Virus record (IMG/VR): IMGVR_UViG_3300043959_000228
DNA length: 64,000 nucleotides
From: a virus
Lineage: Duplodnaviria > Caudoviricetes
Strand: one strand, 5' to 3'
A program made the position numbers and the translations under genes. Shown here piece after piece: positions 1-64,000 of this stretch. Within the stretch, counting starts at the first letter, position 1. Every line of letters begins with the position of its first letter. The notes under the pieces are model-generated. The model had not been told where the DNA came from and did not search any database. It saw only the letters and a program-made list of their open reading frames with translations.

Positions 1-20
1 ACCAAGGAGATTATGGATTC

Positions 21-461
21 ATGACACCAGATGAGCTGCAATTTCTAGAGAAGGCGGGCGCATTAGATCCACGACCCTATGAGAGAACCCTTCGTGAGAA
101 GCATGATGAGAAAGCGTCGATACGACCAGTATTGCCAGTAAAGACTATGATTATCATAGCCATTCTCACCATTATTGCAGCTATAGGATTATCATCAACT
201 CTCGATGGATTAGCTCCATACGCGACTATCTCACAGAACAAGGACTTAATGTCCTACCTCGAGATGAGTAGCTCGAATGGCACTAGTGCGGACATATCAA
301 GTGAGGCAGATACAGCTAATCAAGTCTATGGTATGAGAACAGGAATCGTTACCGGTATTATAATTCTTGGTGTGATTATCGAGGCTATCATGATCACGAC
401 ATGGTTTATTCGTTGTAAGTTATGGGAGGATCATCATGGCCAGTCCATCATTGAGGAATAA
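21..461 (+). CDS. Hypothetical membrane protein (2 predicted TM segments)
   Basis: ORF with AAGGAG SD upstream; two hydrophobic stretches. Confidence 0.7.
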   Translation: MTPDELQFLEKAGALDPRPYERTLREKHDEKASIRPVLPVKTMIIIAILTIIAAIGLSSTLDGLAPYATISQNKDLMSYLEMSSSNGTSADISSEADTANQVYGMRTGIVTGIIILGVIIEAIMITTWFIRCKLWEDHHGQSIIEE

Positions 462-1182
462 TAAGACTAAGAAGCCAGTTTCATCGAAGAATCCTAATAC
501 ACGTAAGAGTATTATCAGAATCGTCATTATGGCCGTCACTATGGTTGTGATCATTATTGCTCTCATTGTGGGTGTCGTGTACACGAGTAGTAGGACTCCT
601 ACAAGTACATCTTCTAACGGAGAACCATCATCCTCATCATCTACTGCAATGCCGTCAAATGCATCAGCGAGTGCAGCGAAATGGTTCATATCAGTATTGA
701 AAGATTATGACGGGTCCATGAAGAATGGTTATCTACAATCAGACTCAGCGACAAAAGACCTTGCATCGATGGCTAATGGAGACTATTCTACTGTACCTCA
801 GAAAATTCAGAATGCCTTCTACTGGTCGTCTGACGCTCAGAAGGATAGTAAGACCATCGATTTTAATACCTTGAAGGCCGCTGGATACACTGCTATAATG
901 TCAGCATGGCAGTTACGATACACCGCTTTAGAGAATAATAAGAGTTTCTCCTACGATGATAATCTTATTTATGTAGATAAGACGCATAACACCGTGACCA
1001 TACCGGCAGAGGCTTGGTGTGGATTGCCAGCAGAGTTGACGATCCAATTAGTGTGGAATGGATCTGAGTGGAGGATTAATGGCGCCGATACGGCCATACC
1101 TGTAACGGCTAAAGTGCGAGCGTCACAATTACAGAGCATCATTAGCTCTAAATCGTCGAGTGATACTAGCTCATCGAAGTAA
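436..1182 (+). CDS. Membrane-anchored extracellular protein (Ser-rich linker)
   Basis: Basic N-terminus, single TM, Ser/Thr-rich linker; overlaps upstream ORF in operon fashion. Confidence 0.7.
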   Translation: MASPSLRNNKTKKPVSSKNPNTRKSIIRIVIMAVTMVVIIIALIVGVVYTSSRTPTSTSSNGEPSSSSSTAMPSNASASAAKWFISVLKDYDGSMKNGYLQSDSATKDLASMANGDYSTVPQKIQNAFYWSSDAQKDSKTIDFNTLKAAGYTAIMSAWQLRYTALENNKSFSYDDNLIYVDKTHNTVTIPAEAWCGLPAELTIQLVWNGSEWRINGADTAIPVTAKVRASQLQSIISSKSSSDTSSSK

Positions 1183-1194
1183 GGATAGCATATT

Positions 1195-2292
1195 ATGAAG
1201 ACAGTGCAACGATCATTAATGGAATTCCTACGTAGGAATTCCATGGTCTTGACGATCATTACGGCGGCCTTCATCGTCATTGAAGGATCTATAGCTTGGT
1301 TTTATCCCTCCTCATGGTGGAAACCTTTAGGATTATTCGCCGGATTGGCTGTTCTTGTGTTAGTCTGGTCGAATATTAAAGTGGTGATTAAGGTCGTCGT
1401 ATCTATTGTAGCCATGATTTTTCTCATGGCCGCTGCGGTCATCACTGGATCAGCATATAGTGGAAGTTCCATTGGCGGATCGACTTGGGCGTTATCACTA
1501 GCTTTCTGCTGGGCATGCATACTTACCATATCGTATTATACGGCATCATCTAAATCACGATGGACGGCGGCTATCCTTGGTGCAGTGATTGCTTTCAGTT
1601 CTTCATACATGTTGCTTCCAGTTCGGAATATGCTTATAATCATGCTGGCAGGATTCAGTATTGGTTTGCTTTCCGGAGTCGGCTTCCTCAAGATTGGTAG
1701 TCTCCGCGTACGATCAAAACGTGGATTACGAGTATGCCAAGACGATGATATGCTTATACGATCGAAGAAAATTATGTCAAGTCTTTGGCCTGATGCCGAA
1801 ATGCATACGATAAAGATCACCAGGCATCGTTATGGAGGTGTCTGGTTTGGCGTAGGCATGCCTATCGTTGTCATTCTGCCATTAGATCTTAGTGAAGGGC
1901 TAGAAGAGCACAAGCGTAGAGGATTCTCATATAGGGGTAGATTCATAAAAAACAATCTTCAATGGCTTGATTCAAGGATACACTTGCTTGTGCATCGACC
2001 TGAGCCGGTGTCATTATTGCTTGATAGTCGATCAGCTAACATCAAAACACGAGAGGATCCTGGTATCATATCGTATCCAATGTTGAATAGCAATCATGTA
2101 GGATTCTTTGGATTGATTAGCGTTCCTAAACGAGATCAACAATTCAAGAAGATGGTAGGATTATGTGTTTCAAGGTTTGACGGAGTCCAATATTGCACTG
2201 ATAGGGATGTGAAACGACTCCATCGTAAGATGACCCGTAAACACCTGTCTGATATCTTTACCATACGTACTACTAATAAACCGAAGGATTGA
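1195..2292 (+). CDS. Multi-pass membrane protein with soluble C-terminal domain
   Basis: About 5-6 hydrophobic segments in the N-half; AAGGA SD. Confidence 0.7.
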   Translation: MKTVQRSLMEFLRRNSMVLTIITAAFIVIEGSIAWFYPSSWWKPLGLFAGLAVLVLVWSNIKVVIKVVVSIVAMIFLMAAAVITGSAYSGSSIGGSTWALSLAFCWACILTISYYTASSKSRWTAAILGAVIAFSSSYMLLPVRNMLIIMLAGFSIGLLSGVGFLKIGSLRVRSKRGLRVCQDDDMLIRSKKIMSSLWPDAEMHTIKITRHRYGGVWFGVGMPIVVILPLDLSEGLEEHKRRGFSYRGRFIKNNLQWLDSRIHLLVHRPEPVSLLLDSRSANIKTREDPGIISYPMLNSNHVGFFGLISVPKRDQQFKKMVGLCVSRFDGVQYCTDRDVKRLHRKMTRKHLSDIFTIRTTNKPKD

Positions 2293-3203
2293 TAATGCCT
2301 GATTATATGGATCAATTAGTTGATGCTCAGACGCAACTTGATTTAGCTGACGCTGAATCACGTAAGACGAAGAGTAAGGAACATGATAAGAATAAGGCCC
2401 TGCTTGATGAAGGAGCCATGACCGTCGAGGCAGCTAGACGAATCACTGATTCTATTAAGGCCGCTTCAACCGCGACTTGGATTCTTATTAAGCGAGCACA
2501 TGATGGCAAGGCTTGGAAATCACTTGATTATGATACTTGGGCTGAGTATGTTACGAGCGAATTCAATATATCGTCTAGCAGGTCGTATCAGCTGATTAAT
2601 CAAGCTAATGTTATCTCTGACTTAGAGGCCGTTGCTCCAGAAGGCACTCATTTGATGCTAACAGAAGCTCAGACTAGAGACATCAAGGATACCTTGCCAA
2701 AGATTACCGAGAAGATCAAGAATCAGACATCATCACATGATGATCCTAGTGTGACCGCTGACAAGATTAATAAGATCGTAGAAGAGGAACGATCAACTAT
2801 TAAGAGTGACGCCGCTATGGACACTAAGGACGAGCCCGTCAATGAGGATACGAAGAATGACGCCTTTCAGGATCTTGACAGTAAAGGATCAGCACCGAAA
2901 CCTGATAGAATGTCTGCTAAGAGTTCTGGATCGACCGCCGACGATCCTATCGACCTTGATGCCGATCTACCAGAGGATGATTTCACCGATCAGCTTAACG
3001 ATTACTCAGACGTATCATCTGATGATATGAATGAGGATCAACAGACCATGAGTTATCTATTCAGTTATTTCGACATGCTATCAGACTCTAGTAAGGTTGC
3101 TAAGACGTTTAACGGTGATCTTAAAACTACGAAGACTCAGGTTGATAAAATCATCAAATGGTTCACTGATTTTAGACGTCAGCTAGGCCGATCTAAGAAT
3201 TGA
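2289..3203 (+). CDS. Hypothetical protein, probable helical DNA-binding domain plus acidic tail
   Basis: AWKSLDYDTWAEYVTSEFNISSSRSYQLI resembles a motif common in phage/plasmid DNA-binding proteins. Confidence 0.55.
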   Translation: MIMPDYMDQLVDAQTQLDLADAESRKTKSKEHDKNKALLDEGAMTVEAARRITDSIKAASTATWILIKRAHDGKAWKSLDYDTWAEYVTSEFNISSSRSYQLINQANVISDLEAVAPEGTHLMLTEAQTRDIKDTLPKITEKIKNQTSSHDDPSVTADKINKIVEEERSTIKSDAAMDTKDEPVNEDTKNDAFQDLDSKGSAPKPDRMSAKSSGSTADDPIDLDADLPEDDFTDQLNDYSDVSSDDMNEDQQTMSYLFSYFDMLSDSSKVAKTFNGDLKTTKTQVDKIIKWFTDFRRQLGRSKN

Positions 3204-4550
3204 TCGTACTTTCTGCATTCGTTCATTAATTTCGAGTTCGTGTCCACGATTGGTTGGATGATAATACTCTACTCCTTCTAAGCCCTCAGGCATGTATTCT
3301 TGAGGGCTTACAGCGTGAGGATAATCGTGAGCATATTGATATCCGGCGCCGTATCCGTCCTTTCGTTTCTGAGCATTCGTCGCATTACGAAGATGTAATG
3401 GGACTCCCTCTCCAATGCGATTATCCACATCATCTAATGCTTGATTCATGGCAAGATAGGAGGCGTTTGATTTTGGAGCTGTCGCCACGGCAATGATAGC
3501 CTCAGATAATGGAATACGAGCCTCTGGCATACCAATCATGTCTACTGCCTGTGCTGCAGATGTGCATATTGTCAACACCTCAGGTGCAGCCAATCCGACT
3601 TCTTCAGCAGCCGCGATGATCACACGTCTCGCAATGAATCTTGGGTCCTCTCCACCTCGAAGCATCATCGCTGCATAATGAAGGGCGGCATCTGGATTTG
3701 ATCCCCTCATTGATTTGATGAACGCGCTCGCGTAATCATAATGTTGATCTCCACCTCGATCATAATTAACACCAGCAGAAGATAAGATGTCGTTGACTAT
3801 ATCAGCAGTGATCACCTTATCATGGGCTAACGCTGAATTAGATGCAGCCTCAAGCATCACTAGAACTTTACGACCATCACCGCCAGATGATCTAATAATC
3901 ATATCGATAGACGTCTTATCAATCGTAACGGTGTCATGCAATCCTCTCGGATCATGTAACGCAGTATCAATGATCAATCGTAAATCATCATCAGTCAATG
4001 CTTCTAATCGAACGATAACCGATCGTGAAATCAATGGACGAATAACCGCGTAACTAGGATTCTCCGTTGTAGCGGCAATAAATGTGACGTCCCTATTCTC
4101 TACACCAGGTAGTAATGCATCTTGCTGATTCTTAGAGAATCGATGGATCTCATCAATGAATAGGATGGTCTCTAATCCAGTAGATTGATATGTCTTCTTA
4201 GCGTTAGCTATCGATTCTTTAACGTCCTTCACGCTAGCACTTGTAGCTGATAATTCAATAAATTTTCGATGAGATTGCTTGGCTATGACATGAGCAATAG
4301 TCGTTTTTCCAACTCCTGGAGGTCCGTACAATATAATAGAGCTTGGCGCTGTGACCATGCTCTCATCTACAGGCATAGCCATACGTCGTAAAGGAGAGCC
4401 TGGTGTAAGAGCTTGTCGTTGACCTACAATTTCATCAAGATTCGTTGGTCTCATTCTGATAGCGAGAGGATCATGCATCGTTGGTGCATCATCGTCAGGA
4501 GATACATTGTGATCTATAGGTCGAGTAAAAAGATTCATAGTAGCATCCAT
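3183..4550 (-). CDS. rarA: Replication-associated recombination protein A (RarA/MgsA AAA+ ATPase)
   Basis: PLAIRMRP, Walker A GPPGVGKTT, Walker B FIDEIHRF, ATTENP, SAFIKSMRGS, C-terminal GYQYAHD. Confidence 0.95.
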   Translation of the reverse strand: MDATMNLFTRPIDHNVSPDDDAPTMHDPLAIRMRPTNLDEIVGQRQALTPGSPLRRMAMPVDESMVTAPSSIILYGPPGVGKTTIAHVIAKQSHRKFIELSATSASVKDVKESIANAKKTYQSTGLETILFIDEIHRFSKNQQDALLPGVENRDVTFIAATTENPSYAVIRPLISRSVIVRLEALTDDDLRLIIDTALHDPRGLHDTVTIDKTSIDMIIRSSGGDGRKVLVMLEAASNSALAHDKVITADIVNDILSSAGVNYDRGGDQHYDYASAFIKSMRGSNPDAALHYAAMMLRGGEDPRFIARRVIIAAAEEVGLAAPEVLTICTSAAQAVDMIGMPEARIPLSEAIIAVATAPKSNASYLAMNQALDDVDNRIGEGVPLHLRNATNAQKRKDGYGAGYQYAHDYPHAVSPQEYMPEGLEGVEYYHPTNRGHELEINERMQKVRSILRSA

Positions 4551-4599
4551 AATATGACATTATACCTGCGATATCAGGCTCTAGTGATATATAGATATT

Positions 4600-6246
4600 A
4601 TGGCTTTACCGAAGAGAGGATCGAATCACTCTAATTCTAATGAGTTGAATCCAGATGATCGTAATGCAGGCATGCCTATGCCGATGCCCATGCCTGAACC
4701 TGTTGACGATCAATCATTGCGTCCAGCAGATCCTGTATCACAGCCTCATCCCCAATATCAGGCACCTCAGACTCCAGATCCGTCTCCGTATCTTGATTAT
4801 GATGACGAGGATGAAGACGATTTTGATCCACTGGCCTTTAGCGGACAGAATAATCAACAGAATGATAATGATTTTGATGAAGTATTGTCTCCTGAGGATA
4901 TTCAACAACGTGTAGACAATCAACAGCAGATGCAAGTACCGTTGACCACGCCAGCACAAACATCTCAATATCAGGAATCTTATCAAGCCTCTGAGGAACC
5001 ATTATATGATCCTAGGACCATGAGGAATCAAAAGCAAGAATACGATAATCCAGTTAATCCACGCCCGCAAATGCCAGACAATCAGGATGTACAGGGCGAG
5101 AGGATGGTCCAACGGATTCAGGAGGCTGAGGATAGAGCTGTCAATCATGCCCAACAACGTGCTGCCGAGGACTCCAGGGATGTGCGTCGATCACATAAAT
5201 CTTCTTTGAGTGAGACGGTGTCTCTTAAGGACGCTGAGAAGAAAGCGAAGATGTATCGTATAGGCGCGTTAGTCGTTGTAGTCATTATTCTGATTCTAGC
5301 CGTATATCAAACGGTCATACCGAAGAAGACACTTTCTGAGAGTGATGTACAGACCATAGCAGCTCAGACTTATAATGACACAGGATTCCCATTGCAGTCT
5401 GGTAGTGGATTAGTTCAACAATTCATGACGGCTTATCTACAGGCCGATGGAAGTTCTTCTGCTTCACAGATGATTGACACGTTCTATAATGGCATGTCAT
5501 TTGCTGATGCCTCAAAGACTGAGAAGGGCGGGAATACATCAAATTATCCTAATATCACTGTTCCTAGTGATATTCAGCAAAAGATTGAATATGGTCCATA
5601 TGTCTATGAAGCGAAAGCGCTAGCTAGTAATGGCACCACAGCGACGTATCGTGTTGGCGCGTTAGTTTATCATCTTGATAACAATGGTCAGCCAATACAG
5701 AATACGGACACGAATACGACACAATATGACTGGGTATTCTATCAGGTTGATTTATCGTATAACGCTAAGACCGAGAAGTACACGGTGTTCCAGAACTCAC
5801 CTACACGAGTTGCGCCACCTACTATGAGTCAGGCTACTAGTGGCGATGATAATTATCTGCTCCCTGGAGATAAGACTGAGGCCAAGAGTTTAGAGAACTC
5901 TGCTGTTGATGATCTTGTTAAACAGTTCATGCAGGCTTGGGCTGCATCTGATTCATCCGCCTTATCACCATTGACATCGAAGCAGAGCACGGCTGATACG
6001 AAGACCGGGTTACATGGCACCGTTACACTTAATGGTAATCCAGAGTATAAGGTATACGGTCATCCATCAGACGATAATTATTATCGTGTACTCGTAACGG
6101 TCCAGTGGAATCAGAAAGTCACTGATCAATCGAATATCGTGCAGAAGTCGACATATGTTCTCAAGATGAGTAAAGACGGTGAGAATTTGTCCATCATCGA
6201 TATTCAACCATATCCATGGTATCCGCAACAAAAGAGTGACGATTAG
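4600..6246 (+). CDS. Conjugal transfer protein, TcpC-like (VirB8-like)
   Basis: Long acidic/Pro-Gln N-region, single TM, two tandem NTF2-like segments (VQQFMTAYL; LVKQFMQAWA...VTVQW...STYVLKM); adjacent pilin-like gene. Confidence 0.75.
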   Translation: MALPKRGSNHSNSNELNPDDRNAGMPMPMPMPEPVDDQSLRPADPVSQPHPQYQAPQTPDPSPYLDYDDEDEDDFDPLAFSGQNNQQNDNDFDEVLSPEDIQQRVDNQQQMQVPLTTPAQTSQYQESYQASEEPLYDPRTMRNQKQEYDNPVNPRPQMPDNQDVQGERMVQRIQEAEDRAVNHAQQRAAEDSRDVRRSHKSSLSETVSLKDAEKKAKMYRIGALVVVVIILILAVYQTVIPKKTLSESDVQTIAAQTYNDTGFPLQSGSGLVQQFMTAYLQADGSSSASQMIDTFYNGMSFADASKTEKGGNTSNYPNITVPSDIQQKIEYGPYVYEAKALASNGTTATYRVGALVYHLDNNGQPIQNTDTNTTQYDWVFYQVDLSYNAKTEKYTVFQNSPTRVAPPTMSQATSGDDNYLLPGDKTEAKSLENSAVDDLVKQFMQAWAASDSSALSPLTSKQSTADTKTGLHGTVTLNGNPEYKVYGHPSDDNYYRVLVTVQWNQKVTDQSNIVQKSTYVLKMSKDGENLSIIDIQPYPWYPQQKSDD

Positions 6247-6300
6247 AAAATCTTAGTGATATCTAATGTTTGTCAAACAGATTAGCAAGGAGATAACCTC

Positions 6301-6609
6301 ATGTTAAACAACGTCTTATACACGCCAGAGTTCAACTCACTGATTCTCGGAGCAGGATTGAACGATCTTTGGAATAGCGTCAGAGACAACTGGATCGGAC
6401 CAGTGTTCTTCGCAGCCGTCGCTGTTGGAGCATTCATGTTCATCAAGAGCCAGCAGATCACAAAGTTGATCATGTTCCTCGTCGTAGCATCTTTAGTCGG
6501 CGTACTGATCTTCTTCGGTGATGCATTATTCGGCGCTAATGGATCTCTTAGCAGAATGTTCAAGGGCACATCTACTAATGTTGGTAACAGTAATTCTGAC
6601 GGTATCTAA
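6301..6609 (+). CDS. Small two-TM protein, TcpD/VirB2-like pilin candidate
   Basis: 102 aa with two hydrophobic helices; strong AAGGAG SD; follows the TcpC-like gene. Confidence 0.6.
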   Translation: MLNNVLYTPEFNSLILGAGLNDLWNSVRDNWIGPVFFAAVAVGAFMFIKSQQITKLIMFLVVASLVGVLIFFGDALFGANGSLSRMFKGTSTNVGNSNSDGI

Positions 6610-6673
6610 ACCATCTTTACGTTGTCCAACGTCTCCTTGTCTTATCTCGATTCTACGATGATATCTTATCATC

Positions 6674-7081
6674 ATGAACGCCAATAAGAACGGATTACGT
6701 AAAGACCTATCATATGTGGCGAGTTTATCTAAGGAATTAGATGACTCGCCACAATCATATGACGATGAACAGGACATCCAGAATGCTAGTAGTGATTCAC
6801 TATCACAATTCATGGACGTTGATACTGATCAGCAGGACGATGATTTAGAAGACGATTTCTTATCATCGGCTATAGGTCAATCATTACCGCAGAATTTCCT
6901 ATCATCAACATTCGAAGATGACGAAATTAACGTATCAGAGTTATTGACTACTTTGAATCGATTATATCAATCGTATCCAGTTAGTCAACGATTGCATATT
7001 CCGCTACGAGTATCTGGAGAAGGAACGCACATCGTCAACGTTAGATCTACTAGTGATGAGGTTATCATAACCTTAGGATGA
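6674..7081 (+). CDS. Hypothetical acidic protein
   Basis: ORF preceded by ATATCT-N7-ATG. Confidence 0.65.
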   Translation: MNANKNGLRKDLSYVASLSKELDDSPQSYDDEQDIQNASSDSLSQFMDVDTDQQDDDLEDDFLSSAIGQSLPQNFLSSTFEDDEINVSELLTTLNRLYQSYPVSQRLHIPLRVSGEGTHIVNVRSTSDEVIITLG

Positions 7082-7093
7082 CGAGGAGATCTT

Positions 7094-8377
7094 ATGAGTA
7101 ATATGTACGGTATAGCATTAAAGGGTATACATCGTGGTGAATACACTTTATGTAGAGCTTCTGATATCACAACCTGTTCATATCATGATCAATCAAGTCA
7201 TCGAAATATGACGAAAGATGAAGTAGATGCCGAGAATGAAGCAATTATTGCCAAATTGTCAACACCAAAGAAACTAGGAAGAAAATTATCAAGTCTAGCA
7301 TTCTCCGATAGGCGCTCAGCGTCCGTACATTCTCGATCAGCTATTAAGAAAACCTTAGCCGTTGTACTTACCAGCGCGTCATTATGGTCGTTGGCAGCGT
7401 GCGGCCCTCAGCAAACATCAGCCGCATCTACACCAGAACCCTCAACATCAACATCGCAATCTACAGATGGATCATATCAGGAGTACTATGACCAGGCATC
7501 GCAGGGTGCGAAGAGTACCGAGAACGATATCACGTCATCTAAGGCTTATCAAGACGCCAAGAAGAAATTACAAGAATTAAAAAGCTCAGATGCCTATAAA
7601 TATCTTAAAGATTCAGCTTCGTATAAACAGCTTGAGAAAAGTCTCGAAGATACGTTATCATCATATGATCAATCTTCATCAGACGCTACCTCGTCATCGG
7701 GTTCATCCTCATCAACCACATCCTCGGATGCACAGGCCTTATCCTCGTGGTCATCATCAGTAGCGCCAGATTATTATAAAAGTACTGGTTCTGCTGTCCT
7801 ACCATCTACATTACTGCCATCAGGACAATCTGATTACCAAGGATTGGACAGCTTAGGAAGAACTGGATATGCTCATGCAACGCTTAACACGACGATGCGC
7901 TCAGAAGCGAAGGCCCGTGGACGCCAGGAATTTGATAGCACGGCAGACGATGTATCCGGTCTAAAGAATCCAGTCACTGGCCAATCAAATAATTTCAAAA
8001 TGACGAAAACCGGTCTTCATGGATCAACAGGATACTTCTACAATAAGTCACACCTTATCGCTGACTCTTTAGGTGGTAAACCAACAAGAACCAATCTAAT
8101 TACTGGTACTAGGATGCAAAATGTAGGATATAATGGTGGTACACCTGGTGGCATGGCCTATACCGAGACGAAAGCAAGATCGTATCTAGACACTCATCCT
8201 AATGGGACTCTAGCGTATTACGTCCAACCAATCTATCAGGGTAATGAGATCGTTCCTAGGGGTGTAACGGTAGATATGAGGTCCTCTGATTCAGAATTGA
8301 ATGAGCACGTAATCGTCTGGAATTATTGTGATGGATACACTATTGATTATACAACTGGTGCAGTTACAAGGAACTAA
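7094..8377 (+). CDS. DNA/RNA non-specific (His-Me finger) endonuclease, lipoprotein-like, with N-terminal CCHH module
   Basis: GLDSLGRTG, FYNKSHLIADSLGG, NLITGTRMQN, YQGNEIVPRGV (EndA/streptodornase-type); internal lipobox-like SLAAC; N-terminal CRASDITTCSYH. Confidence 0.85.
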   Translation: MSNMYGIALKGIHRGEYTLCRASDITTCSYHDQSSHRNMTKDEVDAENEAIIAKLSTPKKLGRKLSSLAFSDRRSASVHSRSAIKKTLAVVLTSASLWSLAACGPQQTSAASTPEPSTSTSQSTDGSYQEYYDQASQGAKSTENDITSSKAYQDAKKKLQELKSSDAYKYLKDSASYKQLEKSLEDTLSSYDQSSSDATSSSGSSSSTTSSDAQALSSWSSSVAPDYYKSTGSAVLPSTLLPSGQSDYQGLDSLGRTGYAHATLNTTMRSEAKARGRQEFDSTADDVSGLKNPVTGQSNNFKMTKTGLHGSTGYFYNKSHLIADSLGGKPTRTNLITGTRMQNVGYNGGTPGGMAYTETKARSYLDTHPNGTLAYYVQPIYQGNEIVPRGVTVDMRSSDSELNEHVIVWNYCDGYTIDYTTGAVTRN

Positions 8378-8432
8378 AATAGGTATCGTGATATCTTATT
8401 GTTACAAAAAAACAATGAGAGGAGAGCGTTTT

Positions 8433-9101
8433 ATGGCCCTGTTAAAAGCCTACAAGAATTTAGATTTACGTCCTAATGGCGTTGATTCTTTAGGTCGTCT
8501 GACAGCGTTAGAGGAAAGATCAATACGAGATCAATTCAATGACATCTATGGTAAGGATAGATTGAATCTTGATTTACGACGGTTAGACTTAGCAGTGGCT
8601 TCGTCAATAGGATTATCCCCATGGCAGCTTATGATTACGATTCGATCTAAGGAATTACCTCGACTGGATAGGAATGATGACCCTGAAACCATCATAGGAG
8701 TGATGATTGGTCATTTAGCTTCAAAGAACGATCGAGCTACGTTGAAAACTTTTCTGCCAATTCGACAGACACTGCCATTCAAACCACAAATAGACGCCGC
8801 CGTTGACGCGTCACCATCGATTCTCATTATTGACGCCTTTTACAATGATAGCTCTTATCCCATAGCAACCATGACGGCTTTCCTATTACGCAAAGTGCAG
8901 GCATCACGTTTCGGACATTGTATGACGTTCCTTTTCTGGCCTTCGACACGTATAGACGTCAAATTAGGTACACAGTTAGTCAAATTCGGTTATAGGCCAT
9001 ATGGTATTATGAATTTTAGAGCAATACAGGACGCGATCTTTAAGAATGGCAAATGTTTAGCCATGTGGACAAGTAAGACAAAAGACTCTAGAGAAGGATA
9101 A
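8433..9101 (+). CDS. Hypothetical protein (possible divergent GNAT-like fold)
   Basis: Start moved to ATG 8433 after the AGGAG SD; the fold guess is weak. Confidence 0.5.
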   Translation: MALLKAYKNLDLRPNGVDSLGRLTALEERSIRDQFNDIYGKDRLNLDLRRLDLAVASSIGLSPWQLMITIRSKELPRLDRNDDPETIIGVMIGHLASKNDRATLKTFLPIRQTLPFKPQIDAAVDASPSILIIDAFYNDSSYPIATMTAFLLRKVQASRFGHCMTFLFWPSTRIDVKLGTQLVKFGYRPYGIMNFRAIQDAIFKNGKCLAMWTSKTKDSREG

Positions 9102-9106
9102 TAACC

Positions 9107-9763
9107 ATGATTGAAACAACGATCAATAAGATCAAGCAGATATACACTAAGAAGTCATCGTATCTGATAATTGGATCTATTATTACAGGTGTATTATTCA
9201 TCATCGATATTATTGCGGACGTTACGCTAGGATCTGGCAAGAATTGGGCCAATTATATTAGATGCGTCCTTGCTTTACTTACAGCCGTTCCACTATTCTC
9301 AACAGGATATATGATTGCTCTCAAACAGCATGATGGGCAGGTAGAGAAAGCTATTGATACTGGAACGGAATATGTTGAATGGAGATTACGTTTCTCATAT
9401 AGGAAGCGCTTGCAGCATAGTATCATCGTTGGAGCTTGCTTAGCGTTACTGGGTATTATCACGAGCTATACAAGAGTGTACACTATATCGGCTGCCGTTA
9501 TTCTCGCCGGAGGATTCGCGTTAATCGTATATTGTCGTCTTACTAACGATGAACGGACTCTCAAGAATTATGGTGTACCCGACCCTAGGGATGTGCTGGA
9601 TGACAGTGAGGAAGCCGAAGCTCAATTAGCCGATGAGGCTAAACAGGAGCTTAAAGACGAGATTAAACGGAAGAAGAAGGGTCAGGATACTGAGGAAGAT
9701 AATGATGACCAATCATCTGATGACTCAGATGATACGACTAAGCATAATGTTTGGAAGCTATGA
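9107..9763 (+). CDS. Four-TM membrane protein with acidic tail
   Basis: Four hydrophobic segments. Confidence 0.7.
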   Translation: MIETTINKIKQIYTKKSSYLIIGSIITGVLFIIDIIADVTLGSGKNWANYIRCVLALLTAVPLFSTGYMIALKQHDGQVEKAIDTGTEYVEWRLRFSYRKRLQHSIIVGACLALLGIITSYTRVYTISAAVILAGGFALIVYCRLTNDERTLKNYGVPDPRDVLDDSEEAEAQLADEAKQELKDEIKRKKKGQDTEEDNDDQSSDDSDDTTKHNVWKL

Positions 9764-9886
9764 TCATGACGTATCGTCATTGATGAATATTGAGGAATCG
9801 CTATAGCTGTCTACAATTATGGATATAGTCCTGATAGATACATATCGTAGTAAACTTATTCACCTGATCTACGGAGGTTATTTCTT

Positions 9887-10921
9887 ATGAGTTCTAATAC
9901 TAAGAGAGTATATGGAAGAACGCCAGATGGACGTATGACACCATGTAATGCTCAGGATCCTAGAACATGTCGATATCACGTTCACGATGTAGCTCATGTG
10001 TCCCTAACAGCAGATCAAGCAAATAAGATGAATGAGGCCTTGGCCGCTGAGAAGTATCAGTCATCATCTAAAAAGCTGAAACGAGAATCATCAAAGATCA
10101 ACGATTTGGTGAATCAGCCAATTAACGATGTCATTACGATATCTGATAGCGACTTTATGAAGCTTGATGAGGAACTTGATCAAGTCATTCACGATGCTAA
10201 TGATCGTAAGGCTATCACAGAACCATCTCAATATGCTGATATTGATGCTATAGACTATTCTGTTGACAAGCCTGGTGAATCTGAAATTACATGGATGCAA
10301 TCATCTGTCGACCTTAGGGGTCTACCATTAAAAGAGGGGGAGTCTGAAGCCGCCTATGAGGCTCTTAGTAGAGTGAACGATCATCATCGTGACGATGCTA
10401 ATGATTCTACTCCAAGCCCTCTACAGGAAAGATTGATGCAAACTCTTGCATATGATCCGAATATCTCGCAGGATACTCAGGCGGCCTTAGCCCATGACGC
10501 TGACACTATGAGATATGGTGCTAGGACGCTAGTCAATAGCCCATTCGTGACTGATGACCATAAACGTGAGGCTTTTAACACGAGTCCGGCATCAGCATTA
10601 GAGTCTCCATCACTTCCAGGTGACTGCGCTAATCAAATGCTAACATCTGACAACCCATACACTCGTAATGGACAGCCAGTAGATCATCAAGCCGTGTTAA
10701 ACGCTCTTCATCATCCGAATGCTGATCCTAAAATGATTTACGATTATGTCAGAGCGAATAATGATGACGACCAGGCTAAATGGGCAGTGTCCTTAAATCC
10801 TAATGAATCTGTCATTGAGGCTGTGCACGATTATGACGTAGAGGACAACGGGACCGATACGATTATCGTTGATGATCCGAAGAACGACGATACGTCTGAA
10901 TGGCACGATTTCCTGGATTAA
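9887..10921 (+). CDS. Protein with N-terminal CCHH module and C-terminal LRV-like (xxHPN/NPN) helical repeats
   Basis: CNAQDPRTCRYH...H; repeats LAYDPN, LESPS, LHHPN, SLNPN; GGAGG SD. Confidence 0.7.
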   Translation: MSSNTKRVYGRTPDGRMTPCNAQDPRTCRYHVHDVAHVSLTADQANKMNEALAAEKYQSSSKKLKRESSKINDLVNQPINDVITISDSDFMKLDEELDQVIHDANDRKAITEPSQYADIDAIDYSVDKPGESEITWMQSSVDLRGLPLKEGESEAAYEALSRVNDHHRDDANDSTPSPLQERLMQTLAYDPNISQDTQAALAHDADTMRYGARTLVNSPFVTDDHKREAFNTSPASALESPSLPGDCANQMLTSDNPYTRNGQPVDHQAVLNALHHPNADPKMIYDYVRANNDDDQAKWAVSLNPNESVIEAVHDYDVEDNGTDTIIVDDPKNDDTSEWHDFLD

Positions 10922-10969
10922 AGAAGATTAACTAGTAGAACTTCGTAGCCATATGGTACCATATATCAT

Positions 10970-12334
10970 ATGGCTACTATTACGAAATACCGCTGTTCTA
11001 ACTGTCATTCAGTACGGACGTCTGATACTGGTGCATGTCCATCATGCGGATTATATGGAACCATGGAGTTAGTAGTTGAATCGTCTGCTGGACGAAAGAT
11101 ATCTTCGAAAAACACGACTCCACCATCAGGATTATGGACTGTTTCTGAATTGAACAAAGAAGACAATCAGAAAATGTCTACTGGCGTTAAAGAATTCGAT
11201 CGATTGCTTGGTGGGGGTCTGGTCAATGGACAAGTTGTTCTTATTGGTGCTGAGCCTGGTTTTGGTAAATCAACATTATGCTTAGAAATATTGGGTAAGA
11301 TCGCAGGATCTGGTAAGCCAGTATTATATGCATCTGGTGAGGAGTCAGCAATACAGATAGGTGAGCGTGCAAGAAGATTAGGCGAGACATCAGACAATTT
11401 GAAGATTATTAGTACCACGTCTGTAGAGGACGTCATGCAACAGGCTGACGCTATTGAGGCCGAGATTGTATGTGTTGATAGCCTGCAAGCTATGGCTTCA
11501 GCTTCAGTTGATGGAAGTATAGGTGGGATCAGTCAGTCTAAAGAGGCTAGTCTTGCCTTCAAGGATTATGCGAAGAGGACGAATGTGCCATTTTTGCTTA
11601 TTAGTCAGTTTACGAAGAGTGATGAGGTCGCTGGTTCGAATCAAATTCCTCACGTCGTGGACACCATCCTTGTAGGAGACGCTGATAAGGATACGCCATT
11701 GAAATTCTTGAGATCAAGGAAGAACAGGTATGGCGTTACTGGCGTGACTGGTGTGTTCGTCCACGAGAACAATGGATTACGGTCAGTTCAGGATCCATCA
11801 CGATACCTGATGGGAGCAATGAACGCTGATTTGGCCGGATCGGCTATGACTATGATTTCAGACGGCGGTCGCCTCCTACCAGTAGAGATTGACGCTTTAG
11901 TAGCACCAGCAGCCTATGGTAATCCTCAACGAAGATTTGATGGTCTGCAATCTCAACGAGCAACTACCCGCGTAGCAAGATTAATGGTCAGCGCGGAGGA
12001 ATTAAATCTAGACCAGAACGATGTTTTCGTTGGATCTGTCAACGGTATTAAAATCAATGACGCCTCATCTGATCTGGCCATGTTAGCGTCTATCGTATCG
12101 TCAGCTCTTCATCAACCACCGAATGAATACACTATGTGGATTGGCGAAGTTTCATTGACCGGACAAGTCAGGGGTCGTACAATGATTCAAGAGAAGGTTC
12201 GGGAAGCTATACGATTAGGATTTAGTCGAGTAATCATTCCGTCAATGGCTATTGACGCTATACCGAAGTCATTATCTCATAAAATTACTGTGACGCCAGT
12301 CGATATGATTGAGGACATCCTCCATCTTATTTAA
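10970..12334 (+). CDS. radA: DNA repair protein RadA/Sms
   Basis: C4 zinc finger CSNC...CPSC, Walker A GAEPGFGKST, SGEES, KNRYG motif, Lon-like C-domain (GEVSLTG). Confidence 0.93.
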   Translation: MATITKYRCSNCHSVRTSDTGACPSCGLYGTMELVVESSAGRKISSKNTTPPSGLWTVSELNKEDNQKMSTGVKEFDRLLGGGLVNGQVVLIGAEPGFGKSTLCLEILGKIAGSGKPVLYASGEESAIQIGERARRLGETSDNLKIISTTSVEDVMQQADAIEAEIVCVDSLQAMASASVDGSIGGISQSKEASLAFKDYAKRTNVPFLLISQFTKSDEVAGSNQIPHVVDTILVGDADKDTPLKFLRSRKNRYGVTGVTGVFVHENNGLRSVQDPSRYLMGAMNADLAGSAMTMISDGGRLLPVEIDALVAPAAYGNPQRRFDGLQSQRATTRVARLMVSAEELNLDQNDVFVGSVNGIKINDASSDLAMLASIVSSALHQPPNEYTMWIGEVSLTGQVRGRTMIQEKVREAIRLGFSRVIIPSMAIDAIPKSLSHKITVTPVDMIEDILHLI

Positions 12335-12340
12335 GGTATA

Positions 12341-12829
12341 ATGAGTATTATGAATGAAGATCAGGACGAACTCACAGAACTGGGGTCATCATCGATAGAT
12401 CTGCCGGAGATGGTCAATCCTTTCCCGTTTGAGAAGGATTACGTGCCTCAGACGATTCTATCCATGAAGATCGAACAGGTTGGTGATTATAACGATATGG
12501 CTGCGATTAATCAAGCTATTGATACGGTTCGCATAGCCATGTTCAAAATCAACGAGAATCTTCGTGTAGCTGAGGCCAAGGTAGCGTCAGCTAAAATCGC
12601 TTATGATCGAAATTACAATCGATCGTACATCCTTGCTAGCGACGCTAAGACAGAGGGCGTGCGTAAGGCCATCGCGCAGATCAAATCTGAAGCATATGAG
12701 AACAAGCTCGTTGTCAGACAGGACATCGTCCGAGAATTAATACGACGAACCAGACTTATGGCTAATGAATTAGAGGCTCTAAAAACGTTGTCATATAACG
12801 TTAGAAAGGAGATGGATTCATCACGATGA
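12341..12829 (+). CDS. Coiled-coil hypothetical protein (possible UvsY-like recombination mediator)
   Basis: All-helical 162 aa protein cotranscribed with radA; the function is a guess. Confidence 0.5.
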   Translation: MSIMNEDQDELTELGSSSIDLPEMVNPFPFEKDYVPQTILSMKIEQVGDYNDMAAINQAIDTVRIAMFKINENLRVAEAKVASAKIAYDRNYNRSYILASDAKTEGVRKAIAQIKSEAYENKLVVRQDIVRELIRRTRLMANELEALKTLSYNVRKEMDSSR

Positions 12830-14478
12830 AAAAGACCATACTACGAAGAACGCCGCAGGCTATAATGACAATCGTCGGATTCATTCTACTCATAGCGTTC
12901 GCCGGTATCTTTATCTACACCGCTAGGACATGGAAAACCGTTAATGATCCCGTCATTAAACCAAATCCTTATTCAACGCATTATCAAGCTTCCGATTATC
13001 CTGCAAAAACTTTTATGTCCAAGGTTCTGTCTACACCTCCTGACGGCGTGACGGCCTCTGATTGGAAAGTTTCAGAGGATCATAAGGCTGACACTGAGGC
13101 GAATATTCTTCCAGAATCCTGTGATGCCCCAACCCAACCTAAATCATTGCTAAGCAGTAAGTCAGCTTCTGGAGGCGGTATCAAAATCGTTATAGCCGTT
13201 TTCGGATCTGGTCAAGCGCGATCACAATATCAATCATACGCGAAAGCTCTAGCTGATTGTCAGACAGTCCAGTCAGATGATACATCATCGTCATATAATG
13301 CTGGATTGCTTATGACAAAGGGTGACGCTATCATCAGTTTACAGAACACGTCTACCACACCATTGGCTACTATACAATCATGGTTACAACGCCGTGTAGA
13401 CGACTCTTTGACAGCAACATCGTGTGTATCTACTGACGAGAGCATTGATGATGCGAAACGATCGTTCTATTATGATCAGAGTTCATATAGTGGTACATTC
13501 ACGCAGGAGGTCGTAACGGTTAACGACCCTATGATCGTTATATCAAGTCCTCAGAGTCTATCAAATACGAATATGAACATCGAAGCGACGTTTGTCGATC
13601 CATCCTCGTCTAAGACCGTAGTTCCAGAATCTCCATTACCAGCAGGCATGGCATCTAGCATTCCTTCAGCACCAGGCAGGCCAGCTGTCACCTCAATGCC
13701 AGTAAAACCATCTAATCAGCAAACAGTAACATACCAAATAGCTGATACGAAGGGTCCAGGATGCGGATGGTACTGGTCAGGTCAACAAGCTCCCGTATTC
13801 TCTAAGGACGTCATATCGAAGAATAAAAAGACGATTATTACTGCTGCTCGAAAGGAATTACGATCAAATATCGCATCGTATAATCAGCGTGCTGCATCAT
13901 GGTCAACAGTGACGTCGTTATCCTTCAATACTCGTACATCATGGGATTCATATACAAATCAGGTGAATGCTGTTTATGCTTCATGGAATGATTTACGTTC
14001 TAAACGAGCGTCAGTTCGATCTGCTTGGTATCAATATGTCGAGGACTACACGACGTGGTCACAATGGGATCAGAAGAAAGCAGACGCTCAGACACAATGG
14101 GATAAAGATGTCAGTAGTTGTGTGGCCAAGGCTAAACAGGACTATGATCAAGCAAAGCAACAATCAGCGGAAGCGTCAGCCTCCGCATCAGCATCGGCTT
14201 CTCCTTCGCCCTCACCATCTGACTCTGACTCTCCGTCTCCATCACCATCTGATTCATCGTCTACGGCTTCTCCATCACCATCGACTACACCATCAGAGAC
14301 CCCTGAGGAGAAGGCCGCTGATGACGCTGCATATGCTAAGATGCAGACTGATTGTTCGTCCAGTGTAGCGAAGCCATCGATATTAACGGCTACGAAACCT
14401 GGAAATCCGGTTAGACCAGCTATCCCATCTGGTATGACTATGCCTGCATCATGGCCTACGGTTAATGATGGTCAATAA
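12826..14478 (+). CDS. Secreted/membrane-anchored Cys-containing protein with Ser/Pro-rich region
   Basis: N-terminal TM, paired Cys, SASASASPSPSP low-complexity tract. Confidence 0.7.
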   Translation: MKKTILRRTPQAIMTIVGFILLIAFAGIFIYTARTWKTVNDPVIKPNPYSTHYQASDYPAKTFMSKVLSTPPDGVTASDWKVSEDHKADTEANILPESCDAPTQPKSLLSSKSASGGGIKIVIAVFGSGQARSQYQSYAKALADCQTVQSDDTSSSYNAGLLMTKGDAIISLQNTSTTPLATIQSWLQRRVDDSLTATSCVSTDESIDDAKRSFYYDQSSYSGTFTQEVVTVNDPMIVISSPQSLSNTNMNIEATFVDPSSSKTVVPESPLPAGMASSIPSAPGRPAVTSMPVKPSNQQTVTYQIADTKGPGCGWYWSGQQAPVFSKDVISKNKKTIITAARKELRSNIASYNQRAASWSTVTSLSFNTRTSWDSYTNQVNAVYASWNDLRSKRASVRSAWYQYVEDYTTWSQWDQKKADAQTQWDKDVSSCVAKAKQDYDQAKQQSAEASASASASASPSPSPSDSDSPSPSPSDSSSTASPSPSTTPSETPEEKAADDAAYAKMQTDCSSSVAKPSILTATKPGNPVRPAIPSGMTMPASWPTVNDGQ

Positions 14479-14581
14479 TTTTTGCACAATAACATCGTTT
14501 CATTATTACGTTGGTAATATGTATCTCATGATCGAATGGCGGTCATGAAGTATATGGAACATAAGAAGTAAGGAGATTATA

Positions 14582-15064
14582 ATGAGCTCAGGATACGGAT
14601 TCGCGGCTTTCAATGGTGGCGTCACATGGATTGGTGAACCAAGGAAGACGAAAGCTGGAAAGACTGTTGTCAATTTTAGTGTTGCTGTTTCTAAGGACAG
14701 AAAGAATGATGATGGTACCTGGACGCAGGATGGAGGCGGTAAGTATTTCGAGTCCGTCACCGCTTTCGGAAGGCTAGCCGATAATGTACTAACCACCTTC
14801 AAGCCGGGTGATCGAGTGATCGTCATTGGTGAGCGTGATCCGAAGCCAAGTTATACTGATGGTAAGGGCGTTGAGCACCAGAATGAGAATCAGGTAACGG
14901 CCAAGGCTGTCGGCCCGAACGTCGAAATGTGGCCGTGGAAGGCTATCAGAGAGTCATCGGGTGAGAACACCTCTCGTCCGAAGGCTGCTACTCAGCATCA
15001 TTCCGCACCGAAGGCCGCACCAGTAACATCGTCAAGTGACGATGATGAAGAGGACGATTGGTGA
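14582..15064 (+). CDS. ssb: Single-stranded DNA-binding protein
   Basis: OB fold (TKAGKTVVNFSVAV, VTAFGRLADNV, KPGDRVIVIG) with acidic C-tail DDDEEDDW. Confidence 0.9.
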   Translation: MSSGYGFAAFNGGVTWIGEPRKTKAGKTVVNFSVAVSKDRKNDDGTWTQDGGGKYFESVTAFGRLADNVLTTFKPGDRVIVIGERDPKPSYTDGKGVEHQNENQVTAKAVGPNVEMWPWKAIRESSGENTSRPKAATQHHSAPKAAPVTSSSDDDEEDDW

Positions 15065-15092
15065 TCATATCGTAACATTATCATGTTACACC

Positions 15093-15132
15093 AACAGGAC
15101 AGTAACAATCGTGTTGCTGTCCTGTTCTTTTT
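15093..15132 (+). terminator. Intrinsic terminator of ssb
   Basis: AACAGGACAGTAACA-atcg-TGTTGCTGTCCTGTT hairpin followed by CTTTTT. Confidence 0.8.
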
Positions 15133-15153
15133 ATATAGGTATAATGTATCATT

Positions 15154-16785
15154 TGCAGTAAAATATCTTTTATAGCACACGCCATACTATCATACGAATA
15201 ATATGACCATGGTATAATGTGATTATCACACGATAAGACGAGGAGGAGTAGATGACCAGTAAGACACTCGTCTACACTCGCTCCTACAAGCTCGCGGCCC
15301 CCGCTAACAAGGGGAAGATCAACAGGATCAGAGACCTAATCCACGAGTACCAGCACGGCCTCACCATCCTAGTAGCCGTTATGGACAGGAACCTGACACG
15401 AAACGCCGCGCTACCAGGCAAGTACACTAACTCGAGAGCCATCCTCCACCTCTCCGCTCGGCAGACCCAGTCCTGTTACGCGCAGGCCAGGGAATCATAC
15501 GCTTCCTGGCTCTGCTCCCTACAAAAGACTGTGAAGCTGATCATCACGCTCAGTACCCTCGACGCGCACACGAGGGATGTCCTCTACAGGCTGAATTACC
15601 GCATGGCATGGTACGCGAAGACCTACGAACTGGACTGGATCGTCACTAGCGACGGCGCGCTTATCCACCCCACTACAGTGGAACGAAGAGATGGTAAGAC
15701 AATGATGCTTCCCGTGAGTAGTGAGCATCTCTGGCTCATGAGACGCATTGTGAAGCGCGCTCGCAGGGTGAATCACCGCCCAATCCTCGGGCATGAGACC
15801 ACGTTAAAACTAGACGAGAAGAGCGCTGTCCTAGAGGAGTCCAAGGGGACGGGCTTCTCATGGTGGCTACGAACGAGCACACTGGATAGGGGTCACCCCG
15901 TACTCATACCAGTAAAGGATAACAGGTTCTTCGCTAGGAGGCGCGTTGGTGGAAGACTCCTGAATCATGTCCAACTCGCGTTAAAGAGTGACACGCTGAG
16001 TGTGTCAACCGTAATAGAGAAGCCATGCGCCCCGCTCCGCGAGGATGGTGACGTGATCGCCTTTGATTGGGGTCTCGTGAGCCTGTTCACACTCCCTGAC
16101 GGGCGTATGCTCGGCCGGTCAGCCCTGGCTGAGTTGAAACGATTAGACGCCATGCTCATGAATCGCGTGAGAGATCTTACTAGCCGGGGTGAGCGTCTCA
16201 GGGATGACTTGTATTACAATGCTCTAGTATCCAGGAGTCGGAGTCTCATGGAGAACGAGATTGGGCGCCTGCTGAACATGCTAGCCAGAACGGCCAGGGA
16301 GATCGTGGTTGAGGACTTGGATTTCAGGGGTGGCGGACTCTCAAAAAGGATGAATCGTATCATATCGAGAGCGGGTCGTGGGTTCTTGAAGCGGAAGCTG
16401 CAAGCGTTACACGAGGAAAAGGGCATTATCGTAACTAAGATTGATCCTGCGTACACCTCGCAGGAGTGCTCCTCGTGTGGTCACGTCTCGAATCGGAATC
16501 GGCGCGATCAGGCTAGGTTTAAGTGTGAGTGCTGCGGACGGGCTCTGAACGCGGACGTGAATGCTGCTCGCATCATCGGAGGACGTTCCTCCGATGTCTT
16601 ACCCAGGGGCCGGGGCGCGGCCCATCGTAAAACACTCTATGACGTGCTGGAGAACCGTCACCGTGCTTCGTGTGGTGCATGGCTGGCACGTCACACGACG
16701 GCCGGCTTGTAGATCCGGTCGGTGACGGTGATACTCTCGTCTCGTGTCTCGGGATTGTTTGCTTGTTATAAACATTTCGAGTTAC
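15154..16785 (+). mobile_element. Solo TnpB element (IS200/IS605-IS607 related, no tnpA), flanked by a 14-bp direct repeat
   Basis: Visibly more GC-rich than its flanks; TATAATGTATCATT at 15140-15153 and 16786-16799; subterminal hairpin 16748-16781. Confidence 0.6.
15252..16712 (+). CDS. tnpB: RNA-guided endonuclease TnpB
   Basis: RuvC-I IAFDWG, RuvC-II IVVEDL, PAYTSQECSSCG...FKCECCG zinc ribbon, RuvC-III NADVNAA; all three catalytic residues present. Confidence 0.92.
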   Translation: MTSKTLVYTRSYKLAAPANKGKINRIRDLIHEYQHGLTILVAVMDRNLTRNAALPGKYTNSRAILHLSARQTQSCYAQARESYASWLCSLQKTVKLIITLSTLDAHTRDVLYRLNYRMAWYAKTYELDWIVTSDGALIHPTTVERRDGKTMMLPVSSEHLWLMRRIVKRARRVNHRPILGHETTLKLDEKSAVLEESKGTGFSWWLRTSTLDRGHPVLIPVKDNRFFARRRVGGRLLNHVQLALKSDTLSVSTVIEKPCAPLREDGDVIAFDWGLVSLFTLPDGRMLGRSALAELKRLDAMLMNRVRDLTSRGERLRDDLYYNALVSRSRSLMENEIGRLLNMLARTAREIVVEDLDFRGGGLSKRMNRIISRAGRGFLKRKLQALHEEKGIIVTKIDPAYTSQECSSCGHVSNRNRRDQARFKCECCGRALNADVNAARIIGGRSSDVLPRGRGAAHRKTLYDVLENRHRASCGAWLARHTTAGL

Positions 16786-16805
16786 TATAATGTATCATTG
16801 TCTTT
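16600..16805 (+). ncRNA. Predicted TnpB omega-RNA (scaffold ending GTTAC at 16785, guide from 16786)
   Basis: Hairpins at ~16698-16723 and 16748-16781; GTGAC (16722-16726) can pair with terminal GTTAC as a pseudoknot; the 5' boundary is approximate. Confidence 0.5.
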
Positions 16806-16854
16806 ATATCTTAATGTCAATAATACTTACAGGAAATACAGGAGAACAAATCAT

Positions 16855-17652
16855 ATGGCTATCTTTAGAAGGTCACAGGAAGAACATGATGATATTGATC
16901 CTATGGACACTATCAAAGGCAACGAGGCCTGGGAGACCATATTTGACTCTAAGAAGAGCGGTATTGAGGACATTAAGGGTATCAAGTTAGAGAAAAGCTC
17001 TAATCGAAAGAAAATTCTCATTATAGCTGCATCAATAGTGACCATCATGGCTTTAGGATTTGGAGGATATTGCCTATATGATTATATGATGTCACTGCGA
17101 AATAATCAAATTGTTAATAATGAGCAACCATCAACATCTTCTAGCCAATCAGTGAATCAGAATGGATTGAAGAACCCAGCAGCTGACGCTAATGATATTA
17201 ACGGTTCATTATCAGGACCTGTACAAATCACCGTCGAGGATAACAGGAACGTTGCTTTGAATCTCCCTGATAAGAAAAAGCATACTCTTGTATTTCCAGC
17301 TCTTACTGATAACATCACAGTGTCATCAGATGACTGCACTTTGAAGAATCAGGCAGCTAATTGTTATCTAGGGACATCAAAAGTCAACGATCAAAATATC
17401 AGCATCTATGCTATCCGCGACGCTAAAAGTAGTTCCTTGTTATACGCCTCGACTGATTATAAAGTGACGCCATCAAATGGAGCTGGTTTAGCTTATGTTC
17501 GTAAAATGACGGTGTCTGATAAGAAGGACGTGACTGCGCTAATTATTGTCTTCAAGGATCAGACAGGTGTCATACTGACGTCTGATAACGCTGACGCAAT
17601 CACCTCGTTAGCTGCAGGAGACACACATTTTAACGCTATGGCGTCAGAATAA
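16855..17652 (+). CDS. Single-TM membrane protein
   Basis: Start reassigned to ATG 16855 after the AGGAG SD; one TM. Confidence 0.7.
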   Translation: MAIFRRSQEEHDDIDPMDTIKGNEAWETIFDSKKSGIEDIKGIKLEKSSNRKKILIIAASIVTIMALGFGGYCLYDYMMSLRNNQIVNNEQPSTSSSQSVNQNGLKNPAADANDINGSLSGPVQITVEDNRNVALNLPDKKKHTLVFPALTDNITVSSDDCTLKNQAANCYLGTSKVNDQNISIYAIRDAKSSSLLYASTDYKVTPSNGAGLAYVRKMTVSDKKDVTALIIVFKDQTGVILTSDNADAITSLAAGDTHFNAMASE

Positions 17653-17680
17653 TCGATATTTCACCAATGAGGACAGTCAT

Positions 17681-18766
17681 ATGACCAGTAATCTATTCGG
17701 TACCATACCATCTTCACAGGACGAAGACTTAGTCTTGTCTAAGCAGGCCGTGATGACTCGTGAGGGTCTAAAGATGGAGATGACGAATCAAGATGATCAA
17801 CAGAAAATCCAGAACGTCAGTCTTTCGAACAGCTTCATATCAGCATTACAGCAATGTCCAGCCAAGGCGGCAGCTGACAAATGGTTACTGAAAGACATCC
17901 TTCCTGATGACCCATTAAGCCCAATGGTCTTAGGATCAGCTTTTCATAAGGTCATGGAAGTATTCTTCCATTATCAGTCAAAGGATAGAACGGTTGATGG
18001 TATCCGTCTAGCATTTGACGCCATGTTGAAAGACAAGGACTTAAGTATCATCGGAACCGATGAGAAGGCTCTTCATTGGGTGCAGAATGCTGTCAACAAA
18101 TATTGGACTCTCGGATTAGAGGATCCTAAGAGCATTACGATTCCTGAAGTCACTATCCACCATGATGGAAAGTATGGTCCATATGATAAGACGGAAGTAG
18201 GATTGGAGTTATTCATTGATGGTCAGATTGGACAGGCCTCAAGGAAGACCCTAGGATTCATTGATCGATTGATTATTGATCCAGATTCTAATAACAATGA
18301 ATTTATTGTTGATGATTGGAAGACTGGTAAGAAGGCCTCAGATTATCTTCCCAAGATCCAGAAATTCCCAGATTTCGGATATGTCCGACAACAGGTTCTT
18401 TACAGTATGATGATGGAGCAGGCGGGATTTCCAATATCCAAGGCAAGGCTCATCTACCCTATAGCAAAATATGAGGATCCTACGTCACATGAGATCTCTA
18501 ATGGCCATGTCAGTATTATCGATGTGCATCGTGATGATTATCGAGAGCAGGCCGTGAAAGACGTCGAAGAGGCTGATCGTACGATCAATGTATCGTTAGA
18601 GACTAATACCTGGGAATGCTCATCATCTCCATTATGCTCATGGTGCCCTCTGGTGAACGTCTGTCCAGCAGCATTCAAACTCAATAAGGCAAATGCCGTA
18701 GAGGCTCGTAAGAACGCTCCTACGCCAGCATTTTACAAAACTCATGGTATTGTTGCAAGCACATGA
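17681..18766 (+). CDS. PD-(D/E)XK RecB/AddB/Cas4-like nuclease with 4Fe-4S staple
   Basis: QQCPAK, LGSAFH, GFIDRL, VDDWKTG, QQVLY, C-terminal CSWCPLVNVCP. Confidence 0.85.
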   Translation: MTSNLFGTIPSSQDEDLVLSKQAVMTREGLKMEMTNQDDQQKIQNVSLSNSFISALQQCPAKAAADKWLLKDILPDDPLSPMVLGSAFHKVMEVFFHYQSKDRTVDGIRLAFDAMLKDKDLSIIGTDEKALHWVQNAVNKYWTLGLEDPKSITIPEVTIHHDGKYGPYDKTEVGLELFIDGQIGQASRKTLGFIDRLIIDPDSNNNEFIVDDWKTGKKASDYLPKIQKFPDFGYVRQQVLYSMMMEQAGFPISKARLIYPIAKYEDPTSHEISNGHVSIIDVHRDDYREQAVKDVEEADRTINVSLETNTWECSSSPLCSWCPLVNVCPAAFKLNKANAVEARKNAPTPAFYKTHGIVAST

Positions 18767-18904
18767 GATCTCGCGTCTAATCCTGATTCTCGGCTCATCT
18801 AGTATAACGTATCATCTGAGGGCTTTTACGGCCAGTACCAATCTGAATAGGCTCAGAACATGACTCTTTACTCATGTTCTGAGCCTAACTAGATCTAATC
18901 ATCT
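18766..18904. repeat. Repeat family B, copy 1 (~140 bp, with perfect 16-bp stem hairpin)
   Basis: Colinear without indels with 53951-54089; TAGGCTCAGAACATGA...TCATGTTCTGAGCCTA. Confidence 0.9.
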
Positions 18905-18978
18905 TATATATTGTCGATATTTCCTTAAAGATATATTCACGATACGGATATGGCGTCCAATCATCAATTGATGGTATT

Positions 18979-20469
18979 ATGAAAATCATGAATGAATTGA
19001 CCGCTTATGAAGAGGCTCAGAATGGTCTCATAAGTTCCCTTCTCTATCTACCTGGTAGGGTGAAGGATGTTATTGATCTTATCCACGAGGAAGATTTCGA
19101 TAATGGTCGTTTGCAGACAATCTGGAAAGCCATTGTCTATCTTGATAGACATGATCAGGCCATCGACTATCCGAATATCATATCCATCATCAATTCTAAG
19201 AATAAAACGGCTGAGGTCGGTGGCGTCGCGGAGATTCAACGTCTTTTCAATGAGGGCGCTATTAGCGCGAGTATGTCTACTATAGAGACCTACGCTCAGG
19301 TTGTTAAGAATGAGGCCGTCAAGAGGTCATTGCAACCAGTATTCAGTGAATTGTCCGATAGAGCAGGACAAGCCGGTGGCAACGCTAAGAAGCTCATCGA
19401 GTCAGGTAAGTCTGCTCTTGACGAAGAGCTAATGCACCTCTCATCTGATTCAGATGTTGTTAAGGTCAGTGATTATTTCGATGATTATATGGACGATTTG
19501 AGTCAGAAGAGGAAGCTTTATAAGGAATTCGGCAATAACCCTCTAGCCGCTCAGAATGGTATTGCCTCGGGATTCAAAACCATTGATAAGTATGTAGGAG
19601 GATTCTTACCAGGACAGGTCATTACGGTTGGTGCCAGAACCAGCATTGGTAAATCATTCCTGCTTACCGATTTTGCTCTATGCGCAGCTAACTCAGGTGT
19701 TCCAGTCCTCTTCTTCAATCTTGAAATGCTTCCATCCGAGATCATGAATCGACTCATAGCTGCTAACTCGAATATTCTCCTCACCCATCTGAAAGAGGGA
19801 TCACTGAGTGACGATGAATTTAATAAGGTTATGGCCTCTAGGGAAGAGATCAAAAGGCTTCCCATTGAGATTGACTCCACAGCTGGAATTACGGTTGATC
19901 ATATCAGAGCTAAATCACAGCAGAAAGCGACGAGCCCTGAAGGATTAGGCATGGTTGCTATCGATTATCTCCAGTTAGTCAAGATGAATAGTGGCATGAC
20001 GAATGACGATAATCGCCAGCAACAGGTTGCCAATATGTCTAGGGACATTAAGATGTTGTCTATGAGCTTAAAGATTCCTATTATTCAGGCCGTCATGTTG
20101 AATCGTATGAAGCGTGGTGATGAGAATCCGATGCCAACAAGAGACGATATTCGAGAGTCTGGATCAATTGCGTCTGACTCGTCTGTCGTCATTCTTATTC
20201 ACAGGGATTCAGGTGAGGCTCATAAAAGCGATGACGCGACGTTTATCATCGATAAGAATCGTAATGGACGTGATCATGTCTATTTCAAATGCCATAACGT
20301 ATTGAAATACGCTAAATTCGTCGAGGTCGAGAATCAGATAGACGACGACGCTGATCTAGACGGAGATGGAACGCCACCTCCTCTTCCAACGGATAAGATA
20401 GATACTAATGGTAAGATTGCGGCACAGGATGATCGTGACGTTTTTGATGAAGATGAGGATGATTTGTGA
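18979..20469 (+). CDS. dnaB: Replicative DNA helicase
   Basis: DnaB N-domain; SGFKTID, GARTSIGKS, FFNLEM, IDYLQL, DIRESGSI, KNRNG. Confidence 0.92.
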   Translation: MKIMNELTAYEEAQNGLISSLLYLPGRVKDVIDLIHEEDFDNGRLQTIWKAIVYLDRHDQAIDYPNIISIINSKNKTAEVGGVAEIQRLFNEGAISASMSTIETYAQVVKNEAVKRSLQPVFSELSDRAGQAGGNAKKLIESGKSALDEELMHLSSDSDVVKVSDYFDDYMDDLSQKRKLYKEFGNNPLAAQNGIASGFKTIDKYVGGFLPGQVITVGARTSIGKSFLLTDFALCAANSGVPVLFFNLEMLPSEIMNRLIAANSNILLTHLKEGSLSDDEFNKVMASREEIKRLPIEIDSTAGITVDHIRAKSQQKATSPEGLGMVAIDYLQLVKMNSGMTNDDNRQQQVANMSRDIKMLSMSLKIPIIQAVMLNRMKRGDENPMPTRDDIRESGSIASDSSVVILIHRDSGEAHKSDDATFIIDKNRNGRDHVYFKCHNVLKYAKFVEVENQIDDDADLDGDGTPPPLPTDKIDTNGKIAAQDDRDVFDEDEDDL

Positions 20470-20879
20470 TGAGTGACCCGTATTATAAGAGAGCAGTTCA
20501 TTCTCCGTTGTTCCCAGATGTTCACCTTGTTGATGATCGTGATAAGGCCAAGGCGTTCATAGGAAGATTTCAGAAAGCCGATGATGGTTTAGTGTATCAA
20601 CAATATATGGTTGATTATGCCGGCGGCAATGGATCCTATGATATTAATAATAAGATGCTTGAGAACATGTATAGGAAGTACTATATCAGTGGATTATGGG
20701 AAACCATGAAATTCATCAAGATCACGTTCTGGATTCTTGAACATCATTACGATATCAATACGTTCTCCTATGATAAGGTCGGACGGATATATGATCGAGG
20801 AAGATTGTCTAATGGTAAGTTAGAGGATATGGATTATGATACGATTATGTGGATCATCACTGGGGAGGACGAGGCATGA
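20466..20879 (+). CDS. Hypothetical protein in the dnaB operon
   Basis: Translationally coupled (overlapping stop/start) on both sides. Confidence 0.65.
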   Translation: MMSDPYYKRAVHSPLFPDVHLVDDRDKAKAFIGRFQKADDGLVYQQYMVDYAGGNGSYDINNKMLENMYRKYYISGLWETMKFIKITFWILEHHYDINTFSYDKVGRIYDRGRLSNGKLEDMDYDTIMWIITGEDEA

Positions 20880-21631
20880 GTAAGATCACGTTTGATGGAG
20901 ACCGCATTCTTAATAAACCCGATATTAACTACGACGCGTATTTCAAATGGAGGCATGAGCAGCAACAGGATTTGAATCGTATTATGGCTGAGGAAGAGGC
21001 ATCGAATGCTGATAAGGCTTTAACATTATGGCAAGATATGATTCCTCATACGTATCAAAAAGCAACCATTGATTCGATACGATCCTACGAGCCACGGATT
21101 GCTGGACGTCTTGACTCCATGATTGATCAAGTTATCGAGCATCCATCTCATCCCATCCACTTAGCTTTAAGTTCTGAGATGATGTCCTATACTGGAGGTG
21201 ATGGTAAGACACATAAACGGCCAATTCGGGGTAAGACGTGGGCTGCATTCGCTTATGTTCACGATCTTATTGATCGTACATCGTATATTAGTGATCCATC
21301 CTCCCAAATCGTATATAAGATGGAGAGTGACATTATTGACGATATCTACAATTACAAAACTCGAACAACGGCTATGAGGACGTTAGTCAATAATCAAAGG
21401 AAGTTGTTGATTATTGACTCATGCGGACAGACGAATAGCAATGTTCGATCTGACGCGTTGAATAGACTAATTGACGCGGTGAATGCTAACGGTCATATTA
21501 CAATGATCCTCATCATATCATCTAATCAATGGGCCCTCGATGATTTCAAACCATTAGTAGCGCGATTACAGCCGCCACCACGTAGGATGAAATTACGCGC
21601 AGAGCCAGATACATTAGACACCGAGGAATAA
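20876..21631 (+). CDS. Divergent DnaC/IstB-like helicase-loader ATPase
   Basis: IPHTYQKATI, RGKTWAAF (Walker A remnant), LLIIDSCG (Walker B-like), ISSN; position downstream of dnaB. Confidence 0.5.
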   Translation: MSKITFDGDRILNKPDINYDAYFKWRHEQQQDLNRIMAEEEASNADKALTLWQDMIPHTYQKATIDSIRSYEPRIAGRLDSMIDQVIEHPSHPIHLALSSEMMSYTGGDGKTHKRPIRGKTWAAFAYVHDLIDRTSYISDPSSQIVYKMESDIIDDIYNYKTRTTAMRTLVNNQRKLLIIDSCGQTNSNVRSDALNRLIDAVNANGHITMILIISSNQWALDDFKPLVARLQPPPRRMKLRAEPDTLDTEE

Positions 21632-21657
21632 ATTAGATATTACGAAGGAGTTCATCC

Positions 21658-22575
21658 TTGCTGAATGCAGAGGATCTGAATATTGATCGTTCAGATATTA
21701 TGACCATGGCTATCATCGATTTAGGCCCCGATCTACCAGAATACGTTGAACGATCTAAACATTATCTTCATGATATGATGAATATGACCTTTCCACCAGA
21801 CGTACTTATGATTCAGGGCGTTAGGTGTGATACGCCGTCAATCTTATCTGATGTATCTCGATGCGGCTATCAAATTCATGATACGACGAGTGATACTGGC
21901 CTTGTTCATCGGAACACCACTGCTATCCATGAACACTTAGAGTTTGATCATAGCGAGAATCTTGAAATGAGCATGGTCGGTCGTGATGGTCGCTCACATC
22001 ATATCGCACCAGACTGTTTGATTGATGTCATTAAACATCATGGCTGGACCATTCGATTATACAATTATGAATCATTAGATGGGCCGTTCTATGAACATCA
22101 TCGTTCTCATCTATCAAGTTTGATTATTAACGATGCGTATCTTCATCAAAGGAAGGATCCAGAATATCTTCATGGTCTAATGTATCTTGGTGGGGATCTC
22201 CATGCTGATGATACGCATGATAGCGTTCGATTGTTACTAGGAAGGTCAATACAGCAAGGATGTGATCCGAGCGCTTGGATTGACGTATGGCCGATTCTAC
22301 ATAGTGATGATCATATGGATGGTTCAACCGAACGTCAGACATCAGTATTAGACAGTAGCGTTAAGATACCTCAATTGGTGAGAGCACGAAGAAACACTTT
22401 CTTCATGGCTTATGGTGATGTCCTAGGAAGAGCTGGATCACCAATAACGATAGATTTGAATGGTAATACAACGACTGATGAAGGCATACCGTACTCGAAT
22501 GATTATGGCCTGACAATGGACGTTTGGATACCACCATTTAATAGGTTCACTACTAACGACGATGAAGAGGAGTAA
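21658..22575 (+). CDS. Divergent endonuclease/exonuclease/phosphatase (EEP)-fold protein
   Basis: PDVLMIQGV, LGGDLHA, SNDYGL align with the EEP QE, GDFN and SDH motifs but are degenerate. Confidence 0.5.
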   Translation: MLNAEDLNIDRSDIMTMAIIDLGPDLPEYVERSKHYLHDMMNMTFPPDVLMIQGVRCDTPSILSDVSRCGYQIHDTTSDTGLVHRNTTAIHEHLEFDHSENLEMSMVGRDGRSHHIAPDCLIDVIKHHGWTIRLYNYESLDGPFYEHHRSHLSSLIINDAYLHQRKDPEYLHGLMYLGGDLHADDTHDSVRLLLGRSIQQGCDPSAWIDVWPILHSDDHMDGSTERQTSVLDSSVKIPQLVRARRNTFFMAYGDVLGRAGSPITIDLNGNTTTDEGIPYSNDYGLTMDVWIPPFNRFTTNDDEEE

Positions 22576-22583
22576 GTAAACAG

Positions 22584-23726
22584 ATGAATATCAATGAAGT
22601 CTTAAGACGCTACGATGATCATAGGCTAACTGTGGAGCCAGATTGGTCGTCAGTATCTATTCAAGAAGTACCAACGCCATGGAATGAGGGTCATGGTCAT
22701 ACGATACAAGCCACTTTCAGTGATCCTGTTCTTACGGGATATCGTGCAATGATCATTGAAGACACTATTGATCATGAGCCAGAACAAGATGAGGATCTTA
22801 TTTCTCCTCATCGTATCACGACTATGGTCGTTCGATATCCTAGGATGATTCTCCCAGAGTTCAATACGCATAGAGTATTCAGTAGGAATAGTGCTTCGAG
22901 TAGAGCGCGGAGCATCAAGACGACTTTACGTCCAGTCATTGAGGATCCGATGATTCCATTATGGACGCAGAATCAGAAGGGCATGGGCGGATCGTTCGCT
23001 ACTATTGATCATGCTCGATCAGCTGCTGTAACGTGGATGAAGGCTCGTGATGCTGCTGTTGAAAGCATGTTACGATTACTCATGAGCCCATCAGAAGTTT
23101 CAGATTACGCGCGGGTTGAGGATTGGGAGACGAGAGCTAATCGATACGATAGGGAGTATAAGGCCCAATCCGTGCCGAATGCTTGGTCAAATATTCATAA
23201 ACAGGACGCTAACAGGCTGTTGGAGCCATGGATGTGGCATGAAACTTTAGTTACATCAACGTATTGGAAGAATTTCTATGATCTGCGAATCAGTGAATAT
23301 GCTCAACCCGAGATCAAGGCTATTGCCATTCTGATGCAGGCCGTTATGAAGCAGAGTCTTGACCATCATGTTCTCCGATACGATGCTCTTCATATACCAT
23401 TCATGGATAGGCAATCAGTTAACGACACTATTTCATGGGGAGATCTGGAAGAGATATTACTAGCTTCAGCTTCAGAATGTGCGAGAATATCCTATAATGA
23501 TAGGGACGTGATGAAGAATAAGGACCTCGGATTAGGTAGAAAATTGCTTGAACAAAAGCATATGAGTCCTTTTGAGCATATAGCTTGGTCGAGCGACGAA
23601 TCGGAGTACGCCAAGTATCCAGCTATCATAGAAGCTATGGATTCAATTCATAATAGGAATCTTAGTTCTAATCTTAGTGATGACTGGATACAATTCCGAC
23701 GCGTGGTCAGTGCACGAGAGCAATAA
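22584..23726 (+). CDS. thyX: FAD-dependent thymidylate synthase (phage/plasmid type)
   Basis: EFNTHRVFSRNSASSRA, HKQDANRLLEPW, AQPEI, CARISY, HMSPFEH. Confidence 0.88.
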   Translation: MNINEVLRRYDDHRLTVEPDWSSVSIQEVPTPWNEGHGHTIQATFSDPVLTGYRAMIIEDTIDHEPEQDEDLISPHRITTMVVRYPRMILPEFNTHRVFSRNSASSRARSIKTTLRPVIEDPMIPLWTQNQKGMGGSFATIDHARSAAVTWMKARDAAVESMLRLLMSPSEVSDYARVEDWETRANRYDREYKAQSVPNAWSNIHKQDANRLLEPWMWHETLVTSTYWKNFYDLRISEYAQPEIKAIAILMQAVMKQSLDHHVLRYDALHIPFMDRQSVNDTISWGDLEEILLASASECARISYNDRDVMKNKDLGLGRKLLEQKHMSPFEHIAWSSDESEYAKYPAIIEAMDSIHNRNLSSNLSDDWIQFRRVVSAREQ

Positions 23727-23759
23727 CGAGCATGGCGTCCTGTTGGTATAATGTTCCTT

Positions 23760-25025
23760 ATGGACAAAGGGCTTATCACAATTGCGCATCTATCAGATCT
23801 GCATTTAGGATACCACTCAGGACGTCGAAGAAACAAGAAGGGCGTTAATTGGCGTGAAGTTGATGGGTACGTCGCTTTCAAACGCATGGTTACAGACATC
23901 ATCAACGATGGTAGCATTGACGCTGTCCTCGTCGCTGGTGATGTCTTCCATACGCCTAATCCATCGGTGAGAACTGTTGGATTCGCTCAACGAGAGTTCC
24001 GGAGACTAGCCGATGCTGGTTTGAGAGTATACATTCTTACTGGCAATCACGATGTGAGTGATGTTAAGACCGAGATGGCCGCGACTGCTCTTCTGAATGA
24101 TCCTAGTAGACATATCTACGCGCATTGGGAGGCATACGCTGTCCACGAGATTGCTCCTAACGTATTACTACATATGGTCAGTCATCACCTATATCAAGAA
24201 CAGGCTGCCACATGGGATACGATTAAGCCGAATGCTGGCGCAATCAATATCTTCTCGACACATGGTAGCGTTATCGACCCCATCACCAAGTTAGCTCTGC
24301 ATACTGAGGCGTCACCACGCGAGGTCATCATACCAGATGAGATCGTTGAGGGGCGTGACTGGAATTACCGGTTGTTAGGTCATATTCACGAACGGGGCTT
24401 CGTCGGCAGTTCTGATGGTTTGCATGACACGGCTAAACTCAAAACCTATTACAATGGATCGGCTATAAGACGAGGATTCTCCGATGCTCCGGATCGATTG
24501 GATAGAGGATGGACAAAATGGACGATCTTACAATCTGGTATCATGATACCACAATTCAAAACTGTTGCACAGCGTCCACAGATTGATTTTCCGGTCATCA
24601 ACGCTCAGGATCTCAGCGCGGCCGACGTGACTGATGTTATCATCGATAATCTTACGTCGTCGTTATCTGATGCAGGAGAGGATGATGGATCGGGGGAGTC
24701 ATGGTCGGCCGCGCCTATACTGAGGCAGCGTGTGATGAATATCACGCCAGAGAAGAAACGGGCGATTGACTATCAAGCAATATCCAAATGGTCTAGTAAG
24801 GCTCTTACTTGGGGTCTCCCGATGAAGAATGATGATACGCCAGATGAGGAAGACAGCATCATTCGATTAGGCCAATCAACAGGAACGATATCTGAACAAT
24901 TCGATACGTGGCTTAAAGATAGTGATGCTTACACTCGCTTACAGGACGCCATCAAGGAACAAGTCGCTGATGAGACGAAACGATTAATCAAACAAAGTCA
25001 AGACGCTGTTCTTGACGAGGCTTAA
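23760..25025 (+). CDS. sbcD: SbcD/Mre11 metallophosphoesterase nuclease
   Basis: SDLHLG, AGDVFH, GNHD, THG, LGHIH, YNGS; leaderless start 7 nt after TGGTATAAT. Confidence 0.88.
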   Translation: MDKGLITIAHLSDLHLGYHSGRRRNKKGVNWREVDGYVAFKRMVTDIINDGSIDAVLVAGDVFHTPNPSVRTVGFAQREFRRLADAGLRVYILTGNHDVSDVKTEMAATALLNDPSRHIYAHWEAYAVHEIAPNVLLHMVSHHLYQEQAATWDTIKPNAGAINIFSTHGSVIDPITKLALHTEASPREVIIPDEIVEGRDWNYRLLGHIHERGFVGSSDGLHDTAKLKTYYNGSAIRRGFSDAPDRLDRGWTKWTILQSGIMIPQFKTVAQRPQIDFPVINAQDLSAADVTDVIIDNLTSSLSDAGEDDGSGESWSAAPILRQRVMNITPEKKRAIDYQAISKWSSKALTWGLPMKNDDTPDEEDSIIRLGQSTGTISEQFDTWLKDSDAYTRLQDAIKEQVADETKRLIKQSQDAVLDEA

Positions 25026-25038
25026 GGAGCAGAGACAA

Positions 25039-25992
25039 ATGGACAATCAAAAGCCAGACGTCGGGAAACAGGAAACTGATCAAGTAGCAATAGATGACAC
25101 CAACGCTGTTCAGAAGGATCAGAAAGACTCCTCTAACGCCAATAAGAGAATGACCCTTAAATCGTTCTTCTGGTCATGGCGTCTTATCGTTGTCATACTA
25201 ATATTCGTGTTGGCTATCGGAGGACCGATATCATGGGTAACATGGATACAGCCAATGATCGCAACAAATACAGCTAAGGAGATAGGATCAACAACCGTCG
25301 TATCGTATCAGCATTCATGGAAGAAGGGAACGCTCGATAAAACTCTTGTAGATGATCTTAATATTAACGAGTCTCAATACTCTCTCGTTTATAAGGATCA
25401 GGGATTGACGACCAATAAATCTATTGGCCGATCTGGCGACACGTCATGTCTAGTATTCAAGGGTGATGGTAGGACACCGAATCATCATGTAAAACTCGTT
25501 CTATCATTCGGTGATGATAAATCGAGGAATCTGTTATCAGAACAGGCGACACAATTAGCTTATGGTATGAAGAAGGGTACGATCAGCGTGGAGACATGTT
25601 TCCTGCTATCTGATACTGAGTATTCTGCATTAGCTCTTGAGGCGCTTGGTGAGATTGACTTCAATGATCCATCCTATACATGGCAGGCATTACAATCACT
25701 AGCTCAGGTTGACACATCGTCATTCAGTAATACCAACGATATGGTCAAGGCTATTCTCAAGATAGTATCATCGTTAAAGAATAGCGGATTCCAAGAAGGT
25801 ACGAAGAGCACGATCAGCGAGAAATCCTTGAAAACTGGCTCGTTTATTCAATGGGCGAGAGTTATGACGAATGCGAATACCGTAAAGACCATACCAGCGT
25901 TCTTCTTGGACGGAGATAATCTTTCTAATATCAGCGATTTTAAGATGTATAACCCAGATGCGTTGTACCAGAAGATTGAGGCATTGAAGTAG
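25039..25992 (+). CDS. Membrane-anchored DsbA/thioredoxin-fold-like protein lacking CxxC
   Basis: Single TM; C-terminal TIPAFFLDG cis-Pro-like motif; no CxxC at the expected position. Confidence 0.45.
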   Translation: MDNQKPDVGKQETDQVAIDDTNAVQKDQKDSSNANKRMTLKSFFWSWRLIVVILIFVLAIGGPISWVTWIQPMIATNTAKEIGSTTVVSYQHSWKKGTLDKTLVDDLNINESQYSLVYKDQGLTTNKSIGRSGDTSCLVFKGDGRTPNHHVKLVLSFGDDKSRNLLSEQATQLAYGMKKGTISVETCFLLSDTEYSALALEALGEIDFNDPSYTWQALQSLAQVDTSSFSNTNDMVKAILKIVSSLKNSGFQEGTKSTISEKSLKTGSFIQWARVMTNANTVKTIPAFFLDGDNLSNISDFKMYNPDALYQKIEALK

Positions 25993-26027
25993 TTCCCGTA
26001 AATTAAGCGAAGACATATCTTATTTGT

Positions 26028-27626
26028 ATGGCTATAGAAAAAGGACTTAAACGATTCCGACAGTCAGTGACGGATAAGTCAAGTTTAGATAACGATGTGA
26101 AAGACGAGAGTATTCTACGTTCGAGAATGGCTTCTGAGAATAATACGATATCTCGATTAGACTTGCAGACATTAATGTCATCAAATGAGAATTTGATTAA
26201 GCCATATTGGGGTATCGTCCTATCCTGTGTGGAGTGGATTTATTCCGAGGCTAGTAATAAGGAGAGGGGTAGGCTTGTCTATTTACTAGCTGAGGGCGGA
26301 TCTGCCGATAGGAGCACGAAGAAAGGACAGCAGAATTACGAGCGAGCGTCTGCAAGAATCAGGACGATGGCGTCTGAGTATCTTACTCGAAATAATCAGA
26401 GCATGTATGTCAATGGTCGTCAATTGCAGCCAGAGGTTGCGTATCAGTTAATCGTCAATGAAATGTTAGGACTGGGTATTATTGATCCTATTTGGAATAA
26501 TACTGATCCCAGATTCAAAGTCGAAGAGGTCTGGATTGATGGACCTGATCGAGTTCGTATATCAGTGAATGGTCAGAAGAAGATTGTTCGAGCGGCAAAA
26601 TTTAAAGACGCTGATCATGTCATGGCTTTCTGTAACACTATTTTGCAACAGGCTAAGCGAGACGATCTTCATATCGATACGAAGCATCCTTATGTGGATG
26701 CCCGTCTAAAGGACTTATCCCGTGTAGCCATAGCGTCAACGGCTATCGTTCCAGGTGGCCCGATCGTGTCTATCAGGCGACATCCTACCGAGTACTTCAC
26801 CATTACTCAATTTGATCAATGGGGAACCTGCAATAAGGCTATGTGGTGTGATCTAGCCAAGTGGATGTCCGCTCGTCTTTCCATTCTTGTCATCGGTGAG
26901 ACTGGATCAGGTAAGACGTCCTTCCTTGATGCTCTATCAGGATTGTTCCCACAATCATCAAGAATCATGACCATTGAGGACGTACTTGAGTTGGAGCTGA
27001 ATCCTAATAAGCCGTTTAAGGTTCCCGGTGGTGAGAAACGTGAGCCGAATAAGAGCGGTGAGGGTGGCTTCACTATTAGGGATCACGTTAAGATGAGTCT
27101 TCGTATGGCCCCAGATATTGTGGTTATCGGTGAGGTCAGGGATCAGGCCGCGTACGATCTAGTCGACGCTGCTAACACTGGTCATAACGTGTTCTCAACC
27201 ATTCACGCTAACGGTCCTGACGATGCTATTGTACGATTAACGAACTTAATTTCCATGGGCGGTGAGATCAGTGGACCTAACGCTCTTCCTATGATTGCTT
27301 CTGCTTTTGATTTGATTGTGTATCTTGACCGTTTATCTGACGGATCACGTAAAGTTATGAACATTAGTGAGGTCGATTCATATCCTAAAATGAATCCAGC
27401 CACTGGCAATGTCACTGTAGCTACATTTCCATTATGGGAGTATCAGCAGACAGGCGTATCCAAGGATAGTCGAATCATCGGAGACTTCAAGAAAGTCGGT
27501 TCATTGAAACCTATTACAGTCGCCCGACATCGTATTGATTTCCTTCCTGATTTCTCATGGGATGATTGCGTGAAACTCGAAGGATTCCCGAATGGCATGG
27601 CCACTAAGATTCCGAGTAAATTCTAA
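26028..27626 (+). CDS. tadA: TadA/CpaF (VirB11-family) secretion ATPase
   Basis: GLGIIDP, VDARL, SIRRH, Walker A GETGSGKTS, TIEDVLEL, LRMAPDIVVIGEVR, TGH...STIHAN. Confidence 0.9.
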   Translation: MAIEKGLKRFRQSVTDKSSLDNDVKDESILRSRMASENNTISRLDLQTLMSSNENLIKPYWGIVLSCVEWIYSEASNKERGRLVYLLAEGGSADRSTKKGQQNYERASARIRTMASEYLTRNNQSMYVNGRQLQPEVAYQLIVNEMLGLGIIDPIWNNTDPRFKVEEVWIDGPDRVRISVNGQKKIVRAAKFKDADHVMAFCNTILQQAKRDDLHIDTKHPYVDARLKDLSRVAIASTAIVPGGPIVSIRRHPTEYFTITQFDQWGTCNKAMWCDLAKWMSARLSILVIGETGSGKTSFLDALSGLFPQSSRIMTIEDVLELELNPNKPFKVPGGEKREPNKSGEGGFTIRDHVKMSLRMAPDIVVIGEVRDQAAYDLVDAANTGHNVFSTIHANGPDDAIVRLTNLISMGGEISGPNALPMIASAFDLIVYLDRLSDGSRKVMNISEVDSYPKMNPATGNVTVATFPLWEYQQTGVSKDSRIIGDFKKVGSLKPITVARHRIDFLPDFSWDDCVKLEGFPNGMATKIPSKF

Positions 27627-27631
27627 CCATC

Positions 27632-27651
27632 CTTGATATCTACATCATATG
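27632..27651 (+). promoter_or_regulatory. ATATCT-N7-ATG leaderless promoter motif (representative copy; identical 20-mer at 41991-42010)
   Basis: CTTGATATCTACATCATATG precedes both tadB and the IntC-FtsK gene; the same spacing recurs at 6674, 26028, 29408, 39311(-), 39371 and, as ATATAT, at 4600. Confidence 0.7.
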
Positions 27652-28623
27652 ACGAACATATTCTCGAATAACGCGATGCTCCTTGTCGAAGGAGCTGTAG
27701 CTTTAGCTTGTGTAGGCTTGGTCTTATTAGTGGCCATGCTCATATCAAATTATTGGTCTAAATACTCCGCCAAGGTTGCTTTAGATCGACAATTTGATGA
27801 ACAGTTCTCACCCGAAATTGGTGTTGAACAGAAAACGAAGAAAAATAATTTCATGCTGAAATGGGATAAATTCTGGGAGAAACGTCTTGTTGATTCCGGT
27901 ATTAATTTCATGGCGGCCAATCGATCTAACGCTGGCAAGATAGTTATTTATTTTGATATAGCTGCTCTAGCCCTGTTAACGCTAATCTTCGGTGGATCTA
28001 TCCTAGGTGCGGCGATTATCGTTGTAGCGGCTAATATTATAGCCGCCTACGCTCTAGGATTCATAGCCAACAAGAAACTACAGACCCTATCTGGTCAAGT
28101 CCCTGAATTCCTATCAGCTCTTAGTGCTGCAAACGACGCCTCTGGTGCCTTGCAGCCATCATTGATACAGGCCATAGGGACAACACCGAATGAATTGCAC
28201 GAGGAATTACGTCCAGTTGAGGAAAGCCTGGCAGCAGGTGGCCAACTTAGAACTGTTCTAACTGATTTCTATAATACGACCGTAGTTGACGAGCTTCGAT
28301 TCCTCGTAGCCTGTATCATCATGGCCGACGAATCTGGTAAGGATATTAAGGGTCAGTTAGTTATCATACAGGATGTCGTTAACTCAAGAATGGAGATCGC
28401 TCGACATTTGAGTAAAGCCATTGCATCAATTATGCCTACAGTATGGGTTGCTACGATATTCATCCCAGCGATGTTCTTATACACCTATCTTGCTCAGCCA
28501 TTAGCAAGGACATTCTGGTTCCATAGTTTCCTGAGTTGGATACTACTCTTCGTCATTATCGGATTGTATCTCCTTGGTATTTGGGTGGCCAATCATCAAG
28601 TAGAGAATATTAAGAAACTATAA
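27649..28623 (+). CDS. tadB: TadB-like (T2SSF domain) pilus assembly membrane protein
   Basis: QVPEFLSALS...G.L..SL pattern with flanking TMs; directly after the tadA-like gene. Confidence 0.75.
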   Translation: MTNIFSNNAMLLVEGAVALACVGLVLLVAMLISNYWSKYSAKVALDRQFDEQFSPEIGVEQKTKKNNFMLKWDKFWEKRLVDSGINFMAANRSNAGKIVIYFDIAALALLTLIFGGSILGAAIIVVAANIIAAYALGFIANKKLQTLSGQVPEFLSALSAANDASGALQPSLIQAIGTTPNELHEELRPVEESLAAGGQLRTVLTDFYNTTVVDELRFLVACIIMADESGKDIKGQLVIIQDVVNSRMEIARHLSKAIASIMPTVWVATIFIPAMFLYTYLAQPLARTFWFHSFLSWILLFVIIGLYLLGIWVANHQVENIKKL

Positions 28624-28653
28624 GACAGTAACTTGTCAAGAACGTGATCGTCA

Positions 28654-28696
28654 ATCATCTGAGGCGCCCATAATGATTATGGACGCCTCAGATGAT
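28654..28696. terminator. Hairpin terminator after tadB
   Basis: ATCATCTGAGGCG-c-CCATAA...TTATGG-a-CGCCTCAGATGAT inverted repeat. Confidence 0.7.
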
Positions 28697-28760
28697 GTTT
28701 GCCTGACGTATAAATAGCCTCGACTCTAGGAAAGGGTATATATATATTGGCTTTAGAATA

Positions 28761-28847
28761 GACAGAACCGCCGGTTCCTCGGACGTAGACACCATATCTG
28801 TATAATTATGGGTCATGCTACTTGCATCCGAGGACGGCGGCCTAGAA
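28761..28847 (+). repeat. Repeat family A, copy 1 (~87-bp imperfect palindrome)
   Basis: GACAGAACCGCCGGTTCCTCGGACG...AATTATGGGT...CATCCGAGGACGGCGGCCTAGAA. Confidence 0.9.
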
Positions 28848-28859
28848 AGCGTCTTAGAA

Positions 28860-29324
28860 TTATTCCTCTACAACAGAAATAGACCCTGGATGGATACCGG
28901 ATATCTTGAATGTTCTGAACTGGGTATCGTCCTCAAATAGTCTACCACCAATGTAATCATCATCGACATACGATCCATCACCATCATGATCAAAGATAAG
29001 AATCGTCTTATTCGATGTAAGACCCTTAGCATCGGTGTATACAAAGCTTACGAGTAATCTCTTGCTATCATTGACACTTTTATGAGCATACTTAGATAAC
29101 GCATTGTCTGATACAGTGCTGTCATTTAATGTCTTATCAAGATACGATGTTTTCACTGGCTGATCCTTTGTAGTATATCGATCAAATGATACCTCGGTAT
29201 GCGCATCATCTATCGCTCTTAGCGGAGAGGTCTCGGCATATGTTCTATCAATAACGGTAAACGTACCACTTTTACGCGTCTCATCAAAATCAAGTACAAT
29301 CTTCATTATGTCCTCCTTAGACAT
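28860..29324 (-). CDS. Hypothetical protein (WYL-like C-terminal beta pattern possible)
   Basis: AAGGAGG SD suggests a start near 29306; VSFVYTDAKG...RTFKISGI resembles the WYL fold. Confidence 0.5.
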   Translation of the reverse strand: MSKEDIMKIVLDFDETRKSGTFTVIDRTYAETSPLRAIDDAHTEVSFDRYTTKDQPVKTSYLDKTLNDSTVSDNALSKYAHKSVNDSKRLLVSFVYTDAKGLTSNKTILIFDHDGDGSYVDDDYIGGRLFEDDTQFRTFKISGIHPGSISVVEE

Positions 29325-29407
29325 ATTAATAACCCGTGCAATACTTATATTACCAATTCAACAAGTAATAATGGTCTTTTACAAGATGACATGAATATCT
29401 ATATATT

Positions 29408-29782
29408 ATGAGAACCATGTTGAATAACGCGGAATTAGAAGAAGAGATTGACGATGCATGGGAGCATTTCCTCCTACGATACTCCGCACCAAGATTGCAT
29501 ATTCATTTTGAGGAACCAACGTGTCAGGACGTCGATGGAACCTGGATTTGGATGGAGGCAGATGGTTACTCCATCTTGACCATCAATCATCTTCATATGT
29601 CTAAAATCGTTACCCAGGATCTTGATGAAGCTATCTTCAAAGCCATTTATCCATCACTTCAAGATCTTGCGTCGACAATGGAAGGATCGTATGACGATAA
29701 TATTTTAACGTTATCATCATACGTCAGCGAACGCTGTCATATAAGAGCTTTACAGGAATTATCGTTACAGACGATCAAATAA
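29408..29782 (+). CDS. Hypothetical protein
   Basis: ORF preceded by ATATCT-N7-ATG. Confidence 0.6.
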   Translation: MRTMLNNAELEEEIDDAWEHFLLRYSAPRLHIHFEEPTCQDVDGTWIWMEADGYSILTINHLHMSKIVTQDLDEAIFKAIYPSLQDLASTMEGSYDDNILTLSSYVSERCHIRALQELSLQTIK

Positions 29783-31387
29783 CCTCATAATCTCATCTTT
29801 ATGATCGAGTAATGGACGATAATCAAACTTTGATGAATACTCCGCAGGAGTATGTCTCAATGACGAAGGCTCTCCGTTGGCCTTCCAATTCATCCATAAT
29901 TCACCAGCTCTAGCAAAGATTTCTGTTGGCGCAATATAATGCTTCAATTCACTGTTCGAGACCTTCGTTGTATCAAATCGTTGCTGATAATCGTTGACTA
30001 TCTTCTTGAACTCTGGCCTCATTGACAATTGATGTCCATTAGCGTCTGTAGTAAAATCAATATGATGCATATACTCATGCGTGAATGATGACGGAGACCT
30101 AGGATCGACGGCTATATTTTTATTTGATGGCGTATACACGCCATTAGCGTGATGGCGTCCAGTCATTCTAAATCTAAAATCTGCTGGCACTCTCTGTTTC
30201 GGTAATTGTTGTCGATATGTAGCGTATTCCTTCGATATCGAGGTGAACTTCGCGAGATCGACACTATCGTCAACCTCTATATGTCCGAAATCACGAGCAA
30301 ATGATGAGGATAGGCCAGCTTGTACATGCTTCGGGTCAAGATTCTTTTTATCTTCGTAAACCGTTGCTGCATTCCGAGTATCTGCCCTGCGCTTATATTG
30401 CCTATTCAGCTCGTTATTCCGTTCATCGTTCAATGATGACGATAACTCATCAAGGATAGCGTCATTCACTCGTAACCCAGCATGGATACACGATGTCCGA
30501 GAGAATCTCAATGACGGACCTTTTCTCTGCATAGGATCCTTCTCCTCAGCTATCGCCTTATCATAGGCCTGAAGAACTATTCTAGGATCATCGCTATCGC
30601 ATCCAATGTTCTGAGCTAAATCATGAATCATATGGTCGTCATACGACTGATTCACTAAGGCGTATGGGGACTTCTCTCGATCTAATAAGCCAGCAACTAT
30701 ATGCTCCCTATACTCTAGCTGCTCTTTAGGATGATCGTCAAGAACATGATCGTCGACAGCATCAATAACCGTATGGACGGCCATCAATTGCCCAGCGTCA
30801 ACAACATGGACTTTCTGACCACCACGCTTGAACGTCGCGAATGATTTTAATGCCGAGGAACCGCTAGCACCCTGAACAACGATATATTGATCACCACGTC
30901 CATCAGTAAATAACAATGAATCACCGCCATGATACCGTAAATATGACAATTCAGAATTCATTGGATCTGAAAGTTCTCCAGTCAGCGTCTTCACGTCATG
31001 GGTCTTAAAGACGTGACAGAGCATTTCAGGAGCGTCCTGTTTGAGGTCACCATCATAATTCCTCAATAAATATCTTCCAAGTTTGGTTACACCCTTCACG
31101 CCGGTGTCATCTGGCTTCAATGTAGGAATAGAACCATTGCGTTCATCTGATAACGATACTCTATCAGACAATAATGTTGTGAGTCTAGTAGTACTCTGAT
31201 CAGACGATTCCTGCTCATCTTGCCGATGCAACGAATCATGGATTTGACGCTCGTTATAATCGTCCATAGCCGACGGAGAATACTCTACATGGCTATCAGA
31301 TCGATGGAATCTACATTTTGCTGGATCCTTCGCTCGGCATTTACTCATCATACCAGTAGATTGTGATACACCCATCCAAGTAGTCAT
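29765..31387 (-). CDS. Polyvalent-protein-like: N-terminal CCHH module plus C-terminal zincin/LPD1-like domain
   Basis: CRAKDPAKCRFH...H; SFTHEYMHHID (HExxH) and PTEIFARAGE. Confidence 0.7.
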   Translation of the reverse strand: MTTWMGVSQSTGMMSKCRAKDPAKCRFHRSDSHVEYSPSAMDDYNERQIHDSLHRQDEQESSDQSTTRLTTLLSDRVSLSDERNGSIPTLKPDDTGVKGVTKLGRYLLRNYDGDLKQDAPEMLCHVFKTHDVKTLTGELSDPMNSELSYLRYHGGDSLLFTDGRGDQYIVVQGASGSSALKSFATFKRGGQKVHVVDAGQLMAVHTVIDAVDDHVLDDHPKEQLEYREHIVAGLLDREKSPYALVNQSYDDHMIHDLAQNIGCDSDDPRIVLQAYDKAIAEEKDPMQRKGPSLRFSRTSCIHAGLRVNDAILDELSSSLNDERNNELNRQYKRRADTRNAATVYEDKKNLDPKHVQAGLSSSFARDFGHIEVDDSVDLAKFTSISKEYATYRQQLPKQRVPADFRFRMTGRHHANGVYTPSNKNIAVDPRSPSSFTHEYMHHIDFTTDANGHQLSMRPEFKKIVNDYQQRFDTTKVSNSELKHYIAPTEIFARAGELWMNWKANGEPSSLRHTPAEYSSKFDYRPLLDHKDEIMRLFDRL

Positions 31388-31445
31388 TATTGTACTCCTA
31401 TGATTGATTCGTCATATAGAATATATCATAAGTCTAGCTCTGTAG

Positions 31446-33680
31446 TTAGAGTGACACGACCTTATCAGCTATAGACTTAATGATCTCGTTATGAGCGACA
31501 ATGATGATTTGGCTATCGGTGGAAAGACTTTGCATGGCCTCAAGAATCTCTGATGCACGATCCTCATCCATAGCCGTAAGAATCTCATCGAGGACGAGCA
31601 ATGATGGTGATCCATTCGATAGCATGACACTAATGGCCAGTCGTAAACAAATAGCAACTAAACTCATTTCTCCTCCGCTTAGCTGTCCGGAGTTTTCAAC
31701 TAGCCCATGTTCGTCCTCTACATTAATCATGAACTTATGATCAATGGTCACGGAAACGAACTTACCGTCAGTTATTGTTGAGAGAAGATCAGATGCATAA
31801 TCAGTGATTTGAGGTATTGCCGACAGAATCATATGGGAACGGAATGTTCCCAGAACTTCTACGGAGCCAGAACTGATTTCTAACTTCGACAATAAATCAT
31901 GCTTAGCTTCTCGTTGTTGCGTGATCATCGTGATGATCTTCTTATCAGACGCTATCTGGTTGGATAGAATCTTCTCAGAGCTTTGCGTCTCCGCTATTGA
32001 CACGTGAAGATCGTCTCGTTGAGATCTCTTCGCGTCTAATTCTGATCGCAGTTTCTCCAACTTCTTCTCACTGAAATTAGATGAAGCGGCCTTCAAATCT
32101 TTACGAGCTGATGATAATGATACATCAACAGTCGTTGACCTTTCCATCGTCTTAGCCAAATCATCTCGAACACGCTCGTATTCACGGAGTTTCACAGCGT
32201 CAGCGTCAAATCGATTCATCGTTTTTCGTAATGCTTCTATCTTCGCATCAAGACCATCAAGATCTGCTTGAACAGTAATTCGCTCATTCATGGCCTCATT
32301 GGCCGATGCGATCTTATCAGCATTCCTGTTTTGATTGTCTAATAATCGTTGCATCGTGTCAGATTGCTGCTGATACGATGATATGACTTCCTCACAATGC
32401 TTGACCAATGGATTAGCTTGTTTACTGTCTTGCTTAGCAGTGTCGAATCTTGATTGTAACTCTTTACGAACATGATCCTGGTCGTGAATAGGTTGGAGAC
32501 AGGTTGGACATTCCTGGATACCATGATTGTCAAACGTTCTCAGGGAATCCTCGATTTGACTCATCGATGCTTGGTCAAGAGCTATTCTCTGACGTAACTT
32601 ATCAAGATCTAATACGGCTGAATCGCGATCAATCGCATCAATAGCCAATTGCGTATCATGGATATTCTTATTAAGAATGTCCTGTTCATCAGATGACGGC
32701 CTCATAGCAATCACCGTATCTAAACGAGCGATCTTCATCCGTAACGAGTCCTGTTGCTTCGATTGCTTTGATAACTGCTTTTTCATACTAGCAATATCCT
32801 CAGACGAAGCTATTTGACGGGGTAATCTCTGCTTCAAGTCTGATCGTCTAGCAGTCAATTCTTTCATTCGGTCCTGCAGAATTGAGGACTCGGCTTCTAA
32901 TGTTTTGATCTTTGAGGATAATTCTCTTGTTGATTTCTCCGTGGATTCTAACTGCTTGACCTCATGTTTGAGTGACCTTCCCTCAGCGTCAAGTTTTTGT
33001 TGCTTATCGCGTAAGATTGCTAGTGATTTCGATGTATCCTGGAGTTTTTTCGTATTCTCCGTTAATTGCTTCTGCGTGTCCTCTAATTGATCGTCGTCAA
33101 CGCCATATACCTCAGCGGCCTTCGCGTATGATTTAGCTTCATCCTTAGCGCGCGCCCACGCTCTACTGACAGCCTCTATACCGGTCAATCTCTCCAACAG
33201 TCTTCTACGCTCAGCCTGTCCCGCCGACACTAACTCATCAACATGTTTCTGCTGAACAAGAATCGTTGATAGGAAACTATTCTCATCCAGTCCAATAGTC
33301 TGAACAATCCACTTCTCAGCATGAGTGACCGCTGGCCCAGCGACTAATTCATCACCTACGAAGCACTCACATTGCTGTCCACCATTCTTTGCATTCACAA
33401 TTGAACGTTTAATGGTGATAACCTGATCATTGACCTCTAATTCCACGGACACGAATGATGGATCGTCCTCAGGAGCCTGCATCCTCCTCCATGATGAATT
33501 CTTCATGTTCGTATTAGGCTTAGTGCCATATAACGCCCAAGCCACACCATCAATAATAGACGATTTTCCCTGACCATTCTTGCCTACAATAGCCGTGACA
33601 CCAGTCTCTGCTGGCTCGAAAAGATAATCCTCATGAATACGGAAATTCCGTAGATGGACATGATGTAACTTAATCTTCAT
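31446..33680 (-). CDS. sbcC: SbcC/Rad50 SMC-like ATPase
   Basis: LRNFRIH, Walker A GKNGQGKSS, coiled coil with CPTC zinc hook, LSGGE signature, LVLDE, IVAH. Confidence 0.9.
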   Translation of the reverse strand: MKIKLHHVHLRNFRIHEDYLFEPAETGVTAIVGKNGQGKSSIIDGVAWALYGTKPNTNMKNSSWRRMQAPEDDPSFVSVELEVNDQVITIKRSIVNAKNGGQQCECFVGDELVAGPAVTHAEKWIVQTIGLDENSFLSTILVQQKHVDELVSAGQAERRRLLERLTGIEAVSRAWARAKDEAKSYAKAAEVYGVDDDQLEDTQKQLTENTKKLQDTSKSLAILRDKQQKLDAEGRSLKHEVKQLESTEKSTRELSSKIKTLEAESSILQDRMKELTARRSDLKQRLPRQIASSEDIASMKKQLSKQSKQQDSLRMKIARLDTVIAMRPSSDEQDILNKNIHDTQLAIDAIDRDSAVLDLDKLRQRIALDQASMSQIEDSLRTFDNHGIQECPTCLQPIHDQDHVRKELQSRFDTAKQDSKQANPLVKHCEEVISSYQQQSDTMQRLLDNQNRNADKIASANEAMNERITVQADLDGLDAKIEALRKTMNRFDADAVKLREYERVRDDLAKTMERSTTVDVSLSSARKDLKAASSNFSEKKLEKLRSELDAKRSQRDDLHVSIAETQSSEKILSNQIASDKKIITMITQQREAKHDLLSKLEISSGSVEVLGTFRSHMILSAIPQITDYASDLLSTITDGKFVSVTIDHKFMINVEDEHGLVENSGQLSGGEMSLVAICLRLAISVMLSNGSPSLLVLDEILTAMDEDRASEILEAMQSLSTDSQIIIVAHNEIIKSIADKVVSL

Positions 33681-34922
33681 TTATGCATCCTTCAACGTTA
33701 ATCGTAACTGGCTACTGTGAACACCTTGAAAGATGAGAGATGTTTTCATAACCATATCGTACATAATCGTCGACTTATTATGTTTCACACCATCAGCCAG
33801 ATAGTATTCATCTAATGAGTAGCCATTATGAGCGCCATGGATGGCCGCGTCGTCACGAGCTAATTCAATCAATAACCATAGAAGATCGTTTCTCCTCAAT
33901 GACCGTACGCCCTTACGAATATACGGTCTCAACTTCTTCACATCCCATCCTCCTAAACCATTAACGGGATCAGGGCGGCTTTTTGTGTACTGAGGCGCAC
34001 CATATCCTAGAGCGTGAGCAGCGTCATCCTCATGACAACCTAATTGCTCAAGAATAATCATCATGGCGGCCAGGCGAACAGATTTGACGAACCAGTATGA
34101 GTAGATCATAGGATGAGTCTTACCGACAATCACCCTCTGGAGCAATTGAACTGCTTCAGACGTTCGACTGGCAATAGCCAATTCGTCAAGACCTGGTCGT
34201 TTATTTGCCCCATTGAAGATTGCCCATGGCATGATTTGTCCTGGCGTATTCGGCATTCTGATCATAACGTCCTCAAAGGACATGGCTTTCTGCTCTGAAA
34301 CGGAAAGACTCTGTAATGACTTAATGACCGGCAACAACATCTCATAATTTGATCCCACAAAATTCTCAAGATCTGCTTTCACCGAACGCGACAATGAGCA
34401 ATCCTCGATGATACTACTCACCTCTCCATCAGCGTTTTTCTTTGGCTCATCAAAACCCTCGCCATACCTGGTCATGATTTCTGACAATTTCTTGACAGCA
34501 GGAATGTTGCCAGTAGCGAGAATAGCAATAAACAGGCCGCTAGCAATAATGCGCCGCATATTCTTCATGATGGCCTGTTCAAGATCTTCATCTGATAGTC
34601 CGCGTGCGCCATCAGTGATAAGATCATATAATGCATCAACCGAGGTTTTATCCCTGATAATCATAAATGAACCGATACTGCCGAACATCGTTGGCTGCGC
34701 GGCATTATTTAAGATGAAGGCTCTGCACGTTTTCTTATCTGCCTCAAGAATAGCCTTCATTTGTTTTGGCGTACGCTTCGAATTCTGATGCTGAGTAGAT
34801 GATACGTCTAATCGTCTGATTGATTCGTATGGTATGTGAATACTCTGAAACCAGTCTGACGATGTTTGAATCGCGTAGACCTCTGAATCATATCTTCCGC
34901 CCTTAAGATGCAACTTCTTCAT
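33681..34922 (-). CDS. Hypothetical protein, possibly DNA polymerase III delta (HolA)-like
   Basis: Leaderless start 7 nt after TACAAT; QPTMFG resembles the HolA clamp-binding sLFg motif; abuts sbcC. Confidence 0.4.
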   Translation of the reverse strand: MKKLHLKGGRYDSEVYAIQTSSDWFQSIHIPYESIRRLDVSSTQHQNSKRTPKQMKAILEADKKTCRAFILNNAAQPTMFGSIGSFMIIRDKTSVDALYDLITDGARGLSDEDLEQAIMKNMRRIIASGLFIAILATGNIPAVKKLSEIMTRYGEGFDEPKKNADGEVSSIIEDCSLSRSVKADLENFVGSNYEMLLPVIKSLQSLSVSEQKAMSFEDVMIRMPNTPGQIMPWAIFNGANKRPGLDELAIASRTSEAVQLLQRVIVGKTHPMIYSYWFVKSVRLAAMMIILEQLGCHEDDAAHALGYGAPQYTKSRPDPVNGLGGWDVKKLRPYIRKGVRSLRRNDLLWLLIELARDDAAIHGAHNGYSLDEYYLADGVKHNKSTIMYDMVMKTSLIFQGVHSSQLRLTLKDA

Positions 34923-34996
34923 ACAAACCATTGTACCGTTACGTTGATAAGACGTCCATTTCGCATACACTATTATGATTATGATTTGAGTATGAA

Positions 34997-35023
34997 GATG
35001 GCCCAGCTTTTTGCTGGGCCATC
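34997..35023. terminator. Perfect 11-bp hairpin (terminator-like)
   Basis: GATGGCCCAGC-TTTTT-GCTGGGCCATC. Confidence 0.7.
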
Positions 35024-35173
35024 AGATCGGAGACAGTCATTATGGCAAGGAAATCATATAATCTACAGGGTCTTCAACCGAGGATCACCTGGATCAATTG
35101 TACTCTATCAGGAGTCGATTCCATCATTATTCCATTATGATTGCTTCACGATATAAAGATATCAGTAGATCAT

Positions 35174-36202
35174 TTAATCGCCATAAGGGCTAGCATTAAC
35201 TGTATTCGCGTATTCCTCAATCGACCACTTCCATAATTCTAATGACCGATCATAAACCGTATTAATCCAATTTGTGATGGCGTCTTTTGATGCCACATCC
35301 TCTGAGGTCAATGGCGTCAGTAACGTAGCAACCTGCTTAATGATTAATCGTACTTCACGATACGATCCAATACTCCTATCCGGTTCATCAAGACGACCAT
35401 TGTACACAGCTAACTGCAAATCGTCAGCTAATTGTGTCAAATGAGCAGCGAGAATTCGAACTCGCTTACCAAGATCAAGTCCCTGAATATCATGCTCGAC
35501 AGCATACTTCTTGACCCAGAAATAGAAATCTAATGAGGCGTCAACTGCATAGGATCCAGGATTGACCTCTCCGCTAGGATTGATAGCATTCCATGGCTGG
35601 ACCTCGAAGAATCCATTAGCGTGAGTCTGAGGTGTCGGTGATGTAGCCGCCTTCGGCTCCTCACTCTTATTCAGACGGGCAGAGGTTGAATAATTGCCAC
35701 CACTATTAGGATCCTCAGCAGGATCAGTCTGATCCTGCGTGTATAACATCTGCTCACCCGGCCTAGCCAAACCGGTCAATAACTTCTTCGTGTTCTCATT
35801 GACCATGGACATGTTCTTGTTCTTGCCGTTCTCATCCGCGCCCATCAGCTCATAAATCGGTGTTTCCGGATCAATTGGCTTATTATCGCTCTTGCTCTTT
35901 GGACGGCGCTGATGCTCAATTCTGAACTCAGCGGGCTCTCCTGATTCTAATAATGACTGAGCCAATGTGAACATAGGATTGGGTACAGTCCCATCCTTGT
36001 CAGAGTACTTATTCAACCAGCCACTTAGATTGCCTTTCTTCAACACGGGAACTGAGATCTGAACTTGCGCAGACTTCTTATTATCGTTCGTAATGGCCAC
36101 AATCGTGCCACAACCCTTAGAAACCAGCACTTCTGATCTATAACCATTACCATTAGGCCCCGCTAACGCCACGAAAGGCCTTACTGAATACAACTCTGCC
36201 AT
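35174..36202 (-). CDS. Hypothetical protein
   Basis: 342-aa ORF with AAGGAG SD and upstream TGGTAATAAT. Confidence 0.75.
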   Translation of the reverse strand: MAELYSVRPFVALAGPNGNGYRSEVLVSKGCGTIVAITNDNKKSAQVQISVPVLKKGNLSGWLNKYSDKDGTVPNPMFTLAQSLLESGEPAEFRIEHQRRPKSKSDNKPIDPETPIYELMGADENGKNKNMSMVNENTKKLLTGLARPGEQMLYTQDQTDPAEDPNSGGNYSTSARLNKSEEPKAATSPTPQTHANGFFEVQPWNAINPSGEVNPGSYAVDASLDFYFWVKKYAVEHDIQGLDLGKRVRILAAHLTQLADDLQLAVYNGRLDEPDRSIGSYREVRLIIKQVATLLTPLTSEDVASKDAITNWINTVYDRSLELWKWSIEEYANTVNASPYGD

Positions 36203-36312
36203 ATTAAACTCCTTAACTTATGATCTAATCGTCCCATATCGAAACGTTAATAAACATTATACCAATAAAACCTATAAGATGCATGATAATCATCACATAT
36301 TGATGATCAATA

Positions 36313-38043
36313 TCAACCTGAGACGTCAATAATCTGAGCATCCTCATGCAACCATAATGGAAGACGATCAAGGTAATATGCATCAGTAATCATAACAATG
36401 ACCTTCACTCCCTTAGGCCAAGCATCAGCGCACCTCTTCCAACTCTTATCACTGAGACCACCATCAGTCGCTAAGATGAACACATCTGGTCTTTCCATTC
36501 TATTCAACGAGCTCACATACTCAAAAGCCGGACCCATATCAGTGCCCCCACCACCCTGAATATTCAGATCATCGACATTATTCACAATGTCAGTGGGCTT
36601 GATTTGAGTGTCCACACAGAACACCTTAAACGTATTCTTCACGCCTCTAGTAACGGCCTTTAATACCTCCTCAGCATTCCTAGCAATTGTAGCCACCTGT
36701 CGATCATCATGCGATACAGAATACGAGGTGTCAATAGCCATCATAACCTTCGGCTGATAACCTATTACACTGGGAAACACGCCATCACGCATGAAGGCAG
36801 ATCCCCTACGATTCACTCGCTTAAACGAGTACTCAGTCTTCCTGTAGGCCTGTTTACTCACAAGATCTTGAGTTATCGCCATTAAATTCCTACGCCAGTC
36901 CATTACTGGTGGCTCAGCAGCCTTAGACAAGTCAATGGCGAACTTCTTATCCATCACACCGAGACCAGGCATCCTGCCGCTAATTGAAGCGATTCGATTA
37001 GCCTCCTCAATCATTTTCGATGTTGCCGACACCTTCTGATCGTTTCTTGATTTTGGTATTCCAGCATCGTCTGCTTCTGCTTGAATGTCTGCTTCAGACG
37101 CATTAGCGCAAATATCAGTATTCCGTTGCTGCTCGTCATGAGCTTCAGACGACTGTTGACTTTCATCATCCTGACTTTGATCCCATGACAACGATCCATC
37201 CTCATTCTCAGTTGGCGATGAGGACGAGGAACGCTGATTAGCATCATCGTCTTCACCCTTATCCCGATGATCTTTTGTGCTAGATGATTGCTGATCATTA
37301 TTAGGGTCATGCTGATCATTAGCGTCAGATGACGTTGATGATTGCTGATTCTCATCGGATGCAGTATCTTGTTCATCAGATGAGTCCTTTGACGATGAAG
37401 GACTCATCTGGGATGATTTCTTGTCGTCGTCTGTCTTCTCATTCGTGTCTTTAGATGATTGCTGATCATTATTAGATGAAGACGCATCTGAGTCTGACGC
37501 AGGATTCGATGCTGCTGACTGACCTGCAGATGGATCTGCTGACTGGCCCTGTCCATGAGGTGCTAACATCTGGTAGTATTGTTCCATACTCTTTCCAGGA
37601 GGCACGTCATAAACGTCTAGACCATTAGCTTCTGCACCGCTAATTTTAGGTATTGGTGATCCATTCGGTAATCTCACTCGGCTGAGCGTGATGACCATCT
37701 GATTGATCTCCAGATCCTGTGCTAAACGGGATATCGATGTATCTGATTGTCCAGCTCTAGTTGATCTACTAGAATAATTGCACACCGCATGTAAACATAT
37801 GTGTACAATGATAGCCTCTCGCTCAGCCTGCGTATAGGTAAAGAAACGATCTCCTAACGCGGCCCTCCAGTCCTTGTCAACACCAGCTACATCAACAATT
37901 TTTGATTTATACGGTTTTAGAAGCATCATTGTCGATCGTAGCATGGTTGAAGCTAATGCGGCGCCACCAATAGACGCGTCCCATATCTGCTTCTCACGCT
38001 CATCCAACGAGTAATCTTTATTTCTCCGTCTCCGTAAAGCCAT
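36313..38043 (-). CDS. DUF2201-type metallopeptidase-like plus VWA domain protein
   Basis: HICLH (degenerate HExxH), AQDLEIN, acidic/Gln linker, MIDAS AIDTSYS, GGGGTDMG, ILATDG. Confidence 0.85.
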   Translation of the reverse strand: MALRRRRNKDYSLDEREKQIWDASIGGAALASTMLRSTMMLLKPYKSKIVDVAGVDKDWRAALGDRFFTYTQAEREAIIVHICLHAVCNYSSRSTRAGQSDTSISRLAQDLEINQMVITLSRVRLPNGSPIPKISGAEANGLDVYDVPPGKSMEQYYQMLAPHGQGQSADPSAGQSAASNPASDSDASSSNNDQQSSKDTNEKTDDDKKSSQMSPSSSKDSSDEQDTASDENQQSSTSSDANDQHDPNNDQQSSSTKDHRDKGEDDDANQRSSSSSPTENEDGSLSWDQSQDDESQQSSEAHDEQQRNTDICANASEADIQAEADDAGIPKSRNDQKVSATSKMIEEANRIASISGRMPGLGVMDKKFAIDLSKAAEPPVMDWRRNLMAITQDLVSKQAYRKTEYSFKRVNRRGSAFMRDGVFPSVIGYQPKVMMAIDTSYSVSHDDRQVATIARNAEEVLKAVTRGVKNTFKVFCVDTQIKPTDIVNNVDDLNIQGGGGTDMGPAFEYVSSLNRMERPDVFILATDGGLSDKSWKRCADAWPKGVKVIVMITDAYYLDRLPLWLHEDAQIIDVSG

Positions 38044-39311
38044 TACAGAACGTCCTTCATCTGAACGTCAGTCCTCTGATTATCATTCCAACCACTCATC
38101 AACTCGCCAATATTGCTACTAGACACCATATTATCTAATTTTCTGATCTTTTCTTTACCGTCAGGAACTGACCGCATAACTTGAACCGCTTTCGCGTGCT
38201 GCATAGTGTAAATACTTCCATTGCCACTATGAATCATAGCCTCAGTAAGCGGGAAGAGCCTATTGACGACGGACGGATTGTTACTTTCACGGGCATAAAT
38301 AAGGCAATTCTCAAATAATGATCCTATCTTATCGAAATCTAATGCTCTAAATGATATGGACGTAGGATTCCTCAGGGCTTCTTCTGGTGTAGGAACAGTA
38401 CTCTGGCTAGAATCCATAAACTCCATGAAACTCTTAGTGGCCTCATATCCCACAAGACCGTTAGCTGATCGTTGTAAAAGCTCTGGCGAGTATCCTTTCT
38501 TATCAGGATAGCGACAGTAAGGTAACTCAGCGGCGAGATTCGTCCATGAACGATTAGACGGAAAGGCCTTCTTAAAAATGTCCTTAGCGGCAGGAGATCC
38601 ATTCAGTCTGTAGACAACATCTGGATCAGCTTTTGGATCCTTCTCTGGAAGTTTATAGACGAGCTTACGATGTTTCTTCAAGAATGCAACGATCTTTCCA
38701 CGCCACCACAATTCATCGTTTGATATGTTCTCAGGATGCCCCCAATTGCTCAGCATACCCTTACTCCAAGACTCAAACGATGGCTCCCATGGCAAGAATT
38801 TCAAACGATTAGACACAGGAAGACCTAATTCGTATCCATCAGTAGCCGTTCCTACGGGATTCATAGCGCCAATGATGATGGTGTCCTTAGGTAACTTCAT
38901 ACCATCAGGAAACTCTCGCTCGTTAAGAATCTGCAACATAGCAGCCTGCACAGCAGGAGTAGAGTTAGAGAACTCATCAAGGAATAGTAACACCTTTTTC
39001 TTGACGAGGATGGTATACTCCCATACTGGAATAGCATACTGTGTGACTGAGATCTTCTGACCATTCGATAACAATTTGTCAACAAGTCGTGGGAATCCGG
39101 TCACATCCTGAGGCTCTTTCTGAGACCCAATAATCGTTATCATGTCCATATGTAAAATCTCATGAGCAAGAGTAGACACTAATGCCGATTTTCCAAGACC
39201 AGGATCACCAACAATCATCTGACTATTATGAGCCTTAATACCAGCCATGAGTGAATAAATGGTATTAGCCGTATACTCATCGTTTAGAAAGCTGTTCTTC
39301 GTATTCTCCAT
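38043..39311 (-). CDS. MoxR/AAA_5-family ATPase
   Basis: GDPGLGKS, DVTGFP, LFLDEFS, VQAAMLQ, GAMNP, NRL, PSNRSW; coupled to the VWA gene. Confidence 0.88.
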   Translation of the reverse strand: MENTKNSFLNDEYTANTIYSLMAGIKAHNSQMIVGDPGLGKSALVSTLAHEILHMDMITIIGSQKEPQDVTGFPRLVDKLLSNGQKISVTQYAIPVWEYTILVKKKVLLFLDEFSNSTPAVQAAMLQILNEREFPDGMKLPKDTIIIGAMNPVGTATDGYELGLPVSNRLKFLPWEPSFESWSKGMLSNWGHPENISNDELWWRGKIVAFLKKHRKLVYKLPEKDPKADPDVVYRLNGSPAAKDIFKKAFPSNRSWTNLAAELPYCRYPDKKGYSPELLQRSANGLVGYEATKSFMEFMDSSQSTVPTPEEALRNPTSISFRALDFDKIGSLFENCLIYARESNNPSVVNRLFPLTEAMIHSGNGSIYTMQHAKAVQVMRSVPDGKEKIRKLDNMVSSSNIGELMSGWNDNQRTDVQMKDVL

Positions 39312-39370
39312 GATAATAAGATATGTACGAATAACGGTTTAAGATTACCGTTCTCGCATATCTACATTAC

Positions 39371-39865
39371 ATGCCAATCGAGAATAAGTCTCAAGATGAA
39401 GACCTCATGCAATCATCCATATCATCGGCTATCAACGCTATAGATCGTGACCCGTCTCCGGAGCCCAATCACGACGTCAGAGAAGACCTTCTCAACCATC
39501 TTGACACGACTATGCCAGATGAGCCAATAACTCCAGTACAGGATGATCGTCGACCATCGTCAGAGCTAGACGCCATCAAAGCCGATGACGATCTTATGGC
39601 TATGATTGAATCCATGACTAAAGACGAATCAGCCATCACACAGGACACGATAGCTAAGGCCGGATTACAGGATAATCGATCTAATTACAGTACAAGTATG
39701 CTAGCCTTCATCTTCGGCAACATGATCATAGGATTACTCATCGTCATTATCGCAGCATTTACCTCAAATCAATATCCAATACCGTTCCTAGGAGTATGGA
39801 ATCTCATTATTGGCGTCTTCCTAGCTGGCTATGGATCACTTTTCTTGCTGAATTGGAAGCGATAA
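39371..39865 (+). CDS. Hypothetical protein with two C-terminal TMs
   Basis: ATATCT-N7-ATG start; acidic N-half, hydrophobic C-terminus. Confidence 0.7.
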   Translation: MPIENKSQDEDLMQSSISSAINAIDRDPSPEPNHDVREDLLNHLDTTMPDEPITPVQDDRRPSSELDAIKADDDLMAMIESMTKDESAITQDTIAKAGLQDNRSNYSTSMLAFIFGNMIIGLLIVIIAAFTSNQYPIPFLGVWNLIIGVFLAGYGSLFLLNWKR

Positions 39866-39908
39866 CACAATCACGTACGAACTTAAAGTTTTTGTGTCAT
39901 AGATTCAC

Positions 39909-39993
39909 TTCTAACCCGCTTCTCTCGGACGCAGCCAAGAGGATCAATAATTACTCGGATACAGGTTATTCGTCCGATAGACCGGTGGTTCTG
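39909..39993 (-). repeat. Repeat family A, copy 4 (inverted, more diverged)
   Basis: Reverse complement reads CAGAACCACCGGTCTATCGGACG...GTATCCGAGTAATTATT...GCGTCCGAGAGAAGCGGGTTAGAA. Confidence 0.8.
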
Positions 39994-40279
39994 AACCTCT
40001 CAACACGATCTCATCGTCATACCTCAATGAATATGGCACGAATCACGTGAGAACCGCTGCACGACAATCATGTCATAGGACATTGGATCTATGTGGTCAT
40101 CATAAGCGTCATGTTCGGACGTGCAAGATCAATTTTAGGGAACCGCGGCGCTGCAACGATAGAGCGTGTGCATGAGGAAGCATATCCTAGGAATACGCTC
40201 TGCAGGAGTAAACCATTTATTGCTATCATACATCAACCATGATACAATGATCACTACACTTTCTCAGAGAGGATCAATT

Positions 40280-40990
40280 ATGCCAACAGGAGTCAACTAT
40301 CGACTTATCGAGGGTCTCGAATCAACACTGACCTTCGCTAAAAATCTTGAACGACAATTCGGTGTCTACGCTGATCTGAGAGACGTTTCCCTAAGTGAGC
40401 CTGTACCAGAAGACTTCTTCACTAAGAATCCATATGCTGCACAACTTGATCAGTTACAGAAGGTGTATGACCTCCATAAGAACATGACCGATGATCAATG
40501 GATTGAGTTAGCTCGTAATCAGGAACAGGATCAACTCCGTAAAAGTAATCAATCATTGCAGGAAGAACTTGATAAAATCGAGGATATTCATACACGATTA
40601 CCGAAACTTCGTATTCAGATGCAAAAAGTTAAAAGCTGGGATGCCGGAACTGAATACATACATTATCGTTCGTTACTTCTTAGACAATTATCTGAGGCTA
40701 TTGATGAACTGCAGGAGCAATCAGAGACATTGCGTATAGACCAACTAGAAGATGATGACGAGAGTTTTCATAAGCTGGTTGAGACGTATCATAAGGAATT
40801 GCAGAAAACGAAGATTATCCCCATTGATCCTGTACAATTGCGGACATCAACTCTCAAGAACGATGCCTCGAACATTAAGACATCTCAAGCTCTCTTCGAT
40901 AGTACGAATCAGGAACATCAGAAATCGAAGGAATGGGTTGATCGTCTTAATAACCAATTGGACGATCTTCTAGGAGAAGAGGACGCATAA
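40280..40990 (+). CDS. Coiled-coil hypothetical protein (MPTG-start phage-like family)
   Basis: Start reassigned to ATG 40280 after GAGGA; heptad-rich. Confidence 0.65.
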   Translation: MPTGVNYRLIEGLESTLTFAKNLERQFGVYADLRDVSLSEPVPEDFFTKNPYAAQLDQLQKVYDLHKNMTDDQWIELARNQEQDQLRKSNQSLQEELDKIEDIHTRLPKLRIQMQKVKSWDAGTEYIHYRSLLLRQLSEAIDELQEQSETLRIDQLEDDDESFHKLVETYHKELQKTKIIPIDPVQLRTSTLKNDASNIKTSQALFDSTNQEHQKSKEWVDRLNNQLDDLLGEEDA

Positions 40991-41850
40991 TGGCTGTACT
41001 AAAATATGCATCTATCGACGATTTGAATACAACAATTTCTGATCATATGAGTGCATATAGTAAGGATGTGTATCTATCCTCCCAACTATCAGCTAGCCTT
41101 AACGATTTAGATGCATCATATCATCGTATCCGATCATCATTGCAGGATCAACTGGATTCGACACAGGCTTCACTGCAAGTTAGACAACAAGCTGAGCAGT
41201 CGGTTTGGTCTGACATACCTAGTCACGCTTATCATATTAACGGATACCAATACATAGAGCGTAAGGATTATATGACAAGGACCTATTTGCAATCCTTACG
41301 ATCGTATATTCTATCCTCATTAGCTGGTGAGCAGAAATGGTATGGATCAATACGAGATTCAGATCTTGTCATTACTGATAACGCCTATGGAGGCCAACCT
41401 CGTGATTGGAGTATAGATTATTGCGAAAAGGGTATGGGCATTAAGTATCATCCCACACAATTTTCCATAGCTGTTAACGGTAAGTTGTCAGATGACGCTC
41501 TGAATGGGCTGGTTCGTCTTATTGATCAGACATTACAGGGTGATCTGTACACGAGTAAAGAACTCACGCTTATCGGCCCATCGAATCAACACCAATTCGA
41601 CTCGATAACGACGTACGGCATCCGATGCTCATCACGAAGAGTCCTGGTTGCGACCGTATCATCGTTATTTTCTGGATTATTGACCATGGGTGGTGTTCAG
41701 AATATCAACGATGAGAGTCTTAGTGCGGCGAGATACATAAAGATGATCGCTGGCGATCATGGTCGAGAATATGTCATCATGGATGAAGATCATCATGCTG
41801 TCAATGTGCATACGTCAGCTAAGTCCTTCGCCTTTGACCTAATGCGGTGA
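40990..41850 (+). CDS. Hypothetical protein
   Basis: 286-aa ORF coupled by TAATG overlap. Confidence 0.65.
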   Translation: MAVLKYASIDDLNTTISDHMSAYSKDVYLSSQLSASLNDLDASYHRIRSSLQDQLDSTQASLQVRQQAEQSVWSDIPSHAYHINGYQYIERKDYMTRTYLQSLRSYILSSLAGEQKWYGSIRDSDLVITDNAYGGQPRDWSIDYCEKGMGIKYHPTQFSIAVNGKLSDDALNGLVRLIDQTLQGDLYTSKELTLIGPSNQHQFDSITTYGIRCSSRRVLVATVSSLFSGLLTMGGVQNINDESLSAARYIKMIAGDHGREYVIMDEDHHAVNVHTSAKSFAFDLMR

Positions 41851-41878
41851 CGATGGTCAATTCCTATCCCATCAGATG

Positions 41879-41965
41879 AACAGAACCGCCGGTTTAACGG
41901 ATGCAGACCAGTTACTGGTGTAATTATGGGTCTGCGCGGTTGCGTCCGAGGATGGCGGCTTAGAA
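41879..41965 (+). repeat. Repeat family A, copy 2
   Basis: AACAGAACCGCCGGTTTAACGGATGCAG...GTAATTATGGGTCTGC...TGCGTCCGAGGATGGCGGCTTAGAA. Confidence 0.9.
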
Positions 41966-42007
41966 TCATGTTATCATGAGAGGTCTTCGTCTTGATATCT
42001 ACATCAT

Positions 42008-42139
42008 ATGGACGATGAGGTATTTACATTAGAAGATATTCGGGTTGTTGATACACCCGAGGAGCCTATTTACTGTATCCGAGTAGACGCACCTCATCAC
42101 GAGTTCTTAATTGGTCGTCTTGGTGTTCCTACTCATAAT
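42008..42139 (+). other. Intein C-terminal fragment (IntC), 44 aa; splice junction Asn|Ser at 42139/42140
   Basis: Penultimate His, terminal Asn, +1 Ser; block F IYCIxV..H.F. Confidence 0.85.
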
Positions 42140-43015
42140 AGTGATGACGCTAAGGCTCAGCAAGCCTTACGAGGTGAGGCTCAATCCATGATTGGATCTA
42201 TAGCTCGTTTAGGTCGAGCTGGAGGAGTCCATCTTATGGTTGCGACGCAACGACCAGATGCAAAGCTCCTACCCGGTGAGCTCAAGGCTAATCTTGGTAT
42301 GAGATTAGCCTGTGGACAGATGAACCCCACCGCATCAGCAATGACTCTTGACTCATCGTCAGCAGTGTCTACTCCTGGTAATCCTAAGGGCCGTGCAGTC
42401 ATCAGTGTCTACGGACACGAGCAACGAGGACAGATATACTTTGTGGATCAATCATGGATCGATGGCTGGTTAGATCGCCGTGGACTCAATCAAGATGGTA
42501 CTCCTAAGACGACTGGCCCAAGCGCATATATTGATCATGGTGTTGATGGTCTGAAGGATGGTAACACGCTTGATGACCTGCAAGGAGTAGACAACTCAGA
42601 GTATATTGCTAGAACCCAAGCTGAGAGAGAATCTATTGCTGAGCAGCACGCTCAGAAGATGGCCGCCCAAGGCATCACCTCTGATATGCCTGGATTACCA
42701 TCAGGCATGCTTCCACCAAATTATGAGGATGAATCAGCGGGCGGTGGATCTGGTCAGAACGCTCTTGCCGCCGAAGATGATGATCATTATCATATTGGAC
42801 GACCGGCTCTTCAAGGTGGATCTGGCGGGGTCGCTGAGCGACCCGAGGACGCTTGGGACGAGAGCATGGATCTCCTGGTTGAGGCTGGGAACGATGACTC
42901 GTCTGGGCAAGATGAATTCAGTGTTGATGATGACGATGACCACGATCGTCATGACAAGGCGGATCCAGACGACGATCAAGCTATAGACATGGATGACTTC
43001 AATTTTGATGAATAA
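42008..43015 (+). CDS. Split-intein C-fragment fused to the C-terminal half of an FtsK/SpoIIIE (TcpA-like coupling) ATPase
   Basis: aa 1-44 carry intein blocks F and G (IYCIRVDAPHHEFL...VPTHN|S); then IARLGRAGGVHLMVATQRPDA...KANL..R, PKGRAV; no Walker A or B. Confidence 0.85.
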   Translation: MDDEVFTLEDIRVVDTPEEPIYCIRVDAPHHEFLIGRLGVPTHNSDDAKAQQALRGEAQSMIGSIARLGRAGGVHLMVATQRPDAKLLPGELKANLGMRLACGQMNPTASAMTLDSSSAVSTPGNPKGRAVISVYGHEQRGQIYFVDQSWIDGWLDRRGLNQDGTPKTTGPSAYIDHGVDGLKDGNTLDDLQGVDNSEYIARTQAERESIAEQHAQKMAAQGITSDMPGLPSGMLPPNYEDESAGGGSGQNALAAEDDDHYHIGRPALQGGSGGVAERPEDAWDESMDLLVEAGNDDSSGQDEFSVDDDDDHDRHDKADPDDDQAIDMDDFNFDE

Positions 43016-43646
43016 TCGCGTGTTTGATGGTCATCATGGTCTCATCAGTAGCTGATATATCGTCAGCACAATGTCTAAGCAAAGCTCTTATTGATCCATC
43101 ATGATCATTAATGTTCTTCTTGTAATTAATCTGATGCTCTAATGATGACCAAGCGTCCATAGCAATAGTTCTAATCTGCGTTTCGACTTTGATATGATTC
43201 GGTGTCAGAATAATCATATGATAACTACGATATCCGCTTGGTTTAGGATTCCCGATATAATCCTTCTCCTCAATAATTGATCCGTTATCATCGGTGATAG
43301 CCGTTCTCAGCACATCGACGAAATGATAGACGTCATCTTTAAAACTGCAAACCACCCTAGCTCCCACGGCGTCATGCAAGACCAATGACGAATGAGCGTC
43401 AATAGGAAGATGTGATCTTTTCAGCTTCTCTTTCATTGATGATGGCGTCTTTATCCTACTACTGATGTACATGACTGGCTCAACACCAGGCTCCTCACCA
43501 GCGCCCATAACCTGTCGACACTCATTAATAATGTCAAGAAGCCATTGATGAGCATCCATAAGATCTCCCAGTAAATCACCATAATATCTGCTATACGATG
43601 AGTACTGCCTACCGATCAAGCCATTATCAGACCATGTGTTCACCAA
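42999..43646 (-). CDS. Small alarmone synthetase (RelP/RelQ-like GTP pyrophosphokinase)
   Basis: SRIKTPSSMKEK, HDAVGARVVC, DYIGNPKPSGYRSYH, VETQIRTIAMDAWSSLEHQINYK. Confidence 0.9.
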   Translation of the reverse strand: MVNTWSDNGLIGRQYSSYSRYYGDLLGDLMDAHQWLLDIINECRQVMGAGEEPGVEPVMYISSRIKTPSSMKEKLKRSHLPIDAHSSLVLHDAVGARVVCSFKDDVYHFVDVLRTAITDDNGSIIEEKDYIGNPKPSGYRSYHMIILTPNHIKVETQIRTIAMDAWSSLEHQINYKKNINDHDGSIRALLRHCADDISATDETMMTIKHAIIHQN

Positions 43647-43783
43647 GAAAACGCTCCTTCAATCATTATTGCAGACAACCTACTCATCATATTAAATTAA
43701 CCATTGACATTATATCACGATGTCACGCCAAAGAGCACCAATGATCATGAATATCTATACGTTAGTATGGATGAGATAAATGG

Positions 43784-44719
43784 ATGGTGGATACAATGAC
43801 CTCTCAGGATGTGACAACACGCGATCATGACGATCAAAAACAGACGGCTAACAAGAAATCGTCATTATCAACAATTAAGATTATCGCATCGGCAGGCGCC
43901 GCAGTAACAGCATCCGTATTGACGAGTATGCTGACAGGATATCTGAACGGCGTTGGTATTGTGGCCGTCACGTCAATTATTATTGCCGTGCTTAGCGAAA
44001 CATACTCTAAGACCTTACGACGAGTGAAAAGAGTTAGTGCTAAACTCGCCCTACAGGCTATTCCTCTACCAGATTCTTCAAAGAACAAATTAATCAATGC
44101 TGTAGAGGACACTGACGAGACCATTACTGATGACGAATCTGATAATGACATACCACCTGCGAGAATATGGGATCGATTCACACGATGGATAGGCCAGCTC
44201 AGTAATACAACGAAGACCATCGTCATGGTGATGTTCATTGCTCTATTAGCCATTGGCGTTAGCTGGGGTGTTACGACGATTACTGATCGACCAGATATCA
44301 CCAATGTCACGCAACGCGTTACCAAGCAAGAGGTCGTTTCATTGTCCTCAGCAGAGAAGACGGCTATTCAAGAAGCGGCCGTCAATGCTGTTCAGTCAAA
44401 GATTAATACTCTGAACACTAAAATACAGACGCAACAAGCGACTATTAAGGATCTCAGCGACCAGATCTCGAAAATGTCCTCAACATCATCGTCATCGCCA
44501 TCCACATCATCAGCGTCTCCGTCACCGACTACTGACTCATCAACCACATCGACATCACCATCCACTGACGATACGACGAAAGACACCGTTAAGACTCTGC
44601 AGGGACAGATTACATCATTAGAAAGTGAGGTCACGGCATTGCAGACAGCTGTTAAAGCATTGCAATCTGAGTCGTCGTCAACGAATAGTAGTAATTCTAA
44701 TACGTCTACAGGAAATTAA
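43784..44719 (+). CDS. Membrane protein with C-terminal coiled coils and Ser/Thr linker
   Basis: Three TMs, two heptad regions. Confidence 0.7.
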   Translation: MVDTMTSQDVTTRDHDDQKQTANKKSSLSTIKIIASAGAAVTASVLTSMLTGYLNGVGIVAVTSIIIAVLSETYSKTLRRVKRVSAKLALQAIPLPDSSKNKLINAVEDTDETITDDESDNDIPPARIWDRFTRWIGQLSNTTKTIVMVMFIALLAIGVSWGVTTITDRPDITNVTQRVTKQEVVSLSSAEKTAIQEAAVNAVQSKINTLNTKIQTQQATIKDLSDQISKMSSTSSSSPSTSSASPSPTTDSSTTSTSPSTDDTTKDTVKTLQGQITSLESEVTALQTAVKALQSESSSTNSSNSNTSTGN

Positions 44720-44967
44720 TGAAACCACGTCATCGTAATAAGAGCTAAATCACTCGGTCGAGTTTGGGCGACTTCACGGAACGTATGATTGCCAGAGAAC
44801 ACATTCGCTATTGACTGTATCGCCCAGATGATCCAATCCCATACCCATCCAAAGAAATTGAAAGGATTGCCGAATACGGATATGATGGCTATGATAAGAC
44901 CAGCCAGTAGGATACCTAAAAGGATCTTCTTAATCATAATGCAACATACTCCATACTCGATTGACAT
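44716..44967 (-). CDS. Small membrane protein
   Basis: Hydrophobic ORF; the real start may be MIKK at 44937. Confidence 0.6.
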   Translation of the reverse strand: MSIEYGVCCIMIKKILLGILLAGLIIAIISVFGNPFNFFGWVWDWIIWAIQSIANVFSGNHTFREVAQTRPSDLALITMTWFH

Positions 44968-44982
44968 AAGGAAGATATCACG

Positions 44983-45840
44983 ATGAATCTAACCACGATC
45001 ACATATCCCTATCATATGAAACGATTATCATCCATAGCTACCATCATCATATCCCTCGGCATGATCATACCATTGTCCGCATGCTCATCCTCAGTTATTT
45101 TCAACTCTACGGCATCACCAACTAGCAGTCATGAGACATCATCACCATCATCGTCTCATGCTCAATCATCGTCAGATGCATCGGTATCAGATGCTAAGTC
45201 CCTGTCATCGTGGTCGTCTGATATTGCTCCGAATTATTATGTAAGCTCAGGTAAGGCCATTCTTCCGAGTACACTGGTTCCAACGGGAACTATTGATTAT
45301 CAAGGATCTAACAGTCAAGGAAAGGCTGGATACGCCCACGCCGTCATCACGTACAAGATGATTGCTGATTCAGCCGGTTGGAGAGCTAAATTCGATTCTG
45401 ATGTTGATGAAATAGCTGGTTGGAAGAATCCAACGACTGGAAAGAGTAATAATCGTGAATCTACAATAGCATTAGTTGGTAAGACGAAGGTTTATCATGG
45501 ATACTTCTATAATAGATCACACCTTGTGGCTGACTCCTTAGGAGGCGCGCCATCAAAGAAGAATCTTATCACCGGAACAAGAATGCAGAATGTTGGTGAC
45601 AATAGCGCGCATCCTGGTGGCATGGCTTACGCTGAATCTAAAGTAAGGTCATATATGAAGCAACATCAAAATGTTACTACGGCATATTATGTCCAACCAG
45701 TCTATCAGGGTGATGAAATTGTTCCTCGTGGTGTGACTATTGACATGAGATCGTCAGATAATCATATTGACGAGCATGTCATCGTATGGAATTATGCAAA
45801 TGGTCATACTATTGATTATCATACAGGCGCGTGGCAGTGA
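44983..45840 (+). CDS. DNA/RNA non-specific endonuclease lipoprotein (paralogue of 7094-8377)
   Basis: Lipobox LSAC; FYNRSHLVADSLGG, NLITGTRMQN, YQGDEIVPRGVTIDMRSSD. Confidence 0.88.
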   Translation: MNLTTITYPYHMKRLSSIATIIISLGMIIPLSACSSSVIFNSTASPTSSHETSSPSSSHAQSSSDASVSDAKSLSSWSSDIAPNYYVSSGKAILPSTLVPTGTIDYQGSNSQGKAGYAHAVITYKMIADSAGWRAKFDSDVDEIAGWKNPTTGKSNNRESTIALVGKTKVYHGYFYNRSHLVADSLGGAPSKKNLITGTRMQNVGDNSAHPGGMAYAESKVRSYMKQHQNVTTAYYVQPVYQGDEIVPRGVTIDMRSSDNHIDEHVIVWNYANGHTIDYHTGAWQ

Positions 45841-45908
45841 GAATCAAACATTTTGCTGAATTCTAATTGATATCTATAATACTACCTATCAATCGTTAAG
45901 GATGCGTT

Positions 45909-46232
45909 ATGAAAAAAATTAGAATATTTATCGTTGGTTTACTCGTTAGTACTGGTATCTTGTCTATCGTTACGGTCATATCAGGTATCGTCTACGCGTT
46001 AGGTCGTCTCAAGGATAATACCAATAAGTATCGGTTCGGGCCAGCAAGGAAGATTGACTATCTATCAAAAATAGCTCATCGGGCTAATAGGGCATTAGAT
46101 GAATCAGCTATTGAGGAATGGCGTTCCGCCCAAGAAGAGGATCGTCAGCATTATGACGCGATTGAGGATGAGCATGACCGCTTACTGCGTGAAGCTCAGA
46201 AGAACGGTACTTGGGGCAAATCGTCAAAGTAA
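45909..46232 (+). CDS. Small single-TM protein
   Basis: N-terminal TM with charged helical tail. Confidence 0.6.
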   Translation: MKKIRIFIVGLLVSTGILSIVTVISGIVYALGRLKDNTNKYRFGPARKIDYLSKIAHRANRALDESAIEEWRSAQEEDRQHYDAIEDEHDRLLREAQKNGTWGKSSK

Positions 46233-46258
46233 CACCGCTAATATTTGTATTATAATAT

Positions 46259-46298
46259 ATCGTAATGGCCAGATCAATTTTGATCTGGCCATTACGAT
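46259..46298. terminator. Bidirectional terminator hairpin
   Basis: ATCGTAATGGCCAGATCA-attt-TGATCTGGCCATTACGAT between convergent genes. Confidence 0.8.
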
Positions 46299-46316
46299 TA
46301 TTAGGGTGTTACGTCG

Positions 46317-46505
46317 TTACATGAAGAATCCGTGAGACGCTCCTTGACCATCGTCAATTTTACGACTAATCTCATAATATTCTTTTCGCAATTCAGGGTC
46401 TACTTCTTCCTGAGCCTTGCGATCAACGCCTCGTCGAACACTCCATCCAAGAACTAATGAAATGATAACGATGACAATAACACCACCGGTAATAATCATC
46501 CACAT
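46317..46505 (-). CDS. Small single-TM protein
   Basis: AAGGAG SD; N-terminal TM. Confidence 0.6.
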   Translation of the reverse strand: MWMIITGGVIVIVIISLVLGWSVRRGVDRKAQEEVDPELRKEYYEISRKIDDGQGASHGFFM

Positions 46506-46538
46506 AATTGGCTCCTTATTATAACGTCATCAACGTGT

Positions 46539-47936
46539 TCATTGTACCTGCCAATCTTGTCGAATAACATCATTAGATATTGACAGTTTCTGAACAACAC
46601 CATGACGATCAACGACTGCTCGACGAATAGTATTCCACGATTCACCCGGACCATGGCCTATCCTCTCCGCATATTGGTAATTAGGATCAGACTCTGATTG
46701 TATAAGAAATTGATCGCGATCATTCCTTCCAAGAATAGTTACGATATTAGCGTCATTCTTCGATTGTTGATACCTCGTAATAATTCCTGCACGATCGTGC
46801 TCTGATAACTTGACTGGTTTCATACCATTGAATGATTGCAATCGTAATGCTTGCTCATCAAGAATCTGCTTCGCATTCAACGCATGATCACGTTGTTGCT
46901 GAGCTCTCGTCATCGCATCTTTAATCTGGTTAGACTGACCACGTAACTTTCGCTCTCGATCTCTTCTCGACCATAACGACGATCCTAAATCGTGCGTCAT
47001 AGAACTGATATCCTGCTTCCTACCCGCATGACGTAAAGCTGTCTCAATATGAGCAGTGTCTGACTCTAATCCTTTCAGACCTCTTTTATCGTGAGTAAGA
47101 TCAGATTGAAGATATGATTGCAATCCGGAAACAATGCTCGCAGAGTCTTGAGCTTCAGCATCTAAACCAGCTTTCACATTAATTAATGACGCCGGCAATG
47201 AAATCGACCATTGGGATGTACGATGCATCGATCCTGGCTTGTCTCCTCTGAACGTGAAGGACACTTTATCGCCATTCCGAGTACATGACAGGATATCTTG
47301 ATGATTATTCAGCAATGACGATCCTAACGCGTCTTGCCTACGCTGAATCCCCTCTAAATAACGCTCTCCGTGAGGCATTAGATTTCTGATATTCATAGTT
47401 TGATGTTGCAATACTGATACATCGTTAGGATTACGCATGGCCTTCTGGGCATCAGACAGCGATTGCTGTCGTTGAAGATGAGCATCCAGAGCAGCCTGAG
47501 CAGTCTTTCTAATAACAGTATGATCCTTCTGATCATATAAGGACTCAGGATTCAATTGATCGTTAATATCCTGTAATTGAGCTTCAGATTTAGCTGCATA
47601 CTGATCATACTCAGCGTTGATTGCATCTGCATCGTAATGAATTAGAGCATCTCTCGTCTCACGCCATTGTCGATTAAAATCATCTGCGGATAATCCATCA
47701 ATTAGGGACTCGTCAATATCCATATCGTCCTGCAAGTTGACACGAAATGGCTGATTAGACAATTTCTTTGATGATGATGCTCTCTGATATACATCCTCTA
47801 TAGCTTGATCAACTTCAGCACGAGTTGTATAATGCTTCAAAGGAGTACCATCAGCTTGCTTATGATATCGACAATGCGCTGGGTCCTTCGCTCTACATAC
47901 TTTACGAACATTACCCTCTCCAATTACATAAGCCAT
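46539..47936 (-). CDS. Protein with N-terminal CCHH module and coiled-coil body
   Basis: CRAKDPAHCRYH...H; GAGGAG SD. Confidence 0.7.
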   Translation of the reverse strand: MAYVIGEGNVRKVCRAKDPAHCRYHKQADGTPLKHYTTRAEVDQAIEDVYQRASSSKKLSNQPFRVNLQDDMDIDESLIDGLSADDFNRQWRETRDALIHYDADAINAEYDQYAAKSEAQLQDINDQLNPESLYDQKDHTVIRKTAQAALDAHLQRQQSLSDAQKAMRNPNDVSVLQHQTMNIRNLMPHGERYLEGIQRRQDALGSSLLNNHQDILSCTRNGDKVSFTFRGDKPGSMHRTSQWSISLPASLINVKAGLDAEAQDSASIVSGLQSYLQSDLTHDKRGLKGLESDTAHIETALRHAGRKQDISSMTHDLGSSLWSRRDRERKLRGQSNQIKDAMTRAQQQRDHALNAKQILDEQALRLQSFNGMKPVKLSEHDRAGIITRYQQSKNDANIVTILGRNDRDQFLIQSESDPNYQYAERIGHGPGESWNTIRRAVVDRHGVVQKLSISNDVIRQDWQVQ

Positions 47937-48051
47937 AATCGTATCTCCTCATAAGCCATCATCATGATAACGATAATCTAACCCATATATGGTCATGATA
48001 TGAGTTCCTGTACATATATTACGTCGTATAATCTAATGACGCCAATAGACG

Positions 48052-48139
48052 GACAGAACCGCCGGTCTAACGGACGCAGACGCAGTATCCGAGTAAATTA
48101 TGGGTTTATGATCATCCGTCCGTTAACGGCGGCTTAGAA
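48052..48139 (+). repeat. Repeat family A, copy 3
   Basis: GACAGAACCGCCGGTCTAACGGACG...GTAAATTATGGGT...CGTCCGTTAACGGCGGCTTAGAA. Confidence 0.9.
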
Positions 48140-48201
48140 TCATGAATCATACACCATGATGGACAAGCATATTACTAATCGTGCCTGTCCATCATCCATC
48201 A

Positions 48202-49293
48202 TTACTCTACATATTGATCAATCTTATCTGCTAATTGTTGATCGTAACGATCTGGCTCAATCCATAGATCAATGCTATACGTATTACCGAATTTCGATCT
48301 AATCATGTCCTCTAAATGATTGATAGCCGTAACGATGTCCACATCCTCAGCGAATTGGAGCTTCATTTTTGCTTCAACTCGCTTCTCAGATAAATGGAGG
48401 GTGATCAATGGTCTAAGAACAGCAATGACGTCTGGATCATCGTCGATGATTTTCATGATGGTTGCATACGTCGTATCGTTAGCGCTTTCACCAAGTAATA
48501 AGGAACCATTCTGCTTGCCAAGAGCAATAGCTCCTATAATCAAGATCACACCAATAATTAACGACGCAAACGCGTCCCATATTTCGTCACCAGTAAAAAG
48601 ACTCATTGAACAGCCGAATATGGCTACAATAAGACCAGCAATAGCTAGCGTATCTTCAGCAAGTACTGATGTAAGATCTGATGATTTCGTATCCATCCAG
48701 AATCGTACAGCGCTAAACTGCTGATTAGGATTGATTCTAGCATGAACTTCCTTCGCCTCATGATAGGAATTATGTAACGACCATCCCTCAGCGGCTATTG
48801 ATATGATGGACACGAGAATAGAGACCCTGAGCATTGTAGGATCGATGATATGAGCATTAGGACCTCCACGAGTGATAGAGCTGACCTTATTAATAGCCTC
48901 GATGAATGTGAAAAGACCTCCAACGCCGAAGAGCAATAACGCTACGATAAATCCAGAGAAATATCGCATTCTACTGCCACCGAGGGGATGCCGTTTTGTC
49001 GGTGGACGATGACCGACGTTCTTACCCCACAGGAGAACTAATTCATTAACCGAGTCAGCAAGACTATGAACAGCTTCACTCATCATGGCTTGAACACCAG
49101 CAAGCCCGCAGACGAATTTCGCTATCGTCACAATGATATTCGCTATAAGAGCACTCTTAACAGATGCGCCATCCTTGGAGTCAGGGTTATGTTCAGCCTT
49201 CTTCTTATTAATTCGAGCCTTGTCTGGTAGACTGCCCACAAGTACCGTCTTAAAGCCCTTCTTAGGCTTCGGTAATAGCGTTCTCTCCGCCAC
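48202..49293 (-). CDS. Cation diffusion facilitator (CDF) family transporter
   Basis: AMMSEAVHSLADSVNE, HPLG...RY, LAEDTLA, DAFASLIIG, LLGESA. Confidence 0.9.
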   Translation of the reverse strand: MAERTLLPKPKKGFKTVLVGSLPDKARINKKKAEHNPDSKDGASVKSALIANIIVTIAKFVCGLAGVQAMMSEAVHSLADSVNELVLLWGKNVGHRPPTKRHPLGGSRMRYFSGFIVALLLFGVGGLFTFIEAINKVSSITRGGPNAHIIDPTMLRVSILVSIISIAAEGWSLHNSYHEAKEVHARINPNQQFSAVRFWMDTKSSDLTSVLAEDTLAIAGLIVAIFGCSMSLFTGDEIWDAFASLIIGVILIIGAIALGKQNGSLLLGESANDTTYATIMKIIDDDPDVIAVLRPLITLHLSEKRVEAKMKLQFAEDVDIVTAINHLEDMIRSKFGNTYSIDLWIEPDRYDQQLADKIDQYVE

Positions 49294-49376
49294 AATGTCT
49301 CCTTATTCACAATTAGAGTCTACGATATAACTGCATAAAATTCTATCATGTCTATTGTACAACACGATAGACGATG

Positions 49377-49757
49377 TCATCTCTTGATATGAACATACCA
49401 TCCTCGATGATACGGATGCTGAGCAAGATACTCATCAGTGTGGGCATGGCTATGTTCAGGATCGAGTAAGTCAAATAACCATGGCTCAGCGTAGCACAGG
49501 TGCGTGGCGCAATCATGACAGAGAACGGCCTCCTTGTCCGCATCATGTAAGACATCTGTGGTCTTGTCATCGTCAAATTCTCGATTCTCGATGAACATAC
49601 TATAGCCACCATGAAAACCAATCCACAGAGCGTTGTCTAGCTGATAGCCATCAAACTCCTGCTCGTCGCAAGGAAGAGCCTGCTTAAGCTCTGCGCCACA
49701 GCGTGAACACGTCCATGTTTTCTCACTAATGTTTGAAATTGGATTCTCCTTTATCAA
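49377..49757 (-). CDS. Small zinc-binding hypothetical protein
   Basis: CSRC...CHDC pairs and a His-rich C-terminus. Confidence 0.55.
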   Translation of the reverse strand: MIKENPISNISEKTWTCSRCGAELKQALPCDEQEFDGYQLDNALWIGFHGGYSMFIENREFDDDKTTDVLHDADKEAVLCHDCATHLCYAEPWLFDLLDPEHSHAHTDEYLAQHPYHRGWYVHIKR

Positions 49758-49836
49758 AAATACACTTAATCCGATGAACCGACGGTACCATTATATCATA
49801 TAATAACGGAGTCCACATAATAAAGGTTGATGAGGA

Positions 49837-50595
49837 ATGAGCGATTTCAGAAAAACATATCATGTCATATCAGAAGAACAGATCAAGAGAATGCAGAATC
49901 AAGGCGTTAGGGATTACGACGCATCGACGAAAGAGGACCGCGGACCAGGTATCCCATTCGCTCAATCGAATAATCCTAGACCAGGACAATTTGACGGCCG
50001 AAAACTCTGTAAAGGCCGTATAGCTGATTACAAGACGTTCGTCGTTGTTGATGGTGAGGGCGTTAGAAACAGTCTGTATGTCAGTGGATGCAACTTTCGA
50101 TGCAAGGGATGCTTCCAACCATCAATTTTTGATTTCAATGCCGGATTCGATTACTCACAGGAATTAGAAGATCAAATCATTAAGGATCTGTCCTATGATT
50201 ACGTCCAAGGTCTCACACTTCTCGGTGGAGAGCCATTCGCTAATACGCCAACGCTGATACCTTTATGCAAAAGAATCAGAGAGACATATGGTGACACCAA
50301 GGACATCTGGTCATGGACTGGATTCACATGGGAGGAACTACATCGATCAGGTGAAACACCAGATAAACTTGAATTACTATCATATGTCGATATTCTTGTC
50401 GATGGCAGGTTCATGATTGATCAGAGGAATCCACTACTCCAATTCAGAGGATCAAGCAATCAACGAATCATCGATGTCAAAAAGTCAAATAATGAGGGCG
50501 TAGTTCACATCTGGGATAAACTACATGATCCTACGAATCATTTCAAGGAGTTATCCAATCAGGAAAGAATGCAATCAGAAGGATTAGAGTCATGA
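49837..50595 (+). CDS. nrdG: Anaerobic ribonucleotide reductase activating protein (radical SAM)
   Basis: VDGEGVRNSLYVSGCNFRCKGCF, LLGGEP, DILVDGRF, FRGSSNQRIID. Confidence 0.95.
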   Translation: MSDFRKTYHVISEEQIKRMQNQGVRDYDASTKEDRGPGIPFAQSNNPRPGQFDGRKLCKGRIADYKTFVVVDGEGVRNSLYVSGCNFRCKGCFQPSIFDFNAGFDYSQELEDQIIKDLSYDYVQGLTLLGGEPFANTPTLIPLCKRIRETYGDTKDIWSWTGFTWEELHRSGETPDKLELLSYVDILVDGRFMIDQRNPLLQFRGSSNQRIIDVKKSNNEGVVHIWDKLHDPTNHFKELSNQERMQSEGLES

Positions 50596-51260
50596 CGACG
50601 AACACCCATAAGAGCGACATGGAATTATCATCAGCGCAATGTCAAGAAATGATGACGCTATATCCGATATGGAGTACATATTATCATGATGCGGAGTCAA
50701 CCTCTCAAAGACAACCATTTGGCATAGTCCAACAGGATTACAATCGATTGTTAGAGGATGATCATTATAAGAGGCTACGCATGGCTTACGATCTTATGCT
50801 TGATATTGCACATAATGACGATGTAACCATTGATCACGTAACGGCCATCCATGCGATATTAGCGTATGATGACCACGATACGTCAATCATCGCATCGAAA
50901 CAACAGCAAGCATCTATAGACCTCCTATTACGTCAAACACAGAACGCGTCGCAACAGGATCATCCGTTCTCACACGAACTGCATCTTGCCGGCAGATTAT
51001 TCTTCTACATGATAGCGAATAATCTATACGCGACAAAATCTATTACCACGGCCTATCTCATCACGAATGCTATCATCAAGAAGAGATTAGGTGATCATGC
51101 TAATCTACTCATACCATTTGATCAGCATGATGAAGTCATAACATTCAAGACGTTAATCAGAGATTATTGTGATCATGACTTTGCTGAGGGTATCATATGG
51201 CTGGCCAGTTGGAACTCCTGGCATCAATGGTCTGACTATCGGCATAGTGTCACTGATTGA
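50592..51260 (+). CDS. Fic/Doc-fold-like protein with degenerate active-site motif
   Basis: IHAILA...LFFYMIANNLYATKSITTAYLITNAII aligns with Fic HPFxDGNKRTAxL.N but lacks the catalytic residues. Confidence 0.45.
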   Translation: MTTNTHKSDMELSSAQCQEMMTLYPIWSTYYHDAESTSQRQPFGIVQQDYNRLLEDDHYKRLRMAYDLMLDIAHNDDVTIDHVTAIHAILAYDDHDTSIIASKQQQASIDLLLRQTQNASQQDHPFSHELHLAGRLFFYMIANNLYATKSITTAYLITNAIIKKRLGDHANLLIPFDQHDEVITFKTLIRDYCDHDFAEGIIWLASWNSWHQWSDYRHSVTD

Positions 51261-51276
51261 TAGTTAGCTGATATGA

Positions 51277-51313
51277 AGAAGGCTGCATAGCAATTATTGT
51301 TATGCAGCCTTCT
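51277..51313. terminator. Bidirectional terminator hairpin
   Basis: AGAAGGCTGCATAGCAAT-t-ATTGTTATGCAGCCTTCT between convergent genes. Confidence 0.8.
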
Positions 51314-51328
51314 AATTTTAATGGAATT

Positions 51329-52480
51329 TCAGTTCTGAACAGATTGTGCATGGCTAAGAGCGGCGGAGAACGCTGCGGCCTGTTGTGGACCATTGAACAT
51401 CAGCGTACTAACGAATCCTACAAGATCAGCGCCAGCGTCAAGCATAGACAATGCATCGTCTGGCGTGAAAACGCCTCCAATGCCTTCAATAGCAAATCTC
51501 TTATCGTAAGTATCGCGTATATGTTTTACAGCGGCCATTGCCCTCTCTGAGCAGGGGCTTCCGCTCATGCTACCATCCCATGACGATGGAACATCGTATC
51601 CAGTTCTATCCTCAAGGAGATTGCACGTCGCTAGTCCTTGAACATTATGATCATTCAAGACAGCAATGAGAGGATCAAGTTCCTTCACCTCTAGTGAAGG
51701 CATCTTCACCATGATTGGCTTCCTATGACTACGATCTGAAGGCATAACGTCATCTAATCTTGTGAAAAGCTGATCTAGTGGCCCAGCCTCCTGGAATGGA
51801 TGCCCTACCGTAAGGTTAGGACAGCTAATATTGACCTCGACAACATCAGTCTTAGAGTCCATGTCAAGTTGTACACCACGGGTAAAATCGTCAATCATGG
51901 CGTCAATGTGATCATATGGCTTATTCGTGAATCCTACCGAGGCGTGTCTACGCAAGCCATATTTCGTCTGAATTTGATCTGCTTTGGCTAGAACCTTCTC
52001 GGCTCCGATATTCGGTAGTCCGGCATGAATCAGTAATGACTGATAATCTGGTAATCTGTGAAACCATGGACGGGGATTGCCCTCACAAGGATCGTATGTC
52101 ATAGATCCAAATGATGAGAATCCGAATCCAGCAGCGTCAAGAATCTTTAAGAGTTGTGCATTCTTATCTAATCCAGCTGATAGGCCGAACGGATTCTTGT
52201 ATCGGACACCCATGACTGTTCGCTCAAGATTAGGATCGTCAACACTAATAAGATCATGAAGAAACGTATCAAATACGCCAACATTGCCGAATTTCTCACA
52301 TATGTTCACCGTAAAATCATGAGCCTTATCCGGATCCATATGAAAGATGAATGGCTTACCAATATGAGCATATCCCCACGTCATAAATCGAATGCCGAGT
52401 GGGCTCTTATGATACTCCGACACATACTGGCCGCGTAAATCTGATGCAGACCAAGAACTATTCTCATGATCATTCGTCAT
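51329..52480 (-). CDS. pyrD: Dihydroorotate dehydrogenase (class 2-like)
   Basis: MDPDKAHD, NPFGLSAGLDKN, GNPRPWFHRL, EVNISCPN, GSMSG, GIGGV; start reassigned to MTND. Confidence 0.9.
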   Translation of the reverse strand: MTNDHENSSWSASDLRGQYVSEYHKSPLGIRFMTWGYAHIGKPFIFHMDPDKAHDFTVNICEKFGNVGVFDTFLHDLISVDDPNLERTVMGVRYKNPFGLSAGLDKNAQLLKILDAAGFGFSSFGSMTYDPCEGNPRPWFHRLPDYQSLLIHAGLPNIGAEKVLAKADQIQTKYGLRRHASVGFTNKPYDHIDAMIDDFTRGVQLDMDSKTDVVEVNISCPNLTVGHPFQEAGPLDQLFTRLDDVMPSDRSHRKPIMVKMPSLEVKELDPLIAVLNDHNVQGLATCNLLEDRTGYDVPSSWDGSMSGSPCSERAMAAVKHIRDTYDKRFAIEGIGGVFTPDDALSMLDAGADLVGFVSTLMFNGPQQAAAFSAALSHAQSVQN

Positions 52481-52667
52481 TATTATCAATTCCTCGTTCT
52501 CTCGCATGGTCAATCGGTGTACTTGATCTCATCCATGCCTGGGACCATGCTCTATCTTTCCTATCCTTCGATCGAACCGTATGAAGAATCGTAGTAGTTC
52601 CAATGCCGCCAACAATGCATCCAATACTAAAGGCTACAATAAGTCGTAGTGATGATGTCGTCTTCAT
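52470..52667 (-). CDS. Small single-TM protein upstream of pyrD
   Basis: AGGAGG SD; TM segment. Confidence 0.55.
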   Translation of the reverse strand: MKTTSSLRLIVAFSIGCIVGGIGTTTILHTVRSKDRKDRAWSQAWMRSSTPIDHARERGIDNNDE

Positions 52668-52867
52668 CTATCCATACCTCCTGACAATAGTAGGATATGA
52701 CAATAGCGCCATATCCATATGTCATCTATGATACCGTGGATGGTACTTAATATTGACCTCATGCATCTGGTTCATGATGAGACGGCAATCATCCTCGGCA
52801 TCGTGGTAATATGCAATAATATTCGATGAAACTCATCATATTATATTAGTAACTGTAAGGAGATAAG

Positions 52868-53206
52868 ATGATTCAATCATTGTCCGATCATCGTTTAGAC
52901 TGCGGACGTTCAGGCTCTATCGAGCCTTTTATGAATACCTATTCTAGCGGATCAATAGCTATCACCGTTAAGAAATTCACCGTTGATGGTGATCCTGCCG
53001 GATTAGACATCATCACCTGCAATCCGAGTATACATGATATAGACGTTCCCGACGAAAAGAATACCGTCGCCTTCCCCATCAAACAGAAAGATCTTATTGA
53101 CGTGCTTGCCGATGCGCACATCATTACTCTTACATCTGACGAGTCCCTGACCAACGATGACGGATACGAATATTTCACGGCCACAGTCAATTCACCGTCT
53201 GAGTGA
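52868..53206 (+). CDS. Hypothetical protein
   Basis: AAGGAG SD; 112-aa ORF. Confidence 0.6.
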   Translation: MIQSLSDHRLDCGRSGSIEPFMNTYSSGSIAITVKKFTVDGDPAGLDIITCNPSIHDIDVPDEKNTVAFPIKQKDLIDVLADAHIITLTSDESLTNDDGYEYFTATVNSPSE

Positions 53207-53258
53207 ATATCTACTTATTACGATAATGATTGACGGCAATCATTAAGGAGGTTCCTTT

Positions 53259-53924
53259 ATGGAAGACACAATGACTGCAAGGACACTTGACAGTAAAACC
53301 ATGTCTCGAGTGTTTGGTAAAATGACGATCGCCATGCTGGTCAGTGCAGTGACTGCTGGCATCATGGCGTTCTATGGGCTTACGCTGAATATCTTCGCGA
53401 CGCTGATTGGTTTAATGATCATCGTAGTACTCAATATGGTTCTAGGAACGAAGATCAAAACCATGAATCCCATGGCATTATACGCTATGTTAGGATTCGA
53501 ATCCTTATATATGGGCGCTCTTATAGGTGGCGTCGTCCAACAATACTCATCAGCGGCCGTAATGGTATCATTTATCGTCGCAGCAACATATTTTATCGTG
53601 CTCATGCTCATAGGATTAACGACAAAGAAGGATCTCACCAAAATAGGTACGCTATCTGGCGTAGCTTTAATTGTTCTTATTATTGTTGAAGTCATCATGA
53701 TGTTCTTTAACGTGCCAGTATTATGGATGATTGCATCTGGCATCTCACTCATCATCTTCGCAGGATTGACAGCCTACGATGCTCAGAAACTCAAGCTCAT
53801 CGAGTATGACGGAAGCGTCAGTGCTGAGAACATGACCACCATGATTGCTCTCAACCTGTATCTTGACTTCGTGAATATCTTCATGAACCTTCTACAATTA
53901 CTCGGTGGAGGCAGTCGAAACTAA
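53259..53924 (+). CDS. Bax inhibitor-1/YccA family membrane protein
   Basis: Seven TMs, TKKDLT, IFAGLTAYDAQKLK, ALNLYLDFVNIF. Confidence 0.92.
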   Translation: MEDTMTARTLDSKTMSRVFGKMTIAMLVSAVTAGIMAFYGLTLNIFATLIGLMIIVVLNMVLGTKIKTMNPMALYAMLGFESLYMGALIGGVVQQYSSAAVMVSFIVAATYFIVLMLIGLTTKKDLTKIGTLSGVALIVLIIVEVIMMFFNVPVLWMIASGISLIIFAGLTAYDAQKLKLIEYDGSVSAENMTTMIALNLYLDFVNIFMNLLQLLGGGSRN

Positions 53925-53950
53925 TCGATCCACTGGTGTGGCGTGATACT

Positions 53951-54089
53951 AGATCTCGCATCTTATCCACTAAGACTGATCATCTAGTATAACGTATCAT
54001 CTAAGGGCTTTACCGGCCAGCACCAATATTAATAGGCTCAGAACATGAATAAAGATTCATGTTCTGAGCCTAACTAGATCTAATCGTCT
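53951..54089. repeat. Repeat family B, copy 2
   Basis: Colinear with 18766-18904; bounded by ACTAGATCT at 53948-53956 and 54073-54081. Confidence 0.9.
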
Positions 54090-54116
54090 AATATTTGATG
54101 GCGACCATGGTTCTTT

Positions 54117-55058
54117 TCAATCCTGTGATCGATTCACCACACCAAATGGTATATGCACGCCATAATCAACATCAGTTAGATGGCGTAACTGGTCATCAAA
54201 GAACAAATGTGGATGCAAGACATCAAGGACTGGTTTCTTCTCATGGCCGCCGAGGAAGAAAGCAGAGTCGATGGTCACGCCCCATCGATCAAGTGTTCTC
54301 ATCACGCGTACATCAGCAGGATGACCACGCGAGGTAATCACCGCGATCTTCAATCTTTTATGATAATCTGGATTTGCTTGCCTATAGATGGTCTCAGCGT
54401 CCTGGACTGATGACAACGCCGTCAAGAATGGTGCCAGCGGACCAGGTGTGATCGGCGTATTCGCCTTCTTCGACTCCTGCTGATTGAAGGCCTCTAATCC
54501 GTCATGCTGATACACCGCCTCAGATGCATCATCGCCGATCACACCATCGAAATCGAAGGCCAATCGTATCTCTCCATCAGGAGTATCATGCTGGGTAATA
54601 GATGACGACAAGATATGACCCGCAGCCAATCCAGCCGACAGCGCTTCTTTAACAGCTGATTCATCCATTGACAGGTATAAATCAATGACCATGGCCTGTA
54701 AATATGACGATAAGGACGAGCCACTGGTGAAGATCGTCATTTGAATGGGTAGATGATATTTATTCACACTATTCATCACGCGAAGACCAGTGTCAGGATC
54801 CATATGACTCGTAATAGCCACCTCGACCAGAGGATGATCATCATCAGTTATCGTATTCAATCGTAACATCCTCTCCACGAAAGCAAAGGCGGCTCCTTTC
54901 TTAAAAGGCGTCTTAGCAAATCGTTTCTGACGTTGACGATACGTCGCTAATCCATCACGCTGATAAATTTTAGAGTCCTCCTCTAGATCGAATAGACTCC
55001 GCGTACTAACGCCGATACGAAGAGGACGATGCTCTACTGGTTGTTGTAAATCACTCAT
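54117..55058 (-). CDS. 5'-nucleotidase (cN-I-like HAD family)
   Basis: IGVSTRSLFDL, GAAFAFV, IRLAFDFDGVI, PGPL, FFLGG, PHLFFDDQ, HIPFG. Confidence 0.9.
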   Translation of the reverse strand: MSDLQQPVEHRPLRIGVSTRSLFDLEEDSKIYQRDGLATYRQRQKRFAKTPFKKGAAFAFVERMLRLNTITDDDHPLVEVAITSHMDPDTGLRVMNSVNKYHLPIQMTIFTSGSSLSSYLQAMVIDLYLSMDESAVKEALSAGLAAGHILSSSITQHDTPDGEIRLAFDFDGVIGDDASEAVYQHDGLEAFNQQESKKANTPITPGPLAPFLTALSSVQDAETIYRQANPDYHKRLKIAVITSRGHPADVRVMRTLDRWGVTIDSAFFLGGHEKKPVLDVLHPHLFFDDQLRHLTDVDYGVHIPFGVVNRSQD

Positions 55059-55100
55059 ACGGTATAATATACCTTACGGACAACGATATAGGAGGACATC

Positions 55101-55286
55101 ATGAGAATGAAGACCATGAGGAAGCTGCAGCACCATCCTCCGTTCATGCACACCTGCGATTGTCAGAATCAACCAGAATATCTCATCAAGTTGCCAGCCG
55201 TCCAATCTGATTGCGTCAATGCACACTACTGGGCGAGAGGAGATCATGACGAATGGATCGATATCACGGACGATACCAGTAGATGA
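55101..55286 (+). CDS. Small Cys/His-rich protein
   Basis: AGGAGG SD; 61 aa with HxCxC...CxxxH. Confidence 0.45.
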   Translation: MRMKTMRKLQHHPPFMHTCDCQNQPEYLIKLPAVQSDCVNAHYWARGDHDEWIDITDDTSR

Positions 55287-55317
55287 TCATACTTGTCTTT
55301 GTTAGGACTGGAAAGCT

Positions 55318-55593
55318 ATGCGTTTTGCTAATGTCGACGACCTAAGAGCTGACTCAGAGGCACCAGATCACATTAAGAATGTGATACAAACCACACCGAA
55401 AGCCTTCACCTATCGTCATTTTGCAACCGTCTTTCGCCATGTGGCCAATTTTGGATTCACCCCATTGATCAGCGGCCTCGTGGTATCCTATCTTCCCCTG
55501 TCATATCAGTATCAGTTACCGATATATGCCCTGGCCGTCATTGGATTAGAGGGGTATCAATTCACGATACGAAAAGCTCAAAATCGACCATGA
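55318..55593 (+). CDS. Small membrane protein
   Basis: Two short hydrophobic segments. Confidence 0.5.
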   Translation: MRFANVDDLRADSEAPDHIKNVIQTTPKAFTYRHFATVFRHVANFGFTPLISGLVVSYLPLSYQYQLPIYALAVIGLEGYQFTIRKAQNRP

Positions 55594-55665
55594 TAAGGCT
55601 GATCTAAGTATCACTTCTACGTTATTATGATCACTCATCACATGCTACGGTATTATGTCATTCAA

Positions 55666-55713
55666 GCACAATATAGAAGGTAAAATCATGGTTTCTAACA
55701 CTCTATATAGTGA
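55666..55713 (+). promoter_or_regulatory. Tandem NrdR boxes upstream of nrdD
   Basis: GCACAATATAGAAGGT (55666) and ACACTCTATATAGTGA (55698) resemble acaCwAtATaTwGtgt and are 32 bp apart. Confidence 0.65.
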
Positions 55714-55878
55714 ATATGACATTCTAGTAGCACCCTGATATCTACCCATTGAATGGCATTTTGGCTGTTAGATTGAGTATGCAGATTACTGCTGACTGAG
55801 CACCTAAACAACTTGGCTCTCAGCATAAAGGAACTACCTGGGCCTTAGGATAAGACTCACTGAAGATGAGGAGGATAA

Positions 55879-58386
55879 GTGATGGATCTTGATGTAAAGA
55901 CCGCGTCTCGACCGACGATTGATGACGAGAAAGACACTGCCGAAACGATGAAAGTCGAAAAGAGAGACGGTCGTATTGTTGATTTTGATCTTGATAACGT
56001 CATCACGGCTATTAGCGCCGCGTACAAGGACATCAGCAAGACCATAGGACCAGAGGAGAATCAAACCATCACCGAGGTGGCGAACGCCGTCAGCTCTAAA
56101 GTCTCTTCTCGATACCAACATCTTGTAAAGATCGATGAGATCCAGAATCTCGTCGTTAGGACCCTCCAGCAGGACTTCCACTTATACGATGTGGCACGAT
56201 CATATAATGAATACAAATTCAACAAGGATGAGAAACGAGCCAAGGAGTCTGACGTCAATTACGCCGTTGAACGCCTTATGAAACGCGATAAGAGTCTCGT
56301 CAATGAGAACGCGAACAAGGACAGCAACGTCTACTCCACACAGAGGGATCTGCTGGCCTGCTCCGTGTCGAAGGCCATCGCCCGCAAGATGCTACCAGCT
56401 GACGTCGTCCGAGCCCATGAACGAGGACAGATCCATTATCATGACATGGATTACTCGCCCTTCACCGCTGAGACCAATTGCTCCTTACCGAACTTCAAGG
56501 ATATGCTGGCCAACGGCTTCGAATTGGGCAACGCCGAGATGGAATCGCCAAAATCCATCGAAACAGCGGCCACCCAGCTCGTACAGATCATCTCCGATGT
56601 CGCAGCCAGCCAGTACGGTGGACAGACCGTCAACAGAATTGACGAACTCCTCAGCGTCTACGCCATGATGAACTATCAGAAGAATGCTGATCGAGTACGA
56701 GACATGATTCCAGATGAACTCGATCTAGACATGGCCAAACTCATCGTCAGCAAGAATAAGGCTAAGGAGAATCACGGTCTACACTGTGAGGAGCGCCCAG
56801 CTATCATTGATCACCCATTGAACGGACTATCAGAGGACACCATCGAAGGCCAACGAGACTTACTCACGCAGATCCTCACTCGTAAGAACATTTACGACGC
56901 AATGCAGACCTTCGAGTACGCCACGAATTCTAATAGGAGTACGCAGGGTCAAACACCGTTCGTCACAGCAGGATTCGGTCTCGGAACTGACTGGGCTTCT
57001 AGAGAGATCACCAGAGCCATGTTCCTTGTTAGAATCAGGGGATTAGGCAAGGATCACAGGACGGCCATCTTCCCGAAGCTGACGTACACCATTAAATACG
57101 GTCTTAATTCAGCTCCTGGTGACGCGAACTACGATCTCAAGCAATTAGCCTTAGAGTGCTCAACGAAACGAATGTACCCGGACATTCTCTTCTATGAGAA
57201 CATCAAGAGCGTCACTGGTTCTTTCAAGGCACCCATGGGATGCCGCAGCTTCCTACAAGGGTGGATCAACCCCGAGACCGGAAAGGACGAGGAAGAGGGT
57301 CGTATGAACCTCGGCGTTGTCACCGTCAATCTTCCATACATCGCTCTAGAGTCCAAGGGAGACGTGAAGAAATTCTGGAAGCTCTTTGCTCAGCGTATGG
57401 AGGTCGCTCATCATGCCCTTCAAGCAAGGATCAAGCGATCTAAGGAAGCTCAGCCAATCAACGCTCCTGTCCTCTATAAGTTTGGAGCGTTCGGCCGTTT
57501 GAAGGATGGGGACAGTGTAGACAAGCTCTTTAAGAACAGCAGGTCAACATGTTCCCTTGGATACATCGGTGTCTATGAGGCCGTTAGTGTGTTCTATGGT
57601 AAGGACTGGGTGAACAACTCAGGATGGGATGAGGACGCTAGGGAATTCGGTGTTAGCATCCTCCGCACGATGACTGATCTCTGCCATCAATGGGAAGACG
57701 AGGAGGGTTATCATTACTCTGTATACGGCACGCCTGCAGAATCGTTGACCGATAGATTCCATAAGGCGTTATTGCAAAAGTTCGGTGTTGTGCCAGGCGT
57801 GACCGATCATGACTTCGTGACGAATAGCTTCCATAGGCCAGTATGGCTCAGTGGTGATGGATCATACAAGCCAGGAAAGGATGAGGAGGATGTGCGATTA
57901 AGAGAGCACTTCCAATCGGCTATGAATGGTGGATCGTTCTCCAAGTTAGACTTTGAACACGTCTTCCTGCCATACACTGCCGGTGGCCACATTGTGTACA
58001 CCGAGCAGCCAATGCTCCAGCAGAACATGCAAGCATTAGAATCAGTCTGGGATTATGCTCATACCGTGGGAGTGGACTACTTGGGGACGAATACACCTAT
58101 TGACGAGTGCTTGCTCTGTGGCTATCAGGGCGACTTCCAGCCAACGGATGAAGGATATGAATGCCCAGAATGTGGCAATCATGATCCATCGACGACGTCA
58201 GTAACGAAAAGAACCTGTGGATACCTTGGTAATCCTGTGGCCAGGCCAATGATTAAGGGCCGTCATGAGGAGTTAGCTCATCGTGTGAAGAATGCGAATG
58301 GTATTACCGGTAAGATCACGCTTCCTGATGGAGATGCATCTGAGGATTATGAGGATAGAGCGCTTCCTATTCATAAGGAGGCATGA
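55879..58386 (+). CDS. nrdD: Anaerobic (class III) ribonucleoside-triphosphate reductase
   Basis: ATP cone (VEKRDG), NENANKD, HYHDMDY, NCSL, QYGGQT, PMGCRSFL, YGTPAESL, CLLC...CPEC, glycyl-radical RTCGYLG. Confidence 0.97.
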   Translation: MMDLDVKTASRPTIDDEKDTAETMKVEKRDGRIVDFDLDNVITAISAAYKDISKTIGPEENQTITEVANAVSSKVSSRYQHLVKIDEIQNLVVRTLQQDFHLYDVARSYNEYKFNKDEKRAKESDVNYAVERLMKRDKSLVNENANKDSNVYSTQRDLLACSVSKAIARKMLPADVVRAHERGQIHYHDMDYSPFTAETNCSLPNFKDMLANGFELGNAEMESPKSIETAATQLVQIISDVAASQYGGQTVNRIDELLSVYAMMNYQKNADRVRDMIPDELDLDMAKLIVSKNKAKENHGLHCEERPAIIDHPLNGLSEDTIEGQRDLLTQILTRKNIYDAMQTFEYATNSNRSTQGQTPFVTAGFGLGTDWASREITRAMFLVRIRGLGKDHRTAIFPKLTYTIKYGLNSAPGDANYDLKQLALECSTKRMYPDILFYENIKSVTGSFKAPMGCRSFLQGWINPETGKDEEEGRMNLGVVTVNLPYIALESKGDVKKFWKLFAQRMEVAHHALQARIKRSKEAQPINAPVLYKFGAFGRLKDGDSVDKLFKNSRSTCSLGYIGVYEAVSVFYGKDWVNNSGWDEDAREFGVSILRTMTDLCHQWEDEEGYHYSVYGTPAESLTDRFHKALLQKFGVVPGVTDHDFVTNSFHRPVWLSGDGSYKPGKDEEDVRLREHFQSAMNGGSFSKLDFEHVFLPYTAGGHIVYTEQPMLQQNMQALESVWDYAHTVGVDYLGTNTPIDECLLCGYQGDFQPTDEGYECPECGNHDPSTTSVTKRTCGYLGNPVARPMIKGRHEELAHRVKNANGITGKITLPDGDASEDYEDRALPIHKEA

Positions 58387-58429
58387 TAATCATCTTTTCC
58401 TAGCTTCCATGAAATGATATAATACATAT

Positions 58430-61396
58430 ATGGACGTTACGAAATCTGTTTTACAAGAACTGCTAGCCGATGATGTAGCTGAAATTAAAGCTACTCATCG
58501 GCTTTCCATATCTATAGGCGCATTACGACGATTTGAATCACAATATCATGTTTATCTTAAAGGCTGCCCAGATATTATCCGTCGTATTGACTATCAACAA
58601 GTCATACCATTACGATATGAGCAATTAATGACGAGCAAGGAGATAGCTCAAATACTTGATCGTCAGTTCTCAGTATCTGAAATCATAGAGGCCATACGGA
58701 AATATAGAGTAACATGGTCGTCTGGACAGCGTAAAAAAGACTATCTGCAACGATTGAATAATGAACATCTCAGGGACATGCAACCATCCCATGCTCAAAC
58801 ACAGCAATCACCGTTATCACGTATGGTTAAGCAGTCGCTTGACCGCCATCATATTCATTGTACGGCCGTATCAAATGATGGTCTTGAGACTGAGAACACT
58901 GGCTTCCTGCTACCGGTGAAAGCCGATGCGACGACAGGTTATCGTCATCTTTTCCATCGTACGCCGAATGAAATGGCCTATCAGCTCATTGAACGCGGAT
59001 TAGACGTGGTGTCCTTATCACGAGACGACGTCTCGTCAACAGATCGTATAGACACCATCATCAGCGAACTATCACAGCATCGTACCACATCCGATGTATT
59101 ACAGGTGACGGCATTGAGTCACGATATGGCGAAGAACATGGCCACCGAGCTTGGTGTGACGATCATCGGCCATAAGATGATTTACGCTTTCTCCGTGAAG
59201 GTCAATGGACACAATCTTGGTGTTATTCTTGCAGACACGAAGAGCCGCTCGGCTTATGCACCTATGATCATATCTGGATGGTCTCCATCTATCGACAGGT
59301 CTATCATTCCCGATGTGGCTATGACGTTGAGTAAGACAAGAGAAATACCGGTTATTATTCACGCAACGAATTACTTAAGAATTGGAGATGGGGCCATTCT
59401 ACGGTATGGCAGGCCTATGACATCAGAGCTTATGATCATTGACCGTGGACAAGATCATCCATTCTCAGATTATTATTCCTCTGGACATCGTTCTAAGAAT
59501 GATGAGATCATTAAGACCCTTCAAGATTTGGATCTGCCAGCCTATTGGAGATATCGTCCGTTACCATACTGCTGGTCGGCGGTATCGTATTCTGATGAGG
59601 ACATGATCACCATTGTCGAGAGGTTACGTGATTATGAGGTTGCTTGTCGATATCCTTCAGTCCATCTGACAGATCTTCATAGACATATGGATAGGTTAGG
59701 CGTATGGTCAAAGGACACACCAGATCTTCCACGACATCATGCCTACGTAGATGTAGCCCTTGCTCGTAAAAACCATCTGCTCATGAAGGATGTAGCTGCG
59801 GCCTTGCAGGTCAGTGTATCTGACGCGAAAAAGTTAATTGCTTTCTATGGCGTTCCCCTTCCTGATACTTTTCATCATGACCTGACTCGTCATCAAATGT
59901 CAGAGTATCAGAAGAAAACGGGGTTAGGATCACCCGCAGCCAGGGATGACGTTCGAGCTAAAATCAAATCTACGAATCGTATGCGATATGGATCTGACAA
60001 TCCGTACGCTAGTCCTATCATCAAACAGGCTATACGTGATCATTGGCGTGAGCAAGCAGGGGTAGACAATGCTCAACAGGTTCCTTGGATCAGGGCTAAA
60101 ACGCTAAGAACCATGCGTGAGCGCTACGGAGGAAATGGATCATTATGCTCATCTGAGGTGCGTGAGAAGATGAAAAAGACCAATATCGAACGATACGGAT
60201 ATGATAATCCTAGTAAAGATCCCAAACGAAAAGCCGCTATTAGAGCACAGGCTGAACGAGATGGATATTGGCCTGGTTTTTCTGAGGAGAGTAAGAAGAA
60301 GCGGCGTGCAACGAATCTTCTCAGATATGGTTATCCCGAACTGTATCTGTCCCCGGACATCCAGCAACGAATTCTACAGGGTCAGAAGCGGTCCTTCGGC
60401 TTATCAAAAAGATCTTCAATTGAATCTACACTGTCATCATTCTTCACATCAATTGGTCTGAGGAGCAAGGACGATTGTCCTGATAAATACGATTATCGAT
60501 GTAATGATCGTTCTGTCATCACGCCCTATGAATTAGATTTTTACTTCCCTAATCTTCATCTGGCTATAGAGGTTAGCCCAGCATACACCCATCATTCCAA
60601 CCAAGGACGGGTGGGATCAGTGAGACCCGAACCGAAGAGGTATCACGAGCATAAGATGCAAGCGTGTGCGCGACTTGGTATCACCCTCATTACACTGTCA
60701 GATAAGAACTTTGATAAGAGGCAACTAGAGATCATCACCCTACCGTTTCTTAAAATGAAGATTCTAGGGAGAGCTGAGCGAACATGGTATGGTCGGGAGA
60801 CCACAGTGGAAAGAGTGACGTCTAAGAACGCTATTCGACACCTACGATCGTTCTTAGACACATATCATTTTGATGGTTCTACGAGATCATCTATCTGGTA
60901 CGCTGTGAAGAGTAGAGATCGTGAAATATTGGGTGTAGCATCATTACGCCGTGGACCTCATCATGTCCTAGAGTTAGCAAGATTATGTTGGCTTCCAGAT
61001 GTTCAGGTACGATATGGTTTAAGTAAGATTTGTGCTGCTATTTTCAGGGATTTTCCAGAAGAGAGTGCATTGTTATCATTCTCTGACAACGATATGGGCT
61101 CAGGAGCATCGTATCAGGCCGCAGGATTTATATTTATGGGGGAGTCTGGTCCAAAACTGTCCTATATCAATCCACATAATCCGTTTGATACGTACTCGTG
61201 GAGAGCAGCTACATCTCAATCATCCATCAATGGTGTAATCTCACGTGTCTTACCATCACCTCGCGTAATGTCTAATGATGAGGCTACACAATTCATGGAA
61301 ACGAAGATGCCACATCGAACTGGCAAGGGTCATGGATACTTAGCCGTGTATAATTCCGGATCGAAGAAATGGATTCTATCTAACCCTAATCATTAA
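58430..61396 (+). CDS. Large putative homing-type endonuclease: TNxxRYG repeats, PD-(D/E)XK/Vsr-like nuclease and Mom-like GNAT domain
   Basis: KSTNRMRYG, RTMRERYG, KTNIERYG, ATNLLRYG; PYELDFYFP..LAIEV...H; FLDTYHFDG, ELARLC, GLSK, SFSD, GASYQAAGF. Confidence 0.7.
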   Translation: MDVTKSVLQELLADDVAEIKATHRLSISIGALRRFESQYHVYLKGCPDIIRRIDYQQVIPLRYEQLMTSKEIAQILDRQFSVSEIIEAIRKYRVTWSSGQRKKDYLQRLNNEHLRDMQPSHAQTQQSPLSRMVKQSLDRHHIHCTAVSNDGLETENTGFLLPVKADATTGYRHLFHRTPNEMAYQLIERGLDVVSLSRDDVSSTDRIDTIISELSQHRTTSDVLQVTALSHDMAKNMATELGVTIIGHKMIYAFSVKVNGHNLGVILADTKSRSAYAPMIISGWSPSIDRSIIPDVAMTLSKTREIPVIIHATNYLRIGDGAILRYGRPMTSELMIIDRGQDHPFSDYYSSGHRSKNDEIIKTLQDLDLPAYWRYRPLPYCWSAVSYSDEDMITIVERLRDYEVACRYPSVHLTDLHRHMDRLGVWSKDTPDLPRHHAYVDVALARKNHLLMKDVAAALQVSVSDAKKLIAFYGVPLPDTFHHDLTRHQMSEYQKKTGLGSPAARDDVRAKIKSTNRMRYGSDNPYASPIIKQAIRDHWREQAGVDNAQQVPWIRAKTLRTMRERYGGNGSLCSSEVREKMKKTNIERYGYDNPSKDPKRKAAIRAQAERDGYWPGFSEESKKKRRATNLLRYGYPELYLSPDIQQRILQGQKRSFGLSKRSSIESTLSSFFTSIGLRSKDDCPDKYDYRCNDRSVITPYELDFYFPNLHLAIEVSPAYTHHSNQGRVGSVRPEPKRYHEHKMQACARLGITLITLSDKNFDKRQLEIITLPFLKMKILGRAERTWYGRETTVERVTSKNAIRHLRSFLDTYHFDGSTRSSIWYAVKSRDREILGVASLRRGPHHVLELARLCWLPDVQVRYGLSKICAAIFRDFPEESALLSFSDNDMGSGASYQAAGFIFMGESGPKLSYINPHNPFDTYSWRAATSQSSINGVISRVLPSPRVMSNDEATQFMETKMPHRTGKGHGYLAVYNSGSKKWILSNPNH

Positions 61397-61405
61397 CCTC
61401 AAGCG

Positions 61406-62215
61406 CTATGATGTCGCGTGATAATGAACATAATCGTTCATGAATGATTGTATCTCAGACGAATAACGCTGAGCTATATCCTCAGCCCGATGCAACCATA
61501 ATCCTTCAATATATGACATACGATCACGAATTGACATCGTCGATATATCGATAGGATCGTCATGATCATCAATATACGATGCTAGAACATGTCTATCACA
61601 GAACCTCGACCATCCCTCCGAGCCTTGACCAAACGCATCATAATAACGGTCAATCGTTGCATCCGATGGAAGATCGTGATGATCATCACGATATAGGAAG
61701 GTCTTCACCGTCGCGAGATGATGGCATGGGTCATCACCGCCGTCATAGAACGCTCTGTTACGGAAATGGGTTGTCTCGCGGGTAGCGAATCCACGGCCAA
61801 TGGCTGCTGGAAGAACCCAGAAATTCGCCAGACAATGATAATGATGGTAATATCGTCTCAGAAATTCCGGCCATTCTGCTTCTGATGTTCTCATAAGCCT
61901 GGATGAGCCAGCGCCAGGAATACGATTAGCCATGGTGTTGAATGAATGCATCGTATCACCAAGAATCAGCTGGTCCTCATGATACAGGTCTGGGTACAAG
62001 ACCTGTTGATACCATTGTATGGCCACATCACTCATATCTGGATCCCATGACCCTGGATGATACATGATGTTCGTCGAATGGATAACGTGACGTTGATCGT
62101 CATATCTAATGACAAGATCGTCCTTCACGATTGGCGCGAGTAGGAAGGCCACCAGTTCGTCCATCATGATCTTACTGCTTAATAATGAAGGCTGGTCTAC
62201 TACTTGGAAAGACAC
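61406..62215 (-). CDS. Hypothetical protein
   Basis: 269-aa ORF; GDTMHSF and HCLANFWVLP motifs of unknown function. Confidence 0.6.
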   Translation of the reverse strand: MSFQVVDQPSLLSSKIMMDELVAFLLAPIVKDDLVIRYDDQRHVIHSTNIMYHPGSWDPDMSDVAIQWYQQVLYPDLYHEDQLILGDTMHSFNTMANRIPGAGSSRLMRTSEAEWPEFLRRYYHHYHCLANFWVLPAAIGRGFATRETTHFRNRAFYDGGDDPCHHLATVKTFLYRDDHHDLPSDATIDRYYDAFGQGSEGWSRFCDRHVLASYIDDHDDPIDISTMSIRDRMSYIEGLWLHRAEDIAQRYSSEIQSFMNDYVHYHATS

Positions 62216-62750
62216 GATCGTCAGTATTCAATGGAATGTCAGACGGATCCTTCTCATATAACATAGCAATGACCTGATCGTATGCCGGCATGACAGCCAT
62301 AATCTCATCAGATGGTTCATATAATCGTCGATACGCGTCCTCAGGTGACGATCCATATGATTGCACACTGTCTTGTTGATCGTCTGGTAAAATCCACCAT
62401 TCACAACGATGATCCTGTTCTTCAGTAATCACATCAACATTACGTTGGAATGGGAACTCATACAGAAAATCTGCTTTCCGTATTGAGGATAACAATAATG
62501 GCATAGCTATACTGAATCCGGCATCATTCCAAACATCAACATAATGTAATATTGATTCATACAATGGCTTCGCCACAGCATCGTCAATCGTTCTTGCTAG
62601 GGATAAACTCGTCTTCGATCCTCTAGATCGGAAGTAGAACGACCATCCCTGAACCGTTCCTTCAGCCTGATATGGGCAGTTGCCCCCATGATTGAAGATG
62701 TGAAGATCAGGTATAACCTGATGTAATCCATCGAAAGTGGTATTACTCAT
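62172..62750 (-). CDS. Hypothetical protein
   Basis: Start reassigned to MSNTT after GGAGGA; CPYQAEG...FYFRSR motif. Confidence 0.6.
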   Translation of the reverse strand: MSNTTFDGLHQVIPDLHIFNHGGNCPYQAEGTVQGWSFYFRSRGSKTSLSLARTIDDAVAKPLYESILHYVDVWNDAGFSIAMPLLLSSIRKADFLYEFPFQRNVDVITEEQDHRCEWWILPDDQQDSVQSYGSSPEDAYRRLYEPSDEIMAVMPAYDQVIAMLYEKDPSDIPLNTDDRVFPSSRPAFIIKQ

Positions 62751-62875
62751 ACTGTCCTCCATAACGTTTAAGATTATTATATCATATATTGATGTAATCC
62801 TCATTGCTAATATACTCATTATATGATACAATAATGTCATCGTTTTCTTGTATTCCATATCATAAAGGAGCAGTA

Positions 62876-63418
62876 ATGAGTAAGCCATTATTTGATTTTA
62901 GAGGCGATCGTAATCAATTTGAGAAAGTCATGCAGGATTTTATATCGTACGCCACCGATCTTGCTCACTGGAGTTTTGATTATTTTGACACACCTGAGAA
63001 CATGAGCACATTAGACGATCTTAAACAAGCCATCCTGGCACAGAGAACACCTGATAACATTATCGACACCGCGAAGATGAGATTGCCGTTTATCACGAAT
63101 ACCGGTGAGCATCGACTCTTCATTAGATTCTATATAGCCGATAACATGGACGACATGCGGTCCATCGATGAGTGTTGCAGTGAGTCTGTTGGTTATTGTG
63201 GTTTTGTGGTCGTTCATAATGATCTTATTCATGAGACCATTACGAATTATGGTGCTGTAGGCTCTGATTCCTTCTCAGATATTTATCCAATATTATACGA
63301 TGAGCCATATCATCAGTTGGTGAGAGTTCATACGGACGAAGATCTGCGTCAATTATTTGTATCAGCAGCTTATCATTTTGTCGACGATGATGCGATCATG
63401 GACTTGAAACGCCCATAA
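62876..63418 (+). CDS. Hypothetical protein, tandem paralogue 1
   Basis: AAGGAG SD; colinear with 63458-64000. Confidence 0.7.
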   Translation: MSKPLFDFRGDRNQFEKVMQDFISYATDLAHWSFDYFDTPENMSTLDDLKQAILAQRTPDNIIDTAKMRLPFITNTGEHRLFIRFYIADNMDDMRSIDECCSESVGYCGFVVVHNDLIHETITNYGAVGSDSFSDIYPILYDEPYHQLVRVHTDEDLRQLFVSAAYHFVDDDAIMDLKRP

Positions 63419-63457
63419 TAGCAGTCTTCAATCTGACCATACATAAGGAGTTTTTCT

Positions 63458-64000
63458 ATGAGAAAAGAACTATTTGACTTTAGCGGTAATCAATATGAAG
63501 TTGACGACGCGTTAGAGAAGTTCGAGGATTATGCCTCTGATTTGTCGAACTGGACACTCAATTCCGGCGAGACACCGAATGATATAACCACGTTAAACGA
63601 CCTTCGTGAAGCTGCCTTATCATTCAGAACACCTGATAATCGTTTGCATAATTTCGATTTGACTCTTCCATTCATAACCGATACTGGGGAACATCAACTG
63701 AATTTCCGATTCTCCGTGGCTGACAATATGGAGGACATGCAGGCTATCGATGATTATTGCGCTGAATCAGTTGGTTATTGTAGCATGCTGGTCGTCGAGG
63801 CCGATATGAAGCGCGGCGTCATAGCTATGTATGGAGCTGTGGGATCCGATTCACTGACTGGTATCTATCCAGTGATGCATGATAGAATCTATCACGATAT
63901 GACCAGACTGTCCACCGATGATGACCTCCATAGGCTTCTAGTGTCAGCCGTCTATCATTTCACTGACGATGATTCCATCATGAATTCGAAATTATCATAA
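63458..64000 (+). CDS. Hypothetical protein, tandem paralogue 2
   Basis: AAGGAG SD; shares LFDF.G, RTPDN, LPFIT.TGEH, ADNM, ESVGYC, YGAVGSDS, VSA.YHF.DDD with paralogue 1. Confidence 0.7.
   Translation: MRKELFDFSGNQYEVDDALEKFEDYASDLSNWTLNSGETPNDITTLNDLREAALSFRTPDNRLHNFDLTLPFITDTGEHQLNFRFSVADNMEDMQAIDDYCAESVGYCSMLVVEADMKRGVIAMYGAVGSDSLTGIYPVMHDRIYHDMTRLSTDDDLHRLLVSAVYHFTDDDSIMNSKLS

Follow-up and report, generated by a model that had tools for sequence, protein, structure and literature searches.

The stretch of DNA analysed here (the window, 64,000 nucleotides, from a roughly 490-kb uncultured plasmid-like element) raises the question of why four otherwise unrelated open reading frames (ORFs) should begin with the same short Cys/His motif, which the initial annotation took for a zinc-binding address label grafted onto diverse cargoes. 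We refer to the N-terminal module built around this motif as the head, to the region behind it as the cargo and to the four proteins as P1 to P4.

Four tagged ORFs in the window

Six-frame searches with strict and loose regular expressions of the motif returned the same four places and no others, namely the four ORFs of the initial annotation. In each of them the motif lies 13-25 residues from the ORF start, at which a strong Shine-Dalgarno sequence occurs. A six-frame HMM scan of the window gave 66.7-83.3 bits for the four ORFs, and 7.5 bits or less elsewhere. We confirmed that these ORFs, the tails of which fall into different families according to BLAST, share the motif far beyond chance. 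Their features are as follows:

7094..8377 (+): P1, 427 aa; head, lipoprotein signal, Ser-rich linker and Endonuclea_NS_2 nuclease, in that order
7094..7291 (+): P1 head module, aa 1-66; hairpin, C20/C28/H31/H36, helix and KKLGRK linker motif; 76 bits
7151-7186 (+): P1 motif CRASDITTCSYH, with the first Cys at residue 20
about 7343-7402 (+): P1 lipoprotein signal, about aa 84-103, lipobox LAAC
about 7970-8284 (+): P1 Endonuclea_NS_2 domain, aa 293-397; 5.8e-17
9887..10921 (+): P2, 344 aa; head and acidic cargo of no known family
9887..10084 (+): P2 head module, aa 1-66; C20/C28/H31/H37, helix 42-59 and KKLKR in a disordered linker; 77 bits
9944-9979 (+): P2 motif CNAQDPRTCRYH, with the first Cys at residue 20
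29765..31387 (-): P3, 540 aa; head and cargo with a conserved HEYMH
about 30065-30079 (-): P3 HEYMH, aa 437-441
31190..31387 (-): P3 head module, aa 1-66; C17/C25/H28/H33; 83 bits
31339-31304 (-): P3 motif CRAKDPAKCRFH, with the first Cys at residue 17
31446-33680 (-): SbcC gene, with P3 directly downstream
46539..47936 (-): P4, 465 aa; head and cargo of no known family
47739..47936 (-): P4 head module, aa 1-66; C14/C22/H25/H35 (long-loop subtype) and KKLSN linker; 67 bits
47897-47862 (-): P4 motif CRAKDPAHCRYH, with the first Cys at residue 14

The nuclease label first given to P1 is borne out by the Endonuclea_NS_2 match, whereas the zincin label of P3 stands only in part: the HExxH of its cargo, which is coupled to SbcCD, is kept in 41/41 homologues, but no Pfam family fits. 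The cargo family of P2 is the largest of all cargo families (12 clusters).

The head module and its cargoes

The motif is central to a module of about 66 residues, which AlphaFold2 models as a three-stranded sheet and a helix; for the P2 head, pLDDT is 87-96 over residues 1-60, the linker is disordered, and the helix (42-59) lies beyond the last candidate ligand. Structure prediction, which had been suggested as a check, thus yields a confident small fold. In the 116-sequence family profile, the four residues of the ligand-like set Cys-x7-Cys-x2-His-x4-9-His are fully or almost fully invariant, and the flanking features first seen in the window hold generally, with a Gly ahead of the first Cys in 103/116, the second His in 116/116, and the Glu of the N-E pair of the helix in 106/116. 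Given this conservation and the confidently modelled fold, CCHH metal binding is plausible, and the four Cys/His residues are predicted to bind zinc. The linker after the head is mildly basic (net +1.65 per 40 residues) and carries an L-x-K motif (L64 conserved in 96/115; K66 in 82/115, with Arg in 11 more), of which the window copies (KKLGRK, KKLKR, SLHR in P3, and KKLSN) are loose versions only.

The initial annotation knew of no characterised name for the module, and the database searches agree: Pfam at E<=10 returned zero families for the four 70-aa N-termini, NCBIfam gave noise only against the head, and the head profile reached at best E 0.31, over 12 residues, against PDB sequences. Because small domains match poorly, structure searches of the modelled head cannot exclude a known fold; Foldseek against the PDB gave nothing at E<=0.001, and VIA-align against 48,161 chains a best Z of 3.2. 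Like the classical zinc fingers (C2H2, zinc ribbon and treble clef) and the ZAS anti-sigma domains, which bear an HxxxCxxC signature, the head is a small domain with four Cys/His candidate ligands, but its spacing fits none of them and its helix carries no ligand. A classical C2H2 finger (C-x2-4-C-x12-H-x3-5-H, with His in the helix) was rejected on these two counts. The layout of the P1 nuclease family resembles that of anti-sigma factors, with a cytoplasmic metal domain followed by a membrane segment and an outside domain. On the evidence of these sequence comparisons, we regard the head as an undescribed N-terminal domain family.

A search of 1.84 billion (1.84e9) proteins with the head profile at E<=1e-3 found 114 clusters, 113 of them true. 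The head begins at or before residue 47 in 113/113 true hits, and is thus always N-terminal; L-x-K follows 40-49 residues past the first Cys in 59/113. Behind the head, BLAST grouping distinguishes about 50 unrelated cargo families, and each tagged protein consists of the head and one cargo region. These numbers support the idea of a portable N-terminal module, and hence its reading as an address label; the HMM search suggested along with it indeed produced many N-terminal-only matches with diverse C-domains, on elements bearing VirB4, TcpC and Tad genes. Pfam families among the cargoes include GmrSD_C/HNH, RNase_T, HEAT and LRV, while variants of the head front LigA (DNA ligase), an SF2 helicase and a Zeta_toxin domain (zeta-like kinase). 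Only part of this cargo fits the effector repertoire that had been proposed, a reading weakened by the coupling of the HExxH protein to SbcCD and by the variants on ligase and helicase.

The head is as conserved as its cargo (53-55% identity between orthologues, versus 43-50% for the cargo). Within one cargo family, the head is exchangeable with other N-terminal leaders: it occurs in 22/41 of the P3-cargo homologues, the remainder having other leaders and all of them the HExxH, and some orthologous cargo elsewhere bears short EHPR-type peptides instead. In the P1 nuclease family a lipoprotein signal peptide follows the head, and since this signal is cleavable the head cannot travel with the mature enzyme.

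Effector marker domains, such as XVIPCD (Xanthomonas T4SS), MIX and RIX (T6SS) and LXG (type VIIb toxins), likewise place one module over many unrelated cargoes, nucleases included, and thereby mark membership of a set. The head, a Cys/His mini-domain, has no sequence or detected fold similarity to them; its cargo also differs, in that it includes a ligase and a helicase, and no immunity genes were identified. A T4SS recognition domain of the XVIPCD type, which is C-terminal, was rejected in view of the N-terminal place of the head in 113/113 hits. Polyvalent proteins of conjugative elements and phages (Iyer, Burroughs, Anand, de Souza, Aravind 2017, PMC5512222) combine two to fifteen effector domains per polypeptide, with solo domain forms too, and likewise belong to mobile elements with T4SS-type genes. 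Their cargo vocabulary recurs in the tagged set (HExxH peptidase, zeta-like kinase, SF2 helicase and nucleases), and both sets suggest enzymes that are deployed together, delivery being no more than proposed in either. In PMC5512222 the word "cysteine" is absent and the nine uses of "zinc" that were examined concern zincin peptidases, with no sign found of the head being described. In contrast to polyvalent proteins, the tagged proteins are encoded by separate genes with the same small Cys/His head and their own promoter box; identity with polyvalent proteins was rejected because each has one cargo region and is not a multidomain polypeptide.

Giant host elements and promoter-like boxes

The head family sits on plasmid-like elements of 420-536 kb with VirB4, TcpC and Tad genes, in line with the link to conjugation-type genes anticipated at the outset. 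The complete relative G001 (419.7 kb) has a VirB4-like gene that scores 163 bits, and TcpC-like, FtsK/TcpA-like and Tad genes were also found on these elements. None of four relaxase families (MobA/MobL, Relaxase, Rep_trans and TrwC) was found in G001, so that conjugation itself is unproven. The phage models tried on G001 (TerL_ATPase, Terminase_6N, HK97 capsid, portal and sheath; PF03354, PF03237, PF05065, PF04860 and PF04984) gave nothing over the cut-off, a result that very divergent genes could escape. In one relative, a ClpB-like ATPase is encoded near a head gene. The host of these giant elements is probably actinobacterial. Identity with the Inocle giant elements of oral streptococci, whose GC content is 24-32% (PMC12340149), was rejected since the window (42-48%) and its relatives (46-53%) lie outside that range.

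A promoter-like box occurs upstream of the tagged genes, as follows:

7040..7046 (+): GTTAGAT box, 54 nt before the P1 start
9833..9839 (+): GATAGAT variant, 54 nt before the P2 start
31432..31437 (-): CTAGAC weak variant, 50 nt before the P3 start
47976..47982 (-): GTTAGAT box, 46 nt before the P4 start

Among the window genes, the box precedes 3/4 tagged ones versus 1/53 others, and the P3 orthologue in G001 has GTTAGAT. Throughout G001, GTTAGAT is found near 12/22 head genes versus 13/393 other genes (Fisher p=5e-11). Among 26 upstream regions of tagged genes, GTTAGAT is present in 14/26, or in 21/26 when a looser box is allowed. The PafBC / RecA-NDp cassette (TGTC(A/G)GTG-N8-TAnnnT) was rejected, as its core occurs in 0/26 upstream regions of tagged genes. 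A complete head-only gene with the box also exists (86-residue open frame; 85-aa gene). G001 furthermore encodes a second, unrelated head class (12 genes), a Cys-free "ATWVxxYxRxGxxVxGYWR" domain with an invariant L-x-K and the same GTTAGAT-type box; the two head classes together account for about 5% of G001 genes. Unlike the tagged genes, the pilus and transfer genes (Tad, FtsK-like and MoxR) have an ATATCT box, and the tagged genes are scattered over G001, away from VirB4. Nothing was found to link the head to the T4SS, Tad, FtsK or MoxR machinery, by which it was first suggested to be recognised; the promoter-like boxes differ, the tagged genes are scattered, and the head of the nuclease family would be cut off on export.

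Possible roles of the head

We propose, giving it an even chance, that the head is an exchangeable address or docking handle carried by an enzyme set under separate regulation, and is neither catalytic nor cargo-specific. Through its conserved helix face and L-x-K, it would dock this set (nucleases, HExxH protein, ligase, helicase and zeta-like kinase) onto a single shared partner, whether encoded by the element or by the host. The leading destination, which we put forward tentatively and by analogy with the polyvalent-protein cargo set, would be delivery or action with the DNA of the element on its entry into a new cell; the alternative would be a hub inside the donor cell. The position of the tagged genes apart from VirB4, and their box unlike that of the Tad, FtsK-like and MoxR genes, speak against a docking handle, as do the lipoprotein signal behind the P1 head, the four relaxase families not found in G001, and the ligase, helicase and SbcCD-coupled protein, which look like DNA-maintenance enzymes and might need a DNA-binding finger. 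It is conceivable, though doubtful, that the whole amounts to modular sorting, in which two head classes with a shared L-x-K and private GTTAGAT promoters would be read by one receptor for passage through the T4SS with the DNA.

If the head were instead a nucleic-acid-binding zinc finger, it would tether the enzymes to the DNA of the element, to ends or nicks, or to incoming ssDNA. Ligase III, PARP and primases, which have DNA-sensing zinc fingers at their N-termini, offer a precedent, much of the identifiable cargo works on DNA (EndoNS, HNH/GmrSD_C, RNase_T, LigA, SF2 helicase and the SbcCD partner), and the linker is mildly basic. We nevertheless consider such a finger unlikely, as its strict N-terminal place would be unusual, the head also occurs on HEAT/LRV repeat proteins, on the zeta-like kinase and ahead of a signal peptide, and both short disordered leaders and a Cys-free head class can replace it; the low best structural Z gives no fold match to known DNA-binding fingers, small domains matching poorly. 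Export to recipients through a type IV secretion signal read by the coupling ATPase seems somewhat improbable to us. The VirB4-like, TcpC-like, FtsK/TcpA-like and Tad genes, the phage head, portal, terminase and sheath genes that were not found, and the leaders that are interchangeable, as signals would be, argue for it, but known T4SS signals are C-terminal or internal and are not folded N-terminal metal domains, whereas the head is N-terminal in every true hit; the promoter class unlike that of the machinery genes, the cleavable lipoprotein signal behind the P1 head and the lack of the four relaxase families in G001 also count against it. The resemblance of the cargo to polyvalent-protein domains thought to enter with DNA (PMC5512222) is a further point in favour of such a signal.

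A pro-sequence or stability tag, in which the head would be cleaved at the L-x-K of the linker, or else handed to an AAA+ protease or unfoldase, so as to time or restrain potentially toxic enzymes, is quite unlikely. Two unrelated head classes keep a short L-x-K in a disordered stretch, as would be expected of a site for cleavage or recognition, the ClpB-like ATPase of the relative is nearby, and one tagged cargo has an HExxH, polyvalent proteins being thought to undergo processing by HExxH peptidases of their own (PMC5512222); yet the window copies of L-x-K are loose, no protease is linked to it, and a head-only protein would be purposeless. Very improbable, finally, is a virion-packaging signal in elements that would be giant phages, even though IMG/VR files the relative as a virus with terminal repeats and the ESM Atlas clusters of the head family are labelled Uroviricota. 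The T4 internal proteins (IPI-III and Alt) and the packaged Dar proteins of phage P1, which travel with phage DNA, likewise have an N-terminal leader on unrelated proteins followed by a linker motif, and the head with L-x-K resembles the cleavable T4 capsid-targeting sequence. This sequence, however, has about 10 residues, is unstructured and is cleaved by the prohead protease at L-x-E, as compared with a folded head of about 60 residues, and the complete G001 has VirB4-like and Tad genes and no detected capsid, portal, terminase or sheath genes.

Extrachromosomal elements as large as 0.4-0.5 Mb have begun to be recognised only recently, and the majority of their genes lack an explanation. With the head, a defined set of co-regulated proteins on them can be picked out; it provides a handle for sorting these genes, a search key that lists the cargo repertoire (nucleases, ligase, helicase, kinase-like toxins and many unknowns), and a bait for finding the receptor. 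Should the receptor turn out to be the transfer machine, no protein-transfer signal of a Gram-positive-type conjugation system would have been defined before the head, which might also become a tool for protein delivery between bacteria; modular sorting, if true, would place the head in a new class of secretion or transfer signals in Gram-positive conjugation. As a DNA-binding or hub-docking domain, the head would still represent a new family of small metal-binding folds.

A shared N-terminal Cys/His module

The initial annotation had noticed one Cys/His motif in four otherwise unrelated genes, and all four copies were found exactly where it had placed them. The corresponding proteins are designated P1 to P4; hereafter, "head" stands for the shared N-terminal module of the tagged proteins and "cargo" for their remainder.

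7094-8377 (+), P1, 427 aa
9887-10921 (+), P2, 344 aa
29765-31387 (-), P3, 540 aa
46539-47936 (-), P4, 465 aa

A regular-expression scan of the six frames of the window, performed with the strict and the loosened motif, returned only these four sites. In all four cases, the motif is located 13-25 residues past the ATG of an open frame of 344-540 aa that starts behind a strong Shine-Dalgarno sequence. With a profile built from nine N-termini, the four ORFs scored 66.7-83.3 bits and the rest of the six-frame window at most 7.5 bits, a gap that excludes chance as the source of the four motifs. The public gene calls begin P3 (500 aa, P0178) and P2 (297 aa, P0215) at internal Met codons, passing over upstream ATGs that have strong ribosome-binding sites, so that the tag is hidden by automatic annotation.

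Alignment with relatives defined a conserved unit of about 66 residues, which comprises a Y-G...D-G...T hairpin, the C-[RK]-A-K-D-P-x2-C-[RP]-[YF]-H motif and an invariant second His located 4-9 residues past the first one. It continues with a helix carrying T..EA...NE, then 8-13 variable residues and the linker motif L-[SKR]-K (L-x-K; Leu in 96/115 sequences, Lys or Arg in 93/115). AlphaFold2, supplied with a 116-row alignment, modelled residues 1-60 with confidence (pLDDT 87-96; strands 7-11, 17-19 and 38-40; helix 42-59) and residues 61-90, including L-x-K, as disordered. It is the invariant CCHH set that suggests that the head binds zinc. The head matched nothing in Pfam (even at E<=10) or NCBIfam and had no relative among the PDB sequences, where searches with P2, P3 and P4 also returned nothing; hence, as had been surmised, the module is uncatalogued. 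Foldseek gave no significant match to the modelled head, its best VIA-align Z was 3.2, and an ESM Atlas feature search with the head gave no usable match.

Occurrence on giant, probably conjugative elements

When 1.84 billion representative proteins were searched with a profile of the head, 114 gave matches at E<=1e-3. Of these, 113 were true; the P0014 match, to repetitive sequence, was dropped as false. Two expectations were borne out: the head is strictly N-terminal (match start at or before residue 47 in 113/113 true matches), and it is carried by diverse cargoes, the tails of these proteins being grouped by BLAST into about 50 families. A comparison of orthologues showed the head to be as conserved as the cargo. 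A motif pattern scan led to a 419,707-bp IMG/VR record with terminal repeats (G001), which is syntenic with the 26-38 kb region of the window at about 70% nucleotide identity and also harbors a complete head-only gene (86-residue open frame, 85-aa gene call). The single match in a pattern scan of species genomes, a short GC-rich ORF, was attributed to chance. The contigs that encode proteins with the head reach 484-536 kb, and one of them (L015) is syntenic with the 1-20 kb region of the window, and the window itself belongs to a 491,046-bp contig. No DNA near-identical to the window was found in the plasmid or phage collections searched, and the window DNA is complete in one sequencing run only, from bioreactor sludge, a possible source, with no RNA run listed. 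The GC content of the relatives ranges from 43% to 53%; identity of the elements with Inocles was rejected on GC content.

The circular-looking G001 (419.7 kb), filed by IMG/VR as a complete virus, carries a strong VirB4-like gene. Of the phage models tried, neither the two for terminase nor those for HK97 capsid, portal and sheath matched it above cut-off. The window encodes TcpC-like, TadA, TadB, RarA, RadA, SSB and SbcC proteins, together with a likely MoxR-like protein (AAA_3/AAA_5 matches and synteny with the relative locus L018), and the coupling ATPase of the element is split by an intein. From the VirB4-like, TcpC and Tad genes and the lack of phage-structure matches, we regard these elements as giant, plasmid-like and probably conjugative. 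As regards the proposed co-occurrence of the tag with conjugation genes, a VirB4-like gene was observed in G001 and TcpC-like and Tad genes in the window, and no relaxase of the four families searched (MobA/MobL, Relaxase, Rep_trans, TrwC) was detected in G001.

Promoter-like boxes and cargoes of the tagged genes

A box of the form [GC][TA]TAGA[TC], usually GTTAGAT, lies 46-54 nt ahead of P1, P2 and P4, as compared with 1/53 other window genes; P3 has a weak CTAGAC at -50, outside the 7-nt pattern. In G001, the box is near 12/22 head genes versus 13/393 others (p=5e-11), and it recurs across contigs differing in GC content. No conserved -35 partner for GTTAGAT could be seen in 17 aligned upstream regions, and a PafBC-type promoter is absent ahead of the tagged genes. 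Frpo-like hairpins before the tagged genes were also considered and rejected, the inverted repeats of the window being terminator-like and located elsewhere. The TadA, TadB, MoxR-like and FtsK-like genes have the sequence ATATCT exactly 13 nt before their ATG, a position where it occurs in none of the tagged genes.

ATATCT sites of the window (approximate positions) and the genes behind them
6661-6666: ORF 6674
26015-26020: TadA
27636-27641: TadB
29395-29400: ORF 29408
39319-39324 (-): MoxR-like, 38043-39311 (-)
39358-39363: ORF 39371
41995-42000: FtsK/TcpA-like C-half (42008)

As the ATATCT and GTTAGAT classes are mutually exclusive in the window, the tagged set appears to be a regulon separate from the machinery. 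On contig L019 (8959-12723, +), three tandem paralogues of one cargo family (333, 444 and 439 aa) each possess a head and a TAGAT-type box, indicating that whole promoter-head-cargo cassettes were duplicated locally.

Few of the cargoes could be assigned with Pfam and PHROGs, and those that could comprise GmrSD_C/HNH nucleases, an RNase_T-like exonuclease, HEAT/LRV repeats and DUFs; the cargoes of P2 and P4 were not recognised as any known family. P1, annotated as a nuclease, does contain an Endonuclea_NS_2 domain, preceded by the head, a basic stretch, a hydrophobic segment with a lipobox (LAAC) at about residue 100 and a Ser-rich linker. Judged from this layout, which is repeated in three relatives, P1 is a lipoprotein nuclease, and since its head lies ahead of the lipoprotein signal, the head is predicted to stay cytoplasmic and to be removed on export. 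A second non-specific nuclease gene (44983-45840, +; Endonuclea_NS_2 and Endonuclease_NS), devoid of a head, is a possible natural untagged comparison for P1. P3, noted as zincin/LPD1-like, contains HEYMH, and HExxH is conserved in 41/41 homologues. The P3 gene directly follows SbcC in the window, and in L018 the start of its orthologue overlaps the SbcC stop. A richer profile revealed variant heads on three further G001 proteins: an NAD-dependent DNA ligase (748 aa, adenylation domain from residue 117), an SF2 helicase (1028 aa) and a Zeta_toxin-domain protein; head variants of the form WH..P(D/N)G..C..C..H were seen.

A CDF zinc-exporter-type gene (48202-49293, -; Cation_efflux, 2.2e-31) immediately precedes P4 in the same orientation, which may be coincidental or be linked to the metal supply of the Cys/His heads. 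Just upstream of P4 we also observed a short ORF, MTIYGLDYRYHDDGL (47949-47996, -), in the frame of P4 with its stop four codons before the ATG, which resembles a collapsed head copy (YG...RYH), and a 10-mer, ATGGCTTATG, occurring twice 23 nt apart; together they may have been left behind by recombination at the head.

Interchangeable heads and the role of the module

G001 possesses a second, Cys-free head class in 12 genes (M.DHGEPP..GATWVE.YERAGVHVSGYWRG; among L021-L041, for example L024:3727-4110 (-), L025:8746-9465 (+) and L026:11259-12287 (-)), half of which are behind GTTAGAT. This head, absent from the window, has no Pfam match and few database occurrences (15 clusters). It is followed about 20 residues on by an invariant L-x-K, with the same spacing as in the Cys/His head, so that one linker motif is common to two unrelated heads. 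Among the P3-cargo homologues, 22/41 have the Cys/His head and the rest other leaders (FDPNEHPR..GEF; MV(R/I)D..G.SH.PKG.P...G.Y; or a C-x5-C Cys variant), as in P0183-P0188, P0202, P0204-P0209 and L042. The latter is a contig of the cultured isolate Bifidobacterium sp. SO1 (61.5% GC), where the cargo adjoins an MmeI-type restriction gene. A single cargo can therefore take different heads; this leader swapping is demonstrated for the P3 family alone, the P2 cargo search having found one relative only.

The initial annotation proposed that the head is an export or co-transfer signal. By analogy with polyvalent proteins, whose domain vocabulary overlaps the tagged cargo set (PMC5512222), it is attractive to think that tagged proteins would travel with the element DNA. 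The tagged set also includes plain DNA-maintenance enzymes. Transfer with DNA is weakened by the position of the nuclease-family head ahead of a lipoprotein signal peptide, by the coupling of P3 to SbcCD, by the variant heads on the ligase and the helicase, and by the separate promoter class of the tagged genes, which are scattered over the element. Two rivals are still to be taken seriously, namely that the head is a DNA-binding finger and that it is a pro-sequence or degron. It is unlikely to be a phage packaging signal.

What fits these facts, and retains the address-label part of the proposal, is that the head provides a co-regulated set of enzymes with a portable address or docking handle, in view of its strictly N-terminal position, interchangeability, common L-x-K, private promoter class and conserved helix face. 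Although the head itself is uncatalogued, other systems are already known in which a single marker module is shared by many cargoes.
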